The notes under the pieces were generated by a model. That model was given only the letters and a program-made list of their open reading frames with translations. It did not search any database and had not been told where the DNA came from. Both the position numbers and the translations under genes were made by a program. From a virus (Duplodnaviria; Caudoviricetes), in the IMG/VR virus record IMGVR_UViG_3300042569_001606, positions 1 to 52,775 of that record: DNA of 52,775 nt; one strand, 5' to 3'. Positions 1-52,775 of the stretch are shown here, piece by piece; positions within the stretch are counted from its first letter, which is position 1, and each line of letters starts with the position of its first letter.

Positions 1-127
1 GCGACCCGCCGACCGTAACCCGCATTCGCAAAAAAAGGAAAGCGCTAAATGCGAAACCGTCGACTGACGGCCTGATCTGCTGCGCTTGCGTTCAGGCTTT
101 TCTTTTTTCGGGAGGTGGAGGAAGCTG
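1..127. repeat. Terminal direct repeat, copy 1 (circular assembly overlap)
   Basis: Identical to 52649-52775; 127 bp is a common assembler k-mer length. Confidence 0.95.
70..108 (+). terminator. Putative intrinsic terminator
   Basis: GCCTGA...TCAGGC stem followed by TTTTCTTTTTT. Confidence 0.55.
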
Positions 128-152
128 CCGGTGTCGGCCCCATAAACGACGA

Positions 153-295
153 ACCCCACCGGGGGGTTCGGTGGGGTCGACGGGCATCAGCAGCAGTGCG
201 AAGGGCGGGAATCCTTTGCCGCTGATGCCTCCCAAAAGGAGCAGGGCTGGGTGCATCCTAGTCCCTGCTCCCCAACGCGATCAACCCCAGATCGC
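153..295 (+). promoter_or_regulatory. Structured leader (four consecutive stems) upstream of the initiator gene
   Basis: Stems 153-161/169-177, 183-191/221-229, 238-246/263-271, 277-282/290-295. Confidence 0.5.
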
Positions 296-306
296 ATGAG
301 GGCCGC

Positions 307-1692
307 ATGGCCAGTTCTGAGCCGTTTCAGATGCTCCCGAATCGCCTGCTAGATACCGTCGCCGATCCCGGCGCGGTCTGGGCGTATCTTTGGTGTCGTC
401 GATTCTCCAACTGGAAGAGTGGAGGGTTGACCAAGACCACAACCGAGATCGCCCAGCTTATGGGCATCACCCAGAGGACGCTGGCCAAATACTTGAAGAC
501 CCTCCAGACCACGGGCTGGATGGTTCTCGATGGGCTCCCAGGCCAGCAGTTCTGGAGGATCATCCCACCCGGAGCCCAGCTGGTCAGGTCGGCGCCTGAC
601 GCAGTTTTTCAGGGGGTCGTTTTTGAGAAGCCTTCCAAAACGGCTTCCCAGAGCCCTCTTTTGCGCGTTCCCGACTTCGCGGCTCTATCTGATCCGGGAT
701 CTGATCCGGAATCTGATCCGGATCTGCTTGGGGTGGTGGGATCTCCTGTAGGCCAGTGCTCTACGGATCTCGATCCTGCTCTCTATCCGGAGGGGGGTCC
801 GGGGGGAACCACGCCCCAGGGGGTGAAAAACCGCGCACCCCCTCCCCCTGAAAAACCGAGCACACCCCCTGAAAACTTGAGCGTGGAGGCGATCGAACGC
901 GGCGACTGGGAAGAGGCCCGCCCGCAGAACGCCAACGCCTTGGCCATCGCGCTGCGCCAGGTCTGGATCGATGAGGTCTGGACCGCATGGGCAGGCGGCG
1001 GGGAGCCCCCCACACGCGGCGTGGGCTCCGACCTCGTGGAGATCCACAAGGCCCTCAAGGACGGCGCAACCCCACGCGGCATCGTCGACGCCTTCCGTGG
1101 CGTCAGCGGCCACCCATGGTTCGCGGCGACCCTCGCCAAAGGAGCCCCGGCGACGGCGCTGCGGGTCATCCTGCACACCAACGCGGGCAAGCTGTACGAA
1201 GAGCTGGCCGCGATCGGGCGCAAACGCCGGGGCCAAGGCGTCGCGGCGGACCGGAACGCTGCCGAGTCCGCTTGGGTCAGCCTGTACGCCTCTGCATTCG
1301 AGGTTCTGGCCAAGGGCAAGCGGAGGGCGCCGACCAGCTACGAAGCCCAGCGGTGGGGCCGTACAGGCTGTTGGGATGTGGTTGAAGTCTCAGACGGCCC
1401 TGGCGGCGTGGTGCCGGTCTACGGTCCGGCTGAGCGGAAGGGGTTCACGTGGGCGGAGATCGCCCGCGTCGATGCGGCGATCAGGTCCATGTCGCTGGCG
1501 GCGGGAAACGTCGCGGCTGGGCGGATTGCCTCGGATCAGGTGCTGGAGCAGTTCGGCACCGTAGGAGGTCAGATCGCCGGTGCGATGCAGCGGCGGGTGG
1601 TGTCGGAGTTCAAGGCGTTTGGGGAGCAGATCGCAGCAGTGGTTGCCGTGGTCGCAGCGCGCCAGTCTCAGCAAGAGCAGGAGCAGGTCTGA
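307..1692 (+). CDS. Putative replication initiator with N-terminal winged HTH
   Basis: HTH-like TTTEIAQLMGITQRTLAKYLKTLQTTGW; Pro/Ser/Asp linker over DNA repeats; stop overlaps the primase-helicase start. Confidence 0.65.
   Translation: MASSEPFQMLPNRLLDTVADPGAVWAYLWCRRFSNWKSGGLTKTTTEIAQLMGITQRTLAKYLKTLQTTGWMVLDGLPGQQFWRIIPPGAQLVRSAPDAVFQGVVFEKPSKTASQSPLLRVPDFAALSDPGSDPESDPDLLGVVGSPVGQCSTDLDPALYPEGGPGGTTPQGVKNRAPPPPEKPSTPPENLSVEAIERGDWEEARPQNANALAIALRQVWIDEVWTAWAGGGEPPTRGVGSDLVEIHKALKDGATPRGIVDAFRGVSGHPWFAATLAKGAPATALRVILHTNAGKLYEELAAIGRKRRGQGVAADRNAAESAWVSLYASAFEVLAKGKRRAPTSYEAQRWGRTGCWDVVEVSDGPGGVVPVYGPAERKGFTWAEIARVDAAIRSMSLAAGNVAAGRIASDQVLEQFGTVGGQIAGAMQRRVVSEFKAFGEQIAAVVAVVAARQSQQEQEQV
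687..726. repeat. Tandem 12-bp repeats ATCTGATCCGG(G/A), candidate iterons
   Basis: Three copies plus a partial copy inside the initiator gene. Confidence 0.55.
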
Positions 1693-3704
1693 TGAAAAAG
1701 TTTGGAGCAGCAGAACGTGATCCGCCGACGTCGTCGGAGATCGAACGCGTCGTGGGTATGGGCTTGCGCATCAAGCGCCGCGTCAAGGAGAGCAGCGGCG
1801 TCCATGTGCTGGCGGACTGCCCGTTCAACGGGTGCAAGCAGCACCTCTACGTCAACGTGGAGAGCGGCCTGTGGGACTGCAAGAAGTGCGAGGAATCCGG
1901 CAACATCTGGCGCCTGGCCGATCACCTCGGCATCCGCCTGCGCGACAGCCAACCACGGATCGTGAAGCAGGTCGGTAGCGCGCTGGTTGCTGGCGCACGG
2001 GCCAAGGCCAACCGAGTCGTCACCAACGCCAAGGGCATCGACCTCGCAGGCGTGCAGTCAGCGTGCGATCGCCTCTTTGCCGAAGACGACAAGGCCGGCG
2101 CTCGTGTTGGTGAGTACCTGCGCAAGGTTCGCGGGCTCGACGACGACACGATCCGCCGCTTCCAACTCGGCGTCACGTGGATCAAGGAACGCGACTGCAA
2201 GCCGGAGCTGGCGGTGGGAATCCCCTACCTCGACGGCGACAAAGTCCCGCTGATGAAGATCCGCAACCTCGAAACCCAGAAGGACCTGCGGAAGTTCCGC
2301 CGCACCGCTGGCGGCTACTCCGGCCTGTTCAACGCGGCGGGCATCAAGGGGTGCCGACAGGTCGTGCTCGTCGAGGGCGAGCTGGACGCGATCAGCCTCT
2401 GGCAACTCGGCATCCACAACGTGGCCAGCACGAGCCTCGGCGCCAAGAAGACGATCCCGGAGGAGTGGCTGGACGCCCTCGCCGACGTCGAGGACATCGT
2501 GCTTTGGTACGACGGCGACGACAAAGGGCAGGAGGCAGCCGGCGCCCTCGTCGACCAGCTCGGCAGCTACCGTTGTCGGGTGGCCTCGATGCCCGCTGGC
2601 GTGGAGGCCAAGGACGCCAACGACTTGCTCGTGAAGGTGGGCGGCGACGAAGCCGCCGAGCTGGCGCGCAAGGCCGTCGATGCAGCGCTGGGGCTGACCA
2701 ACGGCAACGTCACGACACCCGGAACCTTCGCCGACGCCCTCGAAGCGGAGATCATGGGCGGCGACAGCTCGCTGGGCATCTCGACGGGCTGGCCCTCGGT
2801 CGACCGGCTCATGCGCGGCGTTCGCATGGGTGAGCTCACACTGGTCACCGGCCACACGAACGCGGGCAAGACCTCGTGGGTGCTCCGCCTGCTGCGCAAC
2901 CTCGCACGCCAGGGCTACCCGGTGATGGCCTCGGCGCTGGAGAACGGCCCCGTGGCGATCGCTCGCAAGGTGTTCCAGAGCGAGTTTGGCCGCCCGATCT
3001 CGTCGATCCGCACCGACGAGGATCGCCGGATCGCAATGGGTGCGCTGGCTCAGCTCGACCGCGATCCGCTGTACCTGCTCGACCTCTACGGCAAGCACCC
3101 GCTGGCCAAGATCGTCGACGCCATGACCTACGCCCGCCACCGCCTCGGGGTGCGCTACTTCGGGCTGGACCACCTGCACTTCCTCGGCAAGAGCGATGCG
3201 CGGCAGGAGACGCTGGACCACCTCGACGAAGTGCTGTCGACGCTGACGGAGCTGACGCGCAAGCTGAACATCCACATCTTCCTGATCGCGCACCCCAAGG
3301 GCACCGTTGCCGCCGACACGATCCCCGACGGTGACAGCATCAAGGGCACGTCGTCGGCAAAGCAGACCGCCGACAACGGCGTGACGGTGTTCCGTTCCGT
3401 CGACGTCGCAGGCGATGCGAGCGCCAAGAAGATGAAGATCAAGGACAGCGTGGGCCGCAAGATTGAGATCGAGCTGCAACCCCGCGACGTGCTGATCTCG
3501 GTGTGGAAGGCCCGCCACGACGAAGCCGGCGAGGGCTCCGCCGTTTTGGAGTTCGACCGCCGCAATCTGTGCTACAACGAGAAAGAAGGGACGCGGGATG
3601 CGTCTCACGAGGAGTCCGATGCCAACACCCAAAAAACCGTCGATCAAACAACCCAAGACCTCTGGGGCGCGTCGTCGAAAACAGACGATCCTTTCGCCAG
3701 CTGA
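1692..3704 (+). CDS. DNA primase-helicase (Zn finger + TOPRIM + DnaB-like SF4 helicase; T7 gp4/Twinkle architecture)
   Basis: CPFNGC..CKKC zinc finger; VEGELDA and YDGDDKG TOPRIM motifs; KDAND; Walker A GHTNAGKT; LDHLHF; IAHP; start set at ATG 1692 overlapping the upstream TGA. Confidence 0.92.
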   Translation: MKKFGAAERDPPTSSEIERVVGMGLRIKRRVKESSGVHVLADCPFNGCKQHLYVNVESGLWDCKKCEESGNIWRLADHLGIRLRDSQPRIVKQVGSALVAGARAKANRVVTNAKGIDLAGVQSACDRLFAEDDKAGARVGEYLRKVRGLDDDTIRRFQLGVTWIKERDCKPELAVGIPYLDGDKVPLMKIRNLETQKDLRKFRRTAGGYSGLFNAAGIKGCRQVVLVEGELDAISLWQLGIHNVASTSLGAKKTIPEEWLDALADVEDIVLWYDGDDKGQEAAGALVDQLGSYRCRVASMPAGVEAKDANDLLVKVGGDEAAELARKAVDAALGLTNGNVTTPGTFADALEAEIMGGDSSLGISTGWPSVDRLMRGVRMGELTLVTGHTNAGKTSWVLRLLRNLARQGYPVMASALENGPVAIARKVFQSEFGRPISSIRTDEDRRIAMGALAQLDRDPLYLLDLYGKHPLAKIVDAMTYARHRLGVRYFGLDHLHFLGKSDARQETLDHLDEVLSTLTELTRKLNIHIFLIAHPKGTVAADTIPDGDSIKGTSSAKQTADNGVTVFRSVDVAGDASAKKMKIKDSVGRKIEIELQPRDVLISVWKARHDEAGEGSAVLEFDRRNLCYNEKEGTRDASHEESDANTQKTVDQTTQDLWGASSKTDDPFAS

Positions 3705-4266
3705 TGCCCTGCGGGCGCTCTTGCTCGACGAGAGCGGCCAGTGCTTGCCTTTCGTTTCCATCGATCCGTCGACGGCGTCGTTGGGGTGGTCGGTCTGGGC
3801 CGGAGGGCTCACGCACCGCATCGAGCGAAGCGGAGCCCTGCCCCGTGGATGGGCTGAGAAGGAGGCGCTGGCCCTTCTCCGCACCGCTCCTGTCGTCAAC
3901 GGCGCCGTGTGCCTGGCCCTCGTGATTGAGGACCAGTTCATGGGCCGCAACCCGGCGTCAGCGATCCGCGTCATCGAAGCGCGGATGCGTGTCGAGGTCG
4001 TGGCGCGGCTGCTCGGGTGGAAGATCGCCCGCGTGCCCGCGACGACGTGGCAGAGCGCCAAGCTGCACATCAAGGGCGAGAAGTTCCCGACACGCGGCAA
4101 GGACGCGAAGCGCGCAACCACGCATGTGCCGCCGACGGAAGTGCTCAAGGAAAGGTCGATCGCCTTGGCGCGGAAGATCGACCCTCGACTCTCCGGCGCC
4201 GACCTTGTCGACGATCAGGCCGACGCGATCGTGCTCGGTGAGTACGTGACCGAGGTGATCAAGTGA
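3619..4266 (+). CDS. RuvC-like Holliday junction resolvase
   Basis: SIDPSTASLGWSV, VIEDQF and DDQADAI acidic motifs; GAGGAG RBS before ATG 3619. Confidence 0.75.
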   Translation: MPTPKKPSIKQPKTSGARRRKQTILSPADALRALLLDESGQCLPFVSIDPSTASLGWSVWAGGLTHRIERSGALPRGWAEKEALALLRTAPVVNGAVCLALVIEDQFMGRNPASAIRVIEARMRVEVVARLLGWKIARVPATTWQSAKLHIKGEKFPTRGKDAKRATTHVPPTEVLKERSIALARKIDPRLSGADLVDDQADAIVLGEYVTEVIK

Positions 4267-5060
4267 TTCCCACGCAGGCGAATCCGTGGGAGTTGCTGGC
4301 GGGGCGGAGCGAGAGGGTGATGGCGAAGGCGCTGGCCGATGCTGGCGTCGTGCTGGACGCGCTGATCACCGATCCGCCGTACAGCCACCGCACGCACAGC
4401 GGCAACCAAGCTGCGGTCTACGCCGACGGAGCAGGCGACCGGCGCAAGATCGCATACGACCACTGGGAGCGCCGCCACGTCGCCGCATTCGTGAGGCGCT
4501 GGCACCCGCTGTGTCGAGGTTGGTTCGTCGCCCTGACCGACCACGTACTGGCCCCGGTCTGGGAGAAGGAGCTGGAGCGCGCAGGCCGCTACGTCTTCGC
4601 CAACATCCCGGTCGTGATCCCAGGGATGACGGTGCGCACGAGCGGAGATGGCCACAGCACCGAGAGCGTTTGGTGCATCGCTGCTCGCCCACGCACGAAA
4701 GGGTTCGCCTCGTGGGGCACCCTTCCCGGCTGGTACAAGAGCACCGGGCGCGATGGGTGGTCGCGGCAGATGGGATCCAAACCGCTCGACGTGATGGGCG
4801 CGATCTTGCGCGACCACAGCCGCATCGGTGACCTCGTCGGCGACCCCTGCGCAGGCGGAGGTACGACGGTGTTGGCGGCGGTGCTCAACGGACGGCGCGG
4901 CATCGGGTGCGACATGGACAAGGCGCTTGTCGCCGAGGCCAGAGAGGCGATCGCACGCCGCGCTCAACCTTCACTTCTCGCTTCCATCGCTGAGTCGATC
5001 CGGACAAAGCAGGAGGGCGAGGCATTCGCGGCAGCCGAGCAGGCACCGCTTTTCGAGTAA
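4263..5060 (+). CDS. DNA N6-adenine/N4-cytosine methyltransferase (beta-class motif order)
   Basis: ITDPPY catalytic motif followed by KP and DPCAGGGTT SAM-binding motif. Confidence 0.88.
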   Translation: MIPTQANPWELLAGRSERVMAKALADAGVVLDALITDPPYSHRTHSGNQAAVYADGAGDRRKIAYDHWERRHVAAFVRRWHPLCRGWFVALTDHVLAPVWEKELERAGRYVFANIPVVIPGMTVRTSGDGHSTESVWCIAARPRTKGFASWGTLPGWYKSTGRDGWSRQMGSKPLDVMGAILRDHSRIGDLVGDPCAGGGTTVLAAVLNGRRGIGCDMDKALVAEAREAIARRAQPSLLASIAESIRTKQEGEAFAAAEQAPLFE

Positions 5061-5071
5061 CGGAGACGACG

Positions 5072-5947
5072 ATGGCAACGATCCAGAAGCAACCCGTCAG
5101 CCTGCGCGCATTCGCGCCACTCAAGACCCATTTTGCAGCGCTGAACGGCGGCAAAGCACAGCCCGTGATGACGGTGCGCATCCCGCTTGAACTCGACGCC
5201 ACCGACGAGGTGTTGAAGGCCGACCCGTGGCGCCACCTGTTCCCCTTTGCGGCAGAGACGATGTCCCTGATCGCAGGACGGGAGGGTGACGAGAAACGCG
5301 GCACCGACATCACCGCTCGTGGCTCGGTGACCGATCTTCATGTCGAGCTGTTCGATGGCGAGATCGACGACAAGCCGGCGTTCAACTTCCAGAGCGCCGT
5401 CGTTGCGGGCAAGCCGCGCCTGGCGATCGACGAAGACGGCAAAGGCGTGATCCACCTCAAGGTCAAGGCCGTGCTGAGCAAGCGCGATTTTGGCGAGCTG
5501 GGCCCGTACATCGACGCATCGCTGTTCTGCTCGCTCACGACGGCGCAGCGCACGATCGACGAGCAGATCGCCGAGAACAAGGCAGCCGCCGAGGGCAACG
5601 CGACGATCCCCGAGAAGAAGCAGAAGCCGCCGAAGGAGGAACGCTGGGTGTCGCCGCTCGACAGCAAAGAGGGATCGATCGCCTACGTGTTCACGACGGA
5701 CGCCGACGCCTTCGTGAAGTCGGCGTTGTCGCTGCACACTGATTTGCGGGAGGCCCAGATCGTTGAGGCAGCCCGCAAGATCGCACGCGTGAGCGCAGGT
5801 CTTCAGGCACGCCGTGTGAGCGTGAGCCTCGACAACGTCAAAGATGTCGTCGACACGCTGGTTGGTCCTTCGATCGTGAAAGACCTCGAAGCGTTCAAGG
5901 CGGAGAAGGCCGCGCAGGCGGCGCAGGGCAGTGGCGCGGCAGAGTGA
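5072..5947 (+). CDS. Hypothetical protein
   Basis: GGAG RBS, typical codon usage, 291 aa. Confidence 0.75.
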   Translation: MATIQKQPVSLRAFAPLKTHFAALNGGKAQPVMTVRIPLELDATDEVLKADPWRHLFPFAAETMSLIAGREGDEKRGTDITARGSVTDLHVELFDGEIDDKPAFNFQSAVVAGKPRLAIDEDGKGVIHLKVKAVLSKRDFGELGPYIDASLFCSLTTAQRTIDEQIAENKAAAEGNATIPEKKQKPPKEERWVSPLDSKEGSIAYVFTTDADAFVKSALSLHTDLREAQIVEAARKIARVSAGLQARRVSVSLDNVKDVVDTLVGPSIVKDLEAFKAEKAAQAAQGSGAAE

Positions 5948-5957
5948 TCGTTGTCGT

Positions 5958-5974
5958 CGCTGCGGGATGCAGCG
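5958..5974 (+). promoter_or_regulatory. GGGAN-loop hairpin, copy F
   Basis: CGCTGC GGGAT GCAGCG immediately before GAGGAG RBS. Confidence 0.7.
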
Positions 5975-5989
5975 CATGAGGAGCAAGCG

Positions 5990-6460
5990 GTGGACGAAGT
6001 AGCGGCGACAGCATGGGCGGGAGCGGTGAAGATGGCGGCGCGATCGAAGGATCGCCGTGGCCTTGTCTCCGCTCTCGTCTTTCACGAAGGGCAGAGCTAC
6101 CGCGTCGAGGTCGCAGCGATGTACGTCGAGCCCGACAACTACGACCACCGGGCCAAGATTCCGAGCCCCTATAACGTCGCCACACGCTGGCAGCTCGTTG
6201 TGCGGCTGGACCTCGAAGGCGCGGCGCGGACCAAGAGCCCGACAGACGACACGGCCATTCTGGGTGTGCTCTCGCAGGTGCAGGCCGCGATCACGGTGCT
6301 CTTCGAGCCCGGTCAGGTGCCTGGCCTCAAGGCAACGTTCGCGCGGACCAAAGCGCAGCTCGCATACGAAACGTGGCGCGGCGGCGACGTCGGCGGCGCA
6401 ACGTGGGTGGTCCGCAAGGGCCGCTGGGTTTCTCTCCACAGCGCACTGATTCAATGGTGA
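5990..6460 (+). CDS. Hypothetical protein
   Basis: GTG start 6 nt after GAGGAG. Confidence 0.7.
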   Translation: MDEVAATAWAGAVKMAARSKDRRGLVSALVFHEGQSYRVEVAAMYVEPDNYDHRAKIPSPYNVATRWQLVVRLDLEGAARTKSPTDDTAILGVLSQVQAAITVLFEPGQVPGLKATFARTKAQLAYETWRGGDVGGATWVVRKGRWVSLHSALIQW

Positions 6461-6464
6461 GGGT

Positions 6465-6956
6465 GTGATGCTTTTTTCGGAAGTGTTGATGGCGTCATCC
6501 GTCGAGGATGGCGAAGTGATGGAAGACGGGCGCCCTGTGCGCCTGCGCGTGATTCTCCAGCGGCGTTGGGGCTGGCCACGAGCGGCGGCGAACGCGGCGG
6601 CGGAGATCCTGCGAGCGAGGGCCGCACCGGGCCGTGCCGTCGTTCACCTCGTCGGGGCGGAGCGAATGCAGCAGCAACAAGAGCTGCTGCGCAGCCACCC
6701 CGACCTCGTGACCGGGCTCTGCGAAGGACTCGCACGCGGCAAGGTGCACACCGACGAGCACGAAGCCGGCTTGCGTATCCGCCGCATCGAGCTGTCGCTG
6801 TCGCACACGGTCCACAATCTCGGGCTCGTGAGCGACATCCTGGCCTTGCTCGAACAGCGGTTTGGCTCCGAGCTGGCCGACGTCGTGATCACCCCTCACG
6901 GCGCGGGCACCAACCCTGCGGTCGCGATCGCCGTATCGCTGACGGATGACCAGTGA
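6465..6956 (+). CDS. Hypothetical protein (start uncertain)
   Basis: Fills the operon; stop overlaps the next start. Confidence 0.6.
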   Translation: MMLFSEVLMASSVEDGEVMEDGRPVRLRVILQRRWGWPRAAANAAAEILRARAAPGRAVVHLVGAERMQQQQELLRSHPDLVTGLCEGLARGKVHTDEHEAGLRIRRIELSLSHTVHNLGLVSDILALLEQRFGSELADVVITPHGAGTNPAVAIAVSLTDDQ

Positions 6957-7231
6957 CCGAGGCGCCGGTGGTCCCGTGGATCCTCGGCACGAGGCTGGCG
7001 CTTGCGAGGGCGCTGGCTCTCGTCGTCGCCGAGGAACGCAAGCTGTGCTGGGGTCGGATGACCCCGGCACAGCGCGATCGGCTCGTGGCAGAAGCAGAGC
7101 GCCGCGTGCAACGCTGGGTGGCGGAGGGTGCTGCGCGCACCTTCCTGTCGGAATGGAGAGAGCCCCTTGTTGAAGCGAACACCGATGAAGCGGTCGACGA
7201 AGCCGATGGCTCGACGGAGCAAGAAGGCTGA
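6953..7231 (+). CDS. Hypothetical protein
   Basis: GTGA overlap with the upstream stop. Confidence 0.5.
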   Translation: MTEAPVVPWILGTRLALARALALVVAEERKLCWGRMTPAQRDRLVAEAERRVQRWVAEGAARTFLSEWREPLVEANTDEAVDEADGSTEQEG

Positions 7232-7529
7232 AGCGCGATACGCCGGCACCGACGGCAAGGGCGAAGGCCGACGCGACTTCGTGCGGCGCATTCTCGATGA
7301 GCGCCCGGAGTGCGAGGTGGCCTTGCCGCAATGGTGCGACCGCCAAGCGACCGAGGTGCACGAGAAGTTGCGCCGCTCCGCAGGCGGCAACATCACCGAC
7401 GACGCCAACGTGCTTGCGGTCTGCCACTGGTGCCATCAGTGGGTGCACGCCAACCCCGCGATGAGCATGAAAAAGGGCTGGCTGCTGTCGAGATACGACG
7501 GCGACGACGAGGTGGAAGCGTGCGACTGA
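7170..7529 (+). CDS. HNH endonuclease
   Basis: CEV..C..ATEVHE...N..AVCHWCHQWVH; basic KRTPMKR N-terminus; start approximate. Confidence 0.8.
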   Translation: MKRTPMKRSTKPMARRSKKAEARYAGTDGKGEGRRDFVRRILDERPECEVALPQWCDRQATEVHEKLRRSAGGNITDDANVLAVCHWCHQWVHANPAMSMKKGWLLSRYDGDDEVEACD

Positions 7530-7801
7530 CCAGCAAGGACAGCGAGATTGCCCGCCAGTGGATCGCAGAGCGCGATCGCATCAGCGGCTCTGCGTCGTTC
7601 CTCGACGGGCGCTTTGAGCTTGCCCCCTACAAGGGCGCCGACATCTTCGTCACCGCCGACGTTGCCGAGGGCAACAAGATGCTCGCTCGTGGCATCGCCC
7701 TCGACAACGTCGCGGCGGCGCTCGCTGCCCGTGCGGTCGCGAGAGAGCACGGGGCCACGGCGACTCAGCGTGCCCTCGTGAACCTGTTTTCACTGGAGTA
7801 G
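7520..7801 (+). CDS. Hypothetical protein
   Basis: GAGG RBS and GTG start. Confidence 0.6.
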   Translation: MRLTSKDSEIARQWIAERDRISGSASFLDGRFELAPYKGADIFVTADVAEGNKMLARGIALDNVAAALAARAVAREHGATATQRALVNLFSLE

Positions 7802-7810
7802 GGAGCAGCC

Positions 7811-8452
7811 ATGCAAGACCACACGAGCACCGCCCGCACGATCCACACTCGCCCCATCGCGGACTTCAAGCCGGACCCTCACAACGCACGGCAGCACAGC
7901 GCCCGAAACCTTGAGGCGATCCGGGAGTCCCTTCACGTCTTCGGGCAGGTGAAGCCGATCGTTGCCCTCGACGACGGTACGGTTATCGCGGGCAACGGAA
8001 CGCTGACCGCCGCCAAGATGCTCGGCTGGACGCACCTTGCTGCCGTCATCTTTCCCGACGTCGAGAAGGCCAAGGCGTTCGCCATCGCCGACAACCGCAC
8101 CGCCGAGCTGGCCGAATGGGACCAGGTTGCGTTGGCGACCGCGCTGCAAAGTTTCTCTGAGGAAGCGATCGCAGCAGCCGGCTTCGACCTCAACGAAGCG
8201 GCCAGCATCATGTCGGCGGCGTTCTCCGCTGCTGTGCCGCTCCCAGAGGCACCGCCAGACCTTCCGCCGCCGCCTCCCCCGCCTCGGGAGCGGCCTGACC
8301 TCCCAACGAGCACCACGCGCACTGTGCACCTCCACTTCACGCCGGAGGCAGAGGTGAAGTTCACCAAGGCGGTGAAGAAGCTGGCCAAGCAGTTCGGCAC
8401 GGCAAACGTCACCGACACGGTGCTGGCGGCGCTGCTGAAGGCGGTGGGCTGA
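7811..8452 (+). CDS. ParB/Srx-like N-terminal domain protein
   Basis: PHNARQH..FGQVKPIV..VIAGNGTLTAA..AFAIADNRTAELAEWD. Confidence 0.85.
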   Translation: MQDHTSTARTIHTRPIADFKPDPHNARQHSARNLEAIRESLHVFGQVKPIVALDDGTVIAGNGTLTAAKMLGWTHLAAVIFPDVEKAKAFAIADNRTAELAEWDQVALATALQSFSEEAIAAAGFDLNEAASIMSAAFSAAVPLPEAPPDLPPPPPPPRERPDLPTSTTRTVHLHFTPEAEVKFTKAVKKLAKQFGTANVTDTVLAALLKAVG

Positions 8453-9279
8453 TGTCGGCGTGGAAAGGACCGAAGCAGCTGATCCCCATGCTCGTGGACC
8501 GTCAGCAGCTCGCTGCTGACCCTCGCAACGCACGAGCCCACGATGCCCGCAGCATCAAAGCGATCGCCGAGAGCCTAGACCGCTTCGGACAGCGCAAGCC
8601 GATCGTGGTCCGCCGAGGTGTCGTCATCGCCGGCAACGGCCAGCTCGCTGCGGCGGAAGCCCTGGGGTGGGATCGCATTGCTGTCGTCGACGGCTCCGAC
8701 CTCAGCGACACGGACGCCACCGCCTTCGGGATTGCCGACAACCGCACGGCTGAGTTGTCGACGTGGGACACCGACATCTTGAAAGAGCTGATGGCGGACC
8801 TTCCGACGGACGTCAGCATTGCGCTGGGCTTCGACGGTGAGGAGCTGACGGCATTGTTTGCTGAAACACCCGACGGCGACGAAGCGCCGAAGGCCACCGA
8901 CGGCATCGACGACACGTACACCGCCAAGATCGCTTCTCCGGTTTACGAGCCGCGCAACGAATGCCCTCCCGTTGCTGATCTTGTTGACCGCACAAAGACA
9001 GTGAAGCTCAAGGCTGAGATCGATGCTGCTGACCTCCCTGCCGATGTCGCGGCGTTTCTTCACCTTGCGGCGGAGCGTCACGCTGCTTTCGACTTCCACC
9101 GCATCGCAGATTTCTACGCCCACGCCGACGCACCAACGCAGCGGCTGATGGAGCGCAGTGCCCTCGTCATCATCGACTTTCAGCAAGCGATCGATCAGGG
9201 CTACGTGCGGCTGTCGCAGGTGACGGGTCAGCTCGCCGAGAAAGAGAAGCCGAAGGCCGGTGACGACGATGAGGTCTGA
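8452..9279 (+). CDS. ParB/Srx-like domain fused to an uncharacterised helical C-terminal domain
   Basis: PRNARAH..FGQRKPIV..VIAGNG..IADNRTAELSTWD; C-terminal FLHLAAERH..IADFYAH..SALVIIDF. Confidence 0.82.
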   Translation: MSAWKGPKQLIPMLVDRQQLAADPRNARAHDARSIKAIAESLDRFGQRKPIVVRRGVVIAGNGQLAAAEALGWDRIAVVDGSDLSDTDATAFGIADNRTAELSTWDTDILKELMADLPTDVSIALGFDGEELTALFAETPDGDEAPKATDGIDDTYTAKIASPVYEPRNECPPVADLVDRTKTVKLKAEIDAADLPADVAAFLHLAAERHAAFDFHRIADFYAHADAPTQRLMERSALVIIDFQQAIDQGYVRLSQVTGQLAEKEKPKAGDDDEV

Positions 9280-10123
9280 CTTTGCCGCATTCATCCTCAC
9301 GCATGGCCGACCCGATCGCGTCCACACCTACAAGACGCTGATGGAAGCCGGCTACACCGGCAAGGTGTATTTCATCGTTGACGACGAGGACGTCACCGCC
9401 GATGCCTACCGCGCACGATTCGGTGAAGAGCGTGTGTTGACGTTCAGCAAAGCGGAGGCTGCCAAGCTGTTCGACATCGGCGACAACTTCGAGGGCCGAC
9501 GCGGCGTGGTCTACGCTCGCAACGCTGCTTGGGGTCTTGCTCGCTCAGTGGGGCTGAAGCACTTCATTGCCCTCGACGATGACTACACGAGCCTGTTCTA
9601 CCGCTACGACAGTCGGGGCGCCTACGGCTCTTTCCGCATCCGCCGCACCGTCGACGATCTGCTGGAAGCGCTTGTGGCGTTCATGGAGGCGACGCCCGCT
9701 CTGACCATCACGATCTCCCAGGGCGGTGACCACATCGGCGGCGCGAACGACACGCTGAGGCTCAAGCGCAAAGCGATGAACACTTTTGTGTGCTCGGTGG
9801 ATCGCCCGTTCCGATTCGATGGCCGCATCAACGAAGACGTCAACGCCTACGTCATGGAGGCTCGACGTGGGCGTTGCATGTTCACCCTCATGCAAGCGCA
9901 GGTGAACCAGCTGATGACGCAGAGCAACGCTGGAGGGATGACCGAGCTGTATCTGGACAGCGGCACCTACGTGAAGAGCTTCTACAGCGTGATGCTGGAA
10001 CCGAGCTGCGTGCGGATCGGCCAGCTCGCCGATCCGAGGTCACCGCACTGGCGCTTCCACCACGCGATCAACTGGCGGAACGCTGCTGTCCAGATCGTCC
10101 ACGAACGACACCGGAAGATCTGA
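9269..10123 (+). CDS. GT-A fold glycosyltransferase-like protein (GREB1/TET-associated GT type)
   Basis: ILTHGRP, YARN, LDDDY (DxD), NEDVN and QSNAGGMT motifs. Confidence 0.7.
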   Translation: MRSDFAAFILTHGRPDRVHTYKTLMEAGYTGKVYFIVDDEDVTADAYRARFGEERVLTFSKAEAAKLFDIGDNFEGRRGVVYARNAAWGLARSVGLKHFIALDDDYTSLFYRYDSRGAYGSFRIRRTVDDLLEALVAFMEATPALTITISQGGDHIGGANDTLRLKRKAMNTFVCSVDRPFRFDGRINEDVNAYVMEARRGRCMFTLMQAQVNQLMTQSNAGGMTELYLDSGTYVKSFYSVMLEPSCVRIGQLADPRSPHWRFHHAINWRNAAVQIVHERHRKI

Positions 10124-10125
10124 AG

Positions 10126-10178
10126 TAGACAGCAGGCGGTGATTCTCCTAAAAGAGAATCACCGGCGCGGGATGCGCC
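10126..10178 (+). promoter_or_regulatory. Sigma70-like promoter with overlapping palindrome, plus hairpin copy E
   Basis: TAGACA-17bp-TAAAAG; GGTGATTCTC/GAGAATCACC inverted repeat 10138-10163; GGCGC GGGAT GCGCC 10164-10178. Confidence 0.65.
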
Positions 10179-10193
10179 TCACGAGGAACCGCA

Positions 10194-11066
10194 ATGAGCG
10201 CCGAGAACAAAACCACAAGCCTGCTGCCGTCGATCTCTGTCGTCGACGTCGTGCGCCACCGCAACGAGATCGTCGACAAGCTCAAGCAAGCCGCAGGAAT
10301 CTTTGGCGAGGCCGTCGCCATCGGCAAGAGCATGGAGGTCTACGGGCTCGACGCTTCGCTGTCGCTGTCGGTGTCCAGCTACTCGCACCGCCTCGGCTGG
10401 TTCGGCGACAAGGAGCTGACCGAGCAGCTGACGAAAGACGTCGACCGTCGCATCTGGCAGACGCTCATCGAGCGCAGCGGGATCAAGACCTTCATGGATT
10501 CCGAGGCACGCGAAGCCTTCCACAAAGACCTGATGGACCGAGCCCCGCCGATCTCTGTCGAGAACGTCACGGCCACCTTCGCCTCTCTGCACGATCGCCG
10601 CGCCGAGATGTTTGAGCGCGGTGTGGTGAACCTGTTCCGCCGTCGCTCGTGGGACTTCAAGACCAACAGCCCGGTCGCCTTCGGCAACAAGATGATCCTC
10701 CGCAGCGGCTGCGAGACGCGCTGGGGTGGACGCTGGGGCCTCGGCATCATGGCCGGCACGAGCGACGCCCTCGACGACATCCTGCGCGTTCTGGCGGTGC
10801 TCGCTGGGCACCCCGAGCCCGACCACCGTCAGGGCTCCGCCGCGCAGATCGTCGCCCAGCCGTGGGGCCCCAACGATCCCGTCGCGGTCATCGGTGTGCC
10901 TGGGTGCACGCCAGCGCTGCCGATGTTCGAGGTCAAAGGCTTCCGCAACGGCAACATCCACATCCGCTTCGTCCAACCGCAGCTGATCCAGAAGCTGAAC
11001 CGGATCGTGGCGAAGCATCACCCCAACATGCTGCCCCCCAGCGAAAAGGAAGTGGCCAATGGTTGA
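10194..11066 (+). CDS. DUF4942-like protein
   Basis: IWQTLIERSG..FERGVVNLF..FKTNSP..FEVKGFRNGNIHIRF pattern recalled for this family. Confidence 0.75.
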   Translation: MSAENKTTSLLPSISVVDVVRHRNEIVDKLKQAAGIFGEAVAIGKSMEVYGLDASLSLSVSSYSHRLGWFGDKELTEQLTKDVDRRIWQTLIERSGIKTFMDSEAREAFHKDLMDRAPPISVENVTATFASLHDRRAEMFERGVVNLFRRRSWDFKTNSPVAFGNKMILRSGCETRWGGRWGLGIMAGTSDALDDILRVLAVLAGHPEPDHRQGSAAQIVAQPWGPNDPVAVIGVPGCTPALPMFEVKGFRNGNIHIRFVQPQLIQKLNRIVAKHHPNMLPPSEKEVANG

Positions 11067-11337
11067 GCCAGCGACAGAGCGCTACCTGCGCGCACAGATC
11101 GAAGCCCTCCGCACCGACGCCAAGATCGTCGCCCAGCACCGTGAGGCTGAGCGCGCCATGTACCGCACGCGCATCGACGCGCTCAAAGGTGCGCTGGAGA
11201 AGGCCGCGTTGCGCAACTTTGCCTCTGGCCCGTGCTTCTGCACGGTGCCGATCCCCGAGGGCACCGCCCATCACCTCAGCTGCCAGCACATCCGCAACGT
11301 GCTCGCCAACGACGGAAAGGTGGTCACCAATGGCTGA
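11059..11337 (+). CDS. Hypothetical protein
   Basis: AGGA RBS, overlaps neighbours, CFC..HH..C. Confidence 0.6.
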   Translation: MVEPATERYLRAQIEALRTDAKIVAQHREAERAMYRTRIDALKGALEKAALRNFASGPCFCTVPIPEGTAHHLSCQHIRNVLANDGKVVTNG

Positions 11338-11821
11338 CCTCGAAGCTGAGCACCGTGAACTTTTGAAAGCACGCGATGACCTCGCCAGCGTTGCCCAAGC
11401 GTGGGCCAGCAAGTGCGCTGAGCAATCCGCACAAATCAAGGAGCTGGAGAAGGAGCGCGAGAAGCTGATCGACGAGTGTTGCCGTTTTGAAAACGCCAAC
11501 GTTGCTCTTGTCGACGAGAGAAAGCGGCTGACCGACGCGTTGGCCTACTGCTTCGATCGTCGCGGCATCAACTTCTCATACGACGAGTGGGCGGAGTTGT
11601 GCGTCAAAGCGCTGGGTCGACAGCCCGCCGCCCTCGGCGCCGGCAACGATGGCCCAGGCACGCTGCGCGCCGAGAAGGCGGAGGCTGAGGTTGCTCGGCT
11701 CCGTGTTGAGCTTGCTGAGTCTGAGGCCACCGTCGCCGACCTGAACCGGCAGATCGACGAGGCCCACCGAGACAATGCGCAGCTGATCTTGTCGGCCATG
11801 CACCGGGAAGGTGGCCAGTGA
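11330..11821 (+). CDS. Coiled-coil hypothetical protein
   Basis: Heptad-rich; AEKAEAEVARLR motif typical of phage early proteins. Confidence 0.65.
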   Translation: MADLEAEHRELLKARDDLASVAQAWASKCAEQSAQIKELEKEREKLIDECCRFENANVALVDERKRLTDALAYCFDRRGINFSYDEWAELCVKALGRQPAALGAGNDGPGTLRAEKAEAEVARLRVELAESEATVADLNRQIDEAHRDNAQLILSAMHREGGQ

Positions 11822-12501
11822 AAGAGCACGGCATTCTCTTCAAAGACGAGATGGTGCGGGCTCTGATCGCGGGCCTGAAGACCGAGACGCGGCGCGCGAT
11901 CAAGGGCATCCCTCCTGACTTCATCGGCGGCGACACCGCGTTCGTCACCGATGGTTCCCGCTGGGCAGTGTCGCGGTCGTTCCTCGACAGACGCGGTGTT
12001 GGATGCTTCCCCGAGGGCGACGCCGCTCTGCGTCACACCTTCGGCTCCCCTGGGTGCACGCTGTGGGTGCGTGAAGTCTGGGATCTTACGAAGTCCGCTT
12101 GGGTGAACGACGACGACGACCAGATCCGTTTCGTTGGCCCAGCGTCCAAAGATCCACGAGGCCATGCGTTGAACGACTGGCGTCTGAGCTTTCGAGCTGA
12201 TGACCAGTACCCAGCGGAGGCCAAATGGCGCTCATCTTTGCTGATGCCTCGATGGGCAGCACGGATCACCGCCACGCTTGTCGAGGTCGAGCCCCAGAAG
12301 CTGGGCCAGATCACCGAGGCCGACGCGGCAGCCGAGGGCATGGCCCTTGTCGCCAAGGAACGCGGTTGGGGTCGCATGCCGCTGCGTGAAGTCTTCTACC
12401 GCTACTTCGCAGAGATTCACGGCGGAAAACCTGACGACGACATGCCGGTCTGGGTTGTCCGTTTCAAGGATGTCGTTGTCGGGAAGGCGGGTGGCTCGTG
12501 A
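11818..12501 (+). CDS. ASCH/PUA-like phage protein
   Basis: ILFKDEMVRALIAGLKTETRR, LWVREVW, MPRWAARI, ITEADAAAEG, PVWVVRF. Confidence 0.8.
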   Translation: MKEHGILFKDEMVRALIAGLKTETRRAIKGIPPDFIGGDTAFVTDGSRWAVSRSFLDRRGVGCFPEGDAALRHTFGSPGCTLWVREVWDLTKSAWVNDDDDQIRFVGPASKDPRGHALNDWRLSFRADDQYPAEAKWRSSLLMPRWAARITATLVEVEPQKLGQITEADAAAEGMALVAKERGWGRMPLREVFYRYFAEIHGGKPDDDMPVWVVRFKDVVVGKAGGS

Positions 12502-12827
12502 GCGTGCGCAGCGGTACCGACCACCAGATCCTCGTGCGCATCAAGCGCGGCGACAGCGGCGCAAGCATCGTCGACGAGCTGGGTTGCTCTTACGCCCGGA
12601 TCAGAGCGATCGCGAAGGCGCACGGCATCGAGCGCAAGACCACGGGCGGAGCCGTTGCCCGCCTGTCCGGGGAATACCCCCTGAAAACGCAGCACGACCC
12701 ACGGAGAATCACGCCGTGGGTCCGGGTGGCCCTCCCAGTGGGTTGGGCCGTTTCCGTGAGCTACGACGGCTTGGGCGACGAGGTGATCGTGCTCAGGCGA
12801 AGGGAGCCAGATGCGATCGACGAATGA
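12498..12827 (+). CDS. Small HTH-containing protein
   Basis: SGASIVDELGCSYARIRAI. Confidence 0.55.
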   Translation: MSVRSGTDHQILVRIKRGDSGASIVDELGCSYARIRAIAKAHGIERKTTGGAVARLSGEYPLKTQHDPRRITPWVRVALPVGWAVSVSYDGLGDEVIVLRRREPDAIDE

Positions 12828-13737
12828 CCTTGTGGCCGTGGACCTGTTCGCAGGCCTCGGCGGCTTCTCCACCGGCGCTGTACTGGCCGGGGCTCGTGTC
12901 GCGTGGGCGGCGAACCACTGGAAGCGGGCCGTTGAGCTCCACGAAGCCAACCACCCCGACACGATCCACGCGTGCCAGGACCTCCACCAAGCCGACTTCA
13001 CCAAGGTGCCCGACCACGACGTCATGCTGGCCTCGCCTGCGTGCCAAGGTCACAGCCGCGCACGCGGGGGCAACACCGACGCATCGGCTGACCTGTCGAG
13101 GTCGACGGCGTGGGCGGTGGTCGCTGCGGCGGAGGTGAAGCGCCCTCCTTTCGTCGTCGTCGAGAACGTGCCCGACTTCGTGCGCTGGAAGCTGTTCCCC
13201 GCGTGGCTGAGCGCCATGAATGCGCTGGGCTACCACGTCGAGCCCCACGAGGTGGACAGCGCCGATCACGGGGTGCCTCAGAACCGTGAGCGCCTGTTTC
13301 TGGTGTGCTCGCTGCGGGCTCCGCTTCGGTTGGTGCTCCCTCGCAGGCCGCACGTCAGCGCCAGCAGCTTCGTGCAGATGGGCGAGGGCCGCTGGTCGGA
13401 GGTCCACCGCCCTGGCCGAGCTGCGGCGACGCTGGCGCGGGTGTCCTGGGGTCGGCAGCACATCGGCGACCAGTTCCTGATCTGCTACTACGGCAACACC
13501 TCGACGGCGCGATCGTTGACCCGCCCCATCGGCACCATCACGACGCGGGACCGCTGGGCGATCGTCGACGGTGACCGAATGCGGATGCTCAGCGCAGAAG
13601 AGTGCAAGGCTGCGATGGGCTTTCCGTCGTCGACGAAGCTGCCGCAGAAGCACGCCGAGGCCGTCCACATGCTGGGCAACGCGGTGTGCCCTCCCGTGGC
13701 GGCGGACATCATCACCGAGATTGCGAGGGCCGCGTGA
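12811..13737 (+). CDS. DNA cytosine-5 methyltransferase
   Basis: DLFAGLGG, SPACQGHS, VENV, QNRERLF, LGNAV motifs. Confidence 0.93.
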   Translation: MRSTNDLVAVDLFAGLGGFSTGAVLAGARVAWAANHWKRAVELHEANHPDTIHACQDLHQADFTKVPDHDVMLASPACQGHSRARGGNTDASADLSRSTAWAVVAAAEVKRPPFVVVENVPDFVRWKLFPAWLSAMNALGYHVEPHEVDSADHGVPQNRERLFLVCSLRAPLRLVLPRRPHVSASSFVQMGEGRWSEVHRPGRAAATLARVSWGRQHIGDQFLICYYGNTSTARSLTRPIGTITTRDRWAIVDGDRMRMLSAEECKAAMGFPSSTKLPQKHAEAVHMLGNAVCPPVAADIITEIARAA

Positions 13738-13979
13738 AGAGTTTCACTGTTGCTTTGCTTCTGACCCTGTCTGCGTGCGCTCCTGTCGAGGTGGTCACCT
13801 GCGAGCGGGTGCCCGTCTCCCCAATGTTCACCCGAATCGAGTGCAGCGATGGCGATGTGCGAGCCATCGTTGGCTGCCCCGCCAACGCCGTCGAAGTCAC
13901 CGACATCCACTGCGAGTGCAAAGACGGGTTCAACATGACGTTTGTCGACGAGACGTTTGTTTGCTTGGAGGCGCCGTGA
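13734..13979 (+). CDS. Small Cys-rich lipoprotein
   Basis: MKSFTVALLLTLSAC signal peptide with lipobox. Confidence 0.6.
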   Translation: MKSFTVALLLTLSACAPVEVVTCERVPVSPMFTRIECSDGDVRAIVGCPANAVEVTDIHCECKDGFNMTFVDETFVCLEAP

Positions 13980-14293
13980 AGAACCCGACCGGCAAGCTGA
14001 CCGGTGTCGTCAGGCGGAGGATGCCGGACCCTGACGGCCTTTTCACCGACACCCACGTTGAGGTCTTCGAGCCAGAAGGCGCCACTGTTCCCGGCGTCAT
14101 CAAGGAGTTCGCCCAGGACAAGACCGGCACGATCGTCGAGGTTCTGGTGGACTGCGGCGCTCACTTCACGGAGGCCAACGAGCCCTGCGGAGTCGTGCGC
14201 TTTGCATGGAACGCTCAAGCATGTCGCTTCGTGTGGCCGCAGGCTTCTGCGCGGTACGTGACCCATTTCCTCACGAAGATGGAGGCCCAGTGA
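13976..14293 (+). CDS. Hypothetical protein
   Basis: GGAGG RBS, GTGA overlap. Confidence 0.6.
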   Translation: MKNPTGKLTGVVRRRMPDPDGLFTDTHVEVFEPEGATVPGVIKEFAQDKTGTIVEVLVDCGAHFTEANEPCGVVRFAWNAQACRFVWPQASARYVTHFLTKMEAQ

Positions 14294-14517
14294 GCTACGA
14301 CAAGTTCAGCCTCGACGTCCTGCGCATCCTTGCGGTGCCGGAGTTCTGCGCCCTGGACACCGCCGAGCAGCGCAGTGCTTGGGCAAAGTCCCACGGCGTT
14401 CCCGGACCCCTGAGCGAAGCACTCGTGCGGCGGGCTCGTGCTGCCTGCGAGCGCCGAGAAGACAACAAGCGGTTGGGCCTCCCCGACCCCATCCGACCCA
14501 AGAAGGAAAAACCATGA
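14290..14517 (+). CDS. Hypothetical protein
   Basis: GGAGG RBS, GTGA overlap. Confidence 0.6.
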   Translation: MSYDKFSLDVLRILAVPEFCALDTAEQRSAWAKSHGVPGPLSEALVRRARAACERREDNKRLGLPDPIRPKKEKP

Positions 14518-15185
14518 ATCCACCAAAAGCGATTTGTTCTTGTCGAGGTGAGATCATCGGCGACGCGATCTGCTCCAAATGCTTGGGCTTTGGGTGGATG
14601 TGGGCTGACGGTGTGCCGCCGACGATGTGCACTGGTGGTGGTGCTCAGCCAAAGGCTGCAATCCTTCAAGGCCGGAGCCCGACAGACCTGACGTGCGGGC
14701 GCACGGGAAAAACCTGCCCTGGCTGCGATCGCAATGCGGTCGACATCGGAGGGCCTCAAGACCGCCAGCGAACGATCGACTGGCAGGTTGCTCAGCGCTT
14801 GAAGGTGCGCCCGCTGATCCCCAACGATGTCGAGCACCTTGATCCCGGCATCAAAGACCTTGTCGTGACGTTGCGTGGCCTCGGCGTGAAAACCACCGAC
14901 AGCGGCGACGGCGTGAGCAAGTTGCCCGGAGGCTACTGGGATCGCCTTGGGTTTCAGCCCTACGATCCTGCGGATGTGATCCCACACCGCCACGTCGTCA
15001 TCGTCGAGGAAAGCCGCGACGTGATCGGGCCTACTCTCGAAATGTTCCTTGAGCACGCCACCGGTGATTGGTCTTTCGACATCTCGGTGCTTCCGTCACC
15101 GCGCCGCCCGATCTGCATCGTGGCGGTCCAAAAGCAACTGCCCGACGAGGGTGCGGTGTGGCGATGCCAGACACCGTCACGCTGA
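14514..15185 (+). CDS. Hypothetical protein with Cys-rich N-terminus
   Basis: AAGGA RBS, ATGA overlap; CSC..CSKC..C..C..CPGC. Confidence 0.6.
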   Translation: MNPPKAICSCRGEIIGDAICSKCLGFGWMWADGVPPTMCTGGGAQPKAAILQGRSPTDLTCGRTGKTCPGCDRNAVDIGGPQDRQRTIDWQVAQRLKVRPLIPNDVEHLDPGIKDLVVTLRGLGVKTTDSGDGVSKLPGGYWDRLGFQPYDPADVIPHRHVVIVEESRDVIGPTLEMFLEHATGDWSFDISVLPSPRRPICIVAVQKQLPDEGAVWRCQTPSR

Positions 15186-15337
15186 CCTGCGCCCACTGCG
15201 GCGTGTCGTTTGAGCGCCCCAAGCGCTGGACCTCGAACAAGACCGGCCTGACCTGTTGCTACTCCGAAGCCTGCAAGCGAGCGCGCTGGGCAGCGTCCAG
15301 GGCGAAGCTGCGGGCGAAGGCCAAGGTGGAGGGCTGA
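15164..15337 (+). CDS. Small zinc-finger protein
   Basis: CAHCG...CC....C; GAGG RBS. Confidence 0.6.
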   Translation: MPDTVTLTCAHCGVSFERPKRWTSNKTGLTCCYSEACKRARWAASRAKLRAKAKVEG

Positions 15338-15510
15338 CCCGATGGCGAGGTGGTGGTGGATGTCGCCCTGGGGTTGGATCTCCTACGAATCCGCCTTGGC
15401 CCGTGGGGAGCCCGTCGCCTACGGCATGGCGTATGCGTTTTTCATCGGAGGGCGGTGCACCGGAAAGCGAGCCTGCCGAGGGAGTACGCTGGGAAAAACA
15501 CCGGACTGAG

Positions 15511-15541
15511 AAGCGGCGCCACCTCGGCGCCGTTTTTCGTT
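15511..15541 (+). terminator. Putative intrinsic terminator
   Basis: AAGCGGCGCC/GGCGCCGTTT stem plus T-tract. Confidence 0.6.
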
Positions 15542-15884
15542 CTGCGACCGGATCGCGCAGGGCCCAACTCCCCGTCACCTCCCTCCGCTCCCAGCACCAA
15601 CCACCCTTTCCACCCTCCCCACCACACCGCCCCAAGCACCTCCCAATCCCTGAGAAAGAACCAAGGGGACCGGGAACCCACCCAGAGGGACAGCAGCGGT
15701 CTGCGAGCGGCACGCGACGAACAGGGACCACCACCGGCACACGGGAGGAACGGGCCTCAGGCGGCAGCAGCCCAATGGGCAGGGGGAACACCAGTGCGTG
15801 GGCGGGTGGGGACGTGGGAGGCACACGACGGGCACGCCTCAGCGCACGAAAACAGGTAGTCTGGCACGTGAGGAGGGCACTTCC

Positions 15885-16544
15885 GTGACCCAAGAGCACA
15901 CGAAGCAACCAAAACCGTTCAAGGTGCCGGTCGAGCTGCGGCACACGAAGGAGACCAAGGACGCGCCGCGCCCGCTGCTGCATGAGCCAATCTGGGAACG
16001 CCAGGATCGCGAGAGCGGGCGGGCATTCGACGCCTTCACCACCTACCGGGATCTGGGCCTGACGCGAACGATCCGAGCCGCTTGCGCCGCGCAGGGCATC
16101 ACGCTGCGGCTCGGCAACCGCTTCTCGACGCGGTGGCGCTGGGCAGAACGCGCGCTGGCGCACGACCGGATGAGGGATCAGGCGAAGGACGAAGCTGCCG
16201 TGAAGAAGGCCCAAGAGTTGGGCGAGAAGCACGCCCGGATCGCAGGCCAGCACCTCGCCGCCCTGCTCGCCCCGGTGGCGGAGCTGGGCAAGCGCCTCGG
16301 TGCCGGCAACGCCGACGGCAAGAAGCTGGACCTGACGAAGTTGAGCGACGCCGACCTGCTGCGCATGGTCCAGCGGAACGGCCCCGTGGTGCGCAACCTT
16401 GCCGAGCTGGAACGGCTCTCCAACGGGCTGCCCAACACGATCACCGCCGCGACCGACACGTCAGGCAAGGACGTGCAGCCGGTGCCGCAACAGACTGTCG
16501 TCGACGCCCTGCGGGAGATGTTCGCGAAAGGAAAGAAACCGTGA
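15885..16544 (+). CDS. Putative terminase small subunit
   Basis: WERQDRESGRAFDAFTTYRDLG..RWRWAERALAHD; AGGAGG RBS; lies upstream of terL. Confidence 0.7.
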   Translation: MTQEHTKQPKPFKVPVELRHTKETKDAPRPLLHEPIWERQDRESGRAFDAFTTYRDLGLTRTIRAACAAQGITLRLGNRFSTRWRWAERALAHDRMRDQAKDEAAVKKAQELGEKHARIAGQHLAALLAPVAELGKRLGAGNADGKKLDLTKLSDADLLRMVQRNGPVVRNLAELERLSNGLPNTITAATDTSGKDVQPVPQQTVVDALREMFAKGKKP

Positions 16545-16705
16545 AAGCCCTCTTCGTGTTCTCGGCCTTCGCCTCCAGCGTGCTCGCCTGCGTCGGCGCT
16601 TACCTTGCCGTGATGTCAGACCACGTCGTCGTCACGGTCCTTTGGATCGTCGTCTCGACAGTCCACGGTGCATCGGCTGCGTTTAAGTGGCGCAACATCG
16701 CCTGA
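16541..16705 (+). CDS. Small two-TM membrane protein
   Basis: GTGA overlap; two hydrophobic stretches. Confidence 0.5.
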   Translation: MKALFVFSAFASSVLACVGAYLAVMSDHVVVTVLWIVVSTVHGASAAFKWRNIA

Positions 16706-16772
16706 CTTCGGCCTGAGTATATAAGTTTTGCCGGGCTGGTACCCAACTCCAGCGCTCCCACGGATACAATAA

Positions 16773-18272
16773 ATGTCGAAGAAGACTCCAGCGAAGCCCG
16801 AGGCGCCGCAGGGCAACTACGTGCTCGCTCCGCCTGACCCCGACGTCGCCATGCACTTCATCCGGGAGTTCCTGGGGGAAACGCTCTGGGACAAGCAGCA
16901 GGACATCGTGCGGGCCGTCTTCACCGACGCAGGCACCGTTGCCGTGGCCTCCTGCACCGGCGCCGGGAAAACCCGCGTGGCCGCTGCGATCGCGCTGGCG
17001 TGGGTGTGCACGGGCTGCCTGCGCACGGCGGTCACCACCGCGCCGACGGGCCGTCAGGTGCGGGAGCTGCTGTGGAAGGAGCTGCGCAAGCTGTACCGGC
17101 AGGCGGCGGCGAACGGGCACCCCATCGGCGGCACCCTCCCGCCCCGAGCCCCTGAGCTGCGTTTCGAGGAAGACTGGGCGGTGCTGGGCTTCTCGTCGAG
17201 CGACGAGGTGAACATGCAGGGCTTCCACACACCGGGTGGCACCCTGTTCATTCTCGATGAGGCCATGGGCGTGAAGGAGGGCCACTGGGACGCCATCAAG
17301 GGCACGCTGACGGGTGGGTACGACCGCCTGCTGGCCATCGGGAACCCGACGACGCCCGCAGGCCGCTTCTACGAGCTGTTCAAGCCGAAGCGGAAGGGCA
17401 GCCCGGTCAAGGTGGCGCGCATCCACATCAGCGCGTTCGACAGCCCTAACTACAAAGCCGCTGCCGCTGCCGAAGCCGCAGGCGAGGTTGCTGGCCCAGA
17501 GTGCGAGGTCATCCCCGGCATCGTGACGAAAAAGTACGTCGACGAACGCCGGGAGGAGTGGGGCGAGGACAGCCCGTTGTGGAAGGCCCGCGTTCTGGGC
17601 GAGTTCCCCGACCAAGCCGACAACGTGCTCATCCCGATCGCGTGGATCGACGCGGCGATCGAACGCTGGAAGGACACGACCGCTGCGGGGAAGGTGCCGA
17701 CCGAGGGCGACCGGGAAGCAGGCTTGGACGTGGCCCGCTTTGGCGACGACAAGAGCGTGCTGGGCACCGTGCTCTGGAGCCCGCGCCTGACCTGGGTGTA
17801 TGAGCTCACGAAGCGCACGAAGGCCGACACGATGGCGATCGCAGGGATGGCCGCTGTTGCGATCCGAGATCTGGGGCTCGTGCGCTGCCGCGTCGACGCC
17901 GACGGTGTCGGTGCTGGTGTCTACGACCGGCTGGCGGAGCTGGGCCTGCCCGCCATCGAGATGCGCGGCGGCATGCGCGCCAGCGACACCACCCGCTTCG
18001 TGAACGCCCGCAGCGAGTGGCACTGGCAGTTCCGGGAGGCTTTGCGGCCCGACGCGCCGATCCCGCTGGCCCTCCCCGACGATGCCGCACTGTTGTTTCA
18101 GGCGACCACGATCCGCTACCGCCTCGACAGCTCAGGCCGCATCGAGGTCGAGAGCAAGGAGACGTGGCGCCGACGGACCGAGAAAAGCAGCCCCGACGAA
18201 CTGGACGCGGTGGCGTACACGCTGGCGAAGGGCGCCGGATCTCCGGGCGGTGTCGAGGTGTCGTGGATCTGA
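16773..18272 (+). CDS. terL: Terminase large subunit
   Basis: Walker A TGAGKT, Walker B FILDEA, IGNP coupling motif, nuclease GLDVARFGDD, SPDELDA. Confidence 0.93.
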   Translation: MSKKTPAKPEAPQGNYVLAPPDPDVAMHFIREFLGETLWDKQQDIVRAVFTDAGTVAVASCTGAGKTRVAAAIALAWVCTGCLRTAVTTAPTGRQVRELLWKELRKLYRQAAANGHPIGGTLPPRAPELRFEEDWAVLGFSSSDEVNMQGFHTPGGTLFILDEAMGVKEGHWDAIKGTLTGGYDRLLAIGNPTTPAGRFYELFKPKRKGSPVKVARIHISAFDSPNYKAAAAAEAAGEVAGPECEVIPGIVTKKYVDERREEWGEDSPLWKARVLGEFPDQADNVLIPIAWIDAAIERWKDTTAAGKVPTEGDREAGLDVARFGDDKSVLGTVLWSPRLTWVYELTKRTKADTMAIAGMAAVAIRDLGLVRCRVDADGVGAGVYDRLAELGLPAIEMRGGMRASDTTRFVNARSEWHWQFREALRPDAPIPLALPDDAALLFQATTIRYRLDSSGRIEVESKETWRRRTEKSSPDELDAVAYTLAKGAGSPGGVEVSWI

Positions 18273-18295
18273 TCTCAACAAAAAGAACATCAGCG

Positions 18296-18350
18296 CTTTC
18301 CTTTTTATGGGAAACGCCGTAGAACAGATCACACGGTGCGGGATGCACCG
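18296..18350 (+). promoter_or_regulatory. Promoter-hairpin cassette D
   Basis: CTTTCCTTTTTATGGGAAACGCCGTAGAAC then CGGTGC GGGAT GCACCG then GAGGAG. Confidence 0.75.
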
Positions 18351-18365
18351 CACGAGGAGCCCACA

Positions 18366-18764
18366 ATGTCGAACATCATCCGCACCTTCCGCAGCAAGCC
18401 TTTCGTCGTCATCGCCCGCGACACCAGCGACGTGATCGGCAGCGCAGGCAACAAAGCCCTCGCCAGCGCGATCGGCGCCAGCAAGGCCAGTGAAAACGGT
18501 TACCGCGTGATCGACCTCAGCGACGTCGACGGCTTCCAAGAAGCCGCTGTGAACGCTGCCGATATTGGCAGCGCAATTGTAGCCCAGTACGCCAGCGGCC
18601 TTTCATGCGGGGCAATCGACTGCTGGCTGCGCGAGTCGAAGAACCGATCGTTCCTCGTCGGCGAAACCGTAGCTGACCGTCTGCGCAAGACACTTGGCAA
18701 GCTGTCTCGCGAAGCTGCACGCAAGCAGGTCGCTCAGTGGATCCTCGAAGGGGCCACGGGTTGA
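18366..18764 (+). CDS. Hypothetical protein (moron-like)
   Basis: GAGGAG RBS; follows cassette D. Confidence 0.7.
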   Translation: MSNIIRTFRSKPFVVIARDTSDVIGSAGNKALASAIGASKASENGYRVIDLSDVDGFQEAAVNAADIGSAIVAQYASGLSCGAIDCWLRESKNRSFLVGETVADRLRKTLGKLSREAARKQVAQWILEGATG

Positions 18765-19237
18765 CCTCTCCGATCGCCACCCCGTGGTCGCGGTTGGGTT
18801 TCTGCCCGGTTTGCGCGCAGCAGATCGGGCACCCCTGCCGGACCAAGCACGGCGCGACCCGCCGCAAGCACGACGAACGCCACAAGGAGTACCCCGTGAT
18901 CCTGAAGATCCAGGCCACCAAGCTCGACACCGATCCCATCCTTCGCCAGTTCCTCGGCATCGAGCCCGCCGACGACGTCGATCGGCCACACCGCAGCGTG
19001 GAGGTGAAAGCCCTCGACGCAGCCCTTGCTGCCGCCTTCAACGCGGGTGCCGTCCAGGCCCTCGAAGGGCAGGGACAGCCGTCTGATGTCGCCACCTGCT
19101 GCCGCGCCTTCACCGACGCGCTCCAGCTCCCCTCGACGACGCGGATCGACGCCCTCGTGGCCGCGCTGCTGGCCTACCGGGATCGTGTCGCTGTCGAGTT
19201 CAGCGAGAAGACCCCACGCAGGACCACCCGCCGATGA
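18761..19237 (+). CDS. Zinc-finger-containing hypothetical protein
   Basis: CPVCAQQIGHPC..H..R. Confidence 0.65.
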   Translation: MTSPIATPWSRLGFCPVCAQQIGHPCRTKHGATRRKHDERHKEYPVILKIQATKLDTDPILRQFLGIEPADDVDRPHRSVEVKALDAALAAAFNAGAVQALEGQGQPSDVATCCRAFTDALQLPSTTRIDALVAALLAYRDRVAVEFSEKTPRRTTRR

Positions 19238-19428
19238 CTCTTCCCGCCTCCATCTTCGGGATCACGCCGGTGGTCCCGAAGCCCTCCCGCCTGCTCTTCG
19301 TCGTCATCGAGCCCCGCCGCCTGCGGAACTTCGGGGCTTCCGTCGACGAAGCAGCACGCGCCGCCCAGCGCCACGCCGAGCACCGGCTGGCGCGATTCCG
19401 CCGCTTCGAGGTTGCCGATGAAAGCTGA
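19234..19428 (+). CDS. Hypothetical protein
   Basis: AGGA RBS, ATGA overlap. Confidence 0.55.
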   Translation: MTLPASIFGITPVVPKPSRLLFVVIEPRRLRNFGASVDEAARAAQRHAEHRLARFRRFEVADES

Positions 19429-19630
19429 TCTCTGCCCCGAGTGCTCCCGCCGCCATCGGCAGGAGACGATCCCCGACCGCATTTGGAAGAGGCTTCAAGC
19501 AGGCGCTTTTGCGACGGTGATGGAGTGGCTGACCCTGGGGTACATGGCTTTTGCCTTCGTGGTGATCGCGGCCTTCTCTGTCGCCGTGCTGGTCTTTCTG
19601 GGCACCTACCTGTTCGACGTGCAGCGATGA
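19418..19630 (+). CDS. Small membrane protein
   Basis: CPEC plus a C-terminal hydrophobic helix. Confidence 0.55.
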   Translation: MKADLCPECSRRHRQETIPDRIWKRLQAGAFATVMEWLTLGYMAFAFVVIAAFSVAVLVFLGTYLFDVQR

Positions 19631-19884
19631 AGCGCGTCACCGCTGCACGCCTCGCCCGCGTCATCGCCCGGTACCTCCGCCGACCGGGCAACGGTGCAGG
19701 CGGCAACCTGCACATCGTGCTCGACGACGGAAACACGAAGCGCGCCGATCTCCACTTTTGCGAGCGGTGGGCTGCCGACCGAGGCGACTGGTCTGGGGCT
19801 CGACTCGCCCGCCTGATGGCGACGGCGACACCGACGCAGTGGACCAAGGCGATCAAGCTGGCCAGAGGTGTCAAATGGGAATGA
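19627..19884 (+). CDS. Hypothetical protein
   Basis: ATGA overlap; GGNLHIVLDDGN motif. Confidence 0.65.
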   Translation: MKRVTAARLARVIARYLRRPGNGAGGNLHIVLDDGNTKRADLHFCERWAADRGDWSGARLARLMATATPTQWTKAIKLARGVKWE

Positions 19885-20075
19885 GGGCGAGATTCTGGAC
19901 CGAATGCGATGTGTGCCGCAGCGACGGCATTCACACCGTGGGCGAAGACTCGATGACCAACAACGAGCGAAAACAGAACGATCGCCGCAAAGGTTGGAAG
20001 CGTCTTCGTCACAAAGGGCGCCTCGTCGATGCTTGTCCGGACTGCGTAAACCGCACCCGGCAGACTTCCGCCTGA
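19881..20075 (+). CDS. Small zinc-ribbon protein
   Basis: CDVC...GW...CPDC. Confidence 0.6.
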   Translation: MRARFWTECDVCRSDGIHTVGEDSMTNNERKQNDRRKGWKRLRHKGRLVDACPDCVNRTRQTSA

Positions 20076-20114
20076 CCGCTCCCATCTGAGCCCGCGCCCA
20101 GCTACCGTGGGCAC

Positions 20115-22568
20115 ATGGGCATCTTCGACACTCTCGCCTCCCCCTTTCGCCGCGCCTTCGGCACCAGCCAGCGCGGCACCCTCCCTGCCCTCTCCGCTGC
20201 CGAGGTGGTCGACGCCACGACGGTGGAGCGGTTCCTTGAACGCGCAGAGCGCAACGCAGGCCGCTCGCTTGCGGAATCCGTCGTCACGAACGTGAGCCAA
20301 GGCGGACCGCGCAAGGGCAGCAACGAGATCTTCAAGCTGTACCGGGAGAGCCCGTGGCTCCGGGCCACCTCGCACCACGTCAGCTCGACGGTTGGCGCGG
20401 TCGCGTGGAAGCTGTTCGCGGAACCCACCGAGGGCACCCGCCACGCCACGCGGAAGGCGTACCGGGAGCCGAGCCGCGAACTGCTGATTGCGCCGCCCAC
20501 AGCACGCCACGCGCTGCGCAAGCGTGCCCTTGGCGACGGCTCTTTGGTCGAGATCACCCGCCACCCGTGGCTGACCCTGATGGACCGGCCCAACGCCCTG
20601 ATGCGGGGCAAGGTCGCGCGCCAGTCGACGATCGCCAGCTATGACCTCGTGGGCACCGCAGGGTGGGTAATCGAACGCGGCCCCCAAGACGTGCCGGTGC
20701 GCGGCTACCCTGTCCCCGGTACGTGGATCCAGCGCCGCCCCACCTTCGAGGAACCGACGTGGGGCATCAACATCGGCGGGGTGCAGTGGAACATCCCGGT
20801 GACCGACTTCCTCAGCTTCGAGGATCCTGATCCCGCGCAGCCCTACGGCCCCGGCGCTGGCCTCGGTCTGGCGATCGCTGACGAGCTGGACATTGACGAG
20901 CACGCCGCCAAGACGGTGGGCGCCTACTTCCAGAACGGTGCGATGCCCAACAGCATCGTCTCGATGAAGGGTGCTCGCCCCGACGTGCTCAAGCGCGCCA
21001 AGAGCGACTGGAACAACCTCCTTCAGGGCTTCCGCAAGGCGTACAAAACGCACTTCGTGTCGACGGAGTTGTCTGTCGAGCGCATGGACACGTCGTTCAA
21101 GGACATGGCGCTCATCGAGATCCGCAAGAGCGTGCGCGACACGATCCAGCAGACCTGGGGCGTGCCTCCCGAGAAGCTGGGGATCGTCACGAACAGCAAC
21201 CGCGCAACGTCACAGGCCGCACGCGCGATCGACGCCGAAGACGTGATGGTGCCGCGCCTTGAGGTTCTGCGTGAAGAGTTCCAACGGCTGGCGTCGATGT
21301 TCGATGACCGCCTTGTCGTCGACTACGAAGACCCGGTGCCCGCCGACATCGAGGTGAAACGCGGGGTCTACTCCGCCTTTGCCGGTCGCTTCACCGTCGA
21401 CGAGGAACGGGCACTGGCGGGAGATCCGCCGCTCCCCGAGGGCCACGGCGGTAACGGGTTCATCGTCAACGGCATCTGGTATCCACGGCTGACGGACCTC
21501 CGCCCCGACATCCGCGCCGACCACATCGCGGCGGGCATCCCCTCGGTCAACGAAGCACGCGATCGCCTGCGGCTCCCCCCGCGTTCAGACGGCTACGTTC
21601 CGACGTCGTCGATGCCGATGTTGGCCCCTGCACCTGAGCCAGCACCCGCACCGGAAGCGCCTGCGGCGGAGGATGCGCCCCAGACCGCTGCCGACCTCCT
21701 GATGAACACCGCGACGCAGAAACGCAGCGTGCCGCTCGACGCCATCAAGCGCATCGTCAACGAAGTGAGCGTGCGCGCCATGTACGACCAGATGGGCCCG
21801 GTGATCGGTCGCCTCATCGACGCGTGGGGGCAGGAGACGCTGAACGTTGTCGGTGACCTCGTGGAGCAGGACGCCGGCACCTTCGATGGCGACAGCGCCA
21901 GCGTTCGCGGTCACATGCGCGCTCTGGCGACGGAGCGGATTCAGAAGCTCATCAACACGACGACGCGAGAAGAGGTGCGCGCCGCCATCGAGCAGGTCAA
22001 CCGCGACGGTGGCGAGATCGACGACTACGTCAGCGCGATCGGCAAGGTGTTCGAGCGGGCACGCGTCGTGCGCTCGCAGGTCATCGCGGAAACCGAGTCG
22101 ATCGTGCACTCGCAGTACGCCGGGGTGGAAGCGCTCAAGCAGTCCGGCATCACGATGAAAAAGGAGTGGATCGCCACCCAGGACGGGCGCACCCGCGACG
22201 CCCACCTGTCCCTCGACGGCCAGCGCCGTGAACTTGACGAGGCTTTCAGCGTGCCGTCTGGCCAGTACCAAGGGGCCAAGGCTCAGCAGCCCGGTGGATT
22301 CCGGATCGGTGCCCTCGACATCAACTGCCGCTGCGTCGTCGGCAGCGTGATCGAAGACTCCGAGTTGGCTGCCAAGCTGGCCACACGCGGCGTGAGCGGC
22401 GTGGCCCTCCTGACCCCCAACAGCACGGCGGAGCAGCGAGCGGCAGCGTGGAGGGCTGCTGACGAAACGCTGCGCCCGTGGGACAGTCGCATTGCCAAGG
22501 CGGCACGCGACGGGTTCGACGCTCAGGAGGTCGCCGTGCTGGCTGCCCTCACAGACGCCCTGGCCTGA
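20115..22568 (+). CDS. Portal protein fused to MuF/SPP1 gp7-like head morphogenesis domain
   Basis: YFQNGAMP, WGVPPEKLG, TVDEER portal motifs; C-terminal IAETE, KKEWIATQDGRTRDAH, DINCRC. Confidence 0.88.
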   Translation: MGIFDTLASPFRRAFGTSQRGTLPALSAAEVVDATTVERFLERAERNAGRSLAESVVTNVSQGGPRKGSNEIFKLYRESPWLRATSHHVSSTVGAVAWKLFAEPTEGTRHATRKAYREPSRELLIAPPTARHALRKRALGDGSLVEITRHPWLTLMDRPNALMRGKVARQSTIASYDLVGTAGWVIERGPQDVPVRGYPVPGTWIQRRPTFEEPTWGINIGGVQWNIPVTDFLSFEDPDPAQPYGPGAGLGLAIADELDIDEHAAKTVGAYFQNGAMPNSIVSMKGARPDVLKRAKSDWNNLLQGFRKAYKTHFVSTELSVERMDTSFKDMALIEIRKSVRDTIQQTWGVPPEKLGIVTNSNRATSQAARAIDAEDVMVPRLEVLREEFQRLASMFDDRLVVDYEDPVPADIEVKRGVYSAFAGRFTVDEERALAGDPPLPEGHGGNGFIVNGIWYPRLTDLRPDIRADHIAAGIPSVNEARDRLRLPPRSDGYVPTSSMPMLAPAPEPAPAPEAPAAEDAPQTAADLLMNTATQKRSVPLDAIKRIVNEVSVRAMYDQMGPVIGRLIDAWGQETLNVVGDLVEQDAGTFDGDSASVRGHMRALATERIQKLINTTTREEVRAAIEQVNRDGGEIDDYVSAIGKVFERARVVRSQVIAETESIVHSQYAGVEALKQSGITMKKEWIATQDGRTRDAHLSLDGQRRELDEAFSVPSGQYQGAKAQQPGGFRIGALDINCRCVVGSVIEDSELAAKLATRGVSGVALLTPNSTAEQRAAAWRAADETLRPWDSRIAKAARDGFDAQEVAVLAALTDALA

Positions 22569-22590
22569 TGGCCCCACTTGGAGGATCGAC

Positions 22591-23964
22591 ATGCACCGCC
22601 GCAACAACCGCACCGCCACCCAGACCCGCGACATCCGTCGTGACCCGTTCGCGCAGTGGACGCGGAAGCCGACCAAGGGGGCCACGCTGGAGCTGCCCGG
22701 TCGCGCCACCGACGTGGTCACCCTCAGCCGCGACGCCGGCAAGGCCCGCGACCAGATCGCCGCCCTGCTGCGCGACGCACCCAAGGAGGTCCGCGAAGCT
22801 GCCGTTGAGGCAGACGCCACGGGCCTCGGCGACGTCGTGGCCAAGGTCACGATCTCCAACGAGCGCGTCGACAGCTACGACTCGACGTTGGCCGTTGACG
22901 GCTGGGACGTGAGCGACTTCCAGCGCAACCCGGTCGTGCTCTACGCCCACGATCAGAGCGGGGTGCCTGTCGGTCGCGACATCGGCGTGCACACCCGCGC
23001 AGGCGTCGACGGTGCGGCAGGCGCGCTCATCGGCGTGACCCGCTTCGTGAGCGAAGAGCTGGATCCCTTCGGTGCGAAGATCGCCCGGTTCGTTCAGGCC
23101 GGCATCCTCCGCACGACGTCGGTGGGCTTCGAGCCGCTGGAGTTCGAGATCGCCGAGGATCGCGACACCGGCGACAGCTGGTTTGCCCCCATCGACTTCA
23201 CCCGGCAGCGCCTGCGTGAGTACTCGTGGTGCGCGGTTCCGGCGAACCCCGATTGCCTCGTCGATGGTGCCCGCCTCGCCAAGCACGGGATCACCCGCCG
23301 CGATGTCGACGAGCTGTTGGAGCGCGCGATCGAAAACACGGACAGCCTGTTTGTCCCGCGCCGTGAGCTGGTCGCACTCAAGCGTGCGGCGACGGGCACC
23401 CGCGTGATCGTCGACCTCGGCGCCCTCGGCAGCTTCCAGCTCACGCCGGTCCGTGCTCCGGTTGCCGCCGACGACAACGTGGCCAACCCGGAAGCGTACG
23501 CCGACGACGAAGACGCCCACCCCGAAGACGACGGCACCGGTGATGCCGCCCGCGCCGAGGGCGACATGCCCGAAGAACCCGAGGTGATGCTGATGTGCCC
23601 CGATTGCGGCACCCAGCGCGCCGCCGTGGACTTCGTGGTCGTCGAGCCCGAAGCCGAAGACGAGGGCAGCGCCGAGGGCGAACCCGCTGAAGGCGAAGGC
23701 ATGGGCGAAGGCGAAGGTGAGCTGAACGAAGACGAGGCCCGCGCCGACCTCGAAGACGACGGCGATGCTTTCGGCAAGGAGAGCGGCCCCAAGCTGGAGA
23801 AGATCAGCACCGCTGTCTTGGAGCGGGAGCTGGCCCGCCGCCAGCGTTCCGGCGCTCTCGACAGCCGCCGCGCTCCGGGCCACGATGACCTGATGGAAGC
23901 CGCCAACGTTGCGGCGGATCTGGTCGAGGATCTGGAGCTGGAAACCCTCGGCCGTCTGCCCTGA
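22591..23964 (+). CDS. HK97-family prohead protease with acidic C-terminal extension
   Basis: NPVVLYAHD, TSVGFEP, LREYSWCAVPANP; GGAGG RBS. Confidence 0.9.
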   Translation: MHRRNNRTATQTRDIRRDPFAQWTRKPTKGATLELPGRATDVVTLSRDAGKARDQIAALLRDAPKEVREAAVEADATGLGDVVAKVTISNERVDSYDSTLAVDGWDVSDFQRNPVVLYAHDQSGVPVGRDIGVHTRAGVDGAAGALIGVTRFVSEELDPFGAKIARFVQAGILRTTSVGFEPLEFEIAEDRDTGDSWFAPIDFTRQRLREYSWCAVPANPDCLVDGARLAKHGITRRDVDELLERAIENTDSLFVPRRELVALKRAATGTRVIVDLGALGSFQLTPVRAPVAADDNVANPEAYADDEDAHPEDDGTGDAARAEGDMPEEPEVMLMCPDCGTQRAAVDFVVVEPEAEDEGSAEGEPAEGEGMGEGEGELNEDEARADLEDDGDAFGKESGPKLEKISTAVLERELARRQRSGALDSRRAPGHDDLMEAANVAADLVEDLELETLGRLP

Positions 23965-24027
23965 ACCCAACCCTGTCCCCCCTCGACAACGCCCCAGAGG
24001 GTCCGCCCTCGCTCAAGGAGAGAAACC

Positions 24028-25470
24028 ATGCACCGCCGCACCGTCCCCCCGACCCGCAACGCCTCGGCCCCGGCTTCCCGGTCGGGCATCAGCCCCACCG
24101 CCCTCGCTGACGCCACCCAGCGCGTGCTCGAACAGCGCGCCGCCGCCCGCCGTGGCGCCCCGGCTGTCCACACCTCGGACCGCTCGCAGCGCTACACCCA
24201 GCGCGACTACGACCTGATGGCCCTCGACAACGGCGCCCACCGTGAGGGTATGGAGCGCCGCGCCCGGACCAACGAAGAGGTCCGCCGCGATCGCATCGAC
24301 AGCCGCGACGGCACCGTGCGCGACGAAGATGGCCGCGCTGTCCGCAACACCGGCGCCTTCCGCAAGCGCCAGTTCACCGAGATGCGCGGCCAGCGCACCC
24401 GTGGCGCGGCCTCCGGCGTGCCGACCCTCGGCAACGACAGCCCCGTGGGCCTCCGGATCTCCGGGTTCCTGGCCTACATGGCGATGGCCCAGGGCGACCC
24501 GCAGAAGGCGTACCGCATCGCCAAGGAGCACGGCGCCGACCCCGTCGTGATCCGTACCCTCGGTGAGTCGACGATCTCGGCGGGTGGCGCCACGATCCCC
24601 GAGGTCATGGTGGAGGACTACATCGAGCTGCTGTACGCCTCGACGGTCTACCTCCAGGGCAACCCGATGCGTCTCGATGCCCCCGGTGGCAACCTGACCC
24701 TCCCGAAGATCGCGACCGGCGCGATGGGCGGCTGGATCGGCGAGAACGCGAACGTGCCGAAGTCGGCCCCGACCTTTGGTCAGGTCAAGGTCGATCTGAA
24801 GTACCTCGGCGTGCTCGTGCCGATCGCCAACCGCCTCATCCGCCACAGCCCGATGGCCGTGGAAACCCTTGTGCGCGATGACCTCGTGGCGAACGCCTCG
24901 GTGCTCATCGACACGGCTGCGATCCGGGGCACCGGCTCGGTCCACCAGCCCAAGGGCCTGCGCCAGATGGCGGCTGCGGCCAACGTCTTCGCTCAGACCG
25001 GCACCAGCGTCGCGGCCATCACGACCGACACGGCCAAGATGCAGCGCCTGCTTGAAGACGCGAAGATGAAGTTCGTGCGCCCGTACTGGATGATGGCGCC
25101 GCGCACCCGCTGGGGCCTGATGGCTGCCCGCGACGGCAACAACAACCTCGTGTGGGCCGACGAGATGAGCCGTGGCGAGTTCCAGGGCAAGCCTTTCGGC
25201 GTCACCCAGAGCATCCCCACCAACCTCGGCGGCGGCAGCGACTCCGAGCTGTATCTGGTCGACATGATCCACCAGATCTTCGCCGAAGGTGTGGGCGACG
25301 ACGGCCTGCGCGTCGAGGCTCGTGACGGTGTCGCCTACCACGACGGATCGCAGGTCGTGGCGGCGTTCTCGCAGGACCAGACCGTTGTTCGCCTCATCCA
25401 GTCGGCGGACATCGTCAGCCGCCAGGACGGCAACGAGATCAGCGTGCTGACCGGCGTCACGATCGCCTGA
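24028..25470 (+). CDS. Major capsid protein (HK97 fold)
   Basis: GGATIPE, WIGEN, GTGSVHQPKGL, WMMAP, AFSQDQTVVR; AGGAG RBS. Confidence 0.92.
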   Translation: MHRRTVPPTRNASAPASRSGISPTALADATQRVLEQRAAARRGAPAVHTSDRSQRYTQRDYDLMALDNGAHREGMERRARTNEEVRRDRIDSRDGTVRDEDGRAVRNTGAFRKRQFTEMRGQRTRGAASGVPTLGNDSPVGLRISGFLAYMAMAQGDPQKAYRIAKEHGADPVVIRTLGESTISAGGATIPEVMVEDYIELLYASTVYLQGNPMRLDAPGGNLTLPKIATGAMGGWIGENANVPKSAPTFGQVKVDLKYLGVLVPIANRLIRHSPMAVETLVRDDLVANASVLIDTAAIRGTGSVHQPKGLRQMAAAANVFAQTGTSVAAITTDTAKMQRLLEDAKMKFVRPYWMMAPRTRWGLMAARDGNNNLVWADEMSRGEFQGKPFGVTQSIPTNLGGGSDSELYLVDMIHQIFAEGVGDDGLRVEARDGVAYHDGSQVVAAFSQDQTVVRLIQSADIVSRQDGNEISVLTGVTIA

Positions 25471-25476
25471 GCAACC

Positions 25477-25521
25477 GGGGCAGGGTGGGGCTTCGGCCTC
25501 GCCCTGCCCTTCGCCTTTCCC
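25477..25521 (+). terminator. Hairpin after the capsid gene (cUUCGg loop)
   Basis: GGGCAGGGTGGGGC-TTCG-GCCTCGCCCTGCCC followed by a pyrimidine tract. Confidence 0.6.
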
Positions 25522-25561
25522 TTCACCCTCGCCTTCACCTTCCGCTCTCAGGAGCCCGCAC

Positions 25562-25981
25562 ATGTCCCACGCATCGCGCAACAACATCGGCGCCTACGTC
25601 GCCACTCGTCAGGGCACTCCCAACCTCTCGCAGGCCGCAGGCAGCCGGAACGGTGCAGCCATCGACCGCTCCAGCTTCTTGTCGCTCGTGCTGATTGACG
25701 CGGTCGGCGCTGCCACCGGCACCCCGTCGACGCAGACGCACGACCTCAAGCTCCAAGAGTCCGATGACGGCAGCACCGGCTGGACCGACGTCAGCGGCGC
25801 GGCCCTTCCCCAGAAGACCACGGCCACCGCCGAGGTCCGCCGCCTCGACGTCAACCTTGCCGGCGTCAAGCGCTTCATCCGCACCGTCGAAACCAACGCG
25901 TTCACGGGCGGCACCAGCCCTGCGTTCCCGTCGGCGTCGATCGTCGTGCTCGGTGGTGCTGACGACCTGCCCGCCGTCTGA
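25562..25981 (+). CDS. Putative capsid cement/decoration protein
   Basis: KLQESDDGSTGWTDV..KRFIR; directly after the capsid gene. Confidence 0.65.
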   Translation: MSHASRNNIGAYVATRQGTPNLSQAAGSRNGAAIDRSSFLSLVLIDAVGAATGTPSTQTHDLKLQESDDGSTGWTDVSGAALPQKTTATAEVRRLDVNLAGVKRFIRTVETNAFTGGTSPAFPSASIVVLGGADDLPAV

Positions 25982-26005
25982 GCCAGGCTGACCCTTGAGG
26001 TTCGA

Positions 26006-26047
26006 GAAAGGGCGCGCACGTCATTCCGACGGCGCGCCCTTTCCTGT
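26006..26047 (+). terminator. Putative terminator
   Basis: AAAGGGCGCGC/GCGCGCCCTTT inverted repeat. Confidence 0.55.
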
Positions 26048-26070
26048 TACGGTGGCCAAAGGAGATCCCA

Positions 26071-26469
26071 ATGGCCAAAAAAAAGACCGATTCCGATGTG
26101 CTCGACCCCACCGACACCCCCGTGGTCGACGGTGCCGCCGCCGCTGCTGAGCCCTCCGCCTTCGCTCGTGTCGTGACCGCGATCGCCGAGGTCGTGCGCC
26201 CGTCCAACGTCGTCGACTTCGTTGACCACACCGGCAGCGCACGCCGCGCCAAGGTCAACAGCGGCGGCTACGTCGAGATGTTCGCCGCCGCCCAGCTCGA
26301 CGGCGTGCAGAATGGGGAGCGCTTCGGCGAACGCCCTGCCCTTGCCTTCCGCCTCGTCGCCGAGGGCAAAGCCCGCTTGGCTGACGAAACGGCCTTTGCG
26401 GCGGAGGACATCACCAGTGTGCGAGAAGATGGCGGTGACGACGCGTCCACGGACCTCGCCACCGCTTGA
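26071..26469 (+). CDS. Hypothetical protein
   Basis: AAGGAG RBS. Confidence 0.7.
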   Translation: MAKKKTDSDVLDPTDTPVVDGAAAAAEPSAFARVVTAIAEVVRPSNVVDFVDHTGSARRAKVNSGGYVEMFAAAQLDGVQNGERFGERPALAFRLVAEGKARLADETAFAAEDITSVREDGGDDASTDLATA

Positions 26470-26587
26470 CCTCGACGAGAGAGAGGCGCTGGCGCAAGAC
26501 CTCTACGACATCGGTGCCGCCGCCAACCTCGCCCTCGCCCGTGTGATGGCCAGCAACCCGGCCAACTGGCCCAACGACGACGAGTAA
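26429..26587 (+). CDS. Possible small hypothetical protein
   Basis: Fills the gap before the adaptor gene; start uncertain. Confidence 0.35.
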   Translation: MAVTTRPRTSPPLDLDEREALAQDLYDIGAAANLALARVMASNPANWPNDDE

Positions 26588-26590
26588 ACG

Positions 26591-27259
26591 ATGCCCCTGC
26601 CTGAGTCTGCCCTGACGACCCTCGCCAAGTTGAAAGCTCAGCTCAGGATCACCGACTCGTCGGCGGATGCCCTGCTGGAGGACGCGATCACCGGCGCGTC
26701 GCAAATGGTCGCGGACTTCATCGGTCGGCGCATCCACTTCCAGAGCATCACGGCGGAGAAGGCCACCGGCAGCGGCACCCCCGAGCTGTCGCTGTCGGTT
26801 TGGCCCGTGCTCGCTGTGACGCTGATTGAGGCGACCGACGGCGCCGTGATCGTGCCGACCTACTCCTGCGACGGTGAAGACGCAGCAGCGGGCATTGTGC
26901 GCTCTTTGGTGGGGTGCTGGCAGTGGAGCCCCGGACTCATCGGCGAAGGCATCGGCGGCGATCCCGTTGTCGGTCACGACGTCCCCAACTACCTCGTGAC
27001 CTACTCCGGTGGCTGGCTCACGCCCAACCAATCCGCCGTCGTCGGTGCCACCCCGCTGCCGGCGTCCATCGAGCTGGCTGCCCTGCTGCTCGCCACGAAC
27101 CTGTATGCGGCCTTCGGCACCGATGTCGCCGTGGCCAGCGAGTCGCTGATGTCCTACAGCGTCTCCTACGGGAACCCCGACAGCCTGTATGGGGCCAGCG
27201 GCCTCCCGAAGCGCATCGAGGCGATGCTGTCCCCCTACCGCGCCCTGAGCCAGTGCTGA
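26591..27259 (+). CDS. Head-tail adaptor (HK97 gp6-like)
   Basis: LTTLAKLKAQLRI..DALLEDAITGAS..FIGR; VTYSGG; MLSPYR. Confidence 0.8.
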   Translation: MPLPESALTTLAKLKAQLRITDSSADALLEDAITGASQMVADFIGRRIHFQSITAEKATGSGTPELSLSVWPVLAVTLIEATDGAVIVPTYSCDGEDAAAGIVRSLVGCWQWSPGLIGEGIGGDPVVGHDVPNYLVTYSGGWLTPNQSAVVGATPLPASIELAALLLATNLYAAFGTDVAVASESLMSYSVSYGNPDSLYGASGLPKRIEAMLSPYRALSQC

Positions 27260-27266
27260 GGCCAAC

Positions 27267-27608
27267 ATGCTGATCACCCCGTGGCTCATTCACACCGTCA
27301 CCCGCGCACGACGAACCGGGATCAGCTCGAAGGGCGATCCCACCTACGGCACCCAGGAGACGATCCGGGCTCGTGTCGAGTTCGTGCAGCGCATGACCCG
27401 CAGCGCCGAGGGCAAAGAGGTGATCAGCAACTGCGAGATGGCGTTGCTGGATCGGCCCCTTTACGACGACGTGTTTTGGTTGCCGTCGATCGCGGGCTCG
27501 GTCGCTGACGACACGTCGAGCCAAAGCGCAGGCCGCACGCCGGTCCAAATCAAGGGCGCCACCAACAAGCTCGGCACCCAACAGCTCTGGATCGTCAGCT
27601 TCGGCTGA
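27267..27608 (+). CDS. Putative head closure protein
   Basis: Position, size and GDPTY..ARVE motif. Confidence 0.6.
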   Translation: MLITPWLIHTVTRARRTGISSKGDPTYGTQETIRARVEFVQRMTRSAEGKEVISNCEMALLDRPLYDDVFWLPSIAGSVADDTSSQSAGRTPVQIKGATNKLGTQQLWIVSFG

Positions 27609-27621
27609 TACGCTGGGCGGC

Positions 27622-28173
27622 ATGTTCTACATGCCGATGGCCGTCGTTGTCCGTTCCGTCGACCAGACCACGGCGGACCTCAAGAAGCAGATGGAGCTCT
27701 ACCAGAACGCCTTCGTGGGCGCGGTGTATCTCCTTGGCACCGAGGTGGTCACACGCGCGATGCGCAAGACCCCCGTCGACACCGGATACCTGCGAGCGTC
27801 GCGGTACGTGCTCAAGCCCAGCCACGTCGCAGCGGGTTCCCCCTTCGAGGTCGTGGTGGGCTTCTCCGCCCCATATGCGATCTTCGTTCACGAGCGCGAT
27901 CGCAACTACACCGTCGGTGAGTGGAAGTTCCTCAGCAAAGCGTTTGCCGAGGTCACGAGCGGCGCCGACGCCTTCTTGGCGAAGATGACGGAGAAGCTGG
28001 CGCTGGCCGGAATGGACATCGGCGGCATCCCCGAGGTTCACCCCACCGGCCCGCTCGTGGGGCCCCAGATTCACCCGCGCCTGCGGGCTCGACGTCGCAA
28101 GCTCGACGCCCAGGCCAAGCAAGACAAGCGGCGTGGCCTTGCCCGCACACCCTCCCCCCGCAAAAGGAAGTGA
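27622..28173 (+). CDS. HK97 gp10-like neck/tail completion protein
   Basis: PVDTGYLRAS, APYAIFVHE, KFL. Confidence 0.8.
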   Translation: MFYMPMAVVVRSVDQTTADLKKQMELYQNAFVGAVYLLGTEVVTRAMRKTPVDTGYLRASRYVLKPSHVAAGSPFEVVVGFSAPYAIFVHERDRNYTVGEWKFLSKAFAEVTSGADAFLAKMTEKLALAGMDIGGIPEVHPTGPLVGPQIHPRLRARRRKLDAQAKQDKRRGLARTPSPRKRK

Positions 28174-28176
28174 TCG

Positions 28177-28620
28177 ATGGCCAGCTCTCTCCCCGACGTC
28201 GCCGAAGACCTGTTGTTGCTCGCCTCGGTGAAACCCGCACTGGCGTCCCTCGTGATCGTCAGCGGCAGCCGCAACGCCTACAGCGGGCCTGAGCGCCCAT
28301 CCAAGGGCAGCGGTATCCCGCTGGAGTCGACGTTCTGGGAGGTCGCAGGCGGTCGCGCCGACCTGCACAACGATGGTCGCCTGCGCGTCGTCGAGGTCCA
28401 ATGCCTCGTGCGCGGCAAGCGGCAGGACTACGACACCTCCCGGCTCAAGGCCACCGCGATCCTCGACAACCTCGACCTGAACGGCCCCTTCACGGGCGCT
28501 TCTTCAGGGCGGCAGTACATCGACGTCGTCGCGGTCAACGCCACGCCGATCCCGCTTGGCCCCGGCGAGAGTGACGCGGAATACTTCGCCATCAACTTCA
28601 ACGTCACGCTGGAAGGCTGA
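28177..28620 (+). CDS. Putative tail terminator
   Basis: VQCLVRG..YFAINF; synteny. Confidence 0.65.
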   Translation: MASSLPDVAEDLLLLASVKPALASLVIVSGSRNAYSGPERPSKGSGIPLESTFWEVAGGRADLHNDGRLRVVEVQCLVRGKRQDYDTSRLKATAILDNLDLNGPFTGASSGRQYIDVVAVNATPIPLGPGESDAEYFAINFNVTLEG

Positions 28621-28623
28621 ACC

Positions 28624-28947
28624 ATGCCGCTCCCATTCGACCGTCGCCCGCTCTCGGTGCAGCTCGCCTTGATGGCCCTCACGCGCACGATCCACGAGAT
28701 CGAAGCTGGCCAACTCGACGTCACGCACATCGAATACGACGACGTGGATCGCGTCGTGCTCGTCTTGCACTGTGCGCTCCCTGACCCCGAGGCCACCGTG
28801 CAAGCCGCCCAGGTCGCAAAAGGCGTGACGTGCGCGGCCTGCGGTTCTTCCGAGGTGCGGGACGCTGGCGGTCTGGACCGGCTCTGCATCCGGTGCAACC
28901 ATTGCTGGAGTCTCGAAGCACCGGGCGCTGCCCGCCATCAGGAGTGA
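28624..28947 (+). CDS. Hypothetical protein with C-terminal zinc ribbon
   Basis: CAACGS...CIRCNHCW. Confidence 0.6.
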   Translation: MPLPFDRRPLSVQLALMALTRTIHEIEAGQLDVTHIEYDDVDRVVLVLHCALPDPEATVQAAQVAKGVTCAACGSSEVRDAGGLDRLCIRCNHCWSLEAPGAARHQE

Positions 28948-28950
28948 TCC

Positions 28951-29397
28951 ATGCCTACAGCCGGCCCATTCGCCGCCCGCGTTGCCGAGGTTGCCGTGAG
29001 CAACGCGGCGTCGACCGATTTCACCTCAGCCACCTACGTCGACGTTGAGCGCGTCAACAGCCCGACGTTCAGCGGCAGCCAGGACACCGCCGAAACGTCG
29101 AGCAACGACAGCGGCGGCAACAAGGAGTTCGTCACGACGTGGAAGTCGGCCACGCTCTCTTTCGAGATGATCGCCGACGAGACTGCCACCGGCCAAGAGC
29201 ACCTGTGGACCGCGTTCACGAACGCCGAAACCCGCGCCTTCCGTTGCCGCCCAAAGGGCAACGCGACGACGGAGAAACAGATCCGGTTCCTCGGTCAGAT
29301 CACGTCGATCGAAGAGACGCTGGACAAGGGTGACGTCGGCAAATACCGCGTCACCGTCCAGCGCACGGGCACGCAGACCCGCGACAACCAGCCCTGA
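28951..29397 (+). CDS. Tail tube (major tail) protein
   Basis: ETSSNDSGGNKEF..W, beta-rich, followed by a terminator and the chaperones. Confidence 0.8.
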   Translation: MPTAGPFAARVAEVAVSNAASTDFTSATYVDVERVNSPTFSGSQDTAETSSNDSGGNKEFVTTWKSATLSFEMIADETATGQEHLWTAFTNAETRAFRCRPKGNATTEKQIRFLGQITSIEETLDKGDVGKYRVTVQRTGTQTRDNQP

Positions 29398-29420
29398 CCT
29401 CGACAGCGGCTTTGTTCCTC

Positions 29421-29453
29421 AACAGGCGCCCAACACGGCGCCTGTTTTCTTTT
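29421..29453 (+). terminator. Intrinsic terminator
   Basis: AACAGGCGCC/GGCGCCTGTT plus T-tract. Confidence 0.7.
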
Positions 29454-29494
29454 GTGCCGCCACACGTCACGCTGCGCCGACACAGGAGGACCAC

Positions 29495-29911
29495 ATGGCT
29501 ACCGATCCGCTCAAGTCCCGCGCCATCCACATCGGCGGGCAGACCCGCAACATCAAGATGACGATGACGGCGCTGCGCGTTCTGCAGAAGCGCTACAACG
29601 GCGCCCCGGTTCGCGACATCGTGCGCAACCCCGACATCGACCAGATCTGCGAGATGGCCGCTGCGGGCCTGCTTCACGAGGATCGCACCATCAGCGCCGA
29701 CACCGTCGCGAAGTGGCTCGACAACGAGCCGCAGATGATGCCGAAGCTGGCCGCGATCGTCGTCGAGTGCATCGGTGACGCCTACTCCCGAATGAGCCCA
29801 CCCAAGGCCAAATCGGGGGAAGGCGACGCCCCGGTGAGCACGCCGGGGCTCGACGAGACGACGATGGCGGTGGACGCGATGACGACGGCGGATGGCCTGA
29901 CTTCGGGCTGA
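29495..29911 (+). CDS. Tail assembly chaperone (G)
   Basis: AGGAGG RBS; IGGQTRNIKMT..AAGLLH; between tube and tape measure. Confidence 0.75.
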   Translation: MATDPLKSRAIHIGGQTRNIKMTMTALRVLQKRYNGAPVRDIVRNPDIDQICEMAAAGLLHEDRTISADTVAKWLDNEPQMMPKLAAIVVECIGDAYSRMSPPKAKSGEGDAPVSTPGLDETTMAVDAMTTADGLTSG

Positions 29912-30270
29912 TCCTTCGCCTCTGCGGTCGCTATCAGATCTCGACCAGCGAGATGTGGGAGATGACGCCGTCAGAGTTTGTCGAGGTGTTGACGGGTGCG
30001 CGTGAAGCAGAGCGCGTGCACCGCTTGGGGTATGCGTCGATCGTGAGCGTCGTGCTCTCCTTCGGCGGCACGCAGATGAGCCCCGAGGCGCTGATTGGTG
30101 AAGAGGTCGAATATGGCCCCAACCCCTTCAACCCCGGCGATGATGAGCACCTTGACGCCGAAGGCCGACAGGCACGCCGAGCCCGGATGCTCGAAGCCTT
30201 GAGGGAATCCGCAAAGCGGGCACACGATGAGTGGATGCCGCAGGGGGTGACCCTCGACGGCGACGACTGA
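29815..30270 (+). CDS. Tail assembly chaperone T segment, reached by -1 frameshift
   Basis: G GGG GAA at 29815-29821; the -1 frame is open into the WEMTP ORF ending at 30270. Confidence 0.7.
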   Translation, partial: GGRRRPGEHAGARRDDDGGGRDDDGGWPDFGLILRLCGRYQISTSEMWEMTPSEFVEVLTGAREAERVHRLGYASIVSVVLSFGGTQMSPEALIGEEVEYGPNPFNPGDDEHLDAEGRQARRARMLEALRESAKRAHDEWMPQGVTLDGDD

Positions 30271-30282
30271 ACGGAGCGAGCG

Positions 30283-32514
30283 ATGACCCAGGTAGGCAGC
30301 GGCGTTGAGATTCCCATCAAGGGCGACACGTCGCAGGTCCGCAAGGCCGTCGACGACGTCATCGGCAGCTTCGACAAGCTCGTTTCGAGGGCCAACCAGC
30401 TCGAAGCAGCGTTGGCCGATGACGCGGTCACCTCGAAGTTGACCGCCGAGGGCTTGCAGCACCTCCAGAAGGAGGCTGCTGCGGCCCGCGCCAAGGTCGA
30501 CGCCCTGACGCAAAGCACCGAGCAGATGGTGCACGTCAAGAGCCGTGCGCGTGAGGTGGCCGGCCAGCTCGATGAGCGGTTTGGCAAGCTCCAAGTCTCC
30601 ATCGGCGGCATGTCTGCGGCTCTCGGTGGGGCCAGCGGTCGCTTTGGCGACCTCATCGGCGGCGCCGCTGACCTCGCCATGACCTTCGCCGCTGGCGGGC
30701 CTCTGATGGCTGGTCTGGCCGCTCTCGGTGCTGGAGTCGCCTACGCCATCGGCGAGATCTCGAAGGCGCAGGAGGCAGCGGCTACGGCCGCAAAAGAGAG
30801 CGCCGCCCAGATGGACAAGCTCAAGGCGAAGGCAGAAGCCGCCGCCGATGCCCTTGCCGCAGCCAAAGAGGGCGTGAGCGTCGAAACCATCCAAGACCGT
30901 CGGACCATGGGCGGCGCGACTGCGCAGCTTGGAACAGCGGCTGAGGCCGTTGGGAGCGCCTTCCGATCGGGGGGTGGTGGCTCTGACCTCGGTTTCGGCA
31001 AAGCGCTGGCCGATCCGAGCCGCGATCTTGAAGACGCCTACAAGCGAGCGGCCAAAGCTGCCGATGAACTCATCGACCCGGCCCGCAAGGCGAAGGTGCA
31101 GGCGGCGCTTGAGGACTACCGCAAGAGCCTCGACCAGCTCACGATCATCCAGCGCACGCAGGCCGACCAAGAACAAAAGAAGCTGGTCGACGAGCTGCGA
31201 GCGTGGGGCGAAGGCGTCGCCGACGCAGCCAAGAACACGAAGGCGCTCAGTGCTGCGGCTGCCGTCGCCACGGAGTCGTTCGACGCGTTGGCCGAAGTGC
31301 GCAACATGTTCGCCAGCGTGAAGGCTGCCGGCACGAAGTCGCCGCTGTCCTTCGCCAACCCGGAGATCTCCCAGGATGCGGCGCTGGACACCGTCGGCCT
31401 CGGTTCCCCGGCCATCGAGATCTCAACGCAGTTTTCCGAAGTGCTCGACGCGACCGCTGAGGAGATGGCTTCGTGGGGCGAAGTGCTCGACGAGACAGCG
31501 GGCGAGTTCACCGACCTGATGTCTCCCGTGGAGCGCTTCGGTGAAAGCCTGAGTGAACTCGGCAAGAGCCTCGGTGACGTCGTCGGCTCCCAAAGCACGA
31601 TCGACAACGTCGTCAGCGGCGCAGCAGGGCAAGGTGGTTTCGACTCGGTCGGCACCGACTTGGGCGCCGCGATCGGTGGGTTCCTTGGCCCGGTCGGCTC
31701 CGCCATCGGCGCCCTGCTGGGAACCCTGCTCGGCAACGTGATGGACGAACTGGTTGAGATCCTCGGTGTCGTCACGCCGCTGATGGATGGCCTGGCGATC
31801 GCGGTCGCGGCCCTCTCGCCGATCTTCATCGTGCTCAAGGTGCTGATGGCCGAGGTGGGCCAGCTCTTTGTCGCGCTGGCTCCGCTTCTGCTCGTGCTCG
31901 CAAAGCCGATCGCCGCTCTCGTGCTCGTCGTCGTTCGCGTGATTCAGGTGCTGCTGCCGTTCGTGAACATGATCCTGATCGCAGTCGCGGGCCTCTTGGG
32001 GTTCCTCGACTTCATCACCTACGGCGTCAGCCTGCTGGACACCTATTTCTTTCAGCCGCTGATCGAAGGTGTCCGATGGCTCTACAATGGGCTTGTTGGC
32101 TTCTACAACATGATCATCGACATCATTCGGAAGGTGCCGGGGCTCGGGAAGTTCGGCGCCAAGGCATCGCTGATGGAAGAGGCTGTTGCGCCGGTGATCG
32201 ATGAGTTCGCGTCATCGACCGACGAACTGGCGAACATCATGGGCGAAAACACCGACGCCACCGAGGACAACACCCAAGTCACCGGCGACATCAACCAAGA
32301 GCTGACCAACCTCCCCAGCGGCTACAAGATCGCTGGTGCGGAGTACAACGCAGCGGACGGTGTGCGGATGCAGCCGATGATCAACATCGTCGTCGAGAAA
32401 TGGTTTGGCTCCAGCACACCGTCGGAGGACATCAAAGACCTCCACAAGAAGGCCAAGTTTGGGACCAAGGGCACGTTCAATGGTCGCCGATTTGCGAGCG
32501 ACGAGAAGGGCTGA
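30283..32514 (+). CDS. Tape measure protein
   Basis: Long Ala/Gly-rich helical ORF with a hydrophobic block, after the chaperones. Confidence 0.88.
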   Translation: MTQVGSGVEIPIKGDTSQVRKAVDDVIGSFDKLVSRANQLEAALADDAVTSKLTAEGLQHLQKEAAAARAKVDALTQSTEQMVHVKSRAREVAGQLDERFGKLQVSIGGMSAALGGASGRFGDLIGGAADLAMTFAAGGPLMAGLAALGAGVAYAIGEISKAQEAAATAAKESAAQMDKLKAKAEAAADALAAAKEGVSVETIQDRRTMGGATAQLGTAAEAVGSAFRSGGGGSDLGFGKALADPSRDLEDAYKRAAKAADELIDPARKAKVQAALEDYRKSLDQLTIIQRTQADQEQKKLVDELRAWGEGVADAAKNTKALSAAAAVATESFDALAEVRNMFASVKAAGTKSPLSFANPEISQDAALDTVGLGSPAIEISTQFSEVLDATAEEMASWGEVLDETAGEFTDLMSPVERFGESLSELGKSLGDVVGSQSTIDNVVSGAAGQGGFDSVGTDLGAAIGGFLGPVGSAIGALLGTLLGNVMDELVEILGVVTPLMDGLAIAVAALSPIFIVLKVLMAEVGQLFVALAPLLLVLAKPIAALVLVVVRVIQVLLPFVNMILIAVAGLLGFLDFITYGVSLLDTYFFQPLIEGVRWLYNGLVGFYNMIIDIIRKVPGLGKFGAKASLMEEAVAPVIDEFASSTDELANIMGENTDATEDNTQVTGDINQELTNLPSGYKIAGAEYNAADGVRMQPMINIVVEKWFGSSTPSEDIKDLHKKAKFGTKGTFNGRRFASDEKG

Positions 32515-32520
32515 GCGCAC

Positions 32521-33435
32521 ATGTCTTTTCTGCACATCAACGGCGTCACGATTCCGGTCAAAGCCGACTCTCTCGAAGAAGAGGAGATCGTGATCGGTGA
32601 CATCTTCGCCCGTTCCATCGGCGGCGCCATCTTCGGTACCCAGGCCACGACCAAGCGCCGCTGGACCTTTGAGACGCTGCCGATGTCTCGCGACACGGCG
32701 GAGAAGATGCGCCAGTGGATCGAAGGCAAGATTCAAACGTGGTCGTTCACTGGGTCCGCCGCCGCCGACGGGCTCCTGAGCGGCGCTGGTATCTCCTTGG
32801 GTGGCGCGGCCACTTTTGCGAGCAGCGGAGGCAGGACGGGCGGGAAGATGACCGCAGGGTCCGGTGGCTTGGCCAACATGGACATGTTCGACAAGCTGTA
32901 CCGCGTCAGAGGGTGGGCGCCCGATCAGGGGTGGACGCTTGGATGCTGGCGCAACTCCACAGCTGCTGAAGGCTTTCCCAGCAATGCATGGTTTGACCTC
33001 GTGATGACCGGAAACGTGGCGGTCATTCGCGGCGGTGCTTCCCCTCCCGTGGGCACAATCCAGTACCGCAACGGTGCGGTCGTGGCGTCGAGCATGCAGC
33101 GCTACGTCAACGTCTCAACGACTGAGCTTGAATGGGTTGCCCTTGCTGGGTACCTCGCCACCGGTACCGCTGCCGCCGTCGACTACGATGACTTCTGGTT
33201 TGCCCCTTTCGAGGTTCCTGCTTCGTGGGTGCCCGAGATCTACGCACACCGTCTCGCCTTCGGCTTGGCTGATGCGCCGCGTGTGTCGGCATCTGGGGAC
33301 TGGTTCGTTGAGACGACGCCAATCGACGTGATCTGCCGAGTCAGGAACACCAAGCAGTTGAATGCGACGCTGAAAGGCGCGGCATCACACTCAGCAGCAA
33401 ACCGGATCTTTGAAGTCGTGATGGAGGAGATCTGA
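32521..33435 (+). CDS. Putative distal tail protein
   Basis: Directly after the tape measure; KRRWTFET motif; beta-rich insertion. Confidence 0.55.
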   Translation: MSFLHINGVTIPVKADSLEEEEIVIGDIFARSIGGAIFGTQATTKRRWTFETLPMSRDTAEKMRQWIEGKIQTWSFTGSAAADGLLSGAGISLGGAATFASSGGRTGGKMTAGSGGLANMDMFDKLYRVRGWAPDQGWTLGCWRNSTAAEGFPSNAWFDLVMTGNVAVIRGGASPPVGTIQYRNGAVVASSMQRYVNVSTTELEWVALAGYLATGTAAAVDYDDFWFAPFEVPASWVPEIYAHRLAFGLADAPRVSASGDWFVETTPIDVICRVRNTKQLNATLKGAASHSAANRIFEVVMEEI

Positions 33436-33437
33436 AA

Positions 33438-33635
33438 ATGGACGAGGAAGAGCAACGCGACGTCGTCAAAGGTAGCCGACGCAAGCTGCGCCGATCGTTG
33501 AATGCTGAGCTGACTCAGCTCGCCACAAAGGCTCGCACCGAGTTCCAAGACGGGCCTTTCCTGTCTGGCTTCCTGAGCGCCATTGAGCGGAGCCGTCAGA
33601 TCGTCGACAAAGGAGGAACCACCGACGAGGACTGA
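33438..33635 (+). CDS. Small hypothetical protein
   Basis: GGAGG RBS; fills the gap exactly. Confidence 0.55.
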   Translation: MDEEEQRDVVKGSRRKLRRSLNAELTQLATKARTEFQDGPFLSGFLSAIERSRQIVDKGGTTDED

Positions 33636-33638
33636 ACC

Positions 33639-36458
33639 ATGGCGCGCAGCAGCGACTACACCTTGCCCCGCTCCCACGTCCCCAGCGGCACCAGCACCGA
33701 CTATCAGGTGCTGCTCCGCGCCGACGAGGCCAGCGGGGTGATGCTTGATGACCTCGGTGGTGCCAGCTTCACCAACGTCGGCGCGGTTGGCACCACGGGA
33801 AGCGCGACCCGCGACAACCTCGTCAACGGTGCGCGCGTCTTCAACGGCACGACTCAGGCCGCTGTGCGCTCCACCATCGTCTCCACCGACGCCGACAACT
33901 TCCACGTCGAGAACGGTGGGTTTGGCGTTGCCTGCTGGTGTCGACCAAATACGATCCGCGACCAGACGGTGTTCGAGCTTGGCGACTACCACGCGGCTGC
34001 CGACGAGACGCGCAACGCTCAGTTCCGCCTTCGCCCTCGTGCATCGGGTGCGTTCTCGTCGGAGTTTGAAGATGGCGCAGGCTCGACTGGTCGACGCGAC
34101 AGCACGGGCAACGGGCTGATGCAGGCCGGCGTGTGGTCGCATCTCGGCGTGTGCTTCCGCCCTGACCCCGACAAGATCGGACGCGCCAACGTCCAGCTCT
34201 TCTTCAACGGCAAGATGGTCGCCCAGGCATTCGATCGCCCGTGGCCGACGGGGGGAAGCAATGCCCGCTGGATCGTCGGGGCTTCGCGCGGCCTCGGCAC
34301 CGGCCTTGGCGTCTATGGCGAGTTTTTCGACGGCGCCTTGGATGACCTCATCGTCACCCGTTGGCCTCCTGATGTTGCTTGGTTCCGCAGCGTGTACGGT
34401 CGCGGCGTCCAAGAGTTCGTCAAGCGTTTCGTTGAAACAAAGAGCACCCCACGGTGCATGTTTTCGACGTTTGCGCGTGTATTGGTGAAGGCTCCACAGG
34501 GCAAGTTCGCGAAGCTCCGCCGCGTTGACCTCGATTGGGTTGACCTCACGAACGTCAACGGCATCGACTTCGTCAAGGAGATCACTTGGGGATCATCGCT
34601 GGATGACTTCATCACGAATGCGACGGTGAAACTTCACCCACGATTCGGCGCCTACAACATGAGCCCCTTTGCGCCGAATACCGAAAGTGGCGGGATCACC
34701 TACGAGCACAACCCGCTTGCCGAGCCGATCGATGCGGCAAGCCCTGTCGACGGCCCGATGAACGCTTTCCTGCGTTCGATGAGGCGTGTTCGCATCGAAA
34801 CCGCTCTCTGCCCGATGGGCATGTTGCGAGAGCAGGCCGACCCATATTGGGAGGTCATGTTTGACGGTTTCCTTCGAGCCGTCGACGTCAGCGACGACGA
34901 AGTGACGATGACCTGCGCCGACCTCGGATCGGCCCTGCTCGACACTTTCGTGGAGCCCACAAAAGACGGGACCGATCGCCAGTATGGGACCGCAGGCGGC
35001 ACGCCCGTCGAGGGGGAATTGCAGGATCTCATCGACGACAACAGCCCTGCTCGATTTGAGATCGTGCCGTCGATCAACGGCAGCGTGGCCGGCATCGACG
35101 ACAGCGGTGCGGGTGGCCGCGTCGTCATCCAGCTCTTCAGCAACACGCTGACGGCGGACGTCAACGCCCGAGGTCGACCGCATTGCCTGCAAGCCGGCGA
35201 CATCTTCACCGTCACCGGCACCGTGAACTACAACGGCACCTACACGGTGTTCTCGACGACGGACTTTGCGGTCACGACGGTCGAGACAAAGAGTGGCCTG
35301 CTCGCTGCTGAAAACGTCGGCATCGTGACTGCTGTCGACGCCTTCTCCTACGGCAAGATCGGCGTGCCTCAGCTTTACGTTCCGACGACGCCAGCGTGGA
35401 ACGTCTACGAGTGGAACGAACCCGCATCAAAGGGTGTGCTTCAGGCTCTTGACGACATCGCCAGCCAGATCGGTTGGCGCGTTGCCTACAAGTGGCACGA
35501 CCTCCGCCAAGAGTTCCGGCTGACGCTGTTCAGTGGCCCGTCACCGTCTCTCGTGCTCGCTCACGACGTGCTCTCCATCGGTCGCATGTCGATCAAGGTC
35601 GACGACGTGCGCAACGTGATCGTCGGTGAGTACGCCAGCGAGGCGACGAAAGATGCTGTCGGTGAGCGTGCGATCTTCGCCCGTGCTGTTCGTGACATCA
35701 CATCGCTTCGAGAGTTCGGGCGCTTCATGGCCCGCATCCGCGTCGACGGCGACAGCCTCGTGAACACTGCCGGCGAAACGGACGAACTGATCTCGACGGT
35801 GCTCAACGACCTGTCGCAACCCATTGCTGAAACCGACGTCGAGACGCTGTACCACCCGATCGTTGAACCCGGAGACTGGTTGGCGTTTATCGAAAGCGGC
35901 AGCCTGATCCGCACCACCTTTTTCAGTGGGCTCAACAACGACGGCATCTTGAACCAGATGCTGTTCAAGGCTCACTCTGGAGCCGTCGCGAGCTTCGAGC
36001 ACACGCACAGCAACGACCAGACGCGCACGTCGTATCGCCTCCGCCGTGTTGCTCCTGACACCGGCGTCTACGTGAACACGAGCCGTGTCGACCGCCACCA
36101 GGAGACTTTCGCTCAGCGGGGCTCAACCCGAGGTCGTGGGCTTTCACCGCCGAAGCCGCCACCGGCTCCGACGATGCGCGTGCTCGGCAACCTCAGCGGC
36201 AACCGCATGGTCACCGCGTCGTGGGCTCTCCCGGTCAGCGGGTTGAATCAGGCGTGGCGGTCGACGGAGGTTCATCTGTCGACCACGACAGGGTTCACGC
36301 CGTCGTCGGCATCGCTTGTTGGCGTCGTCAGTGGCACCACGCACACGTTCCTGACCCCGTCCGCGTCGACGACATACTACTGCCGGCTGGTGCACCGTGA
36401 CCTGATGCGGAACAGGTCCGCACCGGGGCCGCAGACGTCTTTCGTGTCGGCTGCTTGA
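33639..36458 (+). CDS. Tail tip/hub protein with N-terminal LamG-like and C-terminal FN3-like domains
   Basis: VWSHLGV..FFNGK..FFDGALDDL; STTTGFTP..TYYCRL..DLMRNRS. Confidence 0.75.
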   Translation: MARSSDYTLPRSHVPSGTSTDYQVLLRADEASGVMLDDLGGASFTNVGAVGTTGSATRDNLVNGARVFNGTTQAAVRSTIVSTDADNFHVENGGFGVACWCRPNTIRDQTVFELGDYHAAADETRNAQFRLRPRASGAFSSEFEDGAGSTGRRDSTGNGLMQAGVWSHLGVCFRPDPDKIGRANVQLFFNGKMVAQAFDRPWPTGGSNARWIVGASRGLGTGLGVYGEFFDGALDDLIVTRWPPDVAWFRSVYGRGVQEFVKRFVETKSTPRCMFSTFARVLVKAPQGKFAKLRRVDLDWVDLTNVNGIDFVKEITWGSSLDDFITNATVKLHPRFGAYNMSPFAPNTESGGITYEHNPLAEPIDAASPVDGPMNAFLRSMRRVRIETALCPMGMLREQADPYWEVMFDGFLRAVDVSDDEVTMTCADLGSALLDTFVEPTKDGTDRQYGTAGGTPVEGELQDLIDDNSPARFEIVPSINGSVAGIDDSGAGGRVVIQLFSNTLTADVNARGRPHCLQAGDIFTVTGTVNYNGTYTVFSTTDFAVTTVETKSGLLAAENVGIVTAVDAFSYGKIGVPQLYVPTTPAWNVYEWNEPASKGVLQALDDIASQIGWRVAYKWHDLRQEFRLTLFSGPSPSLVLAHDVLSIGRMSIKVDDVRNVIVGEYASEATKDAVGERAIFARAVRDITSLREFGRFMARIRVDGDSLVNTAGETDELISTVLNDLSQPIAETDVETLYHPIVEPGDWLAFIESGSLIRTTFFSGLNNDGILNQMLFKAHSGAVASFEHTHSNDQTRTSYRLRRVAPDTGVYVNTSRVDRHQETFAQRGSTRGRGLSPPKPPPAPTMRVLGNLSGNRMVTASWALPVSGLNQAWRSTEVHLSTTTGFTPSSASLVGVVSGTTHTFLTPSASTTYYCRLVHRDLMRNRSAPGPQTSFVSAA

Positions 36459-36499
36459 GCAGTGGGAACCTCCGGGCCACACTGGGCTCGGAGGTTCCC

Positions 36500-37183
36500 G
36501 TGAAGATCCTGTTTCTCCTTGCCGCTCTCGCCGCCCAGAGTCCGCCCTTGGACGCTGGGCCCCCTGCTGACCCGACGTCGCACGTCATCGTCGGCAACGA
36601 CATCCACGTCACGGCTCCGCTTCCGGCTTCGGCCCAAGCTGCTCCTGACGCTGTCCTTGCCGCCCTCGATGCGCCGCCCGCTCCTGTCGACGACGTTGCG
36701 ATCGTCGCCGACGCTTTCCGCGACATGATCAAAGCGATCACCAACTGGAAAAGCGCCGGTGCCCTCGCCATCGCGGCGGCAATCATCGCTTTGCTGATGC
36801 GGCTCTCCAAACTCGGGGTGCTGTACCGGCTTCTGGAGGCCCGTGGCTGGTCGTGGGCCCGTCCATGGATCGCCGGCCTACTCGGCGGCACTGGTGCGGC
36901 TCTCACAGCGTTTGGCTCCGGCGTGCACGACCTTCCTTCGCTCGTGTCTGCCTTCGTGAGCGGTGTCCTGGCCGGCTTCACCGCTGGTGGTGGGTACGAC
37001 GCAGGCCGGCTGGTCTTCGCTGCGGAGCGCAACAAGAAACGCGTCGACGTCGGGGCACTCAACAAGCTGACCGAGATCGCTGCCGAAAGTCGCGAGAAGC
37101 AGCACGTCATCGAGGCAAGCCGCAACCTTTCGCCAAGCAAGCGCGCTGAGGTCTTGGCCGCGACCCTCGGGAAGCACCAGTGA
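36500..37183 (+). CDS. Multi-TM membrane protein, holin candidate
   Basis: Signal-like N-terminus plus three hydrophobic helices; GGAGG RBS; near the endolysin. Confidence 0.5.
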   Translation: MKILFLLAALAAQSPPLDAGPPADPTSHVIVGNDIHVTAPLPASAQAAPDAVLAALDAPPAPVDDVAIVADAFRDMIKAITNWKSAGALAIAAAIIALLMRLSKLGVLYRLLEARGWSWARPWIAGLLGGTGAALTAFGSGVHDLPSLVSAFVSGVLAGFTAGGGYDAGRLVFAAERNKKRVDVGALNKLTEIAAESREKQHVIEASRNLSPSKRAEVLAATLGKHQ

Positions 37184-37521
37184 TCGCCTTCGCCCTCGCC
37201 TTCGCCCTCGCCGCGAACAACGGCGCTGTCGCCTTGGAAGAGGGCGAAGCTGCACCGTTCGTCGGCGTATTGCTGACCAACGATCGAGCGACCGAGCTGG
37301 CGCTGGTCGAGAATGAGGTTGGCTCGTGCCGCGCACAGCTCGCCGCCTCCGCGAACATCATCGAGCAGTGGAAGGCCGTAGCTGCGGCCCCACCCCAACA
37401 GGCCCCGCTGATCACCGACCCCACGCTGAACTGGTGGATCGGATTCGGTGCCGGCGTTGGCCTCACGGTGGGCTCCCTCGCCTTTGCAGCGTGGGCCCTG
37501 ACAACAGCCAGCAACATCTGA
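37180..37521 (+). CDS. Exported coiled-coil protein with C-terminal TM (spanin-like candidate)
   Basis: Signal peptide, APFVGVLL, short coiled coil, C-terminal TM. Confidence 0.45.
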   Translation: MIAFALAFALAANNGAVALEEGEAAPFVGVLLTNDRATELALVENEVGSCRAQLAASANIIEQWKAVAAAPPQQAPLITDPTLNWWIGFGAGVGLTVGSLAFAAWALTTASNI

Positions 37522-37558
37522 ACGCGGCCCCGGTGACTCGGGGCCGCGTTTCTCTTTC
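37521..37558 (+). terminator. Intrinsic terminator
   Basis: AACGCGGCCCC/GGGGCCGCGTT plus T-tract. Confidence 0.7.
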
Positions 37559-37618
37559 GTCGGCTTGTCGTCGACGCAAAAGCCAGTCACGGTTCGATTC
37601 CAGCAAGAGGTCGATTCG

Positions 37619-38053
37619 ATGGAAGACTGGAAGTTTGCCCTTACCTTGGCGGTCCCACTGCTCACGTTCGCCGCCCTCTGGGGCGAGATGCGATCGTCGC
37701 AGAAGAGCCAAGAGAAAAACGCCGACGACCACCGCAAGGAAACCGCTGAAACGGCCAAGCGCGTCGAGGCGATGCACAACGAAGCGGCTACCGAAAAGCA
37801 GGCGCTGCGTGAGCTCACAGCGCGCCACGCGGAACTGGCGGGAGAGGCCCGCAACCGGATCAGCGCCGTCGAGGGCCGCGTGTCTACCGTCGAGCGCGAG
37901 AGCATCGAGATCCGCGCCGAGCTGCGAGCCCTCGCCACAGGACAGGCTCGCATCGAGAGCAAGCAGGATCGGGAAAGCCAAGCGATCGAAAGCATCCGCC
38001 GTGACGTGATGATCGCCCTGGGTAAGATGACCAAAGGCGACCCTCTGGGCTGA
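37619..38053 (+). CDS. N-terminal TM plus coiled-coil protein (lysis-associated candidate)
   Basis: GAGG RBS; one TM then heptad repeats. Confidence 0.55.
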   Translation: MEDWKFALTLAVPLLTFAALWGEMRSSQKSQEKNADDHRKETAETAKRVEAMHNEAATEKQALRELTARHAELAGEARNRISAVEGRVSTVERESIEIRAELRALATGQARIESKQDRESQAIESIRRDVMIALGKMTKGDPLG

Positions 38054-38066
38054 TACGCTTGGGCGC

Positions 38067-38579
38067 ATGACGACACCCATGCCTCCGCTCCGCCCCGGTG
38101 ACTTCTCCCGCTACTTCTCTCGCCACGAGGCCACACGCAGCAACAACGCTGACGAGGCAGGGCTGGCGAACGAACCCGGCCCCGCCGAGTGGGCCGCGCT
38201 GGAGAACCTGTTCCGCAACACGATGGACCCGATCCGCCACTTCCTTGGGCGCCCGATCCGTCCGTCGTCGGCGTACCGCTCCCCTGCGGTGAACAAGCTC
38301 GCTGGCGGTGCGCGCAACTCGCAGCACCTGCGCGGTGAGGCCTGCGACTTCGAGGTGCCTGGCCTCGACAACCTTGAGCTGGCCCACCTGATCGTCGGCA
38401 ACCCCGCGATCGTCTTCGACCAGCTGATCCTTGAGTTCTACCGCCCCGGCATCCCGACCTCGGGGTGGGTCCACGTAAGCCGCACACGCGCCGAGAAGCA
38501 GCGCCGCGAAGTGCTCACGGCCAAGGTTGGTGGCGGCTTCGCTGTCGGCCTGCCGCCGTTGCCCGCCCGGACCGGCTGA
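38067..38579 (+). CDS. Peptidase M15 family endolysin
   Basis: SAYRSPAVN..GG..NSQHLRGEACD..DQLILE..WVHVS. Confidence 0.9.
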   Translation: MTTPMPPLRPGDFSRYFSRHEATRSNNADEAGLANEPGPAEWAALENLFRNTMDPIRHFLGRPIRPSSAYRSPAVNKLAGGARNSQHLRGEACDFEVPGLDNLELAHLIVGNPAIVFDQLILEFYRPGIPTSGWVHVSRTRAEKQRREVLTAKVGGGFAVGLPPLPARTG

Positions 38580-38593
38580 GGCACGATCGCAGG

Positions 38594-38899
38594 ATGACCA
38601 CCCCTCACATCCTCCTGCGCTTCGTCACCAATCACACGGCAATCACCACGAGCGGCGTTGAACGGCGCTACTCGGCGGGTGAGCGCTATTCGGTCCCCGA
38701 GCCCCAGGCCCGCGACGCCTGCGCCGCTGGTGCTGCCCACCCCGAAGGTTCGCCCTCGGAGCAGGACGCGGCGATGGGCGAGGCGTTCGCCGCCAACGAC
38801 ATCGTCATCCACGAGCTGTACGCGCTGTATTCGGCTGCCGTCGCTGCAAAAGCCAAAGCCGAAGCCGAAGCCCGTGCTGCCGCTGAATCGGCCTCCTGA
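38594..38899 (+). CDS. Hypothetical protein
   Basis: Typical codon usage; fills the gap. Confidence 0.6.
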   Translation: MTTPHILLRFVTNHTAITTSGVERRYSAGERYSVPEPQARDACAAGAAHPEGSPSEQDAAMGEAFAANDIVIHELYALYSAAVAAKAKAEAEARAAAESAS

Positions 38900-38946
38900 G
38901 CCGCCACGCTTCGCCACATCACGCAACCTGAACACGGAGCCCGCTC

Positions 38947-39339
38947 ATGCCCGCATCCACAGTTTCTCTCGTCGTTGTTGGTCCGGGCGGCACGCCTGCC
39001 GGGGCTGCGCACGACGAACAGCAAAGCACTGCCCTCGGCAACTCCTTCGACAATGCGGAGCCCACGATCCTCGTCGTGCGCAACACGAACGTTGCCGCTC
39101 GTGTGATCACGTTCCTCGCTGACCGTTACGGCGGTGAGCGCACCGTGATGACCGCGACGATCCCCGGCTCCGCCACCGAGAACGGCACCGCTGTCCTTGG
39201 CCCGTTTCCACCGGACCAGTTCAACGATCACTCGACGACGGACGCCACGAAGATGGGCACCGTCCAGTTCACCCACAACGGCGCCAACGCTGACCTCCAG
39301 CTTTGCCCGACGCGGCTGAACCGTTCCTTCATCCGCTGA
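38947..39339 (+). CDS. Putative small virion structural protein
   Basis: Beta-rich, LVVRN..GPFPPDQFN; GGAG RBS. Confidence 0.55.
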   Translation: MPASTVSLVVVGPGGTPAGAAHDEQQSTALGNSFDNAEPTILVVRNTNVAARVITFLADRYGGERTVMTATIPGSATENGTAVLGPFPPDQFNDHSTTDATKMGTVQFTHNGANADLQLCPTRLNRSFIR

Positions 39340-39363
39340 ACTCCCACCCCGTCGAGGTGAATC

Positions 39364-41460
39364 GTGCCCAACCCGAAGCTGTTTCGTGAGCCCTTTGAAA
39401 CCTACAACCCGTCGTCGCCTGATTCGCCATGGCAAGAGAGGGTCGGCGACGGCGATCTGACCTACGTCGACGGCAATGCGTCTGGCACCAGCTACTTGGT
39501 GATCAGCAAGAGCCCCCTTCTTGCCGGCACCCAGACCGACGTCGAGACGAAGCAGGCATACGACCTGCCGCTTGACGTCAACTTTGGCCTTTCGATGTCC
39601 CAGAACACGTTGGGGCAAGAGCTGAGCGTCGAGGTCGTTGACCCCAACAAACTGCCCGACATCGAAGACCTTGAGATCGCCAGCATCACGCAGACGACGA
39701 CGGTGCTGACCGTCGACACCGTCAAACCCCATGGTCTTGTTCCTGGCAAAGCCATCGGGATTGCAGGGTGCTCGAACCCTGTCGCCAACTATCCCGCCCT
39801 TGTCGTCGCCAGCATCCCGTCTCCGACGCAGCTCACGGCTACAGCTGGTCCTGGCGGCACGATTCCGTCGCAGACGATCACAAACCCGGCAGGAGCCAAA
39901 GGTTCGGTGTTCTTCCGTGAGCGCTTCGGGCGAAGCAAAAACGGCATCGCTCAAATCTTTGAAAATGCGAGCGCCACGCAGGCGTCGCTGTATGTGCGCA
40001 GCGAGGCTGGCGACGGTTTCCCCTCAGGTACCATTGCTGGGCAGCACGTCGTCACAGTGGGTTCCCGTGCGCCGGTTCAGCTGGTCAACAGCAAGGACAC
40101 GTTCGCATTTGGGCCCACGACTGAGTACCGGATGCTGGCGCAAGGGGAGCGCTCGCAGTGGTCAGACTCTCCCGTCGACAGCGTCGCTCAGGCGACGAAC
40201 CGGCTGGTGCGCTCACAGATCACCCCATCAGGGAAAGCCTGCTACCGCCTCCGCTTCCGAGCCAACAACAGCAAGAGCCTTACCGTTCCGGTGGCCCAGA
40301 TCGTCAGCGTGACGAAGACAGGCACGACGACAGCCACCGTGGTTTGCGATCGCGCTCACGGCCTCGCCCTCGGCGACCCCATCGCAGCCTACGGTGCCCG
40401 CGACCAGACGAACTTCGCCAACTTGACGGCGGCAACGGCGGTTGCCTCCATCGTCGACGCCAACACGTTTACCGTCGTGTGGGGTGCTGCCGTTACGGCG
40501 ACCACCTTTGGCGGCTACGTCTCGAAGGTGATGGGCGGCAACCTCCCGTCAGCACTCGGTGCGAACGTCATCGCGGCGCAAACCGCAGTGCTCGTGACCC
40601 GCGTCGACGGCACTCGCGAGCTGACCTTGACGGGCAACACCAACTGGGGCGGCCTGTCGATCGGCGACATGGTCGAGCTGGTCGGTGTTCGTAACGCTGT
40701 CGACGGCGCCACCCTGGGTATCGACGGTGCATGGAAGGTCGCCAACGTCGCCACGACAACGCTGGTGCTCGTGCTGCCCTACGCCGGTCAGCGTGAGGTC
40801 ATCCCTGACTTTGTCGTCGTCAACTGTGGCGGTGGCGTCATCAAGCGGACCGACACCCGCGTCAGCTTCGTGCGCCTGATCGCTCACGATTCGCAGTGGA
40901 TCGTGGGCACGCCTCGCCCATCGAGCGACATCGCTGCGGCTGCTCCCGTGGCCGTGCAGAACACCGTGGCGACGACGCTGTCGTCAACAGCGGTGGCTGG
41001 CACCGTCGCCGCAGACGCTGCCGTCGGTAACCCCGTTGGTACGGGTGGCCGCGCCGCCAACGCCAACCCAACGGCGGTGTCGGCTGCTGGCGACTTGGTC
41101 AACGACCTCTCGACGATGCTAGGCGCCAAGGTCGTCAAGCCCTACGCCATTCCCGAGGCTGAGTGGGCCACCACGCTGGCCCTGACGGCGATCACCGATG
41201 TCGCAATCCAAGCCGCCGCCCCTACGGGCATCAAGCGGCACCTGACGTGGTTGGATTTGCACAACTCTGGCGCCTCCGCCGTTGATGTGCTCATTCGCGA
41301 CGGAACGACGACGCGGCTGCAAATCACCGTGGCCGCTGGCCAGTCGAAGGTTCTTCAGCTTCCGACGGGCATCACGACGACGGCGGCAACTGCTCTCAAC
41401 GTCCAGCTGAGCGCAGCTGGAACGGTGAGGCTCAACGCGGGCGGATACACCGCCCCGTAA
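39364..41460 (+). CDS. Large Thr/Ala-rich beta protein, putative fibre or appendage
   Basis: Three HGL..GD-type modules (KPHGLVPGK, RAHGLALGD, WGGLSIGD). Confidence 0.6.
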   Translation: MPNPKLFREPFETYNPSSPDSPWQERVGDGDLTYVDGNASGTSYLVISKSPLLAGTQTDVETKQAYDLPLDVNFGLSMSQNTLGQELSVEVVDPNKLPDIEDLEIASITQTTTVLTVDTVKPHGLVPGKAIGIAGCSNPVANYPALVVASIPSPTQLTATAGPGGTIPSQTITNPAGAKGSVFFRERFGRSKNGIAQIFENASATQASLYVRSEAGDGFPSGTIAGQHVVTVGSRAPVQLVNSKDTFAFGPTTEYRMLAQGERSQWSDSPVDSVAQATNRLVRSQITPSGKACYRLRFRANNSKSLTVPVAQIVSVTKTGTTTATVVCDRAHGLALGDPIAAYGARDQTNFANLTAATAVASIVDANTFTVVWGAAVTATTFGGYVSKVMGGNLPSALGANVIAAQTAVLVTRVDGTRELTLTGNTNWGGLSIGDMVELVGVRNAVDGATLGIDGAWKVANVATTTLVLVLPYAGQREVIPDFVVVNCGGGVIKRTDTRVSFVRLIAHDSQWIVGTPRPSSDIAAAAPVAVQNTVATTLSSTAVAGTVAADAAVGNPVGTGGRAANANPTAVSAAGDLVNDLSTMLGAKVVKPYAIPEAEWATTLALTAITDVAIQAAAPTGIKRHLTWLDLHNSGASAVDVLIRDGTTTRLQITVAAGQSKVLQLPTGITTTAATALNVQLSAAGTVRLNAGGYTAP

Positions 41461-41475
41461 CACCAAGGAGAAGAC

Positions 41476-41655
41476 ATGGAACCGCTCACGTTCACCGTCA
41501 TCGAGATCACCGACTCCGAAGGCTTCAGCACGATTCGCGTGCAGCTCGGCAGCAGCTCCAACGACGTCTCCTGTGGCGACGCCTTCAACATCGTGGTCAT
41601 CCCGGCCATCGCATTGCTCAACGCCGTCAACAGCCCGCTGGTTCTCTCGGTCTGA
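41476..41655 (+). CDS. Small hypothetical protein (59 aa, not in the ORF track)
   Basis: AAGGAG RBS, ATG 41476, TGA 41653-41655. Confidence 0.6.
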   Translation: MEPLTFTVIEITDSEGFSTIRVQLGSSSNDVSCGDAFNIVVIPAIALLNAVNSPLVLSV

Positions 41656-41670
41656 CCTGACCGACAGCTT

Positions 41671-41711
41671 CAAAGCCCCGCACGTCGATGGCGTGCGGGG
41701 CTTTGTCTTTT
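41671..41711 (+). terminator. Intrinsic terminator
   Basis: CAAAGCCCCGCAC/GTGCGGGGCTTTG plus TCTTTT. Confidence 0.75.
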
Positions 41712-41730
41712 CGTCGAGGTACAAGAGGGC

Positions 41731-42315
41731 ATGATCCTCAACGACTCGCAGATCGACCACCTCGCCAAGCACAGCGGAATGATCACGCCGTACACGCCGG
41801 AGCAGGTCCGCCGCGTCGACGGGAAGGCCGCGATCTCCTTCGGCCTGTCGTCGTTTGGGTACGACGTCACGCTGGGCAATAACGTCGACGTGTTCGTGCC
41901 CTTGGGCGACAAGCCGATCGACCCCAAGCGCTTCGATCGCAACCACCTCAAGCGGCTCGACGTCGAGAAGGCGCCGCACGGAAACGGCTACGTGGTCACC
42001 CTCCCGCCGCACAGCTACGCCCTCGGCCACACCGTCGAGCAGTTCGCCTTGCCCGACGACGTGCTGGTGGTCTGCCTCGGGAAAAGCACCTACGCCCGCA
42101 GCGGCATCATCGTGAACACGACGCCGGCAGAGCCTGGGTGGAAGGGCCAGTTGACCTTGGAGTTTGCGAACCCCACGCCGTCGCCCGTGTTCCTCTACGT
42201 GGGCGAGGGCGTGGCGCAGTTCCTGTTTCTTCGAGGGGAGCGGCCCGCGACAACGTATGCGGACCGCTCCGGGAAGTATCAGGATCAGATGGGCGTCACC
42301 CCGGCGAAGGTGTGA
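41731..42315 (+). CDS. dcd: dCTP deaminase
   Basis: ISFGLSSFGYDV, GKSTYARSGI, EPGWKGQLTLEF, YADRSGKYQDQ. Confidence 0.93.
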   Translation: MILNDSQIDHLAKHSGMITPYTPEQVRRVDGKAAISFGLSSFGYDVTLGNNVDVFVPLGDKPIDPKRFDRNHLKRLDVEKAPHGNGYVVTLPPHSYALGHTVEQFALPDDVLVVCLGKSTYARSGIIVNTTPAEPGWKGQLTLEFANPTPSPVFLYVGEGVAQFLFLRGERPATTYADRSGKYQDQMGVTPAKV

Positions 42316-42735
42316 TCAGACCTTCATCACGAAGTCGCGGCGGCACACGTGCTCCGCCTCGGTTCCGTCCTTCTCCATGCGCTTTGCGTCGGCGGCTTCG
42401 CAGTCGACGTGAAGATCGCAGTGAGTCCCGGTGACGACGTATTCGCGGACCTCGGTTGGCTCCGCCTGCACCATCGTTTCGGTCTTGCCGCCGCTGTCGT
42501 TGGTCGAGACGTCGATGCCCTGAGCGGCGGCGGTGGTCGCGATCTCGATGGCAAGAAGCTGGTTGGCCAGCTCGCTCCGCAGGTGCGCCAACTCGGCGGC
42601 AAGCTGGCGCTCCATCACGCGGGAATGCGCCAGATCCCGCTCAAGGTCTGCGATCCGCTTCCGGCTTTGCTCGTCACGTTCGTTCAACAGCTTGCGGAGG
42701 TGGGCAACAATCTGGTCTTCAGTCGTGTTCGACAT
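42316..42735 (-). CDS. Coiled-coil hypothetical protein
   Basis: AAGGAG RBS; stop abuts the dcd stop. Confidence 0.65.
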   Translation of the reverse strand: MSNTTEDQIVAHLRKLLNERDEQSRKRIADLERDLAHSRVMERQLAAELAHLRSELANQLLAIEIATTAAAQGIDVSTNDSGGKTETMVQAEPTEVREYVVTGTHCDLHVDCEAADAKRMEKDGTEAEHVCRRDFVMKV

Positions 42736-43072
42736 GCTTCTGCTCCTTGTGTGCTCTCGACGTGCGCAAGAGCCGCACGCCTTTGGGTGTGATCGCGCAG
42801 AGGTTCACCCGGCGATCGTGTTTGTCTCGACGGCGTTCGATCAGGCCGTGCTTCTCCAGGACCAACAGGTGGTCCGCGATCGTGGCTTGGGGGACTTCGA
42901 GGGTCAGCACGAGCCCCACCACCGGCTGGGGTCCATCCGACAGGACCAGCAGGATCGCGAACTCCATCACGCCGCTCTGGATCGTCGAGTGTCCCGCGCA
43001 GCGTTGTGCGGGACACATCCGGGCAATCATCTGCCCGACCTCGGTGTTGGACATCGCCAGCTCAACGGTCAT
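42719..43072 (-). CDS. MarR-family winged-helix regulator
   Basis: LEKHGLIERRRDKHDRRVNLCAITPKG. Confidence 0.75.
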   Translation of the reverse strand: MTVELAMSNTEVGQMIARMCPAQRCAGHSTIQSGVMEFAILLVLSDGPQPVVGLVLTLEVPQATIADHLLVLEKHGLIERRRDKHDRRVNLCAITPKGVRLLRTSRAHKEQKHVEHD

Positions 43073-43304
43073 GGGGTGGCCTCACGACGATCGCGGTTTC
43101 TCGGTCGCGGTCGCCCGGATCGATGGCCGCACCGAAGCGTTCAAGGGCGTCTGCGATCCGCTCCAGCGCCGTCGCGATCCGCTCAATGGGCTCGATGACC
43201 TCGGGCTGGCCCGCCGCAGCCTTGGCGGCGATGCACCGGGGCCACTGCTCGCACCCGTTTTCGTTGGTGGGAAGGCTCCCGCATCCGCAAACCCAAACCG
43301 GCAT
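43062..43304 (-). CDS. Hypothetical protein
   Basis: AAGGAGG RBS; ERIATALERIADALER repeat. Confidence 0.6.
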   Translation of the reverse strand: MPVWVCGCGSLPTNENGCEQWPRCIAAKAAAGQPEVIEPIERIATALERIADALERFGAAIDPGDRDRETAIVVRPPHDR

Positions 43305-44263
43305 CAGCGCCTCCTTTGCGGGAACTGTTGAAGCCCCGCGAAGCTGAACGGGAACTCGCTGGGATCGGCACCCTTGCTGTGCGCGGTTCGCACGCGGTTG
43401 CCGTCGACGACGTAGTTGGAGCCCAGCTGCTTAGCGAACACCGGTGTGCCCGAGGCCAAGCACTGGTTCACGGTGTGAACGATCCAGCGCTCATCGCAGG
43501 GCCGTGCATCGGGGCCGCTCTCGCCGCCGACGATCACCCAATCGATCAGGCTGTCCGCCAACTCGGAGCTGATCAGCGCCTGGCGGCTTTGCTTGATCAG
43601 CTTGGCCTCGTCGGCTTGCTCATACGAAAGGTCAGCGGGCCACGATTCGCACACCGGCCAGAGGTGCGGCGCCAGATCCAGAGCACCCAGCAGCGGCTCA
43701 CACGAAAGGAAACGCACCGCCGCTGGGATTGAGCGCAGCACGTCGATCCGAGAGGCCACCGCCATGCTCTCGACCGTCGTGCCGAGCCACACGTTGTCTG
43801 GCGGCACACCGTCCAGCCAGCGCTCGACCATCGGGCGACCGGAGAGGCCAGAGGTGTAGGGCAGGCTGCGGTGAAGCAACGTAAGCACGCGCTCCGGTCG
43901 CTTCGTGAGGATCTGCCAGTCAAGCCACGGCGTCACCGCGACGATGTCGAACAGGTCGCCGCGCAGCTTGTCGAGGTCTTCGCGATCCTCGAATACGTCG
44001 GCCAAGCTGGCGCAGAACACCTTGCGGCGAACACGGGCAACCATCGCCTCGTGGTTCCACCGCAGCGGCCTCCGCCAGTTCGTCACCGAGGTCCGCTGGC
44101 GGTGTGCGGTAGGGCCCCAGAGCGGCAGGCCCCTCGCCTTCGACACCCGCGCCGGGGTCGATTCCTCGGCGTAGCAGTTGCGGCAGCCCTCGCTGACCTT
44201 GGTGCACCCGATCCACGGGTTCATCGTCGAGTCTGTCCATGCGATCCCTGTCTCATCGGCCAC
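43304..44263 (-). CDS. DUF5131 (phage Gp37/Gp68) radical-SAM-like protein
   Basis: NPWIGCTKVSEGCRNCYA, LTKRPER, FLSCEPLLG, WVIVGGESG, KQLG. Confidence 0.9.
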   Translation of the reverse strand: MADETGIAWTDSTMNPWIGCTKVSEGCRNCYAEESTPARVSKARGLPLWGPTAHRQRTSVTNWRRPLRWNHEAMVARVRRKVFCASLADVFEDREDLDKLRGDLFDIVAVTPWLDWQILTKRPERVLTLLHRSLPYTSGLSGRPMVERWLDGVPPDNVWLGTTVESMAVASRIDVLRSIPAAVRFLSCEPLLGALDLAPHLWPVCESWPADLSYEQADEAKLIKQSRQALISSELADSLIDWVIVGGESGPDARPCDERWIVHTVNQCLASGTPVFAKQLGSNYVVDGNRVRTAHSKGADPSEFPFSFAGLQQFPQRRR

Positions 44264-44555
44264 GAGCCACCGCCTTTCGTGCTGCGCGTCGGAGCTTGCG
44301 CCCTCGGCCACCCAGCGGGTTTTTGATCAGTCGCCGCTCGAACCTCCCGAAGCAGCTTCGGAGGGCGTCGACGACGTTGTTGATGAAGTGCCAGAGCGGA
44401 TCGAAGAACGACTGCCGCAGCACCTCGACCACCGCGTCCACGAACGCCCGGATCTTGCCCAGCACGTCGGAGGGCATCGGCGCCAGGAACAGCAGCGCCC
44501 GGTTCCCGTTGTCGAGGCGTCGCCACGTCTCGGCGTGCACGAGTGCCGCCGTCAA
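44253..44555 (-). CDS. Hypothetical protein
   Basis: Overlaps both neighbours in the operon. Confidence 0.45.
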   Translation of the reverse strand: MTAALVHAETWRRLDNGNRALLFLAPMPSDVLGKIRAFVDAVVEVLRQSFFDPLWHFINNVVDALRSCFGRFERRLIKNPLGGRGRKLRRAARKAVARGR

Positions 44556-45463
44556 GCGGCACCGCCTTTCTTGGGGCTCAGGTCGCGCACGAGGCCAACG
44601 AGCCCCTTCACGGTGTTGGGCTTCCGGTCACCGAGGCACAGCGCGATGATCTGGCTGGGTGTGAGCTCTGCCAGCACCTCGTCGGTTTTCTCGCTGGCCA
44701 CCAGCAGCTTGAGCTGGGCCCGCGACAACCCCGGCACCTTGCTGTCGTCGTCGCCTGCCTTGCTTTGGCGGACGTGGTCACGAGCGCGCTCAATCGTTGG
44801 CCTTGCCCCGTCAGCGGAGAGGGCAGCGAGAGCCCCGGCCTGCTCCGGCTTGGGCAGCTCAGCCAGCCTGAGCGCGGCAGAGGGGGCCAGCGTTCCGGCT
44901 TCGATCGCGGCGTGGATCGCAGGGTCCGCCGACCGCAGGCGCAACAGCGCGTCGACCTCGGCGGGCTTCACACCCATCGCCCGTGCGGCCTGCTTCACGC
45001 CTGCGGGGCCTGCGCCCCAGAGCCGCACGAGGTGGCCAGCCTTCTCCGCCCGGACCAGCACCGTGTCGCCCTGGCGGATCTCGTTCTCCGCCACCGAGGC
45101 AGACACCAGCTCGGCATCGGTCCAGCCCTTCACCGGGCTGAGGCAGGGCACGGTCACCGCCTCAGCCTCTGCGGTCTTGCCGGCTTCCCGCATACGGGTG
45201 GCGAGGGCTCGTGCAGCACGCACGCGCTGGCGACCCCACAGCACGATGACCCGGCCATCGTCTTCCTTCGTGACGCCGATCGTCTCCAGGACACCGAGCT
45301 GGGCGATCGACTCCACCAGCGACTCCGACACCGGCAGCTTGACGCGGGCGTCGTAGTGGACGTGCTCGGGGCCGTCGTCGGTGTCGAGCCCGATGATCAC
45401 GACATCGAAGGGGGAGAGGCGAAAGGCGGGGGTGCGGCTGCCGTCGAGGGCTTGTTTGGACAC
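44552..45463 (-). CDS. ParB/RepB/Spo0J-like protein
   Basis: LVESIAQLGVLETI..WGRQRVRAA..AENEIR, HTH-like segment; AGGAG RBS before GTG. Confidence 0.75.
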   Translation of the reverse strand: MSKQALDGSRTPAFRLSPFDVVIIGLDTDDGPEHVHYDARVKLPVSESLVESIAQLGVLETIGVTKEDDGRVIVLWGRQRVRAARALATRMREAGKTAEAEAVTVPCLSPVKGWTDAELVSASVAENEIRQGDTVLVRAEKAGHLVRLWGAGPAGVKQAARAMGVKPAEVDALLRLRSADPAIHAAIEAGTLAPSAALRLAELPKPEQAGALAALSADGARPTIERARDHVRQSKAGDDDSKVPGLSRAQLKLLVASEKTDEVLAELTPSQIIALCLGDRKPNTVKGLVGLVRDLSPKKGGAA

Positions 45464-45522
45464 TGGGATCTCCTGTGCGTGGAAGGGAAAGCGGAGCCCA
45501 CCCGCGTTGGGGCTCCGGGGGA

Positions 45523-45729
45523 TCAGTGGGTGGCCGTGCGGTGACGTGGCCACCCTTTAGACAAGGCCAGACGCGGCACTTGCATGCTCACGGTTTCGCC
45601 TGACAAAAAGTAGACACGCATTGTTTCGTCTGTGTCTGGACAAGCCAGCACACGGATACCGTGCAGCGTGTGCATTGACTGTATGCTTGACGGCTGATTG
45701 ATCCACATGCGTTGAATGGTCTTGCTCAT
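45523..45729 (-). CDS. Small lower-GC hypothetical protein
   Basis: MWINQPSS..VYFLSG; visibly more AT-rich than its flanks. Confidence 0.65.
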   Translation of the reverse strand: MSKTIQRMWINQPSSIQSMHTLHGIRVLACPDTDETMRVYFLSGETVSMQVPRLALSKGWPRHRTATH

Positions 45730-45738
45730 TTGAGTCTC
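45718..45738. repeat. 21-bp direct repeat, copy 1 (RBS region plus first codons)
   Basis: GGTCTTGCTCATTTGAGTCTC, identical at 45975-45995. Confidence 0.9.
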
Positions 45739-45743
45739 CGAGG

Positions 45744-45986
45744 TCAGCGGGTGGCGTCGGCGAAGTCGAGGGCGGCAGCTTCGATGCAGTCGATCTTGAC
45801 CGCCCGCTGCTCGATGGTCGCCGCCATCTGCGTGAGGTTGATCTGGGCGCTCAGGCCACGGCGGTTCTGCTTCACGTCGGCTTTGAGCAGGGCCAGCTTT
45901 GCGATCAGGCCGTCGATGTCGTCGGTCAGGGTGCTGCGGAGGGCGGTGGTCGTGCGGGCCATGTCGGCGATCAGGGTCTTGCTCAT
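45744..45986 (-). CDS. Hypothetical protein
   Basis: Starts MSKT, like the downstream gene. Confidence 0.65.
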   Translation of the reverse strand: MSKTLIADMARTTTALRSTLTDDIDGLIAKLALLKADVKQNRRGLSAQINLTQMAATIEQRAVKIDCIEAAALDFADATR

Positions 45987-45995
45987 TTGAGTCTC
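45975..45995. repeat. 21-bp direct repeat, copy 2
   Basis: Identical to 45718-45738. Confidence 0.9.
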
Positions 45996-46047
45996 GTTTC
46001 GTGGAAGAGGGGAGCGGGCGGCACCACCGCCGCCCGCTGGGGGTCGC

Positions 46048-46269
46048 TCAGAGCGGCTTGGCTGCGCGGTAGCAGGATGCGCCCATCGGGAAGCAGCCTT
46101 GGCTGACCTCGCCCTCCGGCATCGTCGAGGTGGTCTTGTAGTAGTTGCCGCTCTCGCTCATCTCGACCCACTGGATGGTGGCGTGGTTCTTCAGAGCCTT
46201 GCCGCAGCACTGGCACTCGAAGCGGGTGGCGGCGTTTTCGGCGAGAGCTGCGGTGGTGAGTTCGTGCAT
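46048..46269 (-). CDS. Small Cys-containing hypothetical protein
   Basis: CQCCGK..SQGCFPMGASC; GAGGA RBS. Confidence 0.7.
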   Translation of the reverse strand: MHELTTAALAENAATRFECQCCGKALKNHATIQWVEMSESGNYYKTTSTMPEGEVSQGCFPMGASCYRAAKPL

Positions 46270-46285
46270 TTGGTCTTCCTCGTGT

Positions 46286-46340
46286 GGCGCGTCCCGCGCC
46301 GATGAGTTGACCCTACGCCGATTCTCAAAAAAAGGAAAAG
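46286..46340 (-). promoter_or_regulatory. Promoter-hairpin cassette C
   Basis: Minus strand TTTCCTTTTTTTGAGAATCGGCGTAGGGT then GGCGC GGGAC GCGCC. Confidence 0.75.
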
Positions 46341-46375
46341 AGAAAACGGCGCAGATCGCTCCGCGCCGTTTTCTC
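46340..46375 (-). terminator. Terminator whose T-tract runs into cassette C
   Basis: 13-bp inverted repeat GAGAAAACGGCGC/GCGCCGTTTTCTC. Confidence 0.7.
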
Positions 46376-46408
46376 GTCTTTGGGAAGCCCTGATCTCTGT
46401 CTCAGATC

Positions 46409-47068
46409 TCAGAACGGGAGATCGTCGTTGTCCGGATCGGTGAACGGATCGGTGGTCGTTGTCGTGCCGCCCCCGCCGCTGTCGTTCGTGCTGCCGCCGT
46501 TGTTGCTCGTGCCTTCCTTGGCCTTCGCCTTGTAGGGCTCTTCAACCCGGTCTTCACGCTTGCCGACGGTGGTGCTCCAGTCCGGAGCCTCGGTGTAGCG
46601 CTTGCGAGTCTCGGCGGTGAGCACCTTCACCTGCTCCACCTCGACGTCGATCCATGGCCGGTTGGGGTTCTGTTCGTTCTTGCGGCTGCTCACGAGCAGC
46701 TTCATCGCGAACGGAACGCCGGTGACGGCCAGCATCGCGTCGTCGCTGTCCGGATCGAAGCCGTCCAGCTCGGTTTCGTTGCTGCCCGTGGCGAGCAGCA
46801 GGAAGGCCAGGCGGGCAGCGTTGGCATCCTTGGCGAAGTCGGCCCAGTAGTCGACGGTGAAGCTGCTGCCCACGGCCTCCTTGTTCGCCTCGTCGAGGGC
46901 CTTGAGCACGAAGACCTTGTAGCGCACCGACTTGGTGCCCTTGGCGTTCTCACGGCGCTGGAAGGACTGGATGACGCACTGAATCGCACCGGTCTTGACC
47001 TTGGTGGCGGCGACTTTCTGATCGCCCTCGAAGTTTTTGACGTGTTTGCCGAAGCTGTAGCGGGCCAT
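46409..47068 (-). CDS. Putative single-stranded DNA-binding protein
   Basis: Gly-rich linker, acidic DDLPF C-terminus, adjacent to the AAA ATPase. Confidence 0.7.
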   Translation of the reverse strand: MARYSFGKHVKNFEGDQKVAATKVKTGAIQCVIQSFQRRENAKGTKSVRYKVFVLKALDEANKEAVGSSFTVDYWADFAKDANAARLAFLLLATGSNETELDGFDPDSDDAMLAVTGVPFAMKLLVSSRKNEQNPNRPWIDVEVEQVKVLTAETRKRYTEAPDWSTTVGKREDRVEEPYKAKAKEGTSNNGGSTNDSGGGGTTTTTDPFTDPDNDDLPF

Positions 47069-47130
47069 GGTGCTGTCCGTTCTGTGTGGTCGTTGCGGTT
47101 ACGGGTGACTGGTTCTCGTGCTGTGCTGGG

Positions 47131-47943
47131 CTACTCTGCCGAGGTGCCCAGCTTTGTCCAGATGGCGACACGCTCAGCCAGCGCGGCGTCGTCGGGAGGT
47201 GGCTGCCCGAGCATTCGGGCGATGACGTGCAAGGGCTCGACGGGCTCTCTGTTGTCGAGGCCAGCGGCGATCTTCGTGGTGTACCGCTCCCCTGCGTAGA
47301 AGCTGATCTGTCGACGCACAGCGCCGCTCTGCATCTCGGCGGAGTGCACGTAGCCCACCGCCTGGACGAACTGCGCCAGCTCGTTGGGCAGCTTCTTCCC
47401 GAGCACCGCAGGCCGGTGGACCATGCCCATGCCCTCCACCTTTTCCTCGGCGTCGAGGGTGATCACGACGACGTGGGCGTGAGCGTCGCGGATCGTGCGC
47501 ATCAGGCTGGCGGTCTTGTCGAGGATGACGCCCCACGTGTCGAGGTCGGTGACGTCCTGGCGCTTCTCCTGCCGGCTGGTGAAGTGCTCTTTGATCATCC
47601 GCTGCGCGTCGGTGAGCGAGTCGAGCACGACGCTGTCGAACCGCTTGCCGATGTTCGGCGACGCAGCGAGGGCCACGAAGTCGATCAAGTCCTGGAACGA
47701 CTCGATGACGAACACGGACGCCTTGGGGTTGATCCGCTTGATCGACGGCACCGCCTGCTTCTCGGTGAGCCCGATCAGTGGGCGAGGCATCCCGGCGCCG
47801 AAAGACGTCTTGCCGGCGCCGCTGGGCCCGTAGAGCAGGATCTTGGCTTTGTCGAGGCTGGCCATGTCGTCGGCGCTCTTGATGCGGTCAAGGATCGACG
47901 GCTTCACTGGCTTTGCTGCTGGTGCTGGTTGTTCTTCGGCCAT
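47131..47943 (-). CDS. AAA_24/Sak4-like ATPase
   Basis: KILLYGPSGAGKT, VVLDSLT. Confidence 0.85.
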   Translation of the reverse strand: MAEEQPAPAAKPVKPSILDRIKSADDMASLDKAKILLYGPSGAGKTSFGAGMPRPLIGLTEKQAVPSIKRINPKASVFVIESFQDLIDFVALAASPNIGKRFDSVVLDSLTDAQRMIKEHFTSRQEKRQDVTDLDTWGVILDKTASLMRTIRDAHAHVVVITLDAEEKVEGMGMVHRPAVLGKKLPNELAQFVQAVGYVHSAEMQSGAVRRQISFYAGERYTTKIAAGLDNREPVEPLHVIARMLGQPPPDDAALAERVAIWTKLGTSAE

Positions 47944-47996
47944 TGGCGTTCTTTCTGCCCGCGTGGGGCTGCTTGCTGGTCTGCAAGGTGGGGAGG

Positions 47997-48245
47997 TCAG
48001 AAGGGGAGGGTGTCGCCAAAAGATGCGCGACCAAGTTGGGTCATGCCGTCACGGATACGGTGGCGGGTAGCGTCGTCGACACGGGTGAGCACGAGGAACG
48101 CGCTACACGCAGACTCGGTGCCGTAGAACACGACGCTGTGCGGCTCCACGCTGTTGGGGTCGTAGGCGATCACGAAACACTGGTCAGGGTCAGGCGTTCC
48201 GGTGTTGTCGACGGAGGGGCAGAGGTACAGCACGACGTTGGACAT
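47997..48245 (-). CDS. Hypothetical protein
   Basis: AGGAG RBS. Confidence 0.65.
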   Translation of the reverse strand: MSNVVLYLCPSVDNTGTPDPDQCFVIAYDPNSVEPHSVVFYGTESACSAFLVLTRVDDATRHRIRDGMTQLGRASFGDTLPF

Positions 48246-48303
48246 TGGGTTCTCCTGCGTGGGAAAGGGCGCCGACCGAAGCCAGCGCCGTGAAGGGTGA
48301 GGG

Positions 48304-48480
48304 TCAGACGTCCCAGCCGATGGACCGGGCGAACGCGATCAGGCTCTCCATCGCCTCGTCGTCGTCAATGCTTTCATCCCACGGCATCTCGTCTTCGGTG
48401 GGCTGTTGGTCGTCGTCGATGCCCTCGCATCGAGCGCAACCGCAGTAGGACGATTCGGGGTTGAAGTGGCTGGTGAACAT
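48304..48480 (-). CDS. Small acidic protein with CGCARC
   Basis: GAGGAG RBS; follows cassette B. Confidence 0.65.
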   Translation of the reverse strand: MFTSHFNPESSYCGCARCEGIDDDQQPTEDEMPWDESIDDDEAMESLIAFARSIGWDV

Positions 48481-48497
48481 CGGTGGGCTCCTCTTGG

Positions 48498-48552
48498 GCT
48501 GCATCCCGCAGCTCGTGAGCGACCCTAACCCGGATTCGCATAAAAAGGAAAG
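48498..48552 (-). promoter_or_regulatory. Promoter-hairpin cassette B
   Basis: Minus strand CTTTCCTTTTTATGCGAATCCGGGTTAGGGT then GCTGC GGGAT GCAGC. Confidence 0.75.
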
Positions 48553-48558
48553 TCCTTT

Positions 48559-49878
48559 CTACGCAAACGGATCTGTCTCTGGCTTCCACTCGTTTGATGG
48601 CTCTGCATCGCGTTGCTTAAAGCGGAAAGGCAACCCGAGCTTGGCGGCTTTTTCGCGCTCCGGTGTGATCGCCCACGGTCCGGAGAGATCACCCCGCAGC
48701 TCTTCGTGGCGCACCGATCGCAGCTGGTACCCGATTCGCACCTGTGCGCCGTCCTCCAAGCAGATGCGGGAGTAGGGGCAGGGGTTGGCCGCAGGACCGA
48801 CGCACGAGGCCACCTGACGCGGGTGATACGGGCGCCGCTGTGCCTCGATGCGCGTGAGCGCCCACCAGCCTGCATCGGTCTGCCAGTCGTCGAGGTCACC
48901 TTGCCCGAGTGGGTACCGCTCACGGGCGAAAAACTGGCGGTTGCTCAGGGCGTCGAGCACGTCGGCATACCTGCCGGGGTCGAGCCCGTTGGCGAGGATC
49001 GTCTGGAGGTAGACGGCCCGCGTCGTGTCGATCCGCTTGTCCCTCGACAGCCCCGGCGAAACCGGGTGCGGCGTCGCCTTCGTGGGCTTCGGCGGAGCCA
49101 GCATCTCCGGGACACGCGGCACGCTCTTACGCAGCGTGTTGTAGATGACGCCTGCGACCTCGACGGGCACCTTGACGTCGGAGATCGATGCGATCGGGTC
49201 GCGCAGCAGCCACGCATAGCAGCGGATCTGGGGGTCCAGGCGGAGCTTGCGCCCGTAGCGGATCAGGTCGCGCTCCGCCGTCGTCTTGTGCTCGACGATC
49301 CACACGAGCCCGGTGCTTCGCTCCCGGATGAGCAGGTCCATCTCGCCGCCCTGTGCCCACCGGCGCCACGTTTTCTTGCCCGTGAGCGTCACGAGCTGGC
49401 CCTGACTCAGCTCGGTTGCGGGTGGCCTGTCGAGGATCGGCCCGCCGTGTTCCGGGTGCACGAGCCAGCGGCCCACCTGCGTGCCCACACCCAGGATCTC
49501 CCACTCTGTCGAGTCGTGCTGCCAGTGGTGCTCGACGTAGTGGGCGAACATCCCCCAGCTCTCGGCGGCGATCTCGTTGTTCTCCCGGTGCATCTCGTCG
49601 GGCATCAGGCCCTCGTATGCGGCCACGGCCTCGGCAACAGCGGCGCGGCGCTGGTCCAGCCACGGCTCGATGACGGCCCCGTACAACCAGAGGCACGACT
49701 GCGGCGGCAAGCAGCCGTTGCGGTACCACGCGTCAAGCAGCCTGTGGACCAACGAGCCCTGCCTGAGCGCAGCGGGCGACTCTCCCTTGGGGGCAAGGCC
49801 CTCGACGTAGCGGAAGGCCCATTTGCGCTCGCAGGCGGAGGTGCCGCGCTCGCTGTTCGTGACGACTCGCATCAGCAT
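48559..49878 (-). CDS. PD-(D/E)XK exonuclease, Cas4/AddB-like
   Basis: ACERKW, GSLVH, GEMDL..IVEHKT, QIRCY, C-terminal C..C..C. Confidence 0.85.
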   Translation of the reverse strand: MLMRVVTNSERGTSACERKWAFRYVEGLAPKGESPAALRQGSLVHRLLDAWYRNGCLPPQSCLWLYGAVIEPWLDQRRAAVAEAVAAYEGLMPDEMHRENNEIAAESWGMFAHYVEHHWQHDSTEWEILGVGTQVGRWLVHPEHGGPILDRPPATELSQGQLVTLTGKKTWRRWAQGGEMDLLIRERSTGLVWIVEHKTTAERDLIRYGRKLRLDPQIRCYAWLLRDPIASISDVKVPVEVAGVIYNTLRKSVPRVPEMLAPPKPTKATPHPVSPGLSRDKRIDTTRAVYLQTILANGLDPGRYADVLDALSNRQFFARERYPLGQGDLDDWQTDAGWWALTRIEAQRRPYHPRQVASCVGPAANPCPYSRICLEDGAQVRIGYQLRSVRHEELRGDLSGPWAITPEREKAAKLGLPFRFKQRDAEPSNEWKPETDPFA

Positions 49879-50540
49879 CAGAGATCTCCGAAGTCGCGGG
49901 GTTCATCGGCCAGCAGATCGTCGAGGTCGGCATCACCGAGGCCGCCCGACGTCATGCCCATCCGGACCAGCGACTGGTAAGCGGCCTGCTCTCCGCCATC
50001 CGGGTCGTGGAGCTCAAGCCCAAGGTGGCCATCGCGTTCAAGGGTGGCGCGGCGGGTTCGTGGAAGGTCGACGGTGCGGATCTCGTCGTGGTTGAGGGTG
50101 CCGGTGTTCGTGTTGAACCTCACGTCATCGTCGTCGCCGACCCATTCCTGCTTGTTCAGGGCGGCGACAGCGTTGACCACACGGCGGCAGGTGGCGATGT
50201 CCATCTGGCCCATGTGCGCCTGCTCCGGGGTGAGCCGCAGCGTCGAGGCCAGCCAGCCGTAAGCCTCGCCACGCGTCATCGTGCCGTTGCGCCAGAGGCG
50301 ATCGAACACCGCGTGGGCGAGGGACCGAGCCCGCCGCAGCTCAGGGTTTGCGGGCACGCCCAGCGCCTTGTCGGTGCCAGGGTGGCAGCCAACCCACCCG
50401 CCACAGCCCTCGCAGAGCCAGAACAGCTTGTCCTTGAGGTCGACGCGGCCCCGGTACAGCTCGTCGCCTCGACGAAGCCGCATCTGTATGCGGCCACCGC
50501 AGCACGTCGACGGTGCGCGTTTTGGAATGCGGAAGGCCAC
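49878..50540 (-). CDS. DUF3268-like zinc-finger protein
   Basis: CEGCGGWVGCHPGT..LG..A..LRRAR..H..FD.LW..AYGWLA..H. Confidence 0.8.
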   Translation of the reverse strand: MAFRIPKRAPSTCCGGRIQMRLRRGDELYRGRVDLKDKLFWLCEGCGGWVGCHPGTDKALGVPANPELRRARSLAHAVFDRLWRNGTMTRGEAYGWLASTLRLTPEQAHMGQMDIATCRRVVNAVAALNKQEWVGDDDDVRFNTNTGTLNHDEIRTVDLPRTRRATLERDGHLGLELHDPDGGEQAAYQSLVRMGMTSGGLGDADLDDLLADEPRDFGDL

Positions 50541-50542
50541 GG

Positions 50543-50758
50543 TTACCCCCAGAAGTCGACGGGTTCCACGTCGACGGCAGTGGCGATGGCTTCGAGGCTC
50601 GACACCTGAAGCGCTGCGCCGTTTTCGTTGATCGCCCGGTACAGCGTCGAGGTGGACAGGCCTGCGGCTTTGGCGACCTCCGCCGTGCTCACGCCGATCC
50701 GTTCGCGGGCCTCGGTGAAAACCTTGGTGAACTGAAACTTCTGCTTCTTGCTGGCCAT
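50543..50758 (-). CDS. XRE-family HTH regulator
   Basis: ARERIGVSTAEVAKAAGLSTSTLYR..LEAIATAVDV; AAGGAG RBS. Confidence 0.85.
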   Translation of the reverse strand: MASKKQKFQFTKVFTEARERIGVSTAEVAKAAGLSTSTLYRAINENGAALQVSSLEAIATAVDVEPVDFWG

Positions 50759-50787
50759 GTTCTTGTTTCTCCTTTGCGGGAATGCGC

Positions 50788-52308
50788 TCAGAAAGCGCGG
50801 ATTGGCGTGCCTGCCCCGTCGAGGGCGGCAAGCACGAGGGTTTTGCGGGCACGGGTGATCGCGACGTAGGCCAGATTGCGTTCCTGGCCGACCTCCCACG
50901 CCTGCTTCGCCATCCGCGACGGCAGCCGGTGGGGGTCAAGGATCACGACGCGGTCAGCTTCGGAGCCCTTGGCCTTGTGGATCGTCGAGAGCGTGACGAC
51001 GTTCTTCACCTCGTCAGAGAACATCGACGTGATCGCCTCTTCCAGCTCGGGCAGCGTGCGCACTTCGAGGGCGAAGGCCCGCAGCGTCTCCACCTTGTCG
51101 TGGAGCGCTTCCAGCTTGTGCTCGTGGCCGGCCTTCTTCAGCTTCTCGGTCTGCGTCTTGGTGTAGCTGACCAGCTTTTCCAGCAGGTGCGACACTGACG
51201 TGGGGCGGAGCTGCTTCACGAGGGCGCTGAGCCCCTGGCCGATCTCGCGACCGAGCACGCGACACGGCACGCGCTTGCGCAGGAGGCGATAGGCCAGCGT
51301 GATCAGCGGAGCGGTGTTGCGGCAGATGACGAAGTCATCGGCAAGCCAGTCGTGTTTCTCCAGCGACGGCGCCAGCACGACGGTACCCGCAGGAGCCCCG
51401 GCGACTGCTTCGAGGTGCGGCACGAACTGCTTGGCGATCGCGACGACGTCGGTGGGGCAACGGTAGGTGACCGTGAGGGGGAACGCCTGAGCGCCAAACT
51501 CCCGACCGATGGCCCCGAGGCTGTCGCTGTCGGCGCCACGGAAGCCGTAGATGGCCTGATGGGCATCGCCCACGGCGATCAGGCGCCCGTCGTCAGCAAC
51601 CGCGCCGTGCAGCATCTTGCGCTGAATCGCGCTCACGTCTTGGGCCTCGTCGATCATCACCCACTTGAACCGGGGCATCGGCAGCCCAAGCACGACGGTC
51701 AGGTACAGCTGGTCGTCGAAGTCGATCACGTTCGTGTCGAGCAGGCCGATGCGGAGCACCTTGCGGGCGTGCTCGATGGCCTGCGGCATCAGCGTGTCGT
51801 CGTTGTACGGCGCCGCGATGTCGAAGTGGTCGATGATGTGATCCCACTCCGCCTTCGTGTCCTCGACGATGCCCACCGCGTTGTGGATGCCGCTCGGAAC
51901 AAGGCCGACGGTCTTGGCTTTGCCCACGAGCTTGCTGACCGTCGACGCCCACTTGCGGCACTCGGCGGAGCCTTTTCCAAACAGGTTGTCGATGATCGTG
52001 CTGGTCTTCTTGGCGTCGAGGCGAACGTTGCCAAACTCTCGGCAAACGCAGCGGTGACCGAGGCTGTTGAGCGTCATCGCGCTGACGTGCGACGGCATCC
52101 CGCGACCCTGCACCTCTTCCACGGCCTTCTTGTTGAAGGCGAGGTAGAGCACGCGATCGGTGCTGGGGATCCGCGTTGCTGCTTCGCGCAGCGTCGTCGT
52201 CTTGCCGGAGCCCGCGACCGCTTCGAGGATCGCGGCGCGGTGCTTGGGCGCGGGATCCTCTACCCAGGAGAAGAACGCGGCGTGCTGTGGGGTGATCTGA
52301 AAAGCCAT
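50788..52308 (-). CDS. UvrD/Rep-like SF1 helicase
   Basis: AVAGSGKT, IDEAQD, VGDAHQAIYGFRGA, TYRCP, TIHKAKGSE, YVAITRAR. Confidence 0.92.
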   Translation of the reverse strand: MAFQITPQHAAFFSWVEDPAPKHRAAILEAVAGSGKTTTLREAATRIPSTDRVLYLAFNKKAVEEVQGRGMPSHVSAMTLNSLGHRCVCREFGNVRLDAKKTSTIIDNLFGKGSAECRKWASTVSKLVGKAKTVGLVPSGIHNAVGIVEDTKAEWDHIIDHFDIAAPYNDDTLMPQAIEHARKVLRIGLLDTNVIDFDDQLYLTVVLGLPMPRFKWVMIDEAQDVSAIQRKMLHGAVADDGRLIAVGDAHQAIYGFRGADSDSLGAIGREFGAQAFPLTVTYRCPTDVVAIAKQFVPHLEAVAGAPAGTVVLAPSLEKHDWLADDFVICRNTAPLITLAYRLLRKRVPCRVLGREIGQGLSALVKQLRPTSVSHLLEKLVSYTKTQTEKLKKAGHEHKLEALHDKVETLRAFALEVRTLPELEEAITSMFSDEVKNVVTLSTIHKAKGSEADRVVILDPHRLPSRMAKQAWEVGQERNLAYVAITRARKTLVLAALDGAGTPIRAF

Positions 52309-52324
52309 TGTGCTGTCCTCGTGT

Positions 52325-52339
52325 GCTGCTTCCCGCAGC
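52325..52339 (-). promoter_or_regulatory. GGGAN-loop hairpin, copy G
   Basis: Minus strand GCTGC GGGAA GCAGC then ACACGAGGA. Confidence 0.7.
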
Positions 52340-52359
52340 GGTGTGCTTGTGGTGGTTGC

Positions 52360-52623
52360 TCAGCCGTTGAGCGGCCAACCGCTTTTCTTCCAAACGGTGT
52401 TCTGCGTGATCTTCTTGCCGACCTTGACGACGTGGTCGACGACGACGTCAGCGACCGGGTTGATGTCAACCCTGCCGGACTCGTGAGCGACCGTCGCCGC
52501 ATAGATGGCGGCTTTTTCGGTGGCGTGGGTACGACCGATCTGAACCCAGCTCTGCGAGCGCAGGCACCAGTACTTGGCGACGTAGAACTCTGAGGCTTTG
52601 GGCTCGGTCTTGAGGGTGAACAT
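52360..52623 (-). CDS. Hypothetical protein, first gene of the leftward arm
   Basis: AGGAGG RBS. Confidence 0.7.
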   Translation of the reverse strand: MFTLKTEPKASEFYVAKYWCLRSQSWVQIGRTHATEKAAIYAATVAHESGRVDINPVADVVVDHVVKVGKKITQNTVWKKSGWPLNG

Positions 52624-52638
52624 CGGCGGACCTCCTGT

Positions 52639-52690
52639 GTCGCATCCCGCGACCCGCCGACCGTAACCCGCATTCGCAAAAAAAGGAAAG
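52639..52690 (-). promoter_or_regulatory. Promoter-hairpin cassette A
   Basis: Minus strand CTTTCCTTTTTTTGCGAATGCGGGTTACGGT then GTCGC GGGAT GCGAC. Confidence 0.75.
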
Positions 52691-52775
52691 CGCTAAATGC
52701 GAAACCGTCGACTGACGGCCTGATCTGCTGCGCTTGCGTTCAGGCTTTTCTTTTTTCGGGAGGTGGAGGAAGCTG
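52649..52775. repeat. Terminal direct repeat, copy 2
   Basis: Identical to 1-127. Confidence 0.95.

What the first reader, a model, noticed from the sequence alone, without database searches (positions are those of the whole stretch)
5958..52653. Seven covarying GGGAN-loop hairpins at a fixed distance from start codons: candidate new phage RNA regulon
Seen, on the coding strand: GCTGC-GGGAT-GCAGC (5959-5973 +), GGCGC-GGGAT-GCGCC (10164-10178 +), GGTGC-GGGAT-GCACC (18335-18349 +), GGCGC-GGGAC-GCGCC (46286-46300 -), GCTGC-GGGAT-GCAGC (48498-48512 -), GCTGC-GGGAA-GCAGC (52325-52339 -), GTCGC-GGGAT-GCGAC (52639-52653 -). The core GCGGGA-N-GC is invariant, while the outer stem takes four different sequences that always stay paired. 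Every copy is in sense orientation, ends 15-17 nt before the start codon and abuts the Shine-Dalgarno. In five copies it begins 6-9 nt after a putative -10 box, i.e. at the mRNA 5' end. Established: CsrA/RsmA binds GGA in hairpin loops next to a GGA-containing RBS, and boxB hairpins recruit antiterminators. The loop here lacks the A of the ANGGA consensus. Inference: a structure-specific site for a host or phage RNA-binding protein that co-regulates accessory genes and the UvrD-like helicase. The ASCH/PUA-like protein at 11818 is one candidate reader.
Basis: partly seen in the sequence, partly recalled or inferred. Interest (0 to 1): 0.85.

Follow-up and report, generated by a model that had tools for sequence, protein, structure and literature searches.

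The report
Hairpin-tagged ribosome-site module in a phage
An uncultured freshwater phage puts the same tiny RNA hairpin, joined at a fixed distance to a strong ribosome-binding site, in front of eight of its genes; this is a real but lineage-restricted control tag of a kind seen in other phages, and what reads it is unknown.

Summary
There are eight copies, not seven; the missed one is at 3590-3604 (+). Each is a 15-nt hairpin (5-bp stem, GGGAN loop) exactly 4 nt before GAGG, and a start codon follows 14-17 nt after the hairpin. All eight are in sense orientation. Shuffles expect 0.4 such hairpins and 0.04 with an SD. Two stem positions vary, and all 55 stem cells stay Watson-Crick. No Rfam family matches.

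The window is a complete 52.6-kb lytic-looking siphovirus. Its endolysin points to a Gram-negative host. The module recurs only in about 90%-identical relatives. It is absent from NP1-like phages, from 160 loci of terminase relatives, and from bacterial genomes as a multi-copy motif. In relatives, gene swaps end at the module.

Best reading (0.4): a portable mRNA leader that works as a shared translational operator, the invariant loop plus the C.CA.GAGG tail, for an unidentified factor. Four copies are fused to a shared promoter-like block.

A cis-only stabiliser or insulator role is the main rival. CsrA, boxB and the ASCH protein have no positive support.

It is a new variant of the known start-associated and PeSL-type phage cassettes. 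This scan has noted similar modules in other phages.

The parts
3590..3621 (+). Downstream gene is a RuvC-like resolvase, 3619-4266. The module lies inside the 3' end of the primase/helicase ORF, which ends at 3704.
   Evidence: (41.1 bits)
5959..5992 (+). Module 2: hairpin 5959-5973 GCTGC-GGGAT-GCAGC (a 6th C-G pair is possible), GAGGAG 5978-5983, GTG 5990. Downstream gene is a 156-aa protein with no family. The hairpin begins 12 nt after the upstream stop.
   Evidence: (40.7 bits)
10164..10196 (+). Module 3: hairpin 10164-10178 GGCGC-GGGAT-GCGCC, GAGGA 10183-10187, ATG 10194. Downstream gene is a DUF4942 protein, 10194-11066.
   Evidence: (43.0 bits)
10138..10163 (+). Separate 10-bp stem-loop (loop CTAAAA) that abuts module 3 on its 5' side. 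No T-run follows it. Partly kept in the relative L013.
18335..18368 (+). Module 4: hairpin 18335-18349 GGTGC-GGGAT-GCACC (a 6th pair is possible), GAGGAG 18354-18359, ATG 18366. Downstream is a 132-aa protein with no family, the first gene of a small-gene block between terminase and portal.
   Evidence: (42.5 bits)
18295..18334 (+). Promoter-like block of module 4: TTTCCTTTTT 18297-18306, then a -10-like TAGAAC at 18320-18325, 9 nt before the hairpin.
46267..46300 (-). Module 5: hairpin 46300-46286 GGCGC-GGGAC-GCGCC, GAGGA 46281-46277, ATG 46269. Downstream is a 73-aa Cys-rich protein.
   Evidence: (39.4 bits)
46301..46340 (-). Promoter-like block of module 5: TTTCCTTTTT 46338-46329, then a -10-like TAGGGT at 46315-46310, 9 nt before the hairpin.
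46340..46375 (-). Intrinsic terminator (16-pair stem) whose T-run is the T-rich start of the promoter-like block. It caused the spurious Rfam CsrC match.
48478..48512 (-). Module 6: hairpin 48512-48498 GCTGC-GGGAT-GCAGC, GAGGAG 48493-48488, ATG 48480. Downstream is a 58-aa acidic Cys-containing protein.
   Evidence: (40.2 bits)
48513..48553 (-). Promoter-like block of module 6: TTTCCTTTTT 48551-48542, then a -10-like TAGGGT at 48527-48522, 9 nt before the hairpin.
52306..52339 (-). Module 7: hairpin 52339-52325 GCTGC-GGGAA-GCAGC, GAGGA 52320-52316, ATG 52308. Downstream is a UvrD-like helicase, 52308-50788. No promoter-like block.
   Evidence: (39.0 bits)
52621..52653 (-). Module 8: hairpin 52653-52639 GTCGC-GGGAT-GCGAC, GGAGG 52635-52631, ATG 52623. 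Downstream is an 87-aa protein, the first gene of the leftward arm. The hairpin spans the edge of the 127-bp terminal repeat.
   Evidence: (36.6 bits)
52654..52691 (-). Promoter-like block of module 8: TTTCCTTTTT 52689-52680, then a -10-like TACGGT at 52665-52660, 6 nt before the hairpin. The copy at 32-41 is the terminal-repeat duplicate.

Best explanation
The element is a portable mRNA leader module of about 27 nt. It has a 5-bp (sometimes 6-bp) G+C-rich hairpin with the invariant top GC-GGGAN-GC. Exactly 4 nt later comes the Shine-Dalgarno GAGG, inside an invariant C.CA.GAGG tail.

I read it as a shared translational operator. Hairpin top and tail together are recognised on the RNA by one trans-acting factor, most likely a phage early protein, possibly a host factor. 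That factor sets ribosome access, and with it message stability, for eight cistrons.

In four copies the module is fused to a shared T-rich promoter-like block, so the hairpin would sit at or within a few bases of the 5' end of the transcript. In the other four it is internal to a longer message.

Because the same sequence heads unrelated genes, it is also a preferred breakpoint for gene replacement between related phages.

Shown: the anatomy, the covariation, the rigid spacing, the orientation and the breakpoints. Inferred: that it acts as RNA, that a factor reads it, and the direction of regulation.
For: - **Discrete family.** 8 hits at 36.6-43.0 bits; the next hit is 13.3 bits. This is far beyond chance.
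- **Position.** 8 of 8 copies are in sense orientation, and a start codon follows at 14-17 nt.
- **Covariation.** Across 11 distinct sequences (8 window copies plus 4 from relatives), 55 of 55 stem cells pair. Two positions show 4 and 2 Watson-Crick pair types. 0 of 500 shuffles reach the observed pairing or covariation score, and slid registers drop to 14-53% paired.
- **Constraint beyond structure.** The flanks and stem positions 2-3 have diverged. Yet 16 of 30 columns are invariant in all 12 sequences: the 9-nt top GCGGGA.GC, plus C, CA and GAGG in the tail. A stability hairpin or an SD alone does not need this.
- **One unit.** The hairpin-to-GAGG spacing is 4 nt in 12 of 12, while GAGG to start varies from 10 to 13 nt.
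- **Not a general habit.** Other hairpins before starts are at background: 12 of the 56 other genes against 17% of random windows.
- **Portability.** In L017 the terminator/promoter/hairpin block of module 5 is near-identical and homology ends at the SD/start, with a different gene behind it. In L013 the module-4 position carries another stem (the stem of module 8) and another gene. In run X16 a 256-letter replacement ends 3 nt upstream of hairpin 7.
- **Transcription.** No phage RNA polymerase or sigma region 2 was found, so host polymerase is expected. The T7-type polymerase family rang in none of the 14 control genomes, so its blank carries little weight.
Against: - No reader has been identified. 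Pfam and PHROGs were run on part of the genes: the 8 downstream proteins against both, 10 large replication/structural proteins and 10 tail/lysis-arm proteins against PHROGs only, and 20 other early-arm proteins against Pfam only. None gave an RNA-binding family. Many small ORFs were not scanned at all. Two Atlas look-ups gave nothing.
- No transcript data exist. No listed run is on record as RNA, and the runs laid were contigs. The 5' ends, and even transcription of the copies without a promoter block, are unproven.
- All variable pairs are Watson-Crick and there is no G-U pair. So nothing tells an RNA hairpin from a DNA one. Perfect short inverted repeats can also be kept perfect by templated repair, without selection on RNA (my knowledge).
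- Equilibrium folding with 33 nt of coding sequence predicts the hairpin with P>=0.5 in only 3 of 8 copies (short context) or 4 of 8 (40-nt context).
- All comparative evidence comes from paralogous copies and from relatives at about 85-91% identity. No distant phage keeps the module, so long-term conservation is untested.
- The eight genes share no evident function.
Confidence: 0.4

Rival explanations
1. Cis-acting only. The hairpin is a 5'-terminal or intercistronic stabiliser and insulator. It blocks 5'-end-dependent decay and keeps upstream RNA from pairing with the strong SD beside it. No specific factor reads it. Loop and tail are alike because the copies share a recent origin or because GGGA(N) folds as a stable GNRA-like loop.
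For: - In four copies the hairpin starts 6 or 9 nt after a -10-like hexamer, which would put it at the mRNA 5' end.
- 5' stem-loops, and strong SDs that hold ribosomes, are both documented mRNA stabilisers (passages of review PMC7509114 citing Emory et al. 1992 and others).
- The hairpins are stable on their own, -6.2 to -9.5 kcal/mol.
- GGGA fits G-N-R-A, and the fifth loop base is the only variable one (T, C, A).
Against: - Stability alone does not explain why all 12 copies keep GGGA rather than any GNRA or other stable loop, keep both closing pairs, and keep C.CA before GAGG, while neighbouring positions have diverged.
- Four copies have no promoter block, and one lies inside an upstream ORF.
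- Only 8 genes carry the module. At least six other genes that follow gaps of more than 50 nt in the same arms lack it.
Confidence: 0.25
2. DNA-level site. The asymmetric 9-bp core is an operator for a phage DNA-binding protein (a MarR-like or HTH protein is encoded), acting just downstream of promoters or as an oriented roadblock like the stoperators of Cluster A mycobacteriophages. Alternatively the hairpin forms in single-stranded DNA.
For: - A MarR-family protein is encoded at 42719-43072 (-) and a weak HTH lies in the 461-aa first rightward gene.
- No G-U pairs distinguish RNA from DNA.
- Oriented 13-bp stoperators are mentioned as a contrast in PMC3203893.
- Short inverted repeats 14-22 bp before starts are described in Cluster EG and Cluster O phages.
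Against: - A double-strand reader does not need the variable stem bases to stay complementary, yet 22 of 22 variable cells do.
- The rigid 4-nt link to GAGG and the 14-17 nt to the start point to the ribosome site, not to a promoter.
- Four copies have no promoter-like block.
- No integrase or resolvase was found, so lysogenic silencing is unlikely.
Confidence: 0.1
3. Host CsrA/RsmA target. A CsrA dimer bridges the GGA in the loop and the GGA in the SD and represses the eight genes.
For: GGA lies in a hairpin loop, and a second GGA lies in the SD 12 nt downstream. That is inside the 10-63 nt bridging range. The glgC leader has the same layout (passages of PMC7652899).
Against: - The ACA that was 100% conserved in SELEX ligands is absent; GCG precedes GGA.
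- The loop is 5 nt where most ligands had 6. The stems are 5-6 G+C-rich pairs where most ligands had four or fewer.
- The Rfam CsrC match is an artefact of a terminator.
- The phage has no CsrA gene.
- The host is unknown. The nearest endolysins are from Caulobacter, Pelagibacter, Stenotrophomonas and Brevundimonas phages. The CsrA family did not ring in the Caulobacter control genome, which is in the control set.
- The module is not a multi-copy motif in 120 bacterial hits.
Confidence: 0.08
4. Processing site. A phage or host endoribonuclease recognises the hairpin and cuts next to it, freeing each downstream cistron with a defined 5' end just before its SD.
For: - Geometry only: a small hairpin with an invariant top, 4 nt before the SD, also inside polycistronic stretches (modules 1, 2, 3, 7).
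- T4 RegB shows that phages do cut at translation-initiation regions.
Against: - No nuclease of that kind was found among the proteins scanned. Specific families were not searched for.
- RegB cuts GGAG itself and inactivates messages, which is the opposite logic.
- There are no RNA data.
Confidence: 0.07
5. No function of its own. The copies are footprints of repeated cassette recombination, a hitch-hiking repeat spread with acquired genes.
For: - Breakpoints coincide with the module in relatives.
- Modules 6 and 8 even share 12 nt across the start codon.
- The module is confined to one lineage.
Against: Neutral copies would decay evenly. Instead substitutions avoid 16 of 30 columns and are always compensated in the stem.
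Confidence: 0.06
6. boxB-like site for an N-type antiterminator.
For: - The overall size matches what I recall for boxB: 5-bp stem, 5-nt loop, possibly GNRA-like. This is a recollection; one search was only a listing of papers on boxB pentaloops.
- Module 5 follows a strong terminator.
Against: - There are eight copies, each locked 4 nt from an SD, instead of one or two per operon.
- No boxA-like partner was noticed.
- No N-like protein was identified.
- Only 1 of 8 copies has a clear terminator nearby.
Confidence: 0.04

Closest known systems
Start-associated sequences (SAS) with extended SAS: Cluster K mycobacteriophages (Pope et al. 2011, PMC3203893) and Cluster EF Microbacterium phages (PMC7302621)
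   Same: - Multi-copy, one-orientation, over-conserved motifs at the ribosome-binding site of non-structural genes.
- They head unrelated genes, are lineage-specific, and have an unknown function and reader.
- Even the letters overlap: the SAS consensus is GGGATAGGAGCCC, and here GGGAT ... GAGGAGCC(C).
   Different: - Here GGGAN and the SD are 12 nt apart, with GGGAN displayed in a hairpin loop.
- The inverted repeat is 5 bp and fully compensated. The authors saw little support for RNA hairpins in the 17-bp ESAS repeats.
- The host is probably Gram-negative, not an actinobacterium.
PeSL (promoter-early stem-loop) cassettes of T4-type phages (Arbiol et al. 2010, PMC2839356; Comeau et al. 2014, PMC4122927)
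   Same: - A composite terminator / promoter / SD / start unit repeated before accessory genes.
- It sits at insertion, deletion and replacement junctions between close relatives.
- Module 5 has exactly terminator, T-rich block and -10-like hexamer.
   Different: - In PeSLs the stem-loop lies upstream of the promoter and its sequence is loosely defined. Here the defining hairpin lies downstream of the promoter-like block, abuts the SD and has an invariant loop.
- Four copies have no promoter block.
- No sigma-70 consensus promoter was found by the scan (0 sites in the two stretches scanned, 1-20000 and 36000-52775).
- This is a siphovirus-type phage, not a T4-type myovirus.
Short inverted repeats before starts in Cluster EG Microbacterium phages (18 bp, 14-22 bp upstream) and Cluster O mycobacteriophages (PMC7302621; PMC4351075 seen as a listing only)
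   Same: 8-10 copies per genome of a small inverted repeat at a fixed short distance before start codons of one arm.
   Different: Those repeats are conserved in sequence (consensus GATCAACCNNGGTTGATC) with a 2-3 bp centre, like a duplex operator. Here the arms vary and covary, and the conserved part is the asymmetric 5-nt centre.
Translational operators of phage T4: gp43 (hairpin plus RBS-overlapping sequence) and the multi-gene repressor RegA (review PMC3014915)
   Same: - A bipartite RNA site, a small hairpin with a sequence-specific loop plus a sequence at the ribosome-binding site (gp43).
- One protein controlling many initiation regions (RegA).
   Different: - The gp43 operator is a single autoregulatory site.
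- RegA sites are unstructured.
- No homologous protein or binding is shown here.
CsrA/RsmA binding sites (review PMC7652899)
   Same: GGA in a hairpin loop plus GGA at the SD within bridging distance.
   Different: No ACA, a pentaloop instead of a hexaloop, longer and stronger stems. The presence of CsrA in the host is unknown.

Membership tests
CsrA/RsmA binding site | GGA in the loop of a hairpin | tested here: met
   GGA occupies loop positions 2-4 in 12 of 12 copies.
CsrA/RsmA binding site | ACA before GGA (SELEX consensus RUACARGGAUGU, ACA 100% conserved); mostly 6-nt loops and four or fewer stem pairs | tested here: not met
   GCG precedes GGA, the loop is 5 nt, and the stems are 5-6 G+C-rich pairs.
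CsrA/RsmA binding site | Second GGA at the SD, 10-63 nt from the first | tested here: met
   12 nt lie between the two GGA in all copies.
CsrA/RsmA binding site | A CsrA protein present in the phage or host | tested here: inconclusive
   PF02599 is not found in the phage. The host is not identified.
SAS/ESAS of actinobacteriophages | Contiguous 13-bp asymmetric consensus at the RBS, 3-7 bp before the start | tested here: not met
   GGGAN and GAGGAG are separated by the 3' stem arm plus 4 nt. Only the GAGGAG(CC) part sits at the RBS.
SAS/ESAS of actinobacteriophages | Many copies, one orientation, before non-structural genes of different families | tested here: met
   8 of 8 copies are in sense orientation. 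7 are in the replication/accessory arms and 1 heads a small-gene block between terminase and portal. The downstream proteins are unrelated.
PeSL cassettes | Stem-loop (terminator) upstream of a sigma-70-like early promoter, then SD and start | tested here: not met
   The family hairpin lies downstream of the promoter-like block. A terminator is seen upstream in 1 of 8 copies. 0 sigma-70 consensus sites were found in the two stretches scanned.
PeSL cassettes | Located at indel or replacement junctions between close relatives | tested here: met
   Of the 4 modules covered by L013 and L017, 3 have a homology break within about 50-110 nt (10117; 18363; 46405 and 46264) and 1 (48498) lies in unbroken homology. 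X16 has a replacement that ends 3 nt from hairpin 7. The 2 other replacements in that run set are not at modules.
boxB/nut antitermination site | One or two sites per early operon, with a boxA partner and an N-type protein | tested here: not met
   There are eight sites, each 4 nt from an SD. No boxA-like repeat or N-like protein was noticed, and no dedicated search was made.
Intrinsic terminator | G+C-rich hairpin followed by a T-run | tested here: not met
   The hairpin is followed by nCAnGAGG in all copies. The two terminator-like calls at 3604-3590 and 18355-18329 are on the antisense strand.
Any Rfam 15 family | Match at or near the gathering score | tested here: not met
   The whole window at E<=1 gave one match, CsrC at 26.8 bits against a gathering score of 61, placed on the terminator at 46340-46375 and not on a hairpin.

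The most novel reading that the evidence does not exclude
The GGGAN hairpin plus C.CA.GAGG tail is the operator of an undescribed phage-encoded multi-gene translational regulator. It would be RegA-like in reach, and gp43-operator-like or boxB-like in RNA geometry. It would also be one clean example of a widespread, unnamed class of hairpin-tagged ribosome-site modules that phages use both to co-regulate early genes and to swap them.
Probability: 0.3. Interest if true: 0.7.

Novelty: new variant of a known kind. Interest (0 to 1): 0.45.

Why it matters
Repeated, over-conserved motifs at the translation starts of phage early genes have been described for more than a decade: SAS/ESAS, PeSL, and the inverted repeats of Clusters O and EG. 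In the passages I read, none has an identified reader or mechanism.

This copy family is unusually easy to interpret. It is only about 27 nt long. It has a proven paired stem, an invariant loop and a rigid link to the SD. Loop, stem-breaking and compensatory mutants would therefore separate structure from sequence cleanly.

If a reader protein exists, it would define a new post-transcriptional regulon. It would also supply a compact, portable expression tag for engineering.

The module also marks where genes have been exchanged between relatives, which bears on how phage mosaicism is generated.

Limits: the phage is uncultured, its host is unknown, and the module is confined to one lineage.

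Tried and rejected
**Rfam.** The whole window at E<=1 gave only a CsrC match (26.8 bits against a gathering score of 61). Its alignment shows that the intrinsic terminator at 46340-46375 drives it. Rejected.

**tRNA.** None found.

**Near-identity search in the phage collection.** No match.

**Close relatives by single protein in IMG/VR.** Helicase: none. Primase/helicase: none. DUF4942 alignment: one contig.

**Exact-pattern scans.**
- IMG/VR strict pattern: 5 stretches, all with at least one broken stem pair.
- IMG/VR relaxed pattern: 109 stretches. Of 107 matches examined, 5 keep the stem. One of these is the known relative, which is about the 5% expected by chance.
- One lone 34.7-bit copy lies in a 126-kb phage.
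- Promoter-plus-hairpin pattern: only the two contigs of the near relative.
4 keep the stem with G-U allowed. None looks like a leader.

**Model R1 on other phages.**
- 4 NP1-like or related phages: best 10.9 bits.
- 80 IMG/VR loci of terminase relatives (1.01 Mb): best 20.6 bits.
- 80 metagenome loci (0.64 Mb): best 19.2 bits.
It therefore missed the 62% relative seen.

**RNA evidence.** No RNA holder is listed for the stretch. The four runs laid were contigs, which cannot show 5' ends. 569 difference rows were not shown, so I cannot say whether the hairpins vary in X7 or X16.

**Folding in context.** Inconsistent, P(hairpin) from 0.00 to 1.00.

**Phage genes looked for and not found.** CsrA, T7-type RNA polymerase (the control rang nowhere, so this is uninformative), sigma-70 region 2, tyrosine integrase, serine recombinase. 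Sigma region 4 gave only a 13-bit HTH hit.

**Atlas look-ups of the 87-aa and 156-aa proteins.** No usable lead.

**Host.** Unresolved.

**An 8-mer in the first gene's leader (252-259).** It is complementary to GGGAUGCA of three hairpins, but it occurs once, which is about what chance gives. Not pursued.

**Complementarity between the hairpin's 5' arm and the early coding region.** Seen in some copies. Judged not beyond chance by eye and not tested formally.

**Supplementary figures of PMC3203893 and PMC7302621.** Not seen. They hold the actual SAS, ESAS and Cluster EG alignments, so my comparison rests on the legends and text.

Full report
**What the window is.** The window is a complete IMG/VR virus record with a 127-bp direct terminal repeat, so the unique length is 52,648 bp. 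G+C is about 65%.

Genes run rightward from 307 to about 42,315 and leftward from 52,623 to 42,316.
- The rightward arm holds an HTH protein, primase/helicase, a RuvC-like resolvase, DNA methylases, two ParB-N proteins, a TET-associated-type glycosyltransferase, DUF4942, terminase, portal, capsid, tape measure, an M15-type endolysin and dCTP deaminase.
- The leftward arm holds a UvrD-like helicase, a DUF3268 protein, an exonuclease, an AAA_24 protein, a ParB-like protein, DUF5131 and a MarR-like protein.

No integrase or resolvase was found. No CsrA, sigma region 2 or T7-type polymerase was found either, although the polymerase control rang in no control genome, so that blank is uninformative.

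There is no close cultured relative.
- The helicase is about 40% identical to those of NP1/PaMx25-like Pseudomonas, Xanthomonas, Variovorax and Sphingomonas phages.
- The terminase is at most 36% identical to anything in the phage collection.
- The endolysin is nearest to those of Caulobacter, Pelagibacter, Stenotrophomonas and Brevundimonas phages.

A Gram-negative host is therefore likely, but it is not identified. Public runs holding the sequence are lake-water, aquatic and wastewater metagenomes.

**The observation.** A scan for any 5-bp stem around GGGAN found 13 hairpins. Eight share the core GC-GGGAN-GC and an SD. The extra one is at 3590-3604 (+), before a RuvC-like gene. The other five have no core and no SD, and three of them have G-U pairs. 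They are within the 4.2 +/- 2.0 expected from shuffles.

On the non-redundant sequence, shuffles give 0.40 core hairpins (max 3 of 300) and 0.037 with an SD (max 1). The observed count is 7, plus one that spans the cut. The bare 9-mer core is not enriched (13 against 7.9). The signal lies in the pairing and the placement.

A covariance model built from the eight copies scores them at 36.6-43.0 bits, and everything else in the window at 13.3 bits or less. The copies match the model by construction. The gap is the informative part.

**Anatomy.**
- All eight copies are on the coding strand of the gene that follows. The start codon lies 14-17 nt after the hairpin.
- Alignment of the eight, plus four from relatives, shows 16 of 30 invariant columns: the outer G-C pair, the top GC-GGGA-.-GC, and C, CA and GAGG in the tail.
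- The hairpin is always 4 nt from GAGG, while GAGG to the start varies from 10 to 13 nt. Hairpin and SD therefore form one rigid unit.
- Stem positions 2 and 3 take GC, CG, UA, AU and CG, UA respectively. All 55 cells pair. 0 of 500 shuffles reach this, and slid registers fall to 14-53%. No G-U pair occurs, so there is no RNA-specific signature.
- Alone, the hairpins fold at -6.2 to -9.5 kcal/mol. In longer contexts that include coding sequence, the predicted probability is erratic.
- Hairpins of other kinds before other starts are at background: 12 of 56 against 17%.

**Upstream context.** Four copies (18335, 46286, 48498, 52639) follow a shared block. It is TTTCCTTTTT(A/T)TG.GAA, then 6-7 nt, then a TAnnnT/C hexamer that ends 9, 9, 9 and 6 nt before the hairpin. 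At 46286 the T-run also ends a 16-pair intrinsic terminator. That terminator produced the only Rfam match, a sub-threshold CsrC hit, which I reject.

The consensus scan found no sigma-70-type promoter in the two stretches scanned, 1-20000 and 36000-52775. The block is therefore promoter-like by position and by its A2/T6-type hexamer only.

The other four copies lack the block.
- One lies inside the 3' end of the primase/helicase ORF.
- One starts 12 nt after a stop codon.
- One abuts a separate 10-bp stem-loop.
- One lies in a 51-nt gap.

**Relatives.** Two IMG/VR contigs from one sample (15.9 and 14.2 kb) are 83-97% identical over the aligned pieces, and 85-91% over the pieces longer than 500 nt. 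They carry four modules.
- At the position of module 3 the hairpin is unchanged while the flanks differ.
- At module 6 it is unchanged.
- At module 5 the whole terminator/promoter/hairpin block is near-identical, with the loop's fifth base changed. Homology stops at the SD/start and a different gene follows.
- At module 4 homology stops inside the promoter-like block. The hairpin there has the stem of module 8, and a different gene follows.

In a coded run, a 20-kb contig about 92-93% identical replaces 25 nt by 256 letters, ending 3 nt upstream of hairpin 7. Two other replacements in the laid runs are not at modules.

The module is thus portable and often sits at breakpoints. The sample is small, however, and intergenic breakpoints are expected anyway.

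**Distribution.** The module was not found in any of the following.
- 4 NP1-like or related phages.
- 160 loci around terminase relatives at 28-46% identity.
- Elsewhere in IMG/VR, apart from chance-level single hits.
- As a multi-copy motif among 120 bacterial or archaeal hits.

Relatives at 57-62% protein identity exist. Conservation over longer distances is therefore untested.

**Interpretation.** Three features argue for action on the mRNA at translation initiation: strand-specific placement, a fixed link to the SD, and covarying arms. The invariant loop, closing pairs and C.CA tail sit next to diverged neighbouring bases. They argue that sequence is read, not only shape.

The closest mechanistic precedent is the T4/RB69 gp43 operator, a hairpin plus an RBS-overlapping sequence. 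The closest in reach is RegA. I therefore favour a shared translational operator for an unidentified factor (0.4).

The main rival is a cis-only 5' stabiliser or insulator (0.25). It is well precedented and fits the four promoter-fused copies, but it leaves the sequence invariance unexplained.

The other readings rank lower.
- CsrA (0.08) fits only the two GGA and their spacing. It fails the ACA, loop-size and stem-length features.
- A duplex-DNA operator (0.10) does not explain the covariation.
- Processing site (0.07), neutral recombination footprint (0.06) and boxB-like site (0.04) have little support.
- The ASCH protein proposed as reader has only a sub-threshold domain hit.

**Comparison with what is known.** The kind is known. 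Examples are SAS/ESAS of Cluster K and EF actinobacteriophages, the short inverted repeats before starts in Clusters EG and O, and PeSL cassettes of T4-type phages. This element fails the defining features of each.
- SAS: the motif is not contiguous at the RBS.
- PeSL: the hairpin lies on the wrong side of the promoter.
- Cluster EG and O repeats: the arms covary instead of being conserved.

It does share their logic and their unsolved status. Earlier notes of this scan list several analogous mini-hairpin-plus-RBS modules in other phages and on a plasmid. I did not test those. They suggest that the class is common, and they lower the surprise of one more instance.

My searches of the paper library found no description of this particular motif. 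That covers only those terms and that library.

**Verdict.** This is a real, well-defined, lineage-restricted regulatory module. It is a new variant of a known but mechanistically unsolved kind, of moderate interest.

Noticed in passing
window 128-306 (+): The non-coding leader before the first rightward gene (307-1692, HTH-like) is very strongly structured: MFE -105.9 kcal/mol, z = -5.4 against shuffles. One stem (198-219) has the apical loop CGGGAA. Another carries TGCATCCT (252-259), which is complementary to GGGAUGCA of hairpins 2, 4 and 6. That 8-mer occurs once in the window, about what chance gives.
   Followed up: partly
window 18297-18306, 46329-46338, 48542-48551, 52680-52689; also 98-108 (+): A T-rich block TTTCCTTTTT has 4 unique exact copies. 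The up-to-one-mismatch search gave 10 hits against 0.51 expected. All 4 lie about 30 nt upstream of a family hairpin. A related TTTTCTTTTTT faces the other way in the divergent region at the genome ends. It may be a phage-specific promoter or UP-type element. In module 5 it doubles as a terminator T-run.
   Followed up: partly
window 48472-48483 and 52615-52626 (-): Modules 6 and 8 share 12 identical bases across the start codon (CCGATGTTCACC; both proteins begin MFT) and then diverge. This fits gene capture by recombination at the module.
   Followed up: no
window 3619-3704: The RuvC-like gene, whose start is marked by module 1, overlaps the end of the primase/helicase ORF by 86 nt. The N-terminal 45 residues of the RuvC-like protein are very basic.
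   Followed up: no
window 4263-13737 and 41731-44311: A dense set of DNA-modification-type genes: two DNA methylases, two ParB-N proteins, a TET-associated-type glycosyltransferase, DUF4942, a weak ASCH, dCTP deaminase and DUF5131. This suggests modified DNA.
   Followed up: no
window 13738-15797: A stretch of about 2 kb without a clear GC3-type coding signal in my crude gene call, although long ORFs exist there. It may hold genes of foreign composition.
   Followed up: no
window 37520-37551 (+), 41671-41705 (+), 46340-46375 (-): Three strong intrinsic terminators (14-16 pairs plus a T-run). They lie after the tail genes, before dCTP deaminase, and before module 5.
   Followed up: no
run X16 (coded 'organism A'), laid on window 45900-52775: A run labelled with an organism rather than a metagenome holds a 20-kb contig about 92-93% identical to the phage at depth 25.7. 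This is a possible lead to the host or to a culture that carries a relative.
   Followed up: no
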